Source of the DNA: Chiloscyllium plagiosum
Lineage: Eukaryota
Assembly: GCF_004010195.1 (NCBI RefSeq)
Contig: NC_057719.1
Coordinates: forward strand, 12,239,084 to 12,303,083
Reading direction: 5' to 3'
DNA length: 64,000 nt
The position numbers were made by a program, and so were the translations under genes. Positions 1-64,000 of this stretch are shown one piece after another. The notes below the pieces were generated by a model that had not been told where the DNA came from, did no database searches, and worked only from the letters and a program-made list of their open reading frames with translations. How positions within the stretch are numbered: position 1 is the stretch's first letter; every line of letters starts with the position of its first letter.

Positions 1-2780
1 CACTCACTACCGTTAAGGGTATAAATCCTGCTTTGATTTGCCTTTCCAAAATACAGCACCTCACATTTATCTAAATTCAGATCCATCTGCCACTTCAGTC
101 CATCTGGTCAAAAGATCCCGTTGTAATCGGAGGTAACCTTCTTCGCTGCCCACTACACCTCCAACTGTGGTGTCATCTACAAACTTATCTGTACCCTCCT
201 TAATCACATCCAAATCAATTATATAATGGCAGAATATAGTGGACCCAGCACCAATCCTTGTGACACACCACTGGTCACAGGCCTGTAGTCTGAAAAGCAA
301 CCCTCCACCACCACCTTCTGTCTTCTACCTTTTTTGAGCCAGTTCTGTATCCAGATGGTTAGTTCTCCTGTATTCCATGTGATCTAACCTTGCTAGTCAG
401 TCTACCATGAGGAACCTTGTTGAATGCCTTACTGAAGTCCATATAGATCACGTACTCCACTCTGCCCTCATCAATCCTCTTCGCTATTTCAAAAAACTCA
501 AATCAAGTCTGTGAGGCATGATTTCCTATGCACAAAGCCATGTTGACTATTCCTAATCAGTGCTTGCCCCTCCAAATACGTAAATCTTGTCCCTCAGGAT
601 TCCTTTCAACAACTTGTCCAGCACTGATGTCAGGCTCACCAGTCTATTGTTTCCTAGCTTTTCCTTACTAGCTTTTCTTAAATAGTGGCACCACGTTAGC
701 TGACTTCTGGCATCTCACCTGTTACTCTCGATGCTCCAAATATCCAGCAAGGGGCCCAACAATCACTTCCCTACTTCCCATAGAGTTCTAGATGTACCTG
801 ATCAGGTCCTGGGGAGTTATGCACCTTCATGCATTTTAAGACATCCAGCACCATCATCTCTGTAATATGGATATTTTTCAAGAGGTCACCATCTATTTCC
901 CCACATTTGTATCTTCCGTATCCTTCACCACAGTAGACATATGCAAAATACGAGTTTAGTATCTTCCCCCATTCCCTACGGTTCCACACATGGGCAGCCT
1001 TGGTGATCTTTGAGGGGTCCTGTTCTCTCCCTAGTTGCCCTTTTGTCCTTAATGTATTTGTAAAAGCCCTTGGATACTCCTTAACTCTATTTGCCAAAGC
1101 TATCTTATGTCCCCTTTTTGCTCTCCTGATTTCCCTGTTAAGTACACTCCTACTGCCTTTATACTGTAACTAAAACCTCAATTTCTGTAGTCATCCAGCA
1201 TTTCCTAACAGCCTTGCCTTTCACCCTAACAGGAACATACTGTTTCTGGACTCTCGTTATCTGACTTTTGAAGGCTTCCCATTTTCCAGCTGTCTCCTTA
1301 CCTGTGAACATTCGCCCCTGATCAACTCTTAAAAATTCTTACCTAATAATGTCAAAATTAGCCTTCCTCCAATTTAGAACTTCAACTTTTAGATCCAGTC
1401 TATCCTTTTCCATCACCTATTTAAAACTAATAGAATTATGGTCGCTGCCCCCAAAGTGCTTTCCCACTGACACCTTAGTCACCTGCCCGGCCTTATTTCC
1501 CAAGAGTAGATAAAGTTTTGCACCTTCTCTAGTAGATAGATCCACATACTGAATCAGAAGGTTTTCTTGTACACAGCTAACAAATTCCTCTCCATCTAAA
1601 TCCTTAACACTGGCAGGCCCAGTCTGTTTGGAAAGCTAAAATCCCCTACCTTAACCACTCTATTATTCTTACAGATAGCTGAGATCTTACAAATTTGTTT
1701 CTCAATTTCTTGCTAACTGTTGGGCTGGGGGTCTATGGTATAATCCCACTAAGGTAATCATCCCTTTCTTATTTCTCAGTTCCACCCAAATAACTTCCCT
1801 GTAAATATTCCCAGGACTATCCTCCCCAAGTACAGTCCTAATGCTATCCCTTATCAAAAATGCCACTCCACCTTGTGTCTCGGGGGCCCCCTCCCCCATC
1901 CTTCCTACAGCATTTGTATCCTGGAACATGAGGCTGCCAATCCTGTCCATCCCTGAACCATGCCTCTAATTGCTCTGACGCTCCAGTCCCATGTTCCTAA
2001 CCATGCCCTGAGTTCATCTGCCTTCCCTGTTAAGCTTCTTGCATTGAAATAAATGCAGTTTAATTTACCTAATTCTTTTTTCCTGCCTGCATTGTTTGTT
2101 TGACTTGCTCCTTTTCCCACTGAACCATTCTCAGATTGATCTTTTTCCTCACTATCTCCCTGGTTTCCCCCACCTTAATAGTTTAAAACCTCCTGAGCAG
2201 CTCTCGCAAATGTCCCTGCCAGTATATTGTCACCTTCCAGTTCAAGTGCAATCTAATCTTATACAGGTCACTTCAACCCCAGAAGAGATTCCAATGATCG
2301 AAAAATGTGAACCCTTCTCCCCTGCACCAGCTCCTTAGCCACTCATTCATCTGCTCTATCCTATTCCTGCACTCACTAGTAGCAATGGGAGTAATCGAGA
2401 TATTACTGCCCTTGAGGACCTCCTTTTTAAATTCCTGCCTAACTTTCCTATATTCTCCCTTCAGAATCTTTTTTTTTTTTGTTCCTGTGTCGTTATTTCC
2501 AATGTGCACAATGGCCTCCTGTTCCCTTTCATCTTTGAGAATATTCTGTACACTCAGATATTCTTGATCCTGGCCCAGGGAGGCAACACACCATTCTGAT
2601 CTCTCACTGTCAGCCACAGAAACATCTGTTTGTTTGCTTCTGACTAGAGAGTCCCTATCACAGTTTTCCTTCCATTACATTAGAGCTGGTCTCGGTATCA
2701 GAAACTTGGCTGTTCGTGCTACGTTCCCCTGAGTCCATCACCCTGTACGTTTTCCAAAACCGCATACTTGTTTAAGCAAA
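1..2780 (-). mobile_element. Decayed near-full-length CR1-clade LINE (ORF1 SGNH-esterase, endonuclease and RT fragments)
   Basis: Minus-strand fragments: KFVDDTTVGG (RT), SPGPDQV, GGVAFLIRD..IWVELRNKKG..LYHRPP (APE endonuclease), IVHIGNND..NEWLRSWCRGEGFTFFDHW (ORF1 esterase). Many stops and frameshifts. Confidence 0.88.
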
Positions 2781-2784
2781 TGAA

Positions 2785-4065
2785 AAAAAAAGCTGGAGAA
2801 ACTCAGCAGGACTGGCATTGTCTGTGGAGGGAAAGCAGCGTTAACACTTTCGGATCCATTCATCTTATTCCCAAACTATTAGTAGCTAGGAAAAAGTGGT
2901 GTTTGTGCTGAGGACCATAAAGCTTGAATAAAAGAAAAGCTGATGATGGAGGCCATAAATTGGTGGGAAACAACTGCCTGTTCTGAAAGCAGCCTGTATT
3001 GTTACAGATGTGGGGTGTGTAAGGGACTAAAAGAAAGTATTGAACTTGATGTTGAAGTTCAGTGAGATGCTATTTTGCCAGCTTACACTGACCTTTGCTC
3101 AAGCACTGCAGTCGCCCTGAGATGGAAAGACTTGCCATGGAACAATGTGTTGAAGTGACCGGGAACTGAAAGCTTGACATGATTTTTGCGTTCGGTTGCC
3201 CAATCTTCATTTCGTCTTCCTCATCTAGAGGAAACCATTGTCAACTGCGAATACAGTGGACTAGATTGAGCGGTGCACGTAAATTGCTGTTTAATCTGGA
3301 AGATGTATGGAGCCAACACATCTGCTGTAGCCACAGAAAGTGTAACACCCGCCTGTTTAATTCCACACTCCTCACTATTTAAGGCTCCAGACGGATGGTA
3401 GAATTAACCAGGCGGGTGTTACACCTTCCGTGACTGCAGCAGAAATGTTGGGCCCCAGACATCTTCCAGGTTAAGCAGCAATTTAGCAGCACTTCACTCA
3501 ATCTAGTCTATTGTATTTACTGCTCAGTGTGACCTCTACATTTGGGAGACAAAACACAGATTAGGCGACCACTTTGTGGAACACTTACATTCTGTTTGGA
3601 AAAAATGACCCTAAGCTACAGTTGCTTCCCTTATTAGCAGTGTTCCATGACCAATGTTTCTATCTTTAGCCTGCTGCAGTACTTCGACAAAACTTAGCAC
3701 AAGCTGGAGGAAACAGCTTCTTGTTTTCCACTTTAAACCCTGGAGGCTGCAGGGCCAGTAGAGTTCAATAATTTTAGTACCTGAATGCCAGTTTTGTTTG
3801 TACACTTATCCACCCCCCACACTCTTGTCCATTTCAGTACAACCAGCACTTTTTCATCTACTTGTGGTCCTTATTTCCAGCTGTACTTTCTCCTGTACTA
3901 CTACCCTCCTCAGCATATATGCCACTTTTCCCTACTGCTAATAACTCTGAAGAAGGGTCACTTTACTTGAAACATTGTTTATTACTTTGTGCACAGATGC
4001 TACCAGACTTGCTCAGTTTCTTCAGCAATTTGTTTTGCTCTCATTTCCAGCATTCAGTTTTCTTT
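2785..4065. mobile_element. Old inverted (palindromic) Penelope-like GIY-YIG retroelement remnant
   Basis: Inverted arms ~3245-3365 and ~3400-3525. GIY-YIG-like peptides NLVYCIYCS and CDLYIWETKHRLGDHFVEHL at ~3500-3590 (+). The two outer ends are mutually inverted terminal-repeat sequence. Confidence 0.72.
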
Positions 4066-4092
4066 TATTAAAGATGGTTATGGTGGTTGATA

Positions 4093-4579
4093 CTGGATCA
4101 GTGGTGCTGGAAGAGCACAGCAATTCAGGCAGCATCCGAGGACAGGCAAAATCGACGTTTCGGGCAAAAGCCCTTCATCAGGAATAAAGACAGAGAGCCT
4201 GAAGCGTGGAGAGATAAGAGTTGCAGTGGGAGAGAGACTCCCTGAGATTCTTGTAGAGAGAGGAGGAAAACTTCTTCAAGGCAGGCATCCTTGCAAGAGG
4301 ATTCGCAGTAGGGTTAAAATCAACGAGGTAAAAACAATGACTGCAGATGCTGGAAACCAGATTCTGGATCAGTGGCTCCCAGGTACCTATTGTACTCTAT
4401 GCTACTCCATCCCCACCCCCACCCTCCTCTAGCTTATCTCTCCACACTTCAGGCTCTCTGCCTTTATTCCTGATGAAGGCTTTTGCCCGAAATGTCAATG
4501 CTGCCTGAATTGCTGTGCTCTTCCAGCACCACTGATCCAGAATCTGGTTTCCAGCATCTGCAGTCATTGTTTTTACCTC
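4093..4579. mobile_element. Penelope-derived palindromic element with 14-bp TSD
   Basis: TSD tatggtggttgata at 4079-4092 and 4580-4593. Inverted arms each carry a hammerhead-like core. Confidence 0.82.
4151..4185 (-). ncRNA. Minimal type I hammerhead ribozyme motif (PLE-type)
   Basis: Minus strand reads attc-CTGATGA-a-GGGC tttt GCCC-GAA-ACGT-C-gat. Confidence 0.65.
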
Positions 4580-4599
4580 TATGGTGGTTGATAGTCAAT

Positions 4600-5600
4600 C
4601 ACCTCAGCTGATCACTGTAGGAGTTTCTCAGTTATGAATTCATTGAAGTGGACCACTTACAAACATTAACTGATATGAAAGTCCATCAAAGCTACTACTT
4701 GCAAAACTGTGAAACTTATGTTTTCATTCCATAATGGGCAATACTGCATCTTTCAAAGGAACTGCAAGGGAGTAAATATTCTAATTTCTTAGGGTAGTGT
4801 CTTTAGTTGCTTCCTTAATGATTTTCATTCTATCACAAGGTCAGAGTGTGGATGCACACTGCACTGTATTCAGCATCATCCACAACTCCTCCTCCAATAC
4901 TGAAGCAATCTGTGTACCTCTGCACCAAGACCTGGCCAGTATCCACACTTAGTGGCAAGAAACATTATCTTGCGCTGGTGGTGACAATGACCATCTCTGA
5001 CAAGAGAATTGAACCATTGCCTCCTGACATTGAATTGCATTCCAAGCAACATCCTGGGGATCACCATTTGACTAGAAACTGAACTGGACTAGCATATGAA
5101 TACTCTGGCTACAAGAACAGATATGTTTTGTAATCCTGCAGCAGGCAATTCCTCACCTCATTCCCTAACCCTATCCATCTGCAGGGCACAAGTCAACAGT
5201 GTGATGGAGTACACTCTACTTGCCAGGATAAGTGCAACTTCAAGATTAAAGAAGTTTGCCATCCCTCAGAGTAAAGCAGCCTACTTAATTGGTCCAGCAT
5301 CTATTACTGTCAACACTCACTACTTTCACCACCACAATCGAAAGAATGTGTATGATTTGCAGGTTGCACTGCAGTAACACATTTGAGGTGCCACCAACAG
5401 CCTCTAAACACTCAAATTCTATTACCTCAAGATAAGGGCTGGAGAAACATGGAAGCACCATCTGCAAATTTCCCACCAAGCCATACTATAATGTGTCTTC
5501 CTTCACTGGGTCAAAATCCTGGAACTTAGTCTTTGTGCACTGTTGCTGTCTCCATATCCTAAGGACTGCAGTGTTTTTTAAAAAGGCAGCTCTCTGCTCC
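4600..5600 (+). mobile_element. Decayed LINE RT/3' fragment, interrupted by a 160-bp insert
   Basis: The same repeat family recurs at ~10790-11070 (+) and ~53100-53570 (-), sharing acaagtcaacagtgtgatggagtac-like segments. Confidence 0.55.
4628..4790 (+). repeat. Dispersed direct duplication of 7585-7750
   Basis: tcagttatga(a/g)ttcattgaa..ggaccacttacaaac..atatgaaagtccatcaaagc..gcaaaactgtgaaactt..ggcaatactgcatctttcaaa.gaactgcaagggagtaaatattc is present at both loci. Confidence 0.9.
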
Positions 5601-5799
5601 CAACCACCGCAACTGCTGCCACATCTACTTCAGGCCTTTTGTTTTGCACCCTAAAATCTCTTCACTCTAATTCTAGGCAGAGGTCTTCAGCTGCCTTTTA
5701 TCCCAGGTTAAAATTCCATCTTTTTAAATTAGTTTCCTCTCCTAAGGAAGACCCTCTTTTAAATTTGACACTGAGCTTTAGGGCTTGCATTTTCAGTTT

Positions 5800-6370
5800 T
5801 AGATATACAGCATGAAAACAGACCCTTCAGTCCACTTTAAACCTATGCTATCTAGTTGTGGACTCACCAAGCCCAGGGAAAGACCTTGTCCATTTACCCT
5901 ATCCACGTCCCTCATGACTTTATAAATCGCTAAGGTCCTTCGTCAGCCTTTGATCCAGGAAAAACAGCTCCAGTATATTTAGCCTCTCCCTACAGCTCAA
6001 ACACTCCAACCCCAGCAATATCCTTCAATCCTTTCTGAACCATTTCAAGTTTCACATCATCCTTCCTATTGGAAGAAGACCAAAATTGCACATAGTATTC
6101 CACAAGTGGCCTAACCAATGTCGGCCGCAACATGACCTTCCAACTCAGTACTCAATGCACTGACCAATAAAAGAAAGCATACCAAACACTGCCTTCACTA
6201 TCTTATTTACCTGCCACTGTACTTTCCAGGAACTGTGAACCTGCATTCCAAGGTCTCTTTGTTCAACAACATTCCCCAGAACCTTATCATTAAGTGTATA
6301 TGTCCTGCCCTGATTGCCTTTCCAAATTTCAGAACCTAGAATTTAATTTAGATAAATGCAATCTGCCTTT
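5800..6370 (-). mobile_element. CR1 LINE 3' fragment
   Basis: Typical 3' end (gatatacagcatgaaaacagacccttcagtcca) plus LVRPLVEYCVQFW-type coding remnant on the minus strand. Confidence 0.8.
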
Positions 6371-6585
6371 GTCGGGTTTTTGTTTGGTTTGCGTTTGCAT
6401 TTGCAAAGTGTATTGGGGGTTTTTCTATGTAAAGTTGTGTACCACAAGCTAAATTATTGCATGTTTAAAATGCATTATGTAATTGTGGTTTACTTTATTT
6501 CATTTGATTTTGATTTTCAAATCTGAAGTTTAATTTTGCCTGATTGTTGAAAAACTTGGTAATTGTGATTTTACCTTATTTTCAG

Positions 6586-6758
6586 AACATTATGCAACTA
6601 TAAAACTAAGTTTCTGCAGCAAGGATGATGGAACAGAACTTCAAGTGGAGTGCAAAGGTGTCCCAGTGGGGGAGGAAGAGCAGACGAAATCAGGGTGGCA
6701 GCGTTACTACTTTGAAGGCATTAAGCAGACTTTTGGATACAATGTACGATTGTTTTAA
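6586..6758 (+). CDS. Last coding exon of an activator of Hsp90 ATPase (Aha1 family; AHSA1/AHSA2-like)
   Basis: ttattttcag|(E)HYATIKLSFCSKDDGTELQVECKGVPVGEEEQTKSGWQRYYFEGIKQTFGYNVRLF*. Matches the recalled AHSA1 C-terminus (GWQRYYFEGIKQTFGYGARLF). Upstream exons were not found in the window, and paralog identity is uncertain. Confidence 0.92.
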
Positions 6759-7442
6759 AGGGATGATCTATCTGAAAACACCTAGCTAACTTATGAATAC
6801 CGAAAAGCTTTAGACCTTTGTTCATTTCACTGTTCTGTTCATTCTGTTAGTTAAGCTAACCTGCAACTATGACAGTGGATATTTTCAAAAGAATGTCCTT
6901 TTTTTATTCCAGCAGCCAAAAATCTCCATTCAGTTAAGTACAGCCTTAGAATGGGAAAGAATGAGAGTCAATTGTGTCAATTGTGAAATTGAGATCTGAG
7001 AATTTTCCACTATATTGTAGAGATGTGTAAAAGACTAGATCTCATCACCAGTAGTGATTGCAACATACTTTCAGTTTTCATGTTTGTGTGGATTGAGTAC
7101 ATGAAGAGCAAATGAGAGATTAAAGAAGTTTCTTGCCTTCCCTTAAGTTTTACTTCTGCTTTCTGCCCCTCCCTTTCCCCCTCCCCTCCTCCTGTCTTCC
7201 CCCACCTCTCCCACCCACCACCACACTAACTCACCTACAAACCATAAATCTCTCATTCCCTTTTACTCCATGTGCAGTATTTGCCTTCATCTGTGGTATT
7301 TGCCTACTCCCAAAATCTGAAAAGGGCACCTTTACCTTTTTGCAGCTATTCAAGAAAAGCAGATCTCAAACCAACCATCTGTTTGCATCTGATGCTTGTT
7401 CACTGATAAACTCAGTATAGCAATGTGACAGTGACAGGATCA

Positions 7443-7448
7443 AATAAA
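7443..7448 (+). promoter_or_regulatory. Candidate polyadenylation signal of the AHSA gene
   Basis: AATAAA about 690 nt after the stop, followed by a GT-rich tract (tggtttgtttttgtc, ~7478-7492). Confidence 0.5.
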
Positions 7449-9502
7449 AGCTAGGAGTGGAAGAAAAACTTTACTGATGGTTTGTTTTTGTCAAATGTAA
7501 TTATTTTAAATGACTGGTGGATTAGGTGCTTTACGTATGTTCTAATGTAATTGCTGTGTCTAGCAAAAACTTTTCAGTTGGGTTTCAGTTATGAGTTCAT
7601 TGAATTGGACCACTTACAAACTTTAAATCATATGAAAGTCCATCAAAGCAACTATTTGCAAAACTGTGAAACTTGTTTTGTTTTCATTCCATAACAGGCA
7701 ATACTGCATCTTTCAAAAGAACTGCAAGGGAGTAAATATTCAGATTTCCTAATTTAACACTTTTTTTTTCCCTCAAAAGTCAGCTTGAAATTAAAAAAAA
7801 CTAATGAGCACATAGAATAGGTAGTCTTGATACTGGCATTGGAAATGCTAGAGCAGAGCATTGTGCATGTTTTTTTTTAAATTTGCCTTTCAAATTAGAA
7901 TTATGCAGTTTGCTGAAAGTATGAGCTAATAATGACAGGCTGAAGGAAGTACAGCATTTGAAAATCTCCAGAGTACTGAGGTTCAATATTTGAAAAAAAA
8001 AACAAACCACTGAAAATAAATCTGAGTTAAGTAGGAACATAAAGCAAGAGGAATTGAGTTAGAGTGGAGGTAGGTGTGAGTGGAAAAGAGAAAACTTAAG
8101 TGAAACTCTGGAAAGAATTGCATTTTAAAATCAACTAGCAATGTCCTAGGGAAATTTGATTTCACTGTTAAATTGGATCGTGAAGAAAGAACTAGGTGCT
8201 ACAAATATAAGGTACTCAACAATGAAATTCAGAAAATTTGAGATAAATCTGTGGCATTTGAAGCAAGTAGCATCAATTCATTTTAAGGAAATCTAGGTAA
8301 ATATTAGAAAGGAATAGAAAAGTCTGGTAATACACAGCAGGTCTGACAGCGCATGTGGAGAGAAAACAAAAGTTTAGAATCAACTGGGGGAAGAAAAGTT
8401 GGATATGTAATAGTTTTAATCAAGTAGAGGATGAGTAGCAGGTGAGCTAGAGTAACAATTGCCTATGGGAGGTGGTTGGGAGAGATTAAGTGACAGCAGG
8501 GGTTATAGTGCAAAGTAATTGCACACTTGACAGTTTTCTGCACTTGGAATTTGAGTTCAGCAATTTCAGATCATCTACATGTTTTAGTTTTTAATGGCAG
8601 TTAGTAATAATATTGTCTGTTCCCTCTCTCATCAGATTTTTCTAGTATGGAGGGTAAAAGGTAACTCCCTTTTTATTTGTCTTGCCAAAATTATTCCTTT
8701 TTGTCATTTCATCTTGATTTCCACAGCAACTTTTTTGAAAAAAAGATTGCAGGTGAACAGCCATTTTATTCCAGCTGACAGCAGACTGGGGCAAATTATC
8801 CAGGAGTTGATTGCAATTCAAAACAAACAAGATATCTCCTCCTCTCCACAAATTGCTGACTATGTTGTGTGCCTTTCAACTCTGTGAGAAAGGTTTATTC
8901 AGATTGATTGGATCAAACTACAAGATTTAATTCGGGTGACTTATGCATTGTGCTTTTTGTGGAACTAAAGTTTTTTTAAGCCTGCTCTCGAGTTGGCAAC
9001 AGTGGATTGGTAGATATTTGATTAACATACTGAATTGTCTGAACAGTAGGTGTAGGTTGGTTGTCCATTCCCATGTACATATGACACTGTGACAACTAAC
9101 TTTATTAAATACAATTTCTACTTAACATTTGTGTGCCTAGATTTCCAGTGTCTTGAATGTGCCAATTAATTGTTTTAAGCATAGTTTTAGGTTTTTGGTT
9201 ACAAATTAGTGTGAAGGGAGAAGGATTCTGATAAAGGATAACATGAGAATAATCATGAGTCTTGGCTCAAAAGAATGGTGTAGATTTAACAACTTGCTGA
9301 GAATTTTTTCTCTTACCTTTATTACTTTTGCATATAACTTTACATCTATATCTTCTTGATCTTCTTCCTTTTAGAAGTAAGAGAACCTTCTCTCTCTCAA
9401 ATTTTCCCTCAGCTACTTCTCTCCAAGGAGAATAGTCCCAACAACTTCACTGAAGTTTTTCATATTTGGAATCATTCTAGTAAATATTTCTGTGCTCAAC
9501 TG

Positions 9503-10755
9503 TGGATGTAGGTTTGCTCGCTGAGCTGGAAGGTTCGTTTTCAAACATTTGACACCCTACGAGGTAACCTCTTCAGGGAACCTCTGGATGAAGCACTGGT
9601 GGTGTACCCTGCTTCCTATTTGTTTGGGTTTCTGTGGGTTGGTGGTGTCATTTTGTGGTGACATCATTTCCCATGGGGTGGTAAATGGGATCCAAGTCAG
9701 TGTTTGTTTCTAGAGTTCCGATTGGAATGTCATGCTTCTAGGAATTTGTGTGTGCCTCTGTTTGGCCTATCCTCGGATTGATGTGATGTCCCTGTTGAAG
9801 TGGTGTCCTTCCTCATCAGTATGTAAAGTGAGTGGGTTATGTCTGTAACTAGTTGACAATGTATCCTAACCACTCTCCCCTACATCAAAGACCTATCGGA
9901 AATGACTGTCAGACTATTCAGACTCCTTGGCATCGTGGTAGCCCACAAACCCACCATACATTAAAACAGCAGCTGATTAATTTGAAAGACCCTGTGAGAA
10001 ACAAAGCTCACTCACTTCAATAACTTCAGTCTGAGACAAGATCTGAAGCAAACAATCAGTATGCTTATACGCTTGCAAGTGTGGTGCCTAAAATAGACAT
10101 GCAGAGTTTAGTGAGTACATATCTTATAGGATACACTACTCCAAACCCAGTGCCCATACTATTGTTTATATCTTGCCTTATCTGGCCTTGTGCATAACAA
10201 AAGTATAAGTTTTACTTAGCCATTTCACCACATCCTGCTGTGGTCCATTGTTAGGTATATCTTCCTTCACTGCCATCGGTTTCCCTTACTTGTTTCCTCC
10301 CATTCCTCAACCATGTTGAACCTTATGACCTTTTTAATTGGGGTTTTTTTTTGTTTTAGCGGAAGTGGGAAACAGATGCTTATAACTACTGTTTGTACAA
10401 GCATATCTGGCTTAACCTACATCCTCACAGCACCTTATTTGTCTGTAACATCTACCATTGTTTACAGGCACATTTCATTCTTGTATGCACATTTTAGCTA
10501 ACACAAAAACAATTATTTCCTTCAGTTTTCATTCTTGTTGACTCAGCTCTTGGTTGAAACAATTATATACTGGTGAGTTCATTTACATTGCACAAGTAAT
10601 TATGATTGCAGAAGTAACACTACTTTACCTATACCCCACAACTCTATACAGACAACAAGCAAACTAATGTCATTGACAAAATACCTTGCAAGCACTGTAA
10701 TAAACACTACATTGGACAAACATACAGAAAACTAGCCACCAGGATACATGATGAT
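9503..10755. mobile_element. Penelope-like element remnant (terminal repeat inverted; linker and GIY-YIG on +), interrupted ~9995-10645
   Basis: TTLPYIKDLSEMTVRLFRLLGIVVAHKPT (~9870-9957) and NVIDKIPCKHCNKHYIGQTYRKLATRIH (10666-10749, GIY-YIG signature). A degenerate hammerhead core (CTGAAGA-GGTTACC..) lies on the minus strand at 9541-9578. Confidence 0.78.
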
Positions 10756-11789
10756 TACACAAAGTTCATCTTTTGTGATAATTCAAATACTGAAGCTGAC
10801 CATGTTCAAGTGCAAAAGGATCTGGATGACATCCAGAGGCAAGTAATCGTCCTACCACAAATGACAGGTTGAGACAATCTAACCACTGTCCCTTGACATT
10901 TAATGGTGTTACTGTCACTGAATTCCTCCACATCCTGGGACTTATTGACCAGAAACTGAATTAGACTCACCACATAAACACTGACAAGAGCAGTTCAGGC
11001 TAGAAATACTGCAGCAAGCAATTCTACAGTCTACATGACACAAGTGAGGAGTGATGGAATACACTATGTATAACACAGGAGAGGTGATGAGTAACCCCAC
11101 AGACAAACCTTTCACCATAGATAACTTGGGGCCAAACTCTCTGTTTCCATGTTGCATTACTGATTCCAATAGCTTTGCTTTCTTTGTGTTGCATAATTAT
11201 GCTCTATTGTTGAAGAACATCAACAGCAGCTGTCACCATAACTTTTTTTTAAAAAAGTGATCATCAAGATAATTCATTGAGACTTGAATAATGACCCATA
11301 TTCAACTCCAAAGGGCTAGCTCTGCATGTTGCTGCTCCCATACTCACCATGTTCTCTGCTCCGCCGCATAATTGCGCTGCAAACCCATGGTCACAGCAGT
11401 GCGTACCAAGCAAAAGGGGCAAAGGCCCAAGGTGAGAGATTCACTGCCCCCATGTACTGAGTGGTGCATGGTGCTGCTCATCAGATACTGCGAACTGTTT
11501 CCACTCTCCCACTGTTGCAACAAGCATAAGATATTGGGAAGCACTGTTGCTTTTTCTACTGATTTCACCGTACACCGCTTGTCACAGTAGCTGGTGGGAA
11601 ACCACTCTGCTGGGAGTTGAGAAAAACAAGACAATCTCATTGAAACAATTGTTCAGCAATATCAACTGGGGTCATAAATCAAATCTCAATGAAACATTTT
11701 GATTGATCACAATTTTATTTTTAGTTATGGTGATAGCTGTTGATCTTGAACAACTGAGCTGAATTATGCAACACAAAGAAAGCAAAGCT

Positions 11790-12730
11790 ATTGGAGTCAT
11801 ACAGTAAACACAACATGGAAACAAACCATCTGGCCCAACTTGTTTATGCTGACAGGTATCCCAAACTGAACTAGTCCTATTTGCCATTTGGTTCATAACA
11901 TTTAAGACATTTGGAAAGGTTATATGCAAAGGACAGCTATAATTGTACTTACCTCTATTATTCCTCTGGCAGCTTCCATACATACACCCCCTGTCGCCTT
12001 AAACCTATGCCCTCCAGTTCTGGACTCCAGTAGCTTTGGAACAAGACCTTAGCTATTCACCACCTCATTTTATAAACCTCCATAAGGTAACCCCTCAGCC
12101 TCCAATGCTCAAGGGGAAAAAAGTCCAAGCTTGTCCAGCTACTCCTAACCCAAACCCTCCAGTTTAACAACATCCTTCCTGCAGCACGATGACCAGCAAT
12201 GCATGCAGTATTCTATAAGTAATCTTATCAATGTCATGTGTAGCTGTAATATGACATTCCCAACACCTATACTGTGCTCTTAAGCATGCCAAACACTTCC
12301 TTCAGCACCCTGTCTATCTATGACACCACATGCAAGAAACTAAACTTGCAACCCTAGGTCCCTCTATTTAACACCACTCCCCAGGGTCCTACCATTAACA
12401 AACAAATCTTATCCTGGTTTGCCTTACCAAAATGCAACACCTTATATTTAAATAAATAAAACTCCATCTACTACTACTTGGCCCATCTGATCAAGATCTC
12501 ATTGTACTCTTAGAAAATCACCTTCACTGTCTGCTGCAAAGTTTGGTGTAATCTGCAAACTTAGTGACCAAACCTCTTACATTCTCATCCAAATCATTGT
12601 TATAAATGGTGAACATGAGTGGACATAACACACCTTGCGGCATACTGGTCGCAGGCATCCAGTCTGAATAACAACACTCTAGTACCATTATGCGTTCTAC
12701 CATCAAGCCAATTTTGTGTCCAATTAGCTA
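11790..12730 (-). mobile_element. CR1 LINE RT and 3' fragment
   Basis: PQGVLCPLMFTIYNNDLDENVRGLVTKFADYTK (RT motifs) plus CR1 3' tail. Confidence 0.85.
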
Positions 12731-13339
12731 TTATTTATACCACAGGTAGAAAGACATTAACAACAATAGCAAAACAAAGTTTTAGCATTTTTCCCCCATT
12801 TTTTTACAGATACTTAATTCCAGAGAAATTTCACTGCTGTCATAACTCACTGACTTCCTATTTAATTTGGGTCATGGAGATTTGAATACAATTCCTTTGA
12901 GTACACAGACATGAAACTTTAACAATTTTGGTGGCCTAACACTTGAGGATTCCAAAGTCTCCTTGCGTAAACACTTCAGAAACTAAAACAGTTCAATTCT
13001 CATGACCGGGGTCACTGCCTAAGGACAAGGAATAGGGTATTAAGACTGAGATGAGAAATCTCTTCACCTAGAGAGTGGTGAGCCTGTGGATTTCTCTACC
13101 ACAGAAAGCAGCTGAGGCCAAAACATTGAGTGTCCTAAAGAAGGAGTTAAATGTAGTTTTTAAAGGCAAAATGTTTGGGGAGAAAGCAAGAACAGCATAT
13201 AATCAGCCATTATCACATTGTATGATGGAGCAGGCCCAAATGGCTGCCTATTTCTCGGTTTCATCAAATTGTCAGATCTGTAACTATTCTGAGAATGAGA
13301 TGGGATTGCCTTAAGTTTACAAGGGGTCGGTGGGGATAC

Positions 13340-13465
13340 TAGGAGAAAGTGAGGACTGCAGATGCTGGAGTACCAGAGTTGAAGAATGTGGTGCTGGAAA
13401 AACACAGCAGGCCAGGCAGCATCCGAGGAGCAGGAGAATCGATGTTTCGGGCATAAGCCCTTCAC
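13340..13465 (-). mobile_element. Penelope terminal-repeat fragment with truncated hammerhead core
   Basis: Same family as 4093-4579. Minus strand reads TGAAGGGCTTATGCCCGAAACATC. Confidence 0.75.
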
Positions 13466-14329
13466 CTCCACAAACAATTCCAACCAGAAAGGCACTAATA
13501 AAATGTACAGCTTTCACCAGTTTTGCTTCAGTGATCATTTCTATTAGGAAATGTTACTAATGTTCTTAACTTTGATTAATTTTTTTTTAAAAAACCAAGG
13601 TTTTTGCAAGTTGTGTTCACACACGCTTTGGCACGAGATCACTTTTGGTGTTAGGTTCATCCATTTGATGGAAGTGGAGAGCTTTCGAGCATCTCTGTTG
13701 GATTGTTCATTTTAAACTACAAATGTTCACTTTTCTCGTACCCTTGTTTCCCACTGCTTTGAAGGAGAGCAATTTCCATTGCCTCCACTTGTTAAATTTG
13801 ACAATAGTTGCAGTCATAAATTTGATCGTTTGGGAGTGAACTTTGGCTATTGAGGTAATGGCATAATATGGAGCCTAATATGGATATCTTAGAGATTGCC
13901 TTCGTACCACTGACCATTAAGGGTGAAGGATCAGGGTAAGGAAGATAGAGGGTAAAAAAAAGACACCAGAAGATAGAAACATGATTAGATGAAGACAGTG
14001 GGTACAAAGAAAAAGCAGGTTAAAGAGGAGGTTAGTGAGATCAGGACAGTTGTCAGGAGAAAGAGAGAATGGCAGATTCAGGAAAATGGAGGTGGTACTA
14101 AATTGCTCCAGTGTCACCTCGCCAGTCAAACCAATTAGTATAACTACTTAACATCCATTCAAATGGCTATGTTCACATGCTTGCAATGCATCAAAAAGTA
14201 ACTAAACCATGATAAGCCAAGATGTTAATGAAGCTTGATATTTGCCTTTGGCAAGAGTCAAAGCAAAATACTCTAAATCTGCAATAAAAATGCACTGTAC
14301 CTATTCAACAAGTCTGTGGAAAATCCCTT

Positions 14330-15580
14330 CATTCTTACAAAACAATATTAGAAATAGGAATAGGCCAGTGGAAACAATCTCCCTGCTTCTATTCTAATCA
14401 TTCCTTTCATAATTTTATGCTTCTCGAAGACTCCCCTCATTCTTCTACATTCCTATGAATATAATCCTAGTCTTCTCAATCTGTAGTGAACCTCCACTGC
14501 ACAGCAGCATGCTGCAGTTCTTCATCATTTCAAAAAATAGGCCATTTTGCTGTTATTCCCACCAAAATGGATGACCTCACATTTACCAACATTGCACTCC
14601 ATCTGCCAAGCTCTTGCCCACTTGCTTAACCTAACTGTATACTTTGCAGAATTTCAGTGTCCTCTGCACTCTTTGCTCTGGTTTCAGATTTCCTTCCCTA
14701 AAATTAAAAAGGAACCAGATGAGGTTTCACATCCATTTACAATTATGGAGTTAGCATGGAAACAGACCCTTTGGTCCAACCAGTCCATGCTGACCATAAT
14801 CCCAAACTAATCCAACCTGTTTATGCTTGGCATACATCCCTGCAAACATTTCTTATGAATGAATGTATCCAAATGTCTTTTAAATATTGTAACTGTACCC
14901 ACATCCACAATTTCTTCGAAGTTCATTCCATAGACAAACCACTCTTTATAAAATAAATGTCCCTCATGTCCATTTTAAATGTTTCTCCTCTCGCCTTAAA
15001 AATATGCCCTCTAGTCTTGAAATCTCTCACCCCAGTGAAAAAACACTTGCCATTTACCTTATCTATACCCTTTATGATTTTATAAAGCTCTTCATGGTCA
15101 CTCCTCAAACTCCTTCACTGCAGCCTTTCTTTATAACTGAAACCTCGCATACTTGGCAACATCCTTGTAAATCTCTTCTGAGGCCTCTCCAACATCATAA
15201 TATTCTTCCTATAACGGATGACCTGGCCACCATATTCCAGAACAGGCCTCACCAGTGTCCTGTACAATCTCACCATGACATTCCGAACTCCTATAATCAA
15301 AGGACTTCACATCATATTTCACTCAGAGTGAAGGGACGACCCTTTACAACTGAGATGAGCAGTTTCTTCAGGCAGAGGGTGGTTAATCTGTAGAACCTTT
15401 CTACGGAAGGTTGTGGAGACAACTCATTGAGTGTATTTAAGGCAGATAGGTTCTTCATTAGTAAGGGGATCAAGGGTTAGAGGGAGAAGGCAAAATGGGG
15501 TCAAAAAACATATCAGCCTTCAAATAGAGAAGACAAGATGAGCCGAATTATCTAATTCTGCTCCTATACCTTATGGTCTT
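14330..15580. mobile_element. Cluster of CR1 LINE 3' fragments
   Basis: LYRTLVRPVLEY..LERPQKRFTRMLP and YKIIKGIDKV remnants on the minus strand. A further 3' fragment is on + at ~15320-15580. Confidence 0.75.
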
Positions 15581-18545
15581 AAATGTTTTTAAATGAAGCT
15601 TTGTAAAGAGGCCAAAATGTCAGTGAAACCTTTCTTCCAGTCAATGTTGTGCCAACGTGTTATGGACAGTATTTGGGGTACGTAGATCAGAAACATGACA
15701 ATGAAGTAGCACTAGTTATGAAAGACAACAGGCATCAATCTTGACTCAGTGGTAGCATAAAAATCTTGCAGTGTCCTTATTACAAGCAGCGAAGGTGCCC
15801 CACTCTGACCATGTTTGAGCAAGAAGAGCTCCCTCCCCCACCCCCAAACCAACATGGTCAGCCAGTGTATGCAGTATGGACAATCTTCTCATGGAACACT
15901 GCTCTGTACAAACAGGGCTGTACCTCACATTTGAACCATGACTGCATTTCACAAAAAGCTCCTCATTTGGCACTGCAATCATGCCGTGAAAACTCAGGAA
16001 CACACAAAAAGATGACAAGAGGAGCAGTTGACTTAAGGCAGTTTTTTTTTTAATATTTTAGTCCCAGATATGGGACAGAATATTTATACATAAAAAGGTA
16101 CAATCAAGCACTCCAATTAAAGAATGCTAGCCAGTGCTTCAAAAAGAATTAAATGAAGTTCTTCACAAATCAGCATTAAAAGATCTTAGTTACAGTCAAC
16201 CAAGCAAGCTCAGTGAGGACTATACATTGTAAGTTCCACTGATCTAACTGTTTCCAAATAGAATACCAGGTATGAAAGAACATCTCTCATGCATACATAA
16301 CACTCTGTCTCTCTCACACATTCATGGATCTTTAAAATGACAGTTAAGTTTCTAATTACTACAATCGTCAGACAGTTAAAATCAGCTACAGGAATTTTTT
16401 TTTTCAAAAACATCCAGGCATCAGTATTTTCATTAAACCCAGAGATACACTTGCCAATAAACAGGGATCACTAATTGATTAGGATGGGGTAGGGATGGTT
16501 GAGAGAGAAAAAGGTAAGACTGAACATTTTCTTAAAACTGAAAAAAATGTATTAACTTGTCAAAAATGATTGCTGTCAATACATTTCCATCGCTTTTAAA
16601 AACGTTTTTTGGTTGCTATGTTTAAAAATTAATAGCTATTATAGAAATTGGTCCCTCTCTGTAGTCAGTCTACAACACACTATGCTTGAATATGCAATAA
16701 TGCTTTGACTGCAATTCTGACAAAAAAGGGAATTGTTTGAAGAGGTTCATATATTTAGGTGTTTCCCCCCTCTCCCATCCATATCTTTGGGCCCTGAAAT
16801 TTGTCCACCTTCAAATGATTAGTTTGAACATTTATTGTTAACTATGTATGTTAATGACATTAAATAACAAGTACAGAAGACAGATTATTAGTTTATGCTT
16901 TCTTATAAGGGCAGGAGTTATAGCTGAAGTACAGGATTAATTTTGAAAGATAAGTTGCTGAGAAAAAAGAAAAAAAAATCACAGAACAAATCTCATGTTG
17001 GCTGTGGAGTGGAGAGAATTCAAAATGATGAATTGTCGTTGCTCTTCATTAAGCGAGACCAGCTTCCTCACAGTGTCAGTAACTCCAAGTCAGAATCCAG
17101 AACCACCATACCACTAAACATTTTAATAAAAGCAAACAGTCCAAAAAGCATATGCTCTCTGTGTAAATATCAAGCTTCCTGAAATAGTCACTTCCTTTCA
17201 TATAGGAAAGAGAAGCTCTCCCCAGTGGATTTTGAAAAGCTGAAAACTGGCCATTCACATACCACCCAATCTTGCACAGTTATCCAGCCGTGGTTGGACT
17301 AGCCTCAAAACAGGAAAACATCAAGATCAGTTTCAATAATATTACAATTTAAAATGCATGGAGAATACTTCACATAAAACTCATTCCTCAAAGTATAAGG
17401 ATGGTATAAAAAGAGTATTGAAAATAGTGTAATTAAAGCAATCACAGAAGGGTTTAATTCGCCCACAAAAGGACCATGTTGTATTTATCCAGAATAATGG
17501 AGAGGAAAACTGATCTTCTGGTCTCGGTAGAGTGCTAACATAAGCTTTCCAATTATCCACAAGCTTTGGAATCAGAATGAGTTTCTTGTTCTTTACAATT
17601 AAGGACATAAATAATGTGTAGATCTGCAACTAATAAATGTAGGATTCATAGATCAGCCTCTTTGTCTAATTGTCATGCACTTGTAAAACAAAATACCCAT
17701 TACTCTGACAGCTGCAAACAAACCCCAGCTCAATTTCATACTATTACTTCGTTCCACATTAAAATGACTACCTGGGGCAACTCAAAATCAAAACAATGCT
17801 CTCATTCTTGTCGCTTTGTAAGGGAGCGCAGGAAGTGGGGAGAGAATTTCCAGAAATAAACAACTGGATTTTTGTTTGGTAGAAGAAGTTTTGTCTTTGT
17901 CTTTTCATCAAAAGTGGGCACGTAAATGCATCAGGAAGCCTCACCTCTTATGCATTTGTGTAATGCATACACAGGTAGAGAAGCAGATCTCAGCAAAAAT
18001 TACCTGCTCATCTTCCCATACCCCAATGATTTAGAAACTGAAGGGAGGGTGTACCACAACTTGCCAGGCTGCTGACATGTCTGCATGCACTAATTCACAC
18101 AAGCTGGAAAAGGCTCAAAGATTTGTGCAGCTACTGTGCAAAAGCGCATTCACTTCAAAAAGAAAATGTAAAGCAGTAATGAATAATCACACTGTCTCTT
18201 CACACATCAACTCATTATATTACTGGATATGATAAAAATGACAATATCCCTGTTCTCAACAATACTCCTATTATGAACACTTAACCTTTAAAACAGAACA
18301 GAATACAATTAGAAACTAGACAGACTATATTTAATCAAAAAATGCTCAAATTTTGAACATTTTAAATACAGTCCTCTCCTGTTCAAGCCTTTTGATATGA
18401 AAACTGAAATAACAAAATGCTCACATTTATTGATTTGAATAAAGTATCAGAAGTCAAGGTCAGTTTCTGTCTTAAAAAAAATTCTGATCCATACAAATAA
18501 GAGCCAAACACTTATTATCTTCCCAATTGATAATGATGCAATGTA

Positions 18546-18671
18546 AGAAGAAGGGCTTATGCCCGAAATGTCGATTCTCCTGTTCCCTGGATGCTGCCTG
18601 ACCTGCTGCGCTTTTCCAGCAACACATTTCCAGCTCTGATCTCCAGCATCTGCAGACCTCACTTTCTCCTC
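18546..18671 (+). mobile_element. Penelope terminal-repeat fragment with 14-bp TSD
   Basis: TSD aatgatgcaatgta at 18532-18545 and 18672-18685. The insert starts inside the hammerhead core (GAAGAAGGGCTTATGCCCGAAATGTC). Confidence 0.82.
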
Positions 18672-18759
18672 AATGATGCAATGTACTCTAGCCAGTACAG
18701 TGTAAGACAGCAAAACATCTCAGACTGAGGGAGACATTAATCTTTCCGTACTCCAGAAC

Positions 18760-19060
18760 ATAAACAGAAGTTGAATCTTTTTTGTCTTGCACTCATTAAA
18801 GACAGCCAAACTTCAAATTGTCACAATTTATACCACAGGAAGAAAAGAGATCCTGATTGGCAAGGACTCTGCCTCTCCCCCAATGATAAAGCAGTAGGAA
18901 ATATTCCATGACCAATCTCAACCAGAGTGAAACTACCAAACAACCAATCAGTACCTTTTTCCTCCTGTAATACAAATTGTTGTGATCATTTACGATTTTG
19001 CATTCTTGCAGTTATGCTGATGAATGCAAGATGAAAAAGCTTCTGGAGATTCTGTTTTCA
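18760..19060. mobile_element. Old ~300-bp palindromic element with degenerate hammerhead-like ends
   Basis: Arms cacaatttataccacaggaagaaaagagatcctgattgg and ccaatcagtacctttttcctcctgtaatacaaattgttgtg. Ends are gtcttgcactcatta and CTGATGAATGCAAGATGAAAAAGCTTC (19017-19043). Confidence 0.62.
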
Positions 19061-22000
19061 GTGACATTGTAACCACAATGAGTACATCTTGCAGCACCAG
19101 TTTATGGAGAAGTACTGCAAAGCTGGTCACATGGAGAAGGAAATTAAAAGGATTAAATTGGCACTGCTGACCAAGTCCAGATGGGCCAAATGGTTACCCA
19201 TAAATTGAATGTCCACAATCCTAATGATAATCTTGAGATAAAGTGACTGATACATGGATTCTCAGATGGAACAGTAGAGGCAGAGAACTCTGGAACCATT
19301 TTGAGTACAAACTAATTCTGCATTTGGGAAGTGAAGGTGACAAAAAAAAAATTAAAGAATTTATGGTCTCCTGGCTGGGTGAAATGGTTTTCCTCCTATG
19401 TAAATATCACCATTTACCATACTAGTAAATTCCAATGTATAAGTTTATCTGCCCACCTCCTCCCCCTTTTAACTCGCATAATCCAACACTAGCATAGCTT
19501 CAAATCTGATGATATACTGGCTCTCTGTTCACTGGAGCTTGTTTTAAAGCAATTACCGTCAGAAATTATGAATGGCAATGGATTGGGAAAGGGGGAGGTG
19601 CAGTCAGACCTGGGTGTCATTGTACACCAATTGTTAAAATAAACATCCAAGCTTGCAGCCAGTGGTGAATGTGGCAAATTAACTGTTGACCTTCATAGTG
19701 AAAGGATTCGAGTACAAGAACAGAGATTGCTGCAACTGCACAGGGCCTTGATGAGACCACATTTGCACTAATATGTTGATAATTGGAACTGTGCAGCTTT
19801 ATATTCACTTCTTAAATTATATCTATTCAATTACAATCATGCGTTAAAGCCTACTGAATAACACATCGATGAATGAAGCCCATCAACTCCAGAGTTCACT
19901 GAAAGCATGCCACTGATGGCTCTTATCAACATTGAGTAGCAATTTCTAAAATCATCTTCTATTTAAAATATATAAAATACAATTTGCACACTCCATATCT
20001 CAAATCTGCATACCATGCTCCTACAAAAAAACTCAAAAGAAAACGTGGAATAAGGTCTCTCTTTAAAGCAGTAGGAGATGGCGAGAAAGTGCATATCTCT
20101 ACTCCAGACTAATTAGTAACACATCCTAGTTAGAAAGAGATGAGATTCTCCTCTGCTTCCCTTACTTCTTGGTGTCTATAACCCCTTATTATAGAAAATA
20201 AAGCAAATTACTTTCTACCCTTTCCCCTCCCTCACAAAAGTTCCAACTGAAATAAGTAAAATCAAAAAAAGTCAAGAGAATGGGTCTCTAACTATAAAAC
20301 AACCAGTCCATACACACCCAATACTGCAAAACAAGAAATGTTGCGAAAATTAAAGCAAACCTGTACAAGTTGAAATCTTGATTGCAAACAGCAGTATCTA
20401 TCAGAGAAATCACTTGTGTTGCTAGTCACTTTTTTTATTGAAAAACGCACCAAAACATAAGAGGTGCACATAAAAACACACATGCAATCACACACACCCT
20501 TCTCAAAGTCACAACCACAGTGGCACACACTTTATTTTAAAAAAAAGTTTAAAAAACATTGAGGTCCTTCTGTATTCGGGTGACTCCTCATGGAGGAAAA
20601 CTGAATAGTTTAAAACAAAAAAAGTAGCAGAATTATATGTTAAACAAATCGCAGGTTAGAGTACAATTCAGTTTAAAAATAAAAATACAAAAAAATGAAA
20701 GAAGATACACTGCATGACACACTTACCAATAACTACCATCTAATTTAACAAAAATCTTATTAAAAAAATAACATTTCTGTTCTAGGCATCTTAATTACAG
20801 GCTGTACAGATTTTTTTTTCAACAAAGTTAGGGAGGTACTTGACTTCTGCAGGTGGACGCAGGTTGCTTCCAATTTCCTGCTACAAATTCAAATCAAATA
20901 AAACATTTCTAGTATAGTGTAAATCAATAAAGTTACACAGATTCTTAAACAAGACTTTCTGTACAAGTAATGAAAAGACACAGCAGTCCATAATCACCTC
21001 CTTAAAGCATTAAATGTATCTAGACACACACAAGAGAACCAAAATTTACATGCACGCATACTAGGTGGACAACACTATCTCTCTGTATGCATGTATATAC
21101 GATACACTGCAGGCAAAAAACAAGAAAGCTTATGTTCCTGTGACAGCCATGAAACAAAAATTAATCCTCTCAACTGGAACAGCTTGAATGTGACATGGGA
21201 CATAGGGAATGGAGTTATACTTTAAAATGAAATTAGCCATCTTTCTCTCAGGCAGGCTCATTCTGAACAAATACCTCAAATCCAATTAATTTAGATTAAA
21301 AAGTTCAGTCACAAAAAAAAATTAGTAAAAGTCAAAAGTAGCATACACACTGGTATAGAATGCAGCTGCAGAAATTTTAGGGCTAATTTAAAGGAATTTT
21401 TGGAGTGATCAAAAATTTGCGTACAAGTTAAGTATGCATTTAGCATAAACTTCTTTGTATTGTGAGTACAGCATTTGCACCTGAATAAAAGAGTCATTTC
21501 TGGATCTAATGAATGCAGACAGGGATACCAGCTTTATAAAATAAATCTAGTTCTACAGCCCACTGCACAAAATGCATTGCATTTATTCCATACCTCAGTG
21601 ACCCCAGAGTGTGGGAACACCTCCCAACCTTTTGAACAGCCAACAGCCCAGTTGAAATATCTTTAATAGCAAGCAGAGACAGCTGCTGAAACGGTGATTT
21701 TATGTAAAGTAGGGAGGGAGCAGAATGAAGAATCAATCATGTAACATCCTCCACCATTAAATGTATTTACACTAATTCCACACTAAGAGAAATTAATTCC
21801 AACTGTTTGAATCATGTGGGCTACATTAGGATCACAGGGAGCATGAACTGCCCTCCCCTCAACCAGCAGCTCTCACCTTACCATTTGAGTAAAGTTTAAC
21901 TTAAAAGTAGACCAGACACCATTTCGAGATTTTGCGGTTTTAACAAAGGGAAGTGCAAACTAGGCTTCCCTTACTTATTTTTTTTTTGAGGGTTGGAGCA

Positions 22001-23934
22001 GAAGGAATGAGAAGGGAAACTAAGACTAAACAAGAGTGGAATGATTGGGATCAGTTTATTTTCTCTTAATGATTCAGTGTTGGAGGAGTGATGGTTGAGT
22101 GGCAGAAGGGTGTATGCAGATTTGGTTTCTCAGAATATATCTTCCCTGGCCCCTTCCTCGATTGTGCATTCCCGCAACTTGGCCCTACTCTGTGTTTAGC
22201 ATCTTTGCTCAGCAATTCAAAGTGATGGACTGAAGCACATTTGACAGCATCAAAACACTGTGGATTATTGAACGTTTTCAGTCAGATTACATGGTCAGAA
22301 TGCAGCTGAAACTGGTTGAATGACCAGGAAAGTAAACATCAACTTCTGAGGTTTGGTATATGGAGGTGGAGGTGATGGAAATCTCCTCTTTCCCCATGCA
22401 CTGAAGTGCCAGGGTTCCCTCTTTTGGACCCAGTAGTGAACTCCCCCTATCCAGACCTCTGCTGCTTAGAAACTAGCAAACACAAAAAAAAAGTTTACAT
22501 CAGACACAATAATATCTTCTATCTCCTTCCAGAAAAAAAGTGGTAATTGGCATCCACTAACTCCATAAATCTCTAACTAGATAGATTTTTGAAATCAAAA
22601 AAGTGAATTCAAATTCACGATTGGGCAGGGATTGCACACAGGTGAGATTGAGTGTGTTGTGGGGGTGGGTAGAACATTTGTGACCTATTACTTGGCGGAG
22701 CATGCTTTGGGGCATAACATCCAACTTCTACTCATGGTTATGATTGTCACTTAAATATTTTATTGGATAAAAGCCTTTAATTCGGTATGTGTGGGCAATG
22801 GGATTTCACACAAATCAGTCAATTTGCTTTAAAAAAGGGTGAAACTCTGTCATAGGGCAAACCTGAGCAAAGTTTCTTGGGGGAAATGCAGGAAAAAGAG
22901 CCAACACTGCACTTTCCAGAGGATTGTTAAGTAATGAAGGCAAGACCACAAGGCTAACTCAAGTTGACCCTTTCATAAACACCAATTTCCTCCCCAACAG
23001 CCATGTGGACAATATTCTACACGGGCACACAAATGTTTTTTGCACTTTTGGCATCAAACAACATGTTACTTAAAAACTGGGTGTGTTAACATTCATTTAA
23101 AAAATTTCCAAATCTCCGTGTCATCCAAACAGAATGCTCGTTTTCATACCAACAAATTAATGCTCCAATCCCAATCCAACCCAATCCATCACCTTTCAAA
23201 GCTTCCACAGAATACTAAGCTGCAGTGAACCCTGCCAAGATAAGACTACGAGCTAGGAACCACACAGAGAATTTTATAGCATAATTAGTTAACATGAGCA
23301 GGTTATAAAAGAACAAACTGTACGCCTCAGCCTCTCTTTCACCCAAGTACGACACATTCATTCAGGTCAACGAAAGCATCGCCCAAACAACCAATCAGAT
23401 TCAATCTGAGCACAGTCAAATATTGCATTTTGCCTCAGTCTGCACAAAACATTGTGACTTTTAAAGCATTCTGCAGAGACCAAGTTTATGAAGCTCACCA
23501 GGCTGGGTTTAATATAAAACTGAACTAGAGAATATTTCGAGAAGTTCTACATCATGGTTTAAACCATTGAGTTAGCTCAAGCTGTACAACACCATACGAC
23601 CCAAAGTGGAACACTGGCTGCAGGTTTAGTTGTCAACAGGTTCTTGATTCAGAAGTACAACTTTAACCCGGGGAGGAAACATGAGAAACAGTGAAGCGTT
23701 CTCTAACAATACAAAACTCTCTCCTGAGGTAATTGCAAGGAAACAAAACATACAGGCTGGAATTTCAATTTTTAAGAAGTCCCATCACATCAAACCGATG
23801 AAGGATTTGTTCCATTTGCTATCCCAATCACACACATTCACTCGCTGTCCTTGCCTCATTCGTTTCTCAACCCCACCCCCAAACCCCACCCTCCCTTTCC
23901 CCATCCATTCTTTCTGGTAACACTTTGGGTTCAT

Positions 23935-24081
23935 TCAATCACACATTTCCTCTGCTATTTCGTGTGGGTTTAAGATCCCTGGAACAGTCATTTGAAGCTT
24001 TCTCTTCTCCTCCTGGGCCTGACGCAGAGCTGTTTCCCTCTCCTCCAGGAACAGGTCTGAAGTGTCTTCACCACCAAATTC
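23935..24081 (-). CDS. XPO1: XPO1 terminal coding exon, 147 nt including TGA
   Basis: ttcttgttag|[48 protein letters not shown]. Confidence 0.95.
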   Translation of the reverse strand, partial: EFGGEDTSDLFLEERETALRQAQEEKRKLQMTVPGILNPHEIAEEMCD

Positions 24082-27000
24082 CTAACAAGAAAAATAAAAC
24101 CAAATCATCATCACAGTTACTATTCCATTCATAACTCATGTGAAAGCACAATAAGCACATGTGGCAGCCCTGCCTCCCATCAGAATTTTTTCTTAAAAAG
24201 TTTCTGATGAGCATCTGCTGTCTGATAGAGAGGGAGATATCGAAGCATTGTTTGAAACCAATATAACCCTTAAACAGTGATATTCAAGAATAATTTAAAA
24301 ATGCACATAGCACCTTAACTTGAAGAAGTGTCTTAAAGCACTTCACATGAGCATTATATGACAAACGCTAATTCAAGGTAACCAACAGCTTGCCAAATAA
24401 GTAGCATTTAAGGAATGCCTTAAAGAAGAAAAACAAAGGCAGAGATGTGGTGACCTTTTGGGAAAGAATTCCAGCACTTTGAGCCTGGGCAACACAAGGC
24501 ACAACCACCAATGATGGAATAATTATGAAATCAGGAATCCACGAGGGAATATGCTTTGGAGGGTGGTGGTGCTGATAAGAGATGACAGCAATAGGCAGGG
24601 TCAAGATCTTACAGCGATTTGAAAACATGCACAAGGATTCAACACCACACCTAGCCTAAACAAGATACTTGCATTTTAGGAAACCGCACGTAGTTCTAGG
24701 AGGAGTCCGAACCACAGCTGAACGTGGTGACGGATACACCTATTGGATTTGATGCCACCAATTTCTTTGCTGGGTTGGGTTCTCGAGGGCTGACTTGGTC
24801 TAGTGGCCATGAGAAAGACTTCAAATGTCAGGTCCAAAGGTATTCCCCTGTTAATCTCATGTAATATCAAACACTCCTCAGCATTAACTCATTTTAGATT
24901 CTTCCACAACACTGGTTGGACACTGAAAAGGGCTGGGATGGGGACGCAGACCAAAACTGTAAACGAGGGCATGTGAAGATGGGTGAAGAATTGAGCTGAT
25001 GATGTAGTGGCAACGTCATGACTAGTAACCCACAGCCCCTGTTCAACACGTGCTCAAGACCCACCATGGCAGATGATGAAATTTGAAATCATTAAAATCG
25101 TGGAATAAAAAGCCAGCGTAATGGCAACCATGTAACCCATGTGGCTCACAAACATTTTTAGGGAAGGAAATCTGCCATCCTTACTTGATCTGGTCTGCAT
25201 GTGACTCCAAAGGCACAGCAATGTGGGCGAATCTTAGCTGGCAATTAGTGATGAGAAAAAAATGCTAGACTGGCCAGTGATCCTCACTTCACAAGTGAAT
25301 TGAATTGTTATAACAAAAAGGAAATTTAGGGAGATAATATTCAGGACAGGATCTGCAGGCCATGGTACAATAAAGGGATAAACATATACTGGTCCTAGAT
25401 TCTGACAGCATGCAATTTTCATGAGACAGAAGAAAAAAATGAAATCAGGTGGGGTTGGTTGGGGGACATGAGGAGTCAATTAATAAAAGGGAATGGCGAG
25501 TGTTAAATTCGCGAGACTATGAATCCAGAGACTATGGCAACGTTCTTGGGACCTGTTCAAATCCTGTCATTGTCGATGGAGGAGTTTGAATTCAATTTTA
25601 AAAATCTGAAATTAGGAGTCTAATGATGACCACAAATCCATTGTCGATTGCCAGAAAAATCAGTCTAGTTCATTAATTCATTACAGCGGCATGGTGATTC
25701 AGTGGTTAGCACTGCTGCCTCACAGCGCCAGGGACCGGGGCTCAATTCCTGCCTCGGGCAACTGTCTGTGTGGAGTTTGCATATTCTGCCAGTGTCTGTA
25801 TGGGTTTCCTCCGGGTGCTCCAGTTTCCTCCCACAGCACAAAAATGTGCAGGTTAGGAGAATTGGCCTTGCTAAATTGCCCGCAGTGTTAGGTAAGGGGT
25901 AAACGTAGGGGTATGGGTAGGTTGCGCTTCGACGGGTCGGTGTGGACTTGTTGGGCTGAAGGGCCTGTTTCCACACTGTAATGTAATGTAATCCTCCCAC
26001 AGTACAAAAATGTGCAGGTTAGGAGAATTGGCCTTGCTAAATTGCCCGTAGTGTTAGGTGAAGGGGTAAATGTAGGGGAATGGGTCTGGGTGCGTTGCTC
26101 TTTGGAGGGTCAATGTGGACTTGTTGGGCCGAAGGGCCTGTTTCCACACTGTAGGGAAACTAATCTAATAATCTAATCTAATGCAATGTCCTTTAAGAAA
26201 GGAAATGGCCACCCTTACCTGGACTGGCCTATACATGACTCCATACCCACAGCAATGTGGCTGACATTTAACCACCCTTTGGGCAATGAGAGATGCACAA
26301 TAAATGCTGGTCTGGCCAGTGACACACTCATCTCACAGATAAATTTAAAAAGAGTACGAATCCAAAGGTAGAGACATTTTCATCGCCAGTTATCTTCCCC
26401 TCTCCTGACCTCAAGATCTTAATGCCTGCTGAGTTGCTAAATCATCAGTGCGGGGTACCCACAGGAGTCTGCCCACACTCATTGCGCAAATCTATTCAAA
26501 ATCTGCAGAAAAGAATCTGCAACATTAAACACCCAAGTCCAACTATACTCAATGAGACTCATGGCTAGAGTAGGTTTCAATATATGTCCTCAAACATGGA
26601 AAATGGGAATAGTAAGATAACAAGAGTCCAGAAAGTCTGTTGCTGTTAGGGTGAAAGGCAAGGCTGGTACGTGTCGGGAATGCTGGATAACTTGAGAAAT
26701 TGAGGTTCTGGTCAAGAAAAAGAAGGAAGCATATCAGGTACAGACAACAGAGATTGAGTGAATCCCTACAAGAGTACAGGAGTATGAGGGAGATCAGGAG
26801 GACAAGAAGGGGACATGAGTTAGCTTTGGTAAATAGGGTTAAGGACAACCCAAAAGGATTCCACAAATACATTAAGGACAAACGGGTATTGGGAAAAACA
26901 GGGCCCCTTAAAGATATGCATGGAATTGCAGATGGGGGGAGATACTAAACAAGTTTTTTGAACATAGAACAGTACAGCACAGAACAGGCCCTTCAGCCCA

Positions 27001-30000
27001 TGATGCTGTGCCGACCATTGATCCTCATGTGAGGTAAACCTAATGTACGAACTCTCAAATTTCTGTGACTATATGCATGTTTAGCAGTCTCTTAACTATC
27101 CCCAATGACCTCGCTTCCACAACTGCTGCTGGCAACGCATTCCATGCTCTCACAACTCTCTGCATAAAGAACCTGCCTCTGACATCCCCTCAATACATGC
27201 CGCCAAACAGCTTAAAACTATGACCCCTCGTGTTAACAATTTCTGCCCTAGAAAAAAGTTTCTGGCTATCAACTCTATCTATGCCTCTCATTATCTTGTA
27301 CACCTCAATTAGGTCCCTTCTCTTCCTTTTTTCCAATGAAAGAAGTCCGAGCTCAGTCAACCTCTCTTCGTAAGATTAGCCCTCCATTTCAGGCAGCATC
27401 CTGGTAAACCTCCTCTGAACCCTTTCCAAAGCATCCACATCTTTCCTATAATAGGGCAACCAGAACTGGACATAGTATTCCAAGTGTGGTCTAACCAAAG
27501 TTTTATATCTTCCAAAATGCATAATTTCGCATTTATCCAGGTTGAACTGCATCTGCAACCTCTCAGCCCATCTCTGCATCCTGTCAATGTCATGCTGCAG
27601 CCTACAACAGTCCTCTATACTGTCAACGACACCTCCAACCTTTGTGTCGTCTGCAAACTTGCTAACCCATCCTTCAATCTCCTCATCCAAGTCATTAATA
27701 AAAATTACAAACAGTAGAGGCCCAAGAACACCACTCACCACTGACTTCCAGGCAGAATATTTTCCTCCCACTACCACTCACGGTTTTCTATCGACCAGCC
27801 AATTCTGTATCCAGACAGCTAAATTTCCCTGTATCCCATTCCTCCTGACCTTCTGAACGAGCCTACCATGGGGAACCTTATCAAATGCCTTACTGAGTCT
27901 ATATACACAACATCCACCGATCGACCCTCATCAACTTGTCTAGTAACATCCTAAAAGAACTCAATAAGATTTGTGAGGCATGACCTGCCCCTCACAAAGC
28001 CGTGCTGACTGCCTTTAATCAAGCCATGCTCTTCCAGATGGTCATAAAACCTATCCCTCAGAATCCTTTCTAACACCTTGCAGACGACAGACGTGAGACT
28101 TACTGGTCTGTAATTGTAGTGGATTTCCCTATTTCCTTTCTTGAAGTGAGGAATTACATTTGCCTCCCTCCAGTCCTCAGGTACGACTCTGGTGGAGAGC
28201 GAAGATGCAAAGATCTTCGCAAGCGGTGAAGCAATCACATTTCTCGCTTCCCAAAGCAGCCGAGGACAAATCTGGTCTGGCCCTGGCGACTTGTCAATCT
28301 TAATGTTTGTCAAAATTTTCAACACATCAGCTTCCTCAATCTCTATCCATTCCAGCATGCCCACCTGCTCCTCAATGGTTTCATTCACTACAAAGGTCCT
28401 TTTTTTTTTAGTAAAGACAGAAGCAAAAAACTCATTTAGGGCTTCCCCTACCTCCTCAGACTCTATACACAAGTTCCCTATGCTATCCCTGATCGGCCCT
28501 ACTCTTTCTTTGATCATTCTCTTATTCCTCACATACGTGTAAAATGCCTTTGGATTCTCTCTAATCCTTCCTGCCAAGCCTTTCTCGGGCCCCCTCCTGG
28601 CTCTCCTCAGACCATTTTTGAGCTCTTTCTTCGCCTGCCTGTAATCCTCGAGATAAAGGATCAGTGGTGCTGGAAGAGCACAGCAATTCAGGCAGCATCC
28701 GAGGACAGGCAAAATCGACGTTTCGGGCTGAGCAAGACCCTTGCTTCCTCCACCTTACGTAAGCTGCCTTCTTTCTTTTGACGATAAGCTCCTCCGCTCT
28801 CGTCACCCAAGGTTCCTTTATCTTACCCCTTCTTGCCTGTCTCAGAGGAACACATTTGTGCATCACTTGCAACAACTGTTCCTTAAACAGTCTCACATGT
28901 CTATAGTGAACTTTTCATGGAACAATTGCTCCCAGTCCATGCTTCCCAACACACATCTGATAGTATCATAATTTCCTTTTCCCCAATTAAATGTCCTCCC
29001 ATTGTGCCTGCTTCTCTCCTTCTCCATAGCTATGTAGATCACCAAAGTGCTCTCCCGCTGCAAGACCTGACACCTGCCCCGGCTCATTGCCGAGCACCAA
29101 ATCCAAAATGGCCTCTCCCCTTGTCGGCCTGTCAACATACTGAGTTAGGAAACCCTCCTGAACACACCTTACAAAAACAGCTACTTCTAAACCATCTGCT
29201 CGAAGGAGATTCCAATCAATATTGGGAAAGTTAAAGTCATCCATTACAACAACCCTACTACATTCACACTTTTCCAAAATCTGCCAACCTATTCTGTCTT
29301 CAATCTTCCTGCTGTTATTGGGGGGCCTGTAGTAAACCTCTAATGAGGTGACTGCTCCCTTACTGTTCCTAATTTCCACCCATACTGACTCAGTAGGCAG
29401 ACCCTCCTTGACAACGGTAACTTCTGTAGCTGTGATACCCTCTCTGATTAGCAGTGCTACACCCCCTCCTCTTTCCCACCTCCCTATTATTTTTAAATGT
29501 TCTAAACCCTGGAACATCCAGCAACCATTCCTGCCCCTGAGAAATCCATGTCTCTGTTATGGCCACAACATCATAGCACCAGGTACTGATTTTGCATTAG
29601 TGTTTACTATGGAGAAGGATGTGGAAGGTATCGAATATGGGAAAATAAATAGCAACTTGAAAAATGTCTATACTACAGAGGCAGTGGCTCTGGATGGCTT
29701 ATAAAGGTGGATAAATGCTCAGGATCTGATCAGGTGTACCCTGGAACTCTGAGGGAAGATAGGGAAGTGATTGCTGGGCCCCTTGCTGAGACATTTTTAC
29801 CATCGATAGCCACAGGTGAGGTGCTGAAAGACCAGAGGTTGGCTAACATGGTGCCACTATTTAGGAAAGATGGTAAGGAAAAGCCAGGGAACTATAGAGC
29901 AGCGAATGTGACATCAGTGGTGGGCAAGTTGTTGCAGTGAATCCTGAGGGACAGGATTTACATGTATTAGGAAAAGCAAGGACTGATTAGGGATAGTCAA

Positions 30001-33000
30001 CATGGCTTTGTGCGTGGGAAATCAGTGTTTCATTAACGCGATTGGAGTTTTTCGAAGAAGTAATGATAAGGGCAGAGCAGTGAATATGATTATTGTGGAT
30101 TTCAGCAAGATGTTTGACAAGGTTCCTCATGGTAGACTGGTTAGCAAGGTTAGATCTCATGGAATACAGGTAGAACTAGACATCTGGATACAGATCCAAC
30201 TCGAAGGTAGAAGACAGAGGGTGGTGGTGGAGAGTTGCTTTTCAAACTGGAGGCCTATGATCATTGGTGTGCCACAATAATCAGTGCTGGGTCCACTGCT
30301 TTTCATCATTTATATAAATGATTTGGATACGAACATAGAGGGCATAGGATTAAGGAGAGGGGAGAAAGATTTAAATGGATCCAGAGGGGCAACGTTTTCA
30401 TGCAGAGGGTGGTGCGTGTATGGAATAAGCTGCCACAGGAAGTGGAGGAGGCTGGTACAATTACAACATTTAATAGGCATTTGGATGGGTATATGAATAG
30501 TAACAGTTTAGAGGGTCAAGTGCTGGCAAATGGGACTAGGTTAATTTAGGCTATCCGGTCAGCATGGATGAGTTGGGCCGGAGGGTTTGTTTCTATGCTA
30601 TATAGCTGTTTGACTAACTCTCTCTCTCTTAAAAAGGCGATGCAGATAGATTTTTAGACATTAAAAAGCGCCAAGGGGTATGGGGAGGAACTGGGAATAT
30701 GGCAGAGATAGACAGATGATCAGCCACGATTGTATTGAATGGAGGAAGCTGGTCAAGGGGCCGAATAGCCTACTCCTGCTTTTATTTTCACTGTTTCAAA
30801 CGTGGATTAAACATCTGACGACCATATGTTTACACAGAGCATCCCAGTAGTTCAAACAATGAATGGATGCATTTTGGTTACAAACAAAACAGTTTTGGGA
30901 ACAAAGGGGAGAGATTTTAGCCCCAAAGCTTGCTGCTTTTCCTGAGAGTACAAAAGCAAACAATTTATCCTGAATCTAGAGGTTGCTGAAGGCAGCATCA
31001 CAATGCACGGGTTTGTAAATCCTTAACGTTGCTTAGCTACAAGGCACAATTACTCAAGGTGTTCTTGCTACAAATTCCCCAACCAAAGCAGGACTTACTT
31101 GATTCAGTTCTCGCTGCATTCAGTTCTTACCTTTATCTGTACAAGGAAATCTCTCAGATGTTCTTTGAAGGATGGAATGTCTTGGTTGAGGCTGAACAGA
31201 CCAGTCACAAAAACTTTGATCTGCGCACTGTGGCATGAAAAGATAACAGAAACAGAATTGAAACAATTTTACACTTCCTTTTGTCATGCAATTCTGAACA
31301 GTGAAAGCCTAAAACACAAGCGAATATTAACATTTCTCTCCAAGCTACAAATAGATCCTTGGGGGAGGAAATTCAGGCAGCAAGGACTGATGTCAAGGTA
31401 GCAGAGGCTCTCCAAACACAGCACCTCATGAAGTAGGGAAATATTTACCCCTCCAAGCTGCACAGAATCCTGCCTTGGAACTACATTGCTGTTCCTTCAC
31501 TATTACTGTTGCAAAATCCTGAAATTCCCTTCCTAACTGCACTGTGGATGCACCTCCACCACATGGACAGTAGCACCTCAAGGAAGCAGCTCATTGCCAC
31601 CTTCTCAAGGGTAACAAGGGATGGGAAAATAGCGAAGTCCATATGCAATGAAGAAATAAGTAGTACAAAAAACAACAAGGACACTGTTCTCAGAAATGAA
31701 CCAATGTGGATGTTTTTTTTTTAAAAATCTGCAAATCACAGCATAAAACCCACTAACGTCAACTGCACTTTTTCTGACAAAGGAAACAAAATGAGAAGTG
31801 AGAAACACAATGGGCACTAAAGATAGGAAAAAATGACAGAGTAGTTAGGTGGGAACACAAGACAAAGCAAGAGTCATAGAGATGTACAGCATGGAAACAG
31901 ACCCTTCGCTCCAACCCGTCCATGTCGACCAGATATCCCAACCCAGTCTAGTCCCACCTGCCAGCACCTGGCCCATATCCCTCTAAACCCTTCCTATTCA
32001 TATACCCATCCAAATGCATCTTAAATGTTGCAATTGTACCAGCCTCCACCACTTCCTCTGGCAGCTCATTCCATACCAGTACCACCCACTGCATTCCTCC
32101 AACCCTGGCAACATGCTTGTAAATCTTTTCTGAACGCTTTCAAGTTTCACAATATCTTTCCAATAGGAATGAGACCAAAATTGCACGCAATATTCCAACA
32201 GTAGCCTAACCCATGTCCTGTACAGCTGCGAGATTTTTTTTAAAAAATGAAACAAAAACATTTGCAATTTCTTCAACTGGTAGATGTCTCCAACACTGAT
32301 CCTGTAACTCAACTAAATTTCACACCACCAGAATTCGCTCTGGTCTACACTGTAGGAGTAATCCCAAATGGAGAGAAAAATTCTTCGATTAACTTAACCC
32401 TTTAGTGTTACCAGTGTAGTGGGACTGGGCCTGAAGGAAAGAAACAAAATAAATAGGAGCATGTAAAACAAAAAAGGAGAGAAAAAGACAGAAACAAAAC
32501 AAAAACAATAGAAAAACTGAAAGAACTGGTGATGCTGGAAATCAAACAAAGACAGATATTGCTAGAAAAGCTCAGCAGGTCTGGCAACATTTGTGGACAG
32601 AAATCAGAGTTAACATTTCGGGCCCAGTGACCTTTCCTCAGCTCAAAAAAATGAATTGGTTTTATCTCATTATTATTAGTCTCAACAGCTTATTACGGGA
32701 TAGTTCCTCAACTTCACCTCTGGAATGTGGTGGTAAGAATGCAGGACATAATCATTTTCATAATCATAGCACTTCAAGCAGTGGAACACCGAATACAACA
32801 AGGAGCACAAACACGGTCTATATAGTCTCCCTGCGTAATCAACACTTGTGCCACATGATCAGCTAACTCAGTATAGAACAAAGACCAAGGACCAGATTGT
32901 CCTTGGCTGAATGGCTAAAACTATCACAACTCCCTCTGGGCAGCACTCACTCTTGGAGATGAGGAAAGGCAGTTTTCAACAAGTTGGCCACAAACTCTTG

Positions 33001-36000
33001 CACAAAGATCTGATTGTTGATATTGGGGGTCGCTGGGCTCAAAGACAATGTGATCTTGCCGTCCTCCACTAGGCTGAACATGTACGCCAAGATGGTGGCG
33101 TGCATAGTTAATCCTGGAAAGGAGAAATTAAAATGTTTTTACAAGTTAAAACACATTCATACAATCATATGTAGTCAGATCCAATCTATATAACCAATAA
33201 CTAACTATATTCCTCCTACACCTCCCCTCTCCAGCCCTACAGTTCTAAAAACATGGGCAGCCTCTTATCAATTTCAGCCACATAGCAACTCTATAAAGTA
33301 GCACTTTGGAGCCAGAAGGTTCTACACTGAACAAAACCAATAGGATTTGGAATGTGCTGCATTTTGAATGGTAGTACGGGATTCCAAAAAAAGAGCCTGA
33401 TATTTGAAAGTGATGAATTTAGAAGGCTATGGACATAGGGTCAGAGAACGGGATTAGTTCGGTAACTCTTTTGGGAGTCGGTACAGCCATGATGGGTCGA
33501 ATGGCCTCCTTCTGTACCACAAAACTCTAGGAAAACCTAGTTGGACATTCCAGTGCAGTACAGGAAGTACATTTCCTACACTATGAAGCACTTTACTGGG
33601 TTACAATGCACTTTGAGACATGCCATGATGGTGAAAAGATGCTATTCAAATCCAAGTGCTGGCAGGTGGGACTAGATTGGGTTGGGATTTCTGGTCGGCA
33701 TGGACAGATTGGACCGAAGGGTTTGTTTCCAAGCTGTACATTTCTATGACTCTATGATTCTACTTCTCTCTGCTTTTGCCAAGACCCTCCCCCAAATCAA
33801 CTGAACTTCAAACAGAAGGATTTGCGTTTGGACCAAACTGTATTCTCACCCGAGCTTCCTAGTACAAAACCCAACCAATGGTAAAGAAATAGCCCCAAAT
33901 TCTCACCCCCACTCAAACTATACATAACTCTATATTACAGGGGAGATTGCAGCATAGCGGCTGTCACGAGATGAGTAACCGAGAGATTAATCCAAAACAC
34001 TGGGGACAGGAGTTCAAATCCTCACTTTGACAGCTCAAATTTAAATGAATACATCTGGAATACAAGGCTGGTCTCAGCAATCGTGACAAACAAATTCTTA
34101 AAACCAGAAACCATTTGATCCACTAATGTGCTTTCAGGAAAGGAAATCGGTCTATGTGGCAGACTCTTCACAGCCTCTGAAACAACCCTCTCACAAGACA
34201 CTCATTCAATTAGGGCAACAAATTCTGGCCTTGCCAGTGAAGCTCACATCCCAAGAACAAATTTAAAACAAAACCTCTCTCCACCACTGCACTGAGCTCA
34301 TCTTAGTTCACTGGGCCAGTAAAAGTGGTGGGAGGGATTTACAAAAAAAACAATGCATTAATTCCCTCATCTCCCTCTCCAGGATCTTGAACACTATCCA
34401 GATCAGAAGGCCAACTTCTTTTGTATTGTTGAAACAGTTAACAAATATAATTTCCCTGCCTTCTTGAACATCCCATCAGCCCACCTACCCAGTCAGTACA
34501 GCCATCTTAAAAGGAAAGGGGGGAGAAATAAAGATCAAAAAGTGAAATGTCTGATTTACCAGCGGTGTGCGAAGTATCTGTCACCACTGAGAAGATGTGC
34601 TGAAGAATGTCACAGAAATACGTTTGATAAAAGCTCTGGGCAGCTGTCTCTTCCTGTGCGACATTCTGCAGGAGAGTATAAAGTATAGACAACCCTGCAA
34701 AAACAAATGCAGAATTCAGTTCAGACCACTGTCGCAGTCCAAAATCTGTGGGGAGACAAAAACTAGCGAGCCATAAATACAAGACGAAACTGCTAATACA
34801 TCCAATTAGTAATTTGGCAGAAACTTCATCACCAAGGGAGCATTCAGAATGCAAAACCATGAGGCAAAATTACAATGCGATCAGGCATGTACAGGACATT
34901 GGTTAGGCCACTGTTGGAATATTGCGTGCAATTTTGGTCTCCTTCTTATCAGAAAGATGTTGTGAAACTTGAAAGAGTTCAGAAAAGATTTGCAAGGATG
35001 TTGCCAGGGTTGGAGGATTTGAGCTATGGGGAGAGGCTGAACAGGCTGGGGCTGTTTTCCCTGGAGCGTCGGAGGCTGAGGGGTGACCTTATAGGAGTTT
35101 ACAAAATTATGAGGGGCATGGATAGGGTAAATAGGCAAAGTCTTTTCCCTGGGGGTTGGGGAGTCCAGAACTAGAGGGCATAGGTTTAGGGTGAGAGGGG
35201 AAAAGATATAAAAGAGACCTAAGGGGCAACTTTTTCATGCAGAAGATGGTACATGTATGGAATGAGCTGCCAGAGGAAGTGGTGGAGGCTGGTACAATTG
35301 CAACATTTAAGATGCATTTGGATGGGTATATGAATAGGAAGGGTTTGGAGGGATATGGGCCAGGTGCTGGCAGGTGGGACTAGATTGGGTAGGGATATCA
35401 GGTCGACATGGACGGGTTGGACCGAAGGGTCCGTTTCCATGCTGTACATCTCTATGACTCTATGAACTGTGGAGCAAAAACTGGGAGCAGATGCTCTCAG
35501 GGAAATGCGTGACCGAAATGTGGAGGTTGTTTAGGGAGCACTGGCTAAGAGTGCTGGATAGGTTTGTCCCACTGAGGCAAGGAGGGGATGGTAGGATGAA
35601 AGAACCTTGGATGACAAGAGATGTGGAATATCTAGTCAAGAGGAAGAAAGAAGCTCACTTAAGAATGAGGATGCAAGGATCAGACAGGGCTCTAGAGGGT
35701 AACAAGGTAACCAGGAAGGAACTGAAGAATGGACCAAGGAGAGGTAGATGGGGGCATGATGAATCCTTGACATGTCAGATTAAGGAAAATCCCAAGGCAT
35801 TCTACACTTGAGGAACAAGAGTTTGGCCAGAGTGAGGGTAGGGCCAATTAGGGATAGTGGAGGGAACTCGTACCTTGAGTCAGAAGGGTTGGGGAAGTCC
35901 TTAATGAATACTTTGCTTCAGTATTCACTAGTGAGAGGGACCTTGTAACTTGTGAGGACAGTGTGAAACAGGCGGATATGCTCGAACAGCTTAATGTTAA

Positions 36001-39000
36001 GGAGGAAGATGTGCTGGAAATTTCAAAAACATGATCAAGTCTCCTGGGCCAGAACAGATATACCCAAGGTTACTACAGGAAGCGAGGGAAGAGATTGCTA
36101 TGCCTTTGGCAATGATCTTTGTGTCCCCACTGCCCACTGGAATAGTACGAGATGAATGAAGGGTGGCAAATGTTATTTCCTCATTCAAGAAAGATATGAT
36201 TTGGAGATGCCGGTGTTGGACTGGGGTGTATAAAGTTAAAAATCACACAACACCAGGTTATAGTCCAAAAGGTTGAATTGGAAGCACACTAGCTTGCAGA
36301 GTGTCGCTACCACCTGATGAAGGAGCAGCGCTCCGAAAGCTAGTGCTTCCAATTAAACCTATTGGACTATAACCTGGTGCTGTGGGATTTTTAACTCAAA
36401 AAAGGTAATAAGGATAACTCTGGGAATTACAGACCTGTCAGTCTTACATCAGTGGTGGGCAAATTATTGGAGAGGATTCTGAGAAACGGATTTATGATTA
36501 TTGGGAAAAGCATAGTTTGATTAGAAATAGCCAGCATGGTTTTGAGGGGGGCAGGTCTTACCTCACAAGCCTTATTAAATTATTTGAGGATGTGACGAAA
36601 CACATTGAAGATAGAGCAGCGGATGTGATGTACATGGATTTTAGCAAGGCATTTGATAAGGTACATGGTAAGCTCATTCAGAAAATAAAGGAGGCATGGG
36701 ATACAGGGAAATTTGGCTGTCTGGATACACATCTGGCTGGCCCATTGATGGCAGAGGGTGGTAATAGATGGAAAGTATTCAGCCTGGAGCTCGGTGATCA
36801 GTGGTGTTCCATAGGGAACAGTTCTGGGACCTCTACTCTTTGCGATTTTTAGAAACGACTTGGATGAGGAAGTGGAAGGGTAGTAGGTTTATCCATGACA
36901 CGAAGGTTGGTGGAGTTGTGGATCGTGTCAAGGGCGGTTATAGGTTGCAACGGGACATTGACAGGATGCAGAACTGGGCTGATAAGTGGCAGATGGAGTT
37001 CAACCTGGAAAAGTGCAAAGTGATTCATTTCAGAAGGTCGAATTTGAATGCAGAAAACAGGGTAAAAGGCAGGATTCTTGGCAGTGTGGTGATCGGGGGT
37101 CCACATCCAAAGATCCACCCAAGTTGATAAGGTTGTTAAGACGTGTGGTGTGTTTGCTTTCATTAGCAGAGGGATTAAGTTTAAGAGCGTGAGGTTATGC
37201 TGCAGCTCTGTAAGGCCATCACACTTGGAATACTGTGTTCAGTCTGGTTGCCTCATTATAGGAAGGATGGGGGTGCAGAGGAGATTTACCAGGAGGGTAT
37301 GTCTTATGAAGAAAGGTTGAGGGAACTAGGGCTTTTCTCATTAGGGCGAAGAAGGACGAGAGGTGACTTGATAGAGGTCTACAAGATGATGGGAGACATA
37401 GGAAGAGTGAATAGCCAGAGACCTTTCCCCAGGGCCGAAATGACTATCACGAGGGGGCATAATTTTAAGGTGAATGGAGGAAGTTTTGGGGAGATGTCAG
37501 AGGTAGTTTCTTGGCAGACAGAGTAGTGGGTGCGTGGAATGCACTGCCAGCAGTGGTAGTACAGTCAGACACATTAGGGACACTTAAGCGACTCTTGGAT
37601 AGGCAGATGGAAATCAATAAAATGAAGTGTATGTAGGTTAGTCTGATCTTCGAATAGGATAAAAGGTTGGTACAACATCAAGGACTGAAGGGCCTGTACG
37701 GTGCTGCGCTGTTCTATGAAAGGAGGAGCCAGATAAGCATGAGAAAGGAAGAGGAAATAGTAGGACATACAGATAGGGCAAGAGTAATGTGGGAAGAGGC
37801 ACATGTGAAGCATAAACATCAGCATTGACCTGCTGGGGCTCTTTATCCATTGCACCAGAGAAAAGGAAGGAAGGAAGGAAGGAAGGAAGGATGGAAGGAA
37901 AGGCCGCTTGGCACAACAAAGCATACCTGTATCAGCCACGTTCCTCATGGTGTGTTTGAAAGCCCAGATAATGGAGTCAAGGACCAATTTGAACTGGGCT
38001 GGAGGTATGTTCAGGAATGCAGGGAAACAATGACTATTGACTGCTTGAAGAAGCAGAAAGAAGTTAGTCCTGTGCTCTGGATACTCTTCAAAATCCTGGA
38101 GAGGAAGACAAAGAAAATTAAATTCTCAAAATTTTGTGTCGTCATTTAGATCTTTATACAGATTGTAGGTGGCAACCAACAACATAATTTTATTGAAGAC
38201 TTAAATCAGACCTCTAATTAAATTGACAGACCACTCCTGTTCATTCAAGTTCAAATTCATTTGAATTTGAATGCAACTTGAATTTATTATTGCAAAAACA
38301 AACTGGGCTAATCGAAGCAGCTGATAGACTGGGGGAGCTACCAGCCAAGTCCTGCTATGGAGAATGAGATTTTGATCTAAAAAAAAAACACACCGTTTAT
38401 TTTATACAGTTTCAGAATGTGAAACAAAGACGTTGTTGAGATTCTGGTTCATTCCCTACTGTGGATGGAAAACTGCTTAGGAATGAACGTTTGTGACCGA
38501 CTGATGAGGCAGTGAATACAGGTAGTGTCGGCAAATTCAAGAGTGGAAAGGAAAAATATCAGACACAGAAATTGATCAAGGTATGCAAGTACATGATTTT
38601 TTTTTTCCCCAGCTTTGTGATTAAACAATCACAAGCTCTTTCAGCTCCTTACTTCCCAAAATTCCACAGACGTCACATGTTGAGACATAAGACAAACAAT
38701 GGCTGCACAGCAAGTTGGGTAACTAAAGTGATGGTACCCAAGGAGAACAAAAAAAAATCTTCGAGTGGCAAGGAAGGAGGAAGCATTTTAAATGAAATTA
38801 CACAATTGATGTAGCACAATTCTCAATAACAGAACAAAAACCAGGATTACTCATCCTTACATCTCAAGTATAGAGTTATATATTTCCTATTGTGCAAGGG
38901 CTTTAGGACCCTGGGGAAAATGGTGTCATGGAACTGCTCCTCATTGGGTATAAACAGTACACTGACAGAGTGAAAGAGAGAGCACGAGGTGGAAGCCTGA

Positions 39001-42000
39001 AGTCTAGCTCTGTGAATGAGAGAAACACACGCAGCAAAGCAAGCACCACACAGTACAATTTAGTCAAAAACTTTAAATAACATAACAATAAGATTAGATC
39101 TGGATATATTACCGAATACCATATATTATAGTCTGTAATAAACAGGGCTATTAAAAGAAATGAGCCAGAAGACAGTTCTTGACCACGTCATTTTGAGTAG
39201 TCTAGAATCCAAATTCATGAATGTGGATGCAGCACCACTACACTCTCTGCACCTTTGGGCTGTTTTAACTAAAGTGACACTGTTTTGTGTATTCAATCTG
39301 CAGTTGCGAAAACACCCAAGTTATACAAACTGGTTTCACATATGGAATAGGTGCAGACGCTCACTACAACAGTCTGGGCTACAGTCGGACATCGATTCCA
39401 GACAGAAAGAAACAAACAAACACAGTCATGTGCTGACAATCCAAATGGTACCATTGCAATATCCACTATTTATACATTCTATTTACCCCAGCCATTTCAA
39501 CACAGGAAAATTAAGAACTAAGTTACTTTTAACAGATGAACAGGAGGAAGCTGTGGCTGGGTGGATGAGTTGACAAAGAAGCAGTGGGGACATAAAAGTA
39601 CTATGAAAATATAACATGAGAATCACAGGGTTAATTAAAAAATAATGACAGGACCTGACTTCATATTTGCAGTAATAGAATATAGAATTTATCCAATAAA
39701 CCAAGATGTAAAAGGGAAAGGGCAACATGGTGGCTCAGTACTTAGCATTGCTGCCTCATATTCTCCCCATGAGGTCAGATGGATTGGCCATGCCAAGTTG
39801 CCCTGTAGTGGCCAGGGATTTGCAAGTGAGGTGGATTAACCATGATAAATGTGGGCCTGAGTCTGGATGGGGTGCTCTTCGCAGGGTTGGTGTGGACATA
39901 ATGGGCTGAATGGCATCCTTCTGCGCCGTAGAAGTTCTCAGAGTCTATGAAACCAGTCTTTCGGACTTAGAGAGAACTCAAAATTTTCATTTCATGGAAA
40001 TATGTAAATATCCTATACATTATAAAACATTTTATTCATTGTCAACAGTACTTCAAGGGAGAGAATTTAAGGGAGACAGGACTTCCAAGTGCCCCCCATT
40101 CCTTTGCCTGTTATGCTTTGAGCTAGGATAGAGTTAGGGGACAAAGTTTTATAGGGGTTTAAGTGATATGGACTACTGTGAGATTTATGACAGAGTCAGA
40201 TGTAAAAGTCCAGCAAGTCCACTTCTATACCAGATACATCTTGCTCCATTGTTAATGCATTCCCAGAGTGGTGAAGTAAGGTTGTCATTTGGAAAAAAGA
40301 GACAGGATCTCGGGGCAGCAAGGGAAGTGGAGGGGGCTACCCAGCTCAGGCAGAGGGCACTTGCAATACATGTGGGGGTCTGCAGTGGGTCAGCCCCAAC
40401 TCCACTCCTCGAGAACGTGCGGGGTGCAGAGTTGATGTAGACTCCACTGATGAAATTGTGACAGATGCTGGAGCAAGCTGGCTGGTGGAGGCCCACCTTT
40501 CCTCTTCTTGAGGGCTGCAAAGGCTTCAGCTACTTTGATGTCCTGTGTGACTGGCTCCTTCCAGGGAACAACAGGTGACCCGTGATGGACCTCACGTCAC
40601 ACAGCCATCGCCACAGACACAGAGGGGCTGATGACTCTCTGCAAGATCACACTGATTCACATGGTTTCCTGATGACAAGGTCAGTGCTAAAGTCCAGGCA
40701 GCAGAATTTTGGGATATTTGCCGTGTAACCATAGGTGCAGTGTGCCATCAACAATACAAGTGGGAGAGAGCTGTAACACAACATTGCAGAATTCATCAAC
40801 TAGGAAGCGGCTCCATTCCATTAATGGTGATCTATGCTTGCTGTTAACACAACCTGGAAATGTGTGCCTATTACTGAGAGTTGCCATGTTTCCTATATCC
40901 TGGAGCACCCTCCTTTACCTGGTGTATTTGAGGGTCTGGGATCTTTTAAGGGTGGGTACTGAGAGACTCAGGACTATCCCATTGCAATCACAGGTAATGA
41001 CACAATTGTGCAACTCCTGACTGATGCACAGCACAGGTACAATGCCACCCACGTTTCCACTAGGACTATGGCTCAGCAGACGGCAGTTGTTGAAGGGGTG
41101 GTGGCGGAGGCAACAAAGTGATGTGCTGGATGCGGAGAAACTGAGGGATGGGGAACATTCTTCATAGGATGAGGAGGTGGAGGCCTGACCTGCTATGCCT
41201 TTCCTGCAACACACCCTCAACTCTGATCTCCAGCATCTGCAGACCTCACTGTCTCCAGGCTAGACAAGTGGGCTGAGAGACTGAGGGGTCCAGTTGAGTC
41301 CACCTTTTCCCACCAATGTCAAAGCAGCATATCCAATGTAAGGGGATCATTCAATCGGTATCGCAAACAAACATTCTGGCTGGGACAAATGGGATGGAGA
41401 TTTTAATCAAAAGGAATTCCATATGCTCATGCAAATTAAAATTCTCTTCTTCCCGACAGAAATTATGGGAAATATTACATTATGTTTTGTTAATGAAGTG
41501 TGGGCAAATTGCTGCTCAATCTAAGTTGGCCTTGCTTTAAATCAATGCTCACATCAATAACTATTAATATATTTAGACCTAGAAAGGGGTACAGAGAGAC
41601 TTCAACCAGCACAGAAACCAATCACTAAACATGCTCTTTTAAAGCATTAACAGAGGCTGCGTTGGAAACAGAGCAAGGATAGGAACTGGTTCCAGCCCCT
41701 GCACTATCATGATGTCAAGGACATGATTATGCTCCTTCAGCTCTGGGAATGCTGTGGCTTAAGCAAACAGGATCGCATGACACACAAGAATTTCCTACGC
41801 TCAGAATGAAAAATTACCTTGTTGATCATGTCCAGAGTACACTCAAACAAGGCATCGAAGATCTGGGGTACTTCTGCAGTAATGTGGTTCTCCAACTTAT
41901 TCACTATGGTGGCCATTGTACTCAAAACCTCAGGCTCCCGGGCTGCAGGGACATTCCTCTGGTAGTCGATCAGAACTGCGTCAAGCAGCGGGGGGACAAA

Positions 42001-45000
42001 GTTTTCTGCAACCTGACAAAGTCAAGAGGCAGAGAGAGAACAGGGTGAGAGAGTGCAGCTTAGTATCTTGGCATACCACCTTTGTTTATTTGTTGACAAA
42101 TGATAATAGAACTCAGCCTCAGGGACATCAGAGTGGGAAATTAGTCTAAAAGACTCGAGCACATTCTTGGCATCAGAGGGTGAGAGTCAAGTCTGGTATT
42201 TATTTGTTAAGTGCTGAATGCTGATTGAGTGCACTGCCCACGTCTCCTTATTTGATAGGCACATCAGACTTTGAGAAGTCAAAATAGCTCAATATAAAAA
42301 TGAAGCCATTGTTTTTAGTAACCATTTAGTCTAGCCTGGTGATAAAGATTCCTTTTCAAATCGTACTATGCTCAATGTCCCCACTTCAGGCATGCAATTT
42401 GGAACCTTGGTGCAGTTGCCAATTAAGAGCTTAAATTTTAGACTACACATCACAAAGACCACTTACTTTTACACCATTCTTGGTTCAAATCCCTCTATTA
42501 CTGAAAAACAACATATAGGCCTTTGTCACTTCGAAATTCCAGGACTCCAGGTCTATTCTGCCGTCCACTTCAAACTCAAACACATCCAAAACTCTACCAC
42601 AGACTGCTTGCTAAACACTCCAAAGCTCACTGGGTCCCCTATAGCATAAAATATACATCTAACCTCTATACCGCCTTGACCTACCACAGCAATGAAATCT
42701 CCTTAAGTCCGCTATCCCATCTGACCACCCCATTCCTCTGGCTGCTCTTTTGTTATACAATGCTTTCCACCCAGAACTCTAGTATTGCCTGCACACTGTC
42801 CCAATCCTTCTTCCCAAACTCCCTCTTCTCCTTTAGAGAGGCATGTTGTCAACATCCATCTCTGCAAGCAAGTTCCTATCTACTCCCAACTTCCCCCTTG
42901 CTGACAAGCGACCAGTTTTCTTCATGGCCGCTAGCAAATGTCTCTGGGATACTGCTTTTACAACAGGAGTTCTAAATCTTGCTCCCGACTCTGACCCCAA
43001 TTCATGGATTGAAAACATTAGGGTGGCACGGTGGCTCAGTGGTTAGCACTGCTGCCTCACAGCACCAGGGACCCAGGTTCAATTCCAGCCTCGGGTGACT
43101 GTCTGTGTGGAGTTTGCATGTTCTCCTAATGTCTGCGTGGGTTTCTTCCGGGTGCTCCAGTTTCCTCCCACAATCCAAAGATGTGCAGGTCAGGTGAATT
43201 GGCCATGCTAAATTGCCCATATTGTTGGGTGCATTAGTCAGAGGTAAATTTAGGGTAGGGGAATGGGTTACTCTTCGGAGGGTGGGTGTGGACCTGTTGG
43301 GCCGAAGGGCCTGTTTTCACACTGTTGGTATTCTATTCTGTGATTCTAACATGCCTGGACCCCACAATAGGAACTGTGGGATCAGAAGAGGGGGTGGTGA
43401 GAGCGCTTTAGGACCAAGGATGAGGTGGAAGAGAGGCCAGGAGGGGTGGGGGAAAAAAAAAGAGAAGCAACACACTTGGTCTTCAGGGATTTTTTGAGAA
43501 CCTGTGTTTTCATGACAGCAGGATATCAGGCATTAAAAAGGATCAATTAGGTCATGCCCAGGATTTTAAAAAAAGGCTTAATGCTATTGGAACTCTGTGT
43601 CAGCAATTATACCTTGGACCCTGCAACCCTGTGGGGAGGGGGCGTCATGAACCACATTTTGGGAAGCTATGCTTTGCAGGCACTTTTTAGTGTAGGACCT
43701 AAGAAATATGAACAGGAGCTACTAATTTACCTATCAATACCAAAAATTGAGGCTGATCTCACTGTGGCCTCAAGTCCTGTCTGTCCCCCATGACCCTCAA
43801 TCCCCAGGTCAATCAGATATCTGTTCAAGTCAGCCACGAGTAGACTCAATGACCCAGCCTCCACTGTACTCTGTAGAAGAGAATTCAGAGAATAAAAAAA
43901 ACTCCCTCTTTATTCACATACAAGTTGCTTTTGTATCCGATTAAAAAGAAGAAGACAGTATAAAATAGCAATCCAAATAGGACAAAGGGGCACAAATCCA
44001 AAGTGAAGGGCAACAGATACACATTAACAATCACAAGCTCATAGAGTCACAGATGTACAGCATGGAAACAGACCCTTTGGTCCAACTCGTCCATGCCGAC
44101 CAGATATCCCAACCTAATCTAGTCCCATTTCCCAGCACTTGGCCCACATCCCTCCAAATCCTTCCTATTCATATTCCTATCCAGATGCCTTTTAAATGTT
44201 GCAATTGTACCAGCCTTCACCACTTCCTCTGGCAGCTCATTCCATACACGTACCACCCTATGCCCCTTAGGTCCCTTTTAAATCTTGCCCCTCTCACTCT
44301 CGACCAATGCCCTCTAGTTCTGGACACCCCCATCCCGGGGAAAAGACCTCGTCTATTTACCCTATCCATGTCCCTCATGATTTTATAAACCTCTACAAGG
44401 TCACCCCTCAGCCTCTGACACTCCAGAGAAAACAGCCCAGCCTATTCAGCCTCTCCCTATAGCTCAAATCCTCCAATACCGGCAATATCCTTGTAAATCT
44501 TTTCTGAACCCTTTCACGTTTCACCACAGCCTTCCGATAGGAAGGAGACCAGAATTGCATGCAATATTTCAACAGTGGCCTAACCAAGTTCTTCAAACAA
44601 TTTTTTAAAAAAGTGATCAATTCACTTAATTGGGCAATTAGAGAACGAAAACAAATCTTTTTAAACAGTAATATTTCAAATGGAAGAGGAACGTAGAGCT
44701 GTTCTGGATAAATAACCCATACTGGGGCAATTATACTCACCAGCTGGGGATCGGAGGACCGGCTCACCCACCCTGATATCAGCTTTAAAGTCTCCCTCTT
44801 TACTGTTCTCATGCTTTTGATTAAAGGTTGTTTGGTAACAACTTCACCTAAATGGGGGAAAAAGAAATATACAACATACATATTAAACAGTCCTCAGGAT
44901 CAGTGAGCCTTTCTTGTAATAGGCTAGTCAGAGATCTTGCGATTTTGTTTCCGTGGCACTGTCTCGGTGCTACCCTGCAGTAGGAGAGGGGGAACCAAGT

Positions 45001-48000
45001 AAAATGGGTTTGGGGTGGGACAGGAGAGGGAGGGGACAGACTGTTCAATCAGATACTTAAGGAAGTGCCTGCCCATGAACTCAGCAATGGGCGAGGGGAA
45101 TGATTCTCACTTAAGGGTTTGTATGCTGGGGTAGCACGGTGGCTCAGGGATTATCACTATTGCCTCACAGCATCACAGACCTGGGTTCGATTCCAGCCTC
45201 GGGTGACTCTCTGTGCAGTTGAATATTCTCCCAGTGTCCGTGTGGGTTTCCACCGGGTACTCTGCTTTCCTCCCACAGTCAAAAGATGTGCAGGTTAGCT
45301 GGGTTGGTCATGGTAAATACAGGTTTATGGGAATAGGGAAGGGGATTGAATCTGGACAGGATGCTCTTCAGAGGGTCAAGTGCAGACACGAATGGCCCCT
45401 TTCCGCACTGTAGGGGTTCTATGATTCTAACTCCTTGCAGCAATCCAGCATTGTAACCCAACACAACAGGCTCCAATCAAAAGGTGGCAGGCACACCACA
45501 GTTTGGTCTCAGGTACCTGCGATGGCAGGCAAAAATGTTCAACTGTAGGAATTCACAAAGTCATCATATAATGGCTTAATTTCTAACTAACTTTCTTAAG
45601 ACAGACTGCCAAGCAACAGAGATATGTAAAGTCCGATTTCTGATACATGGGAGATGGGGCGAGAACAGGAAGAAAGACAGAGTGCACCTTATATCAGCAA
45701 CGTGTCAAAACACAAACTATCACACTCAGCTCTGTACTAATGTAAACGTAAAGAAATGGCTGTTTAGAAGGAAACTCTTTCTTCGACTTTCCGATCCAGT
45801 CCACCTAATGGGGTAGGTTAGCTTAGTTGGCTGGATGGCTAACTTGCAGTGTAGAGTGACACCAATAGTGGGTTGGTTTTCACACATCAGCTGGAGGTCA
45901 CACAGAAGGTTCCACCTTCTCAAATGTCACCCCTCTCCTGAGGCATGGTGGCCCTCAGGTTAGACCACCTCCAGTCATCTGTCTCCATAGTATTTAGATG
46001 TGCACTTATGATGCAGAGGCATACAAAGGTATGGATCATGGGATTAGAACATTTAAGTCACTGTTTTTAACGAGCACTAACTCGATGAGTTCAAAGGGCT
46101 CTTTTCAAGGCTGTAGATCTTTATGCTTCTATTGCTCTTACATCTTAAACCGAATGGATATTGAAGCTCTCCTTTACCAATTAGACAAACCTCTTATTTC
46201 TGTCCAAATCATAGATTGGCTCTTTATAGAAGATAAAGAAAATACAGGTGGATTCAGGAATGGTCTATTCTGCTTCTTAAACCCGTTCCATCATTTAATT
46301 AGCTCACAAATTATCCGAACGGCAATTTTATCTAACCTAGTTCCACAAACTTTAATATGTGTGCCTAACAATAGTCTATCAATCTCAGTATTAAGGTACT
46401 GAATTGATCCCCATCCACAACAGCCTTTTGGGAGAAGCTTTTCATTCTGAGAGGAGGAGAATTTTTGGAACAACCAGCTTAAAACATCCGATCCCACCTT
46501 CCCCACCAAAAAAGTGGCTAGTTACCATTGGCCTGGATAGCTGCAGAGATATTCTCACTCAAACACTTATACACGTTGAGCATGTCCAGATATATCCGTC
46601 CTAGCTGAATGACAAATGGATGTCCAACTGCCTTGCAGGCTCTCACGTTGGTCTTCAGGATGCTGCCAAGCTGCTTCACCGTCTCTGCATCCTTCAAAAT
46701 GTCCACGTTCTTTGTAAAATGATTTGAGTAAACGGAATTAGTATCCACTTGGACAAAAGAAATGCTCTAAAATATTTTCCCCATGCACCTTTAACCCTCA
46801 GCATTTCTTCCTGCCCATACCACCAGCAGCTCCCCAACCCCGTTGTCTGTCAAAGTTGAGAAGAAAGGGGATTGACAGTCATGGTGGTGGGGATACATTA
46901 TGTGCGACTCTCCTCATGACAGTCATGCTGGAAAACTGATTGGCGTGGACAAAGCTCAATATGAAAATTATTATTTCTCCACTTATTGCTGGAAGAAATG
47001 GCATGTAATTTACTGATGACACTCATCTGAACATCAAAACTAGCTGGTGGTAGATACTGTGAGGAAGTTGCAAAGATGTCTCAAGGGGATTTGGAGAGCA
47101 GGCAAAAAATTTGACAGATGGAATAAGAGAGAGAAATGTGAGGTTGCTCACTTTGGTGAGAAAATAGGAATAGTGGCTTTCTTAAATGCTAGAAGATTGG
47201 GAAGTCTTGCAAGTTCAAAAAATGACTCGAGTATTCTTCAGCAGCGAAAGAGGCAAATGGTACATCGGCCTTTATTGCAAAGAATGTGTGTACAGAACTA
47301 AACACAGCTTGCTGTCATTATACAGAGTCTTAGTGAGTCAAAAGTGGGCACTGGAAAAGCACAGTTGAGGAGCAGGAGAAGCAACGTTTCGGCCAAAAGC
47401 CCGTCATCAGGAATGAGACTATGAGGTGAGGGGTTGGAGGGGAAACGGTTAGCTGAGAGTGTGATAGGTAGATGGAGGTGGGGGTTAGTGGTGATAGGTG
47501 GGAAGGAAGGAGCACTGGTAGGACAGGTCATGAGGGTGGTGCCGGCCGAAATGGGATAAGGTTTGGGGGGGGGGGGGGGGGGGGAGAGTGAAGAAACTAG
47601 TGAAATCCACATTGATGCCATGTGGTTGGAGGGTCCTGAGGCAGAAGAGGCACTACAGAGAGTAAATCTTTCTATATACAACACGACAATCTCCAGGTGT
47701 GGTCTCACGAAGAATCTTAGTGAGACCACACCTAGAGATTGTCGTGTTGCATATAGAAAGATTTACTCTCTGTAGAAGGAGCAGAAAGAAGGGATTGGCG
47801 TTGAAGGGATTGATTTATGTGGAAAGATTCAACACGGTTAGCTTACATTCCCTGGAGTTTAGCATAATGAGAGGTCATGTCTATCAAACATAGAAAATGA
47901 TTATAAGGATTGATAAAGCAGAGGTAGGAAGGATGTTCCCCTGCTGGGGCAGATCCAGAAAGAGAAGAGACACCATCTCAGGATAAAAGGGCAGGCCATT

Positions 48001-51000
48001 TTGGTCCAAAATGAGCCATTTCTATGTGGGGTGGTGGACCTTTGGAATTCTCTGCCCCAGATTGCTGGGGAGGCTCAGTGGTGGAGCATTTTCAAATCGG
48101 AGGTCAATAGATTTTGACACAGGCAGCATGGTACAGTGGCGACTGACTGTGTGCAGTTTGCACATTCACCCAGTGTCTGCGTGGGTTTCCTCCCACACAG
48201 TCCAAAAATGTGCAGGTTAGGTGAATTGACCATGATAAATTGCCTGTAGTGTTAAGTGAAGGGGTAAATGTAGGGGAATGGGTCTGGGTGGGTTGCGCTT
48301 CGGCAGGTCGGTGTGGACTTGTTGGGCCGAAGGGCCTGTTTCCACACTGTAAGTAATCTAATCTAATCTAATCTAGGGATATGGAATTAATTCAGGAAAG
48401 TGCTGTTGAAGTTGAAGACTGGGTGTGATCTTGCTGAATGACAGAGAAGGGCCTGTTTCCACACTGTAAGTAATCTAATCTAATCTAGGGATATGGAATT
48501 AATTCAGGAAAGTGCTGTTGAAGTTGAAGACTGGGTGTGATCTTGCTGAATGACAGAGTGGGTTTGAGGGGCTGAAAGGCCTACTTCTGTTCATGACAAG
48601 AGAGTGAGAAAAGTTTAACATTTGAGACAGCCTTTCCTTTAGTATTCAAGCCATGAAAGGAGCTGGAGTTTTCAAAGCCTTATGCTGGACAGATGGTCTC
48701 AATTTTGGTGACAAAGCTGTCCAGGACACTGGTTTAGAGACGAAATTGAAATGTGGAATTTAAGGAAATATGATTAGTACTGTATATAAAGAAGCCGCAA
48801 CTAATAAATCACTCAGTTCACCACTGTGGAGATAAAAGAAACAAATTGTGGCATTTATTGCCTCATTGTTATAATGCTTGTTAAATGTCCTGCAGGACTT
48901 AGAACAGTTCCAGTTAACTATGAAAAAGAAAAAAGGTCTTATTCTGCTATAACCAAATTAGTTGTTAGATCCTACACTTATTTCCAATATCAGACTTCTC
49001 CGTTCTCAAATCTTTCATTGAAAATTACTAACAGAAAGCATTCATTTGCAATTATTGAATGAATTCAATAACCCAACGTAAGGGAAGACAGCCAAGTAGA
49101 CTGTCCACTACTGAATGAATTGACCTATCCCTCAGTTGCCTAACTTACCTTTGTTGCTTGCTGAATAATGCTGTCCCACACCTGGTTAGGCAACAGCATG
49201 TATTTCTCAATTAAATGCTCCTGGACAGTTTGATCAGTTTGAGCTCCAATCATGTAACCAACAGCTTCATAGAATGTGTGCACCTGAAATACAAGAATAA
49301 AGTTTTAAACTTTTCCTCAGGAGTTCATGAGGTAGAAGGTGAGCTTTCAGCACTGGAATGAGTCAGAGAGAGTGAGAACGCGAGTGTTAACTGAACACTT
49401 TATTCCAGACGGCAGTCACATGCCTTAGACTAAACTGGAAGATCCCAGAATGTGGTCAGAGATGTGAGGAGTGAAGCTGGTATGGTGATAAGGAAGTAGT
49501 AGCCTCAGCCATTGCAAATGTCCCACAGGATCAAGATTCATGCACTTTGTATGGATAAGAGTAGAAACATTTCCTCAGAGCCAAGAAAGAGTCCAGTAGG
49601 CTGTTCTGCTCGGTGCCAAGGTCGAGGACATTGCTCTAAGTGGAGAGGATCTTCAATAGGAGGTAGATGATCCAAATGTCATAGTCAGTGTGGGTACCAA
49701 TGACATGGCAGGCACGGTGGCTCAGTGGTTAGCACTGCTGCCTCACAGCACCAGGGACTCATGCTGAATTCCAATCTTAGGTGACTGCCTGTTGGAGTTT
49801 GCACATTCTCCCCATGTCTGCAAGAGTTTCCTCCAGGTACTCCAGGTTCCAAAGATATCTAGGTCAGGTGAATTGGCTATGCTAAATTGCCCATAGTGTT
49901 AGGTGTATTAATCAGTGGGAGTGGGTCTGGGTGGGTGTGGACGTGTTGGGCCGTGTAGGAAATCTAATGGATAAAAATGATAAAAAAAAAAGGTTCTGTT
50001 TAGAGATTAAAATCAACTAGAGGCTAATTGATAAAAGCAGAACTACAAAATGATGATAATTTCCCCTACTCAATTCTCAAGCAAATTACCACAGGGTAAA
50101 TAAGGTTAGAGAGATGTATGCACTTGGTGCGAGAGAAATGAATTTCAAATCATGGAGCATTAACATTAGTGCTGGGGAAGTGAGGGAGCTGTACTTTTGG
50201 GATGCTCCTACTTGTCCCAGGACCAGTACTCTGGAAAATCACATAACTAGGGCACAAGAGAGGGTTTTAAGTAGAATAGCATGTTATTTTTGGTGGAGGA
50301 GCATGGAAGTGATTCCTTATGGACAGTGTGTGTTGGAGTACACTTGAGAGAAATCAGAAGGGCTAAAAAGGGAAATACGTGATGGCTTTGGTAGAGAAGA
50401 TAAAAGATAATTCAAAGAGATTCGACAAGTATAAGAAGGGCAAAAGTGTAACTAGGGAGAGAATATTCACGAGGGCAAGAATTCACGTGGCACTGCAAGT
50501 AGTAATTGAGCATAGTGGAGCTATGGATAATAATAAATTGAGTGTGGCATGGACAGAGTACATAATCATCTACTACTCAATAAATCCTCTTAAAATTTGT
50601 TACACAAACTGTCTGCCAAACCTTTGACGTGTTGATGATTGATGGCTCAAGTTATTGGAGCTCTACCCATCCAGGCAAGTGGGGAGTATTCCATCACATT
50701 GCTGACTTATAACTTGTAGATGATGGGCAGACTTTGGGGAGATAGGGGGAAGTAACTCACCTCCTATCTAAGTAATTTACAAAATTAGCAATCCAACAGG
50801 TGAAAACAGTGACCAAACTTCCAAAACATTTACTGTCATGAAACCGACTCCATTAATCCAACGGCATGAGGTACAGCAGTCTATTTCTTCTGAAATCCCT
50901 GCTCCCCACCAAAAGATAGGTGTATTTCATACCAAGGGATAGGTGGTTGGCAACACCTCTTTAAACATGTTTTGAAAAAAAAAACACCTTAAATACGCAC

Positions 51001-54000
51001 ACAAAAACATGAACTGCAACTGCACTCACCTGATGAGGCTGCAGATCACAAATGATAGTGTTAATATTGGTCAAGATCTCATCAATGAAAGGCATCACCT
51101 CTCCTACTTGCACTTGAACAAAGTGGCGTCTGCACTTTTGGGCTATCTTAATAAATGTGTCACAAGCCATGTCCTGGACACCATCATGAGTCTCTGTAAA
51201 AAGCAATAAGGGGTGTAAAGCTCACTTTTTCTTAAAAAAAATCTTAAAATTTACATCTAAAAACCTTTCATAGGTTGAGTTGCATTTTTTAAAAAATCCA
51301 AATTTAATTTCACCGTTCTCCATAGGATATTCATTCCAGAGTTTTACATACCCTTTTTGGAGAAACGTAGTGCTCTATAAAAAAACAAACAATATTAATC
51401 CAAATTCTACCCCCCAACAGTGAAACAGTATTTTTACACTACTATTCAAAGTTTGTGAGAAGTTACACTACTATATCAGAAACATCTCCAAATAAAAAAA
51501 ACTCTACAACTGTTTAAATTTAAAATGCATTTAAGTAGAATTTGACGACAAAACTTTCTTGATTCAGCATACACTGTACCCAAAGGACATTCTCAGTCTG
51601 CATAAAGTCTAATGACTAAGCAAACTGCACAGCAATAAATAGCACCACAATGACTACAGTACACGCTGGGCTTCATGACAAGTTTCCTTACCATGCATAA
51701 ACTCAAAGAGTTTGTTCACCACTGTCTTTAGGAACTTCCAGTGAGCTCGCAGGAACCGGGGATACTGTCCCACCACGTACATAATGTTAGAGGCGATAAT
51801 AGCCTTGTTATCCTTCCCACGTTTTTGTTCACAAAGGCCCAGCAAATCCTTCAAAGTCAAAAAGGTTCAATGATAAGTAAAACGAGCAAAGTGAATCAAG
51901 CTATCACACCTTATTTTCTTTGTTCAAGTTCTCACTCAGCCCCAAATGTCTAAAGCTCTCCTTTAAAAATGGATTCAGGAGCAAAAACCTTCTCCCAGTA
52001 AGAAAGGTATCAAAAAGAATTATCAAACAAACACTCAACAACTTAAGACAGCACCTCTAACATGATTCTATGAAACATTCCAGCATGCTTCAAAGGAACA
52101 CTACAAAATAACATACACCACCAAGCATTGAAGGAGGTGCTTGGTCAAAGGGGTGGATTTTAAAGAAAGTTGCAGAAGCTGGGTGGTGGGGAAGAGGAGG
52201 AGTGGGTATCTGCTTTGGCAACGGAAGGCACAGCCAGCATCACTGCAGCAATTATTATTGGGAACACAAAAGAAGTCAGAGTGTAGATATACCGGAGGGT
52301 TGAGAGTAAGAGATTATGGGAACTCTCCACCAGCAACTGACCTTGATGACTGTGACAAGGAATCGTTTCTCATCCTCTTCATGCATTGCACCACTGATGG
52401 AACCAATAGCCCAACAAAGTGTATTCAGGTTTTTCCATGACCATTCTGTACCATTCACTTGATTGTGCAGCTTCTCAGTCATAATGCATTCTGTGTCAGC
52501 ATAGTCTAAATGTGTGAGATAGACTGAAACAGGAAAACAAAGCAGCCTTAAAAATCACAGAATCCACTTAGTGCAAATAAAGGCAATTGGACCCATCAAC
52601 TCTGTACGGACCTTCCGAAGAGCATCCCACCCGGAACCACCACCTCCCCCACCCTATCCCATTAACCCTGTATTTACCATGGACAGAGTCGAAAAGGGTG
52701 GCACTGGAATAGCACAGCATGTCAGACAGCACCCGAGGGGCAAGAGAGTCAATGTTTTGGGTAGCACATTCCTGATGAAGGGCTGATGCCTGAAATGTCG
52801 GCTCTCCTGCTCCTCGGATGCCGCCTGACCTGCTGTGCTTTTCCAGCACCACACTTTTCAACACTGACTCTCCAGCACCTGCAGTCCTCACTTTCACATA
52901 TTACCATGGCCTACCCACCGAATTTGCACATCTTTGGACTGTGTAAGGAAAGCCATGCAGACATGGGCAGCATGTGCAAACTCCACATGGCCACCCCAGA
53001 TTGGAATCAAATCTATGTCCTTGGCGCTGTGAGGCACCTGTGCTAACCACTATACCACCATACTGGCCTTATTTAGGGGTTTCAGACATGGACGTGTTGT
53101 TTTGGAAGAACTTGCCAACAACAAAAGGAGAGATGGCAACATTCTTTCAAGTCAGTATGGCAAATTGCTTGCAGGCTGTGGTATTTCCATCTATTTGCCA
53201 CCACTTGTCATTCTAGACAGAAAAGGTCATGGTTTTCAATGCGCTTTCACAAGAAGCCTTGATGAATTTCTGCAGTGCATATTGTAAATCGTGCACACTG
53301 CCGTACAGGTGGGAAGAGGAAGTGGACATTCGGAGATGTAGGGTCAATTAAGCAAGCTGCTTTGCCGGGTTAGTGTCAGTCTTCAGGTGCTGTTGGAGCT
53401 ACGCTCATCCAGGCAACTGGGGAGTATTCCATCACACTCCTGATTTGTGCCTTGTAGATAGCAGACAAGCTGTAGGGAGTTAGGAGGTGAGGTAGTCATG
53501 ACAAGATTCCTAGTCTCTGACCTGCTCTTGTAACCACAGTAATAATATGGCTGGTCCAGTTCAGTTTCTCAAATGAAAGATGTTAAAAAAAAAAACATGA
53601 AAACTACAAATTCATTATGCCTGTAAGCATCTGACAAGAGAAAACATTTGGTCTGGGTTTGTTGGAAATGGAAACAAACATTAAAATCCTTTTTCAGAGC
53701 TGATCAAAACATCTCTCCTTTAGTTAGTTTATGCTACAATTGAAAGAAACATCTGTAAATTCATTCCCAGGCCTTCTCTAATCTTTAGAGAAAAAAGCAC
53801 CACCATCCAAATTGCAATGAGAGTGGCCATTTTGCCCAAAACATACATACATCCCAAAAGAAAATGTCAGCAGTATGTTTATAAAAATATATTATTCATG
53901 AGTCATGAGTTTGGTGGCTAGGCCAGCATTTATTGTCCATTCTGAACTCAAGGTCTGGGTAGTAGTCAACTTCTTGAACCACTGGTGTAGGTACTGTTGC

Positions 54001-57000
54001 AGTGATGTTCGGGAGAGATTTCCAGGATTTTGAGAGACAGTGAAGGAGCAGCAATGTAGTTCTAAGTCAGGGTGACGTGCAACATGAGAAAGGAACCTGT
54101 AGGTGGTGGTATTCTCATGGATACATGTTTTTTTAGATGGTTTGGAAGACGCTGTCAAGACAGGGTTGGTGAGTTGAAGCACATCTCGTGGATGGTGCAC
54201 ACAGGTCTAACTATGCATTAATCACAAAGTGAGTAAAATGTTGATGGTGGTGGGATAGGGTGCTAATCAATCCTTTGTCCTGGATGGGGTCAAGTTCTTG
54301 AGTGTTACAGAGCTGCACTCATCCAGGCATGTGCAGTCCAAGTCCCATACTCTGTTGGCCACTTTTCTTCATCTACCTATATCACCTAATCTTTGAAACT
54401 GAATCTTTCCACAACAACCAAGAAACATGGAATTCAATTTCAGAACACTCCACAAATAAAGTTCTATTGCTGAGACCTTGCACCAACGTCAGTTTAGCCT
54501 GAATTCAACGACTGAAAATTGTCCGCTTCTATCAAACATAACCCATATTTACACTTTCTGAAATATAATTTTTGCCTGTAATCATAACAAAGAACTCCGA
54601 TTATTCCACTTTTAATTTCTGCATTCCTAGTGGTTCTGAAAGATAAAAGTTGTTTTGACCACAGGTGAAAACCTCAACGATCAAAATTTTTGTTTGCAGA
54701 AGTTGCCATTTCCAAATAGTATTAATTATTCTGTTAAAAGACATAGGTAATCCCTAAACTTTTTTGTTTTAACTTGCTATGCTTTGATACAATTAAAATT
54801 CAACCAGCATAAAGCATTCAGTAAAAACAATGACTGCAGATGCTGAAAACCAGAGTCTAGATCAGAGTGGTGCTGGAAAAGCACAGCAGTTCAGGCAGCA
54901 TCCGAGGAGCAGTAAAATTGACGTTTTGGGCAAAAGCCCTTCATCAGGAATACAGGCAGAGAGCCCGAAGACCCTTCAGACTCTCTGCCTGTATTCCTGA
55001 TGAAGGGCTTTTGCCCGAAACGTCGATTTTCCTGCTCCTCGGATGCTGCCTGAACTGCTGTGCTTTTCCAGCACCACTCTGATCCAGAATAGAGCACTGC
55101 CCAAGAGAGCAATGAGCTTGGCAGATGACATGCTTATAACACAGGTCGGGGTGACTTATCTTCAGGTAGGGCTCAAACTATGTGCAAGATGAGTGAAGCG
55201 ATTTTTACCCAAATTTCATGCGATTATAGCACTGGAACCTCTACAGAGGAACCTCGATTATCCGAATATCAATTATCCAAATACCAGATTATCCGAAGGA
55301 GATCTCAAGATCCAGAAGAAACATGACATCAAAGAGCCGTTTCAACCCTGATCCCGTCTTTTGTTTACAGGTACAGTGATTTAAAAACAAACTCGGCTCA
55401 CTGAAATGCTGTCGAGAACAGTCCATGACAGTCCAGGCACTGTCTCTAAATGACTGACCTCCCACCCCCTCTCTCTCCCCATACACTTTCCCTGGAGTTC
55501 TACACAGGGTGAACCATAAACCCCCTCGCCCAAATAATCTCTCCAACATTGTCCTATACAGAGCAGAGGTGGAAATTGTCAAAAAGTTGTGCGTGTGTGC
55601 GCGCGCGCGCGCGCTATTTGGGGTCAGGCGGTGGGTGGGGATGGACGGTGGTGCAGGGTTGGGGCGGGAAGGGTAGGGGACAGTGCTGGGGGTGGGGCCT
55701 TGCCTTTGAATAGTCTGCTGAACAGGGGGCAGACTTATCAGAAAACTCCGAGCCCCAGAGGAAATAAATTAACCAAATAATCAATTATCCGAATGAAACA
55801 GTGCCCACCGATCTCACTCGGATAACAGAGGTTCCTCTGTACTTGGCTCAGAATCCCAATTACGTTGCTCTTAAGTCATGTGGGTGTCTTAAAGACATTG
55901 ATAAATGCTCTGCAAAGTCTAGAGAAACTATGTAAGAATAAATAGCATTTTTTTGCCTATTCATTAGATTATAGATTGAAAAATGAAACAATATCTTTCA
56001 ACATCAATGCCATTAACAGGGCATAGTACCCCGTACTGGAGCTTAATCTTTTTGTCCTCAGCAGTATTTGAGGAACAGGTGGAGCAGTGGTAAACACTGT
56101 GGAAACACCAATATCACTTCTTTCTTGTACCCATTTTGTTTGGAGAAGCTATATAGTGGTCAGTACTTTTTTTTAAAAAATAATTCATTCAAGAGATGCC
56201 AATATCTTTGGCAAGTTCAGGACTATAAGTAACAAAATTATACTTCTCAAACGCTGACCTCCAAAAGATGATACCTTAACCCTGTGAATATCCTCACGTC
56301 CTCACACGGTTTCTAGGAGAGCCTGCAAAAGTGAAAAACTACCAGACTGGACCCAAATCCCCTTCAGACACAATCAGTTCAGATCGCTGGATAGTAATCA
56401 GCCATAGGAACTCTGGTTACATGTCCTCCTCCCTCCTAACTTTCCAAAAAGAAACAAAAAAGTCAAATGCAGTATGTCCACAGCCAAGATCAACTCAATC
56501 AGAATTCATACATAGGAACAAGAATAGGCCATTTGGACCTTCAAGCCTAGTCTCCCATTCAAAGAGATAATGGCTGACCTTTATGGTGCAGGAGGAACCA
56601 ATTCAGCCCATTCTGATAGTACAATTTTCTGAATAGGCATTTAATGTAGTTCCATTCTCTGCTTATCCCTGTAATCTTGCACACTGTTCCTTTTCAGGTG
56701 ACAGTTTAATTCCCATTTAAGTACTTCAATTTGCCTCCACCACATTCTCAGGCAGTGCATTCCTGCACCTCTAAGGAACAGCAGGAGGCCGTTCAGCCAC
56801 TCAAACTTACTCCACCCTTCATTGAGATTACAGCTGACCTGGGCCTTTGGCCCAGATCCCTTAAGCTTAACAATAACTTATCTTCTCTCAAGATTTAAAA
56901 TTAGCGACTGATCCAGCATCTACTGCTGTTTGTGGAAGGTAGTTCTAAACATCTACCAGACTGTGTGCCTACAACTATAACACTCACTCTGTGAAAACAT

Positions 57001-60000
57001 TTCCTCTTGTGGCACTTCTGCTTGTTTTAATAGTGACTTCAAACCCATGTTCTCTTGTCTGAGTTCCCTTTGTGACCGAGAACACTTTCTCTGTTTACAC
57101 ATGCAGAAAATTGAACACCTGTGAAATCTCAACCTCCTTTCCACAATGGAAAACAGTCCAAACTTCACCAATCCATCTTTATAACCGAAGCTTCTCATCT
57201 CTGGAACTATTCTTAAGGATCTATTCTGCATTCTTTTCAAATCCTTAAGCACATGGCACCCGGATCTGGATGCAATAGTCCAGCTGTGGCTGAACCAGTA
57301 TTTCATTCAAGTTCAATGTGACCTCTTTATTCTGATACTCCATGCTGCTATAATAAAGCCAAGGTTATTGTATGCTTTATTCATCACTCTCTCGACCTGT
57401 CCTGCCACCTTTACTGACTTATGCACCCAAGTCTGTCTGATCGTACACCCCCTTTAGAGTTGTACCTTTATTTTATCTGGTTTCTCCATGTTCTTCCTTC
57501 CAAAATATAATCAATTCATGTTTCCCCACATACAATTTCATCTAATACCCAGCCACTCTAAAGATAATTTATAAAAACCTCATGCTTACCAAGTGTCTCT
57601 CTCATTGTTTTGTATAGATTGATGGAGTCAGTGTCCTTCATGAATTCCCGAACAACTTCTCCCTGCTCATTCTCCACAACAAGCACCTCTTCTGGTTTTG
57701 CCATTCGACTAATCATGATAAGCCTCACCTGAACAAGAAAAACAAAAATTTATTTGTTTATTAAGTAGAAGCCGAGAGACAATTAATTGTGAGGACATTT
57801 CAAAACAAGTTTGTACGTGTGGCTGCTATGGTACATGCCTTAGATAAATTTGGAAAACCACAACCTATTTCCCAGAGTGTGTTTATAAAATGGGCTTAAA
57901 GTTAATACGACTTAAAATTTGCATCATCAAAAATGTGATATTGATATCAGGGTTTTAGCTTTGAATGACTGGTTAGAACATGGTGCTGGTATCAGGTCAA
58001 CTGACTGCTTTCCTGGCGTCATACAGCTCTGGTAGATTGATGGGGGAAAGCATCAGTGATGTGAGGGTACTTCTGAAAGATGAGGAAAGGCTTACTAAGT
58101 CTGGATTTCACCTTGGTTGTAAAAAAATGATTCTTTACCATTTAAAAAAGTTACTTCATGGTAAGGACTTGCTGAATAAAGATGATTAATCAAACATCCA
58201 GCAGAGGCAGTAGTCATTAGTGAATGCAGTCAGTAATGCAGGCTGATTTCATCTGAACGACCCTGTGTAACGCAAACTGACTGAGTGAAGGACATGCAAA
58301 TTAGTAAGAAGTGAATCAAAAACAACAAACAACTAATAAATCAGATGTATGGTCAGCCAATCATGTGTACACCTTCTTGGTGATGGTTAGGAGCCAAGGA
58401 ACAGGTCATCCATGCAGTGTATGGAGAATGGAGGTCCGTAAAGAGGAAAAAAAACTTCCATAGCACCTTCCACATTCACACCGAGAAATGCCATTATTCT
58501 AAATGTAAAGGTAAGATGAAGTGATAACATTTAAGTTGAAAGTGTTGTATGTGATATTAACAAATGCTAAGCCCACTGGGCAGAGGATCAAGAGCAAAGA
58601 TTCCATAGGATTTTTAAACATTAAAACGACAGATTAACGCACTATTAGCATCCATTAACCAATAATTTGGAAACACCAAGAACATCCATGTCAAGCAGCA
58701 CCCAAGCACACAATGTTATATTTCACAGGAGTATACAAGCTGGGAGGATTCAACACAAGCAATTAGCCTAATCTAGACTGGTTAATACACACCTTTGACA
58801 GCACTGGTAGGTAGATCTGTCTCCGAGGTGGGACGTCACTGTGAGGATTGCCCAGAGCAGGAGATGCACTAATAGAAAAGGGATTTTCACGGTAAAGCTC
58901 TCCTGCCAGATGATTCCAGTATTCCAAACAGATCTTAAAAATTTCTATCTCTTCCACTTCTGATACAAGAATCATATAGTGTAGGCCCTAGGATAATCAA
59001 AACAGACAAAACAAAGTTAGTAACACTCATCTGCTTGGGTTTAATAGTTATGAAGATTTCAGTGCAAGAGATAGGAGTGGAAATAAGCCATTTAGCCCAC
59101 TGAGTCTGTTCCCCCAATGAGATCATTGCTGCGTTGATGATCAACCAACAATGAATACAATTCAAGTGTTTGTTTGAGAGCTACTTTGAAATTTCTTGAA
59201 ATGGTTTTGTAATGGTCTCATTTTAGATTCCAGCATTTTCACTGCCACTATGCTCACTATACCAATGTTATTGCTATCTGGTTGGCACAGTACTATGCAC
59301 CAGTTAATAATCATGGAAGCCTCCATCACACCAAACCATTTACTATGTTACAAATGCTTGTGCAGCGATATCTTCCTTTATTAAATCATCTCAGCTTTCT
59401 CATTAAGGTCACCGAACCAACTGCCTAAAGTCCCAGGAGCTCAACCACACCTGTAAATCTGCAATGCCACTGAGAGTTACTGGAAGGAAGGGAAAAGGCA
59501 GAGATGCCACACAGCAATGAAGTTACTGGAGGACAGGATGGAGACATTATCACAGCATTCCACCTTTGAAGTATTTAGCGTTCATACTTACATCCAAGAG
59601 TGCCTCTCTGAGCTCCATTGTCCTTTCTACTAAGGTGCCATGCTCCTTCAAGAAAGTACATAAGAAAAGACTCAGATTCTGGATGAAATTCTGTTCATCA
59701 TCCTTCCCATTTGCATATGCAAGGCGAATGTTAGTATTCACAGGTAGCATCTGAAAAAGGAAAGAGAGGTGAGAGATTGACTCCACATAGGAGCATAATA
59801 CAACCAAATCCACAATAAAATCTGCACGACACAATTCAGTTTCCAAAGTAAATGAGCACTAAAGTAGAAATAGTGAAGAACTAGGTGACTGAATAATAAG
59901 GAAAATTAATGAAGCTCGCTACTGATAGTGCCAAATGCAATTACTGAGAAATTACAAACAAGCATTGACTGACAGTATCATTCAAGTCCAGGTCCTCTGG

Positions 60001-60282
60001 AACCAAAGTCTCACCAGCTATGCTGAGGCTTGGCCTGTGCATAGTACGTTCAGCAAATTAAGTATTGAATGCCGTACGATTCTGATGGTTATTCAATCCA
60101 ACGATGAATACAAGTCACAAATACTAACAAATTCTGCAACAATTTCAACCTACCTGTTTGAGCTGAATAAGTGTTAATGTAAACAACGAGATGAACTGTT
60201 CATCATATTGACTGACACCAACGCCAGCAATCTCTGTCAAACATTTCAATGTGACATTTCGAAACATGGGCACATTCAGAAA
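23935..60282 (-). CDS. XPO1: Exportin-1 (CRM1)-like, 5'-partial spliced CDS: join(complement) 60154-60282, 59592-59750, 58793-58987, 57590-57728, 52342-52523, 51692-51848, 51030-51193, 49149-49283, 46526-46709, 44741-44847, 41818-42012, 37927-38095, 34560-34694, 32951-33113, 31131-31227, 23935-24081
   Basis: 16 exons totalling 2457 nt (818 aa plus stop), all with GT-AG junctions and a continuous frame. Translation runs from [10 protein letters not shown] to ...[11 protein letters not shown] and follows recalled human XPO1 residues 254-1071. Upstream exons are not found in the window. Confidence 0.96.
25687..26183 (+). mobile_element. tRNA-derived SINE (HE1-like) with tandemly duplicated 3' half
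   Basis: tRNA-like head (ggcatggtgattcagtggttagcactgctgcctcacagcgccagggaccgggg..caattcc), LINE-like tail gggcctgtttccacactgta and (TAATC)n. The 3' half is repeated from ~25994. Confidence 0.88.
26959..29590 (-). mobile_element. Younger CR1 LINE (endonuclease, RT and 3' UTR) nested in antisense orientation
   Basis: ORFs 28987-29517 ([31 protein letters not shown]), 27951-28712 ([34 protein letters not shown]) and 27376-27777 (FINDLD..KFADDTK). Confidence 0.92.
28652..28727 (-). mobile_element. Penelope terminal-repeat fragment inside the nested CR1
   Basis: ggatcagtggtgctggaagagcacagcaattcaggcagcatccgaggacaggcaaaatcgacgtttcggg matches 4096-4164. Confidence 0.85.
31131..31227 (-). CDS. XPO1: XPO1 exon 24 equivalent, 97 nt
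   Basis: gccacag|(D)[32 protein letters not shown]|gtaaga. Confidence 0.95.
31870..32230 (-). mobile_element. CR1 LINE 3' fragment
   Basis: [30 protein letters not shown] plus the 3' tail. Confidence 0.85.
32505..32645 (-). mobile_element. Penelope terminal-repeat fragment with degenerate hammerhead (32607-32644)
   Basis: Minus strand reads gagCTGAGGAaaggtcactgggcccGAAATGTtaactc. Confidence 0.65.
32951..33113 (-). CDS. XPO1: XPO1 exon 23 equivalent, 163 nt
   Basis: tttccag|[54 protein letters not shown]|gtgagt. Confidence 0.94.
34560..34694 (-). CDS. XPO1: XPO1 exon 22 equivalent, 135 nt
   Basis: ttttgcag|[45 protein letters not shown]|gtaaat. Confidence 0.95.
34885..35465 (+). mobile_element. 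Young CR1 LINE 3' end
   Basis: [32 protein letters not shown]; ends ..gctgtacatctctatgactctatg. Confidence 0.9.
36194..36395. mobile_element. Palindromic Penelope-derived element (second family) inserted in CR1
   Basis: Inverted arms agttaaaaatcacacaacaccaggttatagtccaa..tagctt and aagctagtg..ttggactataacctggtg..tttttaact. Approximate TSD tcaagaaag / tcaaaaaag. Confidence 0.82.
36311..36345 (+). ncRNA. Intact minimal type I hammerhead ribozyme motif (PLE-type)
   Basis: CAC-CTGATGA-a-GGAGC agc GCTCC-GAA-AGCT-A-GTG: helix I CAC/GTG, 5-bp helix II, palindromic AGCT in place of helix III, CUA cleavage triplet. Confidence 0.78.
37863..37902 (+). repeat. (GGAA)n microsatellite
   Basis: aaggaaggaaggaaggaaggaaggaaggatggaaggaaag, about 25 nt from an XPO1 donor site. 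Confidence 0.9.
37927..38095 (-). CDS. XPO1: XPO1 exon 21 equivalent, 169 nt
   Basis: ctctccag|[56 protein letters not shown]|gtatgc. Confidence 0.95.
39720..39950 (+). mobile_element. Decayed HE1-like SINE
   Basis: ggcaacatggtggctcagtacttagcattgctgcctca head with a SINE body and tail. Confidence 0.75.
40550..41070 (+). pseudogene. PIF/Harbinger (HARBI1-like DDE) transposase fossil
   Basis: Ordered, frameshifted motifs: GSFQGTTGD (40553), VQCAINNT (40735, cf. VQGAIDCTH), [11 protein letters not shown] (40792-), SCHVSYIL (~40879, cf. GSCHDSYIL), [14 protein letters not shown] (41024). Confidence 0.7.
41818..42012 (-). CDS. XPO1: XPO1 exon 20 equivalent, 195 nt
   Basis: tttgtcag|[65 protein letters not shown]|gtaatt. 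Confidence 0.95.
43020..43350 (+). mobile_element. Full-length HE1-like tRNA-derived SINE
   Basis: ggcacggtggctcagtggttagcactgctgcctcacagcaccagggacccaggttcaattccagcc (A/B boxes) through gggcctgttttcacactg..ttctattct. Confidence 0.9.
44035..44606 (-). mobile_element. CR1 LINE 3' fragment
   Basis: [30 protein letters not shown] plus the 3' tail. Confidence 0.88.
44741..44847 (-). CDS. XPO1: XPO1 exon 19 equivalent, 107 nt
   Basis: catttag|[36 protein letters not shown]|gtgagt. Confidence 0.95.
45128..45430 (+). mobile_element. HE1-like SINE
   Basis: agcacggtggctcag..ctgggttcgattccagcc head; tail ttctatgattcta. Confidence 0.85.
46526..46709 (-). CDS. XPO1: XPO1 exon 18 equivalent, 184 nt
   Basis: ttttacaaag|[61 protein letters not shown]|gtaact. 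Confidence 0.94.
47338..47714 (-). mobile_element. Penelope fragment with hammerhead-like core, inserted in a decayed LINE
   Basis: Approximate TSD aga(g/a)tcttagtgag near 47324-47337 and 47711-47724. Core on the minus strand at 47381-47414: CTGATGACGGGCTTTTGGCCGAAACGTT. Poly-G at ~47564-47584. Confidence 0.75.
47653..47775. repeat. Near-perfect 61-bp-arm inverted repeat (hairpin)
   Basis: ctacagagagtaaatctttctatatacaacacgacaatctccaggtgtggtctcacgaaga-a-tcttagtgagaccacacctagagattgtcgtgttgcatatagaaagatttactctctgtag. Confidence 0.92.
48120..48375 (+). mobile_element. HE1-like SINE with (TAATC)n tail
   Basis: SINE body and tail gggcctgtttccacactgtaagtaatctaatctaatct. Confidence 0.85.
48329..48557 (+). 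repeat. Tandem duplication (117 + 112 bp)
   Basis: gaagggcctg...gctgaatgacaga at 48329-48445 and 48446-48557, differing only by one TAATC unit. Confidence 0.92.
49149..49283 (-). CDS. XPO1: XPO1 exon 17 equivalent, 135 nt
   Basis: tttcag|[45 protein letters not shown]|gtaagt. Confidence 0.95.
49708..49970 (+). mobile_element. HE1-like SINE inserted in a CR1 ORF1 remnant (~49400-50470)
   Basis: The tRNA-like head directly follows gtgggtaccaatgacat (VGTND esterase motif). Confidence 0.78.
51030..51193 (-). CDS. XPO1: XPO1 exon 16 equivalent, 164 nt
   Basis: tttacag|[55 protein letters not shown]|gtgagt. Confidence 0.96.
51692..51848 (-). CDS. XPO1: XPO1 exon 15 equivalent (NES-binding groove), 157 nt
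   Basis: tttgaag|[52 protein letters not shown]|gtaagg. The Cys528 equivalent is at 51831-51833 and the Glu571 equivalent at 51702-51704. Confidence 0.96.
52342..52523 (-). CDS. XPO1: XPO1 exon 14 equivalent, 182 nt
   Basis: tttcag|[60 protein letters not shown]|gtcagt. Confidence 0.95.
52565..53062 (-). mobile_element. SINE interrupted by a palindromic Penelope fragment (52683-52900)
   Basis: TSD ttaccatgg at 52674-52682 and 52901-52909. Degenerate core CTGATGAAGGGCTGATGCCTGAAATGTC at 52772-52799 (+). Confidence 0.8.
54821..55088. mobile_element. Palindromic Penelope-derived element (115-bp arms, 3-nt loop)
   Basis: Arms 54856-54970 and 54974-55088 are near-perfect reverse complements, each with a hammerhead core. 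Confidence 0.88.
54993..55028 (+). ncRNA. Minimal type I hammerhead ribozyme motif (PLE-type)
   Basis: attc-CTGATGA-a-GGGC tttt GCCC-GAA-ACGT-C-gatt. The mirror copy (54916-54951, minus) has G12 mutated to A. Confidence 0.68.
55244..55839. mobile_element. Tc1/mariner (Tigger/pogo-like) MITE
   Basis: TIRs cagaggaacctcgattatccga / tcggataacagaggttcctctg, flanked by TA on both sides (55242-55243, 55840-55841). No transposase. Confidence 0.88.
56500..57550 (-). mobile_element. Old LINE 3' fragments
   Basis: cataggaacaagaataggccatttggaccttcaagcc tail and decayed RT C-terminal remnants. Confidence 0.65.
57590..57728 (-). CDS. XPO1: XPO1 exon 13 equivalent (acidic loop), 139 nt
   Basis: ttgttcag|[46 protein letters not shown]|gtaagc. 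Confidence 0.95.
58793..58987 (-). CDS. XPO1: XPO1 exon 12 equivalent, 195 nt
   Basis: cctag|[65 protein letters not shown]|gtgtgt. Confidence 0.94.
59592..59750 (-). CDS. XPO1: XPO1 exon 11 equivalent, 159 nt
   Basis: tttcag|[53 protein letters not shown]|gtaagt. Confidence 0.95.
60154..60282 (-). CDS. XPO1: XPO1 exon (human exon 10 equivalent), 129 nt
   Basis: tttgcttag|[43 protein letters not shown]|gtaggt. Confidence 0.95.
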
Positions 60283-60874
60283 CTAAGCAAAAAGAAAATG
60301 CAAAAGATTAAGTTAAAATAGACAACTTATAGTGAAGACTTATATCTACATGCAAGCTTGACAATGAAAGCACTTCTGGTCAAAATTTTCCATTCATTTT
60401 TATGTGTCTAATTTCTCTGTACAAATCTTCTAAAATTTACACAAGAGCTTTGTATAGTTATAATAAATTTTGTATGGTAAACATTAGAGAAGCAAACTAA
60501 ACAAGACATGAAAGCATCGTTCCTGAGGTTTTAATGTTGTTAACGTTACATTAATGTTTACAAGTCCCTCAGTATCAAGTTGGTTGAAAAATTCTCTGGT
60601 TACTCCTGAGTGAATGCACAAACATTAACAGCAGCATTATTTAAAAAAAAAAACACCTTATCAATGGTGCAGGAAAATGCAGTTTGCGGCTTGCTATTGT
60701 GTGCACATCAAAACTTATTAAAGTTCAAATTAACACAAAGATTTTCTAAATACCCTGCACAAATTTGAATCAGCTTCCCACTGGTGGAGACTACCGATAA
60801 CTATAATCACTGTAAGTGATAACTATAGCATGAAGAATCTATACTTGCATTTCTCATGAAACAATCTCAATTGA

Positions 60875-61245
60875 CTCATAGAATCTCTACAGTGTGTAAA
60901 CAGGCCCTTCAGTACAACAAGTCCACACAGACCCTCTGAAGAGTAATCCACCCAGACACATTCCCCCCTACCCTATCACTCTATATTTATCCATGACTAC
61001 TGTACCTAACCTACACATCCCTGAATGCTATGGGCAATTTAGAATTGTGAAAACACTTAACCCGCACATCTCTGGACTGTGGGAGGAAACCGGAGCACCC
61101 AGAGGAAACCCACACAGACATGGGGAGAATGTGCAAACTCCACACAGACAGATACACAGACAGACAGTCACCTGAGACTGGAATCAAACCCGCACCCCTG
61201 GCACTTGTGAGGCAGCAGTGCTAAACATTGAGCCACCGTGCTGTC
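60875..61245 (-). mobile_element. HE1-like SINE
   Basis: Reverse complement of the tRNA-like head (..gtgaggcagcagtgctaaacattgagccaccgtgctg) and of the tail. Confidence 0.88.
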
Positions 61246-61744
61246 GTAATCACAGAAACGAAAATACGGGCAGAAAATGAAACACTTTTCAAAAAAAGGT
61301 TGAATTATATTTCTGCTTCTTCAATTATCTCCAAAAGCTATTTTAACTGAAGAATGCACTTGTGCTGAATTGTCATCACATTGTTTTTAAAGATTATGTA
61401 CAAATTGTATCATATTAGAAAATTTATCAGACTTCACACAGATTACATAAAGGAGGTCAACATATCAGGCTTGTTCAGTTGGGAACATTCATACTTGGGC
61501 GGGGGGCGGGGTTGAAGAATGGATTAAAGTCCACACCCGCTAATAAAACCCAGCTCCTCTTCATCACCTCACTCAGCTCATCCTCCATACAGTCAGATTA
61601 CCTAGCAGCTAAAAATTCCAGCCACAACTTCCTCCAGCTAAATAACAGACAATCAAATTTACTGCCTTGAGCTGCAAATTGGCATGGGAAGGTTTTCTTC
61701 CATAAGGCGGCCTGTACAGAATTACAGAATGGCTATAGAAGACA

Positions 61745-61962
61745 GGACGAAAGTGCAGACTGCAGATGCCAGAGATTAGAGTCAAGATTAAAGTGGTGCT
61801 GGAAAAGCACAGCAGGTCAGGCAGCATCAGAGGAGCAGGAAAATTGACGTTTCGGGCAGGAGCCCTTCATCAGTAATCCTTAAAATAGGATTATTGAAGA
61901 TAATTGAAGCAGAAATATAATTCAATCTTTTTTTAAAAAAAAAGTGTTGCATCTTCTGCCCA
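61745..61962 (-). mobile_element. Penelope fragment plus captured inverted host sequence, 11-bp TSD
   Basis: TSD tatagaagaca at 61734-61744 and 61963-61973. Hammerhead core on the minus strand at 61844-61873: CTGATGAAGGGCTCCTGCCCGAAACGTC. Confidence 0.82.
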
Positions 61963-61974
61963 TATAGAAGACAA

Positions 61975-63640
61975 GAGTCAATCAACCTGCCCATCATGTC
62001 GGGGCTGTCCTTCTGAAGGGACATTTTATTGAGTGCCAGTCTCCCATCTTCTCCTCAAAGCCCTTCAAATGTTTTCTTTTCGGTAACAATCTACCTCCTT
62101 TTTCAAAACTTCAATTGACCCTTCCTCCACCATCCCTCATCACATCCTGGATCTAAACCACTTGCTCTGAGAAATATTTTCCCTTATGTCGCCGTTGCTT
62201 TTTTTGCCAATTACTTTAAAGATTGATGCCCACTTGGCTCAGCATCCTTCCACTATTTCTCCCAGTCTACAATCTGCATCATCTTTATCAAATTTCTTCT
62301 CCAACCAGGTCTTCTTTAAAGGAAAGCAATGCAGAATTCTCCAATCTATCCACATAATCAAAGTTCCTCATCCCTGAAACCATTCTCCTCAATCTTCTCT
62401 TGTGCATTCCCACTTCTTCCAAAAATACAAGGACACAATATTCCAGTTGATGCTGAACTGGTGTTTGCACATGCTTAGAATAACTTGCTTGCTTTTGTGC
62501 TTAATTTCCTTAATGAGAAGCCCAGGATGCCATGAACTTCATTAGAGAACCTCTCACCTTGGCTTTCAAATGATTTATGCACACGTACACACAAATGCAA
62601 GCTGTTAACATTCGCTGTTTCATAGTCAAGCTCATGCCTAGCAAAACACAACATACCACATTGAGAGAATCCAAATACACTATTCAAAAGAACATGGAGG
62701 CCATTGACCTTCAAGCTTCAAATATTTAGCAGGTCATGGTTTATAATGATGATCAATGATCATCATGTTGCCTATCCACCTTTGGGTCACATTCATTTAT
62801 GCTTTTTTTTTGTTAAAAGCAATGTCTCTTAAATTTTTTTAACGATTCAAAAGGTAGGTGGGAAACTAAAAAGGGTGATAGGCACACAAAAGGCTGCAGG
62901 TGAACAATCAGATACAATACAAATGTGAAGTGTGAAGTTGTGCATTTTAACAGAAAACAATTAAAACAAACAATATTTTTCAACTCTGGAGATGGAAAGC
63001 ATTTGCAAAAAGAGACAACTGTACACAACGTACAAAACAACATGCAAGTAAAGTAAGCAATTAGGAAGTCAAATTGTGCTTTCGTTTGTTACAAACAGAT
63101 CGAGAGTAAAGAGTAAAAAGTAGCTTACTATAATTATACAAGGTACTGGTAATTACACACTTGTAGAGTATTGGGTAGAGTTGTGTTCTCCTTATCCAAG
63201 GGAGAAAATAATTGCCCTAGAGGGAAAGCGACAAAGCTTTGCCACATTGGATGAGGGAACTGTCATTTGAATTGATTGTGAATAAACTAGGCCTATACTC
63301 CCTCCAGTTCACAAGAGCAAGAGCTGATTTAATTGAAGAATATTAAGTTCTTAAGGAACTGTCTGGAGAAAGAGAGATAATGGGGTCAGAGTTTCCAAAT
63401 AAGAAGGCAACAGCCGTTCAGAAACACTAGTGAAGAGAAATCTCTTCGCTCAAAAGAAATATGAAAATTTGGAATTCGTTATCAGTTATAAAAGTCAATT
63501 CTTTGTCATGGAGTACATTGAAGACAATGGTCAGTACATTTTTAGTTACTAAGGGGATAGTGTGGAAGGTGGAGCCGAGGGAGAAGAGAAGTCACAATCG
63601 TGTCAAGTAGCAGGCAAGGCAGCCTATTCTAGCTCTTAGT
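61975..63640. mobile_element. Old CR1-like LINE fragments (minus ~61975-62600, plus ~62900-63640)
   Basis: QLEYCVLVF remnant on minus; aagtgtgaagttgtgcatttt (KCEVVHF) and 3' region on plus. Confidence 0.6.
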
Positions 63641-64000
63641 TATTACATTCTCAAATCTAAATTCCCATTGATCTATCATCCATGACCTTTTAGTGAAAAG
63701 AAATTTTCAAAACAAAAAACATTAATCTATTTGATCCTGTCCCTCATTCTACAGCAAACTTGCTGAAGGGACAAAGTGCCATTTTATGTAAATGCAACTT
63801 TCTGCCCACTGATCAATTCCTAATATGTCAAAAAACAAAATTATTACCTCTAATAATTTGTCCTTTAAACTGGAGAGTGCAGCATGGATAAAAGTTTATG
63901 GTTGTTTCAGTGCTTCCTCAATTCATTCTCAAAAACAATAGGACCTTGTTGTGTGACATAAGTGAACACCATGTCATGTTCAGGGTTACAAATAAGATTT

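Follow-up and report, generated by a model that had tools for sequence, protein, structure and literature searches.

Gene content of the window

The window, a 64,000-nt stretch of the genome of the carpet shark Chiloscyllium plagiosum, contains an XPO1 gene on the minus strand (XPO1-B in the following, as opposed to the canonical copy, XPO1-A) and the last coding exon of an AHSA gene on the plus strand. XPO1-B comprises 16 exons (60282–23935), which join to 2457 nt encoding 818 amino acids plus a stop codon. There are no internal stops, and AG acceptors were found at all 16 exons and GT donors at all 15 internal ones; these GT-AG exons and the uninterrupted frame bear out the intact XPO1 of the original prediction, which also assumed the exon numbers used here (10–25). 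The window carries the 3′ three quarters of the gene, the N-terminal ~249 residues lying past its end; a tblastn search with a full-length relative as query found no further XPO1 exon in 60283–64000.

6586–6758, plus strand: last coding exon of AHSA1 (shark 'ahsa1b') with stop codon, assigned by identity, Pfam and tree
6759–23934, no strand: tail-to-tail gap of 17.2 kb with both 3′ UTRs (ends unmapped) and repeat fragments, without USP34
23935–24081, minus strand: XPO1-B last coding exon (25) with stop codon and acidic tail EEMCD
31131–31227, minus strand: XPO1-B exon 24
32951–33113, minus strand: XPO1-B exon 23, with an ancestral codon missing from canonical XPO1
34370–34483, plus strand: decayed inverted copy, in intron 22, of the exon 21 acceptor plus the 100 nt of exon that follow it (identity 86/114 nt, E=1e-17)
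34560–34694, minus strand: XPO1-B exon 22
37927–38095, minus strand: XPO1-B exon 21
41818–42012, minus strand: XPO1-B exon 20, CRM1_C domain (Pfam match)
44741–44847, minus strand: XPO1-B exon 19
46526–46709, minus strand: XPO1-B exon 18
49149–49283, minus strand: XPO1-B exon 17
51030–51193, minus strand: XPO1-B exon 16
51692–51848, minus strand: XPO1-B exon 15, encoding the export-signal (NES) groove, including Cys528 and Glu571
52342–52523, minus strand: XPO1-B exon 14, where residue 474 is C
57590–57728, minus strand: XPO1-B exon 13, HEAT9 acidic loop
58793–58987, minus strand: XPO1-B exon 12, HEAT8/9 loop, one codon shorter through a derived deletion
59592–59750, minus strand: XPO1-B exon 11, site of the first sequence difference quoted in the original prediction
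60154–60282, minus strand: XPO1-B exon 10, the first inside the window

The two genes are convergent with stop codons ~17.2 kb apart, in line with the ~17 kb originally given. The human order is AHSA2P–USP34–XPO1, and the absence of recognisable USP34 exons between the two shark genes had been pointed out as a difference; it held up in a Pfam scan of the 127 minus-strand stop-free frames of at least 35 aa in 6756–23934, which gave no match to a USP/UCH family and no score above a Pfam cut-off. All three control exons matched their families. A loss of USP34 from this segment, as put forward in the original prediction, is one possible account of the absence.

Two XPO1 genes in cartilaginous fishes

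The window XPO1 is 99.4% identical to one XPO1 of Scyliorhinus torazame and 89.5% identical to a second from the same species, and this second, canonical copy shares 96.1–96.6% identity with bird, rodent and mormyrid XPO1. XPO1-B is identical to Stegostoma XP_048394506 at 816 of 818 positions and is still 96.7% identical to the chimaera copy, evidence of long purifying selection. Its known carriers here are several sharks, one ray and one chimaera. Among 306 XPO1-family rows, 14 were of the B type and none of these came from a named bony vertebrate, a count for which the large clusters (1040, 680, 229 and 205 members) were each sampled at 15 members; one B sequence sat hidden inside the 680 cluster, and gar, bichir and lungfish XPO1 were absent from the named rows. 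A clownfish sequence (P0347), the split alignments of which scored closer to B, was rejected as a B-type candidate, being 93% identical to canonical XPO1. The gene had been predicted to be kept in cartilaginous fishes and lost in mammals; the retention stands, but the loss seems to be wider, covering all bony vertebrates sampled, and probably occurred in bony vertebrates as a whole.

The XPO1 tree reported here is a quick tree. The B clade and the canonical gnathostome clade (shark and bony-vertebrate XPO1) each received an SH-aLRT of 100, with B outside the latter, and the vertebrate clade holding B, A and the cyclostomes received 99. AU tests rejected both the grouping of B with shark XPO1-A, as expected of a shark-only duplication (p=7e-5), and that of B with bony fishes (p=8e-5). 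The tree and the AU tests place the A/B split after the divergence of tunicates and amphioxus and before that of sharks and bony vertebrates. Two XPO1 genes per genome are likewise found in teleosts (xpo1a and xpo1b) and in the lamprey, but the 8 teleost rows all belonged to the canonical clade, and the 6 cyclostome rows formed a separate clade; these pairs are therefore independent of A/B.

The window gene might instead be the only XPO1 of this shark, a tetrapod ortholog from whose neighbourhood USP34 has moved, or else a shark-only duplicate or a pseudogene. The canonical copy compared here is indeed from S. torazame and not from C. plagiosum itself. S. torazame, however, has both types, and for that species the alternative is already refuted; both topologies were rejected at p<1e-4, the window XPO1 falling outside the tetrapod/bony XPO1 clade in the tree that had been proposed as a check; the frame is intact across 16 exons; and the neighbour is AHSA1. 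We regard this alternative as having next to no chance of being correct.

The AHSA neighbour and its linkage with XPO1-B

The AHSA exon ends with a stop codon at 6756–6758 and matches the Pfam AHSA1 family (E=1.4e-7); its upstream exons precede the window, in which no other AHSA exon was found. It is identical at 56 of 56 positions to 6 of the 10 shark AHSA1 records compared, all six from carpet sharks. In the tree, it grouped with AHSA1 (support 98.3/96), and grouping with AHSA2, represented by just two rows, both incomplete mammalian models, was rejected (AU p=0.003). An AHSA gene thus does stand beside XPO1, and it belongs to AHSA1 and not to AHSA2. A constraint holding bony AHSA1 together as a single clade was marginally rejected (p=0.049), since sharks stand beside lobe-fins in the unconstrained tree; the AHSA1-versus-AHSA2 result is unaffected.

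XPO1-B and AHSA1 are linked in four chondrichthyans: they lie on contigs of matching size in all four species in which both genes come from one assembly (Callorhinchus, Mobula, Stegostoma and C. punctatum), and one gene model directly follows the other both in C. punctatum and in the EukProt set for Callorhinchus. The linkage was not seen in the whale shark, where a 35-kb contig holds the B fragment and a 94-Mb contig holds AHSA1. In S. torazame, canonical XPO1 is located on a 426-Mb contig and ahsa1b on a 406-Mb contig. Taken together, the presence of two copies in one species, the trees and AU tests, and the conserved linkage show that the window gene is a second XPO1 that arose before sharks and bony fishes diverged and has been retained throughout the cartilaginous fishes.

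Chromosomal context and proposed origin by genome duplication

In the skate, Xpo1-2 is located at 68.5 Mb of Leri_8C, adjoining Bcl11a, and Xpo1-1 at 12.9 Mb of Leri_9C, near Sptlc2 and Bcl11b (PMC10115646 supplement). Xpo1-1 was equated with XPO1-B by position, not by sequence. Each skate Xpo1 thus has a Bcl11 paralog within ~1–3.5 Mb (on chromosome 8, Bcl11a; on chromosome 9, Bcl11b), an arrangement that fits duplication of an entire chromosome. Alternatively, a small duplication limited to the AHSA–XPO1 segment in early vertebrates, without genome doubling and with a later move to another chromosome, would also account for the evidence from the window, which consists of two genes only; set against the Bcl11 paralogs beside both skate genes, it appears improbable.

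Within linkage group A1, LER9 has the label 1-alpha; LER8 is assigned to a '2' segment, tentatively ('LER5 or LER8') (PMC10115646 supplement). These published assignments support the view that skate chromosomes 8 and 9 carry the Xpo1 pair on segments parted at the first vertebrate genome duplication (1R). The original prediction of an ohnolog is supported by them and by the age tests, and the flanking synteny that it proposed to compare agrees, with AHSA1 adjoining B and Bcl11a/Bcl11b and LER8/LER9 paired in the skate.

We infer a 1R timing for the A/B split, although the same gene with the same function could have split at the second, jawed-vertebrate duplication (2R) or by late resolution of 1R copies after the cyclostome branch. 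The three placements of B relative to cyclostomes were all accepted by the AU test, so that the protein tree gives no date against cyclostomes. In the best JTT tree, A and B are sisters to the exclusion of the cyclostomes, the arrangement expected under 2R, although the branch is short (0.008); trees in which each lamprey copy pairs with one of A and B were rejected (p=0.012 and 0.003); and the stem of B is about twice that of A (0.073 versus 0.038), as expected of a faster beta copy. On the other hand, the other two placements of B were accepted too (p=0.44 and 0.10), and skate LER9 was entered under 1-alpha and LER8 under the '2' columns only. A split at 2R or by late resolution is considered unlikely.

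Under the 1R origin, an ancestral AHSA–XPO1 segment would have been doubled in the first vertebrate whole-genome duplication. One product would be AHSA1 and XPO1-B on a human-14q-like chromosome (14q being the human location of AHSA1, SPTLC2 and BCL11B) and the other AHSA2, USP34 and XPO1 on a human-2p-like chromosome. Cartilaginous fishes would have retained both XPO1 genes, and bony vertebrates would have dropped B early.

Conserved and divergent parts of the protein

The XPO1-B exons in the window match PF18777 and PF08767, the N-terminal exons being outside it, and the Callorhinchus ortholog has all six CRM1 domains (from the set IBN_N, Xpo1, CRM1 repeats and CRM1_C). In the NES groove (HEAT 11–12), all 25 positions checked within 514–575 are identical to rodent and primate XPO1. 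Cys528, Lys568 and Glu571 are retained, the first of these, like the groove, having been described for CRM1 (PMC4588050). The single A/B difference within residues 510–600, I547V, is the invertebrate state, the acidic loop (422–448) shows a single change, D436E, and the C-terminal tail ends with EEMCD.

Among the differences listed in the original prediction, DTECIM (C at 474) and the exon 12 codon deletion, which is derived, were found as described. That in exon 11 from human KEHDQLIEKRLNLRETLM is real, but part of it lies on the human side, mouse having KEHGQ...LREALM. The extra codon of exon 23 is also real, but is not an insertion: the residue is ancestral, being present in 3/3 cyclostome, 7/9 invertebrate and 0/10 canonical gnathostome rows. 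XPO1-B also has short N-terminal deletions. It is separated from canonical XPO1 by 75 fixed differences, of which 27 fall within residues 280–421. Taken together, the A/B differences are more clustered than outgroup variability would explain (23 in 100 aa, p=0.002); by lineage, the B-derived changes are not clustered (p=0.28) and the A-derived ones only weakly so (p=0.035), and thus both copies changed in 280–421. Neofunctionalisation of B was rejected as the sole cause of this cluster, as the B-derived changes are unclustered.

The functional motifs of XPO1-B are intact, and export activity is predicted for it. It would work like an ordinary CRM1 exportin, in which RanGTP displaces the acidic loop and the groove between HEAT 11 and 12 then opens and takes leucine-rich export signals. 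Its retention may be mainly a matter of dose or of a partial division of expression, and the two copies may differ towards cargoes with additional contacts to the outer HEAT 7–9 surface. As a whole, the reading of XPO1-B as a 1R duplicate that was lost in bony vertebrates, acts as an ordinary CRM1 exportin and was retained mainly for dose or partly divided expression is given a probability of roughly 0.78.

In human CRM1, the 389–400 loop is a second cargo-binding site (PMC12410093). It is conceivable, though we would not expect it, that XPO1-A and XPO1-B have split export cargoes for ~500 million years, the groove being shared and the outer HEAT 7–9 surface, including this loop, being different. 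If so, sharks would be a natural two-receptor system for CRM1 cargo choice outside the groove, whereas in bony vertebrates the roles of both receptors would have been united in a single dosage-sensitive gene.

Relation to known genes and expression

XPO1-B is ~91% identical to rodent and bird XPO1, matches the solved structures of human/mouse XPO1/CRM1 (PDB 3GB8 and 3GJX) over the full length, and has the NES groove, acidic loop and acidic tail in common with them, but is a separate gene beside AHSA1 with one codon fewer in the HEAT8/9 loop. RefSeq 'exportin-1-like' entries (Stegostoma, Callorhinchus, Mobula, Rhincodon and Scyliorhinus) and skate 'Xpo1-1' are the same gene, but these are automatic labels, and the entries compared attach no origin, synteny or function to them. 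Literature searches found no paper on a chondrichthyan XPO1 paralog among the titles listed, and there was no match to one in the supplements of PMC8455134 (12 of 24 files) or PMC10927551 (one scanned file excepted). The general pattern of retention is already published, and XPO1-B is a further case of it: a published differential-loss set (a list of 19, with wnt6b and cspg5 as named examples) shows the same pattern, XPO1-B differing from the named examples in being a housekeeping transport receptor.

XPO1 is the principal receptor for nuclear export; it is also described as a drug target and as a candidate gene for dosage sensitivity in the human 2p15p16.1 deletion. This core transport gene would have survived in duplicate, from chimaera to shark, since an early vertebrate genome doubling, and XPO1-B would tie AHSA1 and AHSA2 to one ancestral AHSA–XPO1 segment. 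As A and B share the groove but differ on the outer surface, comparing them is a convenient way to study how cargo is selected by other parts of the receptor. Ortholog sets and RNA-seq counts call for caution, the shark 'exportin-1-like' gene being a paralog. In fin RNA, skate Xpo1-1 has a baseMean of 1070. A search of sequencing runs with the last XPO1-B exon and its 3′ flank listed no RNA run containing them, a result that counts neither for nor against expression. Two assembled contigs of ~1.5 kb encode B residues 1–249, and are therefore probably spliced.

Gene organization of the AHSA–XPO1 interval

Sixteen XPO1 exons with canonical splice sites occupy the minus strand from 60282 to 23935 and join into 818 codons plus a stop, with no internal stop in the joined frame; they match exportin-1 of solved structures, and the first ~249 residues lie outside the window. 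This gene is designated XPO1-B (B), as opposed to the canonical type, XPO1-A (A). Its stop converges with that of an AHSA gene 17.2 kb away. Sequences repeated within the window account for 13,892 of its 64,000 bases, and decayed LINE-like reverse-transcriptase/endonuclease frames were seen by eye at 1–6400, 26500–30500, 34800–37600 and elsewhere. Individual features are as follows.

6586–6758, plus strand: AHSA last coding exon
34370–34483, plus strand: inverted copy of the exon 21 acceptor and first 100 nt, 75% identical
37863–37900: (AAGG)9.5 run
48329–48558: 112-base tandem pair

The inverted copy lies 77 nt inside intron 22. Base-pairing between it and exon 21 of the pre-mRNA could loop out exon 22; the duplex energy (−125.6 kcal/mol vs −43.6 ± 5.3 for 200 shuffles) is what any inverted copy would be expected to give. 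Exon 22 is missing from the B models of Scyliorhinus torazame and Chiloscyllium punctatum, which may be just a prediction gap.

The original prediction that no USP34 lies between the two genes was borne out: among 127 stop-free frames of 35 aa or longer on the minus strand of the gap, none matched a USP family or reached the cut-off of any Pfam family, and all three control exons were recognized in the same scan. Small decayed USP34 remnants, on the plus strand or in shorter frames, may still be present. An intact USP34, a protein of roughly 3,500 aa encoded by some 80 exons, cannot plausibly fit into 17.2 kb. Judging by consecutive gene models, AHSA1 and XPO1-B also lack an intervening USP34 in two other species; USP34 may have disappeared from this segment or may have entered the paralogous one at a later time.

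Identity and distribution of XPO1-B

In the exon 12 search, three clusters, representing manta ray, chimaera and zebra shark, showed 95–97% identity, and the remaining 117 of the 120 clusters listed showed 83% or less. Cluster members of the B type also came from whale shark, two catsharks and one bamboo shark. Both types are present in S. torazame, where GCB66686 is 99.4% identical to the window gene and GCB59995 shares 89.5% identity with it and 96% with bird and rodent XPO1, confirming that the window carries a second XPO1. Stegostoma XP_048394506 matches XPO1-B at 816 of 818 residues, and the AHSA exon is identical to carpet-shark records (56/56), which identifies the window as carpet-shark DNA. 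Another Stegostoma record, XP_048405127 ('LOW QUALITY', 619 aa), is a further decaying B-type copy on a different contig (63,455,393 bases) from the intact B; it differs from the window gene at 16 of 370 residues, compared with 2 of 818 for the intact B, and looks like a recent truncated duplicate.

After removal of 5 FAM161B-like rows, 306 XPO1-family rows were scored at B-derived sites defined using two of the B rows. Fourteen hold at least 90% of the covered B-derived residues (next best, 26%): 12 named rows from seven chondrichthyan species and two unnamed fragments. A-derived residues were found in coelacanth, sturgeon, teleost, amphibian and mammal rows among those listed. Fifteen members each were sampled from clusters of 1040, 680, 229 and 205, with one B protein within the 680 cluster; on this sampling of sequences, XPO1-B was likely lost in all bony vertebrates. 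Teleosts and lampreys likewise have two XPO1 genes, but these are their own pairs.

XPO1-B is already recorded as annotation, as 'exportin-1-like' in RefSeq and as one of two numbered Xpo1 genes in skate tables; a literature search, with most subscription journals outside its coverage, found no published description. By the count of the skate study, chondrichthyans retain 19 ohnologs that bony fishes have lost (PMC10115646), and XPO1 may already be among them. The retention pattern itself is thus known, and XPO1-B is a real, further case.

Age of the duplication and conserved synteny

In a tree of 40 XPO1 rows (quick search, LG+C20), six B rows form one clade (SH-aLRT 100), 17 shark-A and bony-vertebrate rows a second (100), and six cyclostome rows a third (99). 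AU tests on 22 rows rejected the grouping of B with shark A (p=7e-5) or with bony fishes (p=8e-5), accepted each of the three possible positions of B with respect to cyclostomes, and rejected one-to-one pairing of the two lamprey copies with A and B (p=0.012 and 0.003). Together, the tree and AU tests date the A/B split before the shark/bony divergence and after tunicates and amphioxus. The protein alone would be compatible with either the first (1R) or the second (2R) vertebrate genome duplication.

The predicted AHSA neighbour stands and can be refined to AHSA1: NCBI names the gene ahsa1b or AHSA1-like in sharks, and in a 26-row tree it joins bony-vertebrate AHSA1 (98.3/96). Placement as AHSA2, a side represented by two incomplete rows only, was rejected (p=0.003); no chondrichthyan AHSA2 was found among the named AHSA rows, in searches not designed for it. 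In four other species, B and AHSA1 lie on contigs of identical length.

Callorhinchus: 24,037,023-base contig; consecutive EukProt models P020113/P020114
Mobula: 254,321,047-base contig
Stegostoma: 96,416,223-base contig
Chiloscyllium punctatum: 1,419,401-base contig; consecutive models chiPu_0012799/0012800

In whale shark, no linkage is visible, the B fragment being on a contig of 35 kb. XPO1-A and ahsa1b of S. torazame lie on different large contigs.

Human 2p15-16 carries BCL11A, AHSA2P, USP34 and XPO1, and 14q carries AHSA1, SPTLC2 and BCL11B. In the skate supplement, with gene names read as those of the bait positions, Xpo1-2 is at Leri_8C 68.5 Mb, <1 Mb from Bcl11a, and Xpo1-1 is at Leri_9C 12.9 Mb, where Sptlc2 lies 0.5 Mb and Bcl11b 3.5 Mb away (PMC10115646); Xpo1-1 is equated with XPO1-B by position only. 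For linkage group A1, Table 3 of that study assigns LER9 to 1-alpha and places 'LER5 or LER8' in the '2' columns, labels 1 and 2 denoting the 1R split (PMC10115646). Taken together, AHSA1 linkage, skate positions, LER8/LER9 assignments and the human 2p/14q locations support the proposed origin as an ohnolog and point to 1R.

Judging by the FAM161B-like proteins and the model of 1931 aa in the lamprey exportin-1-like cluster (P0065), this lamprey XPO1 probably adjoins a FAM161 gene, as human XPO1 adjoins FAM161A. A third contig carries lamprey AHSA.

Protein differences and function

In CRM1, RanGTP shifts the HEAT9 acidic loop, opening the groove between HEAT 11 and 12; leucine-rich signals bind near Cys528, and the acidic tail modulates the groove (PMC4588050). 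A and B differ once in residues 510–600 (I547V, the invertebrate state) and once in 422–448 (D436E), and the EEMCD tail is present in B; judged by sequence, groove, loop and tail are retained. Of 75 fixed A/B differences, 27 fall in residues 280–421. The densest 100 residues hold 23, above the outgroup-variability expectation (p=0.002); clustering of B-derived changes alone was not significant (p=0.28). Six of the 75 A/B differences lie in residues 393–400, including the one-codon deletion first seen in exon 12, which is derived; the extra codon noted in exon 23 is present but ancestral rather than an insertion. Human CRM1 binds cargo away from the groove at loop 389–400 (PMC12410093), and its R474 belongs to a dimer interface that varies among mammals (PMC5914484); B has C at 474.

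B is 96.7% identical to the chimaera copy, two contigs of spliced length encode B residues 1–249, and skate Xpo1-1 is expressed in fin (baseMean 1070; PMC10115646); these observations indicate a working gene. We favour, with a probability of about 0.7, a largely redundant exportin that would have been retained for dose or divided expression; specialization of B for particular cargoes via the outer surface would be a rather unlikely alternative. In Table 5 of the skate study, Xpo1-1 (LE12080) shows a log2 fold change of −1.14 (padj 0.0014) in a fin comparison (PMC10115646), which hints that the B-locus copy is regulated regionally.
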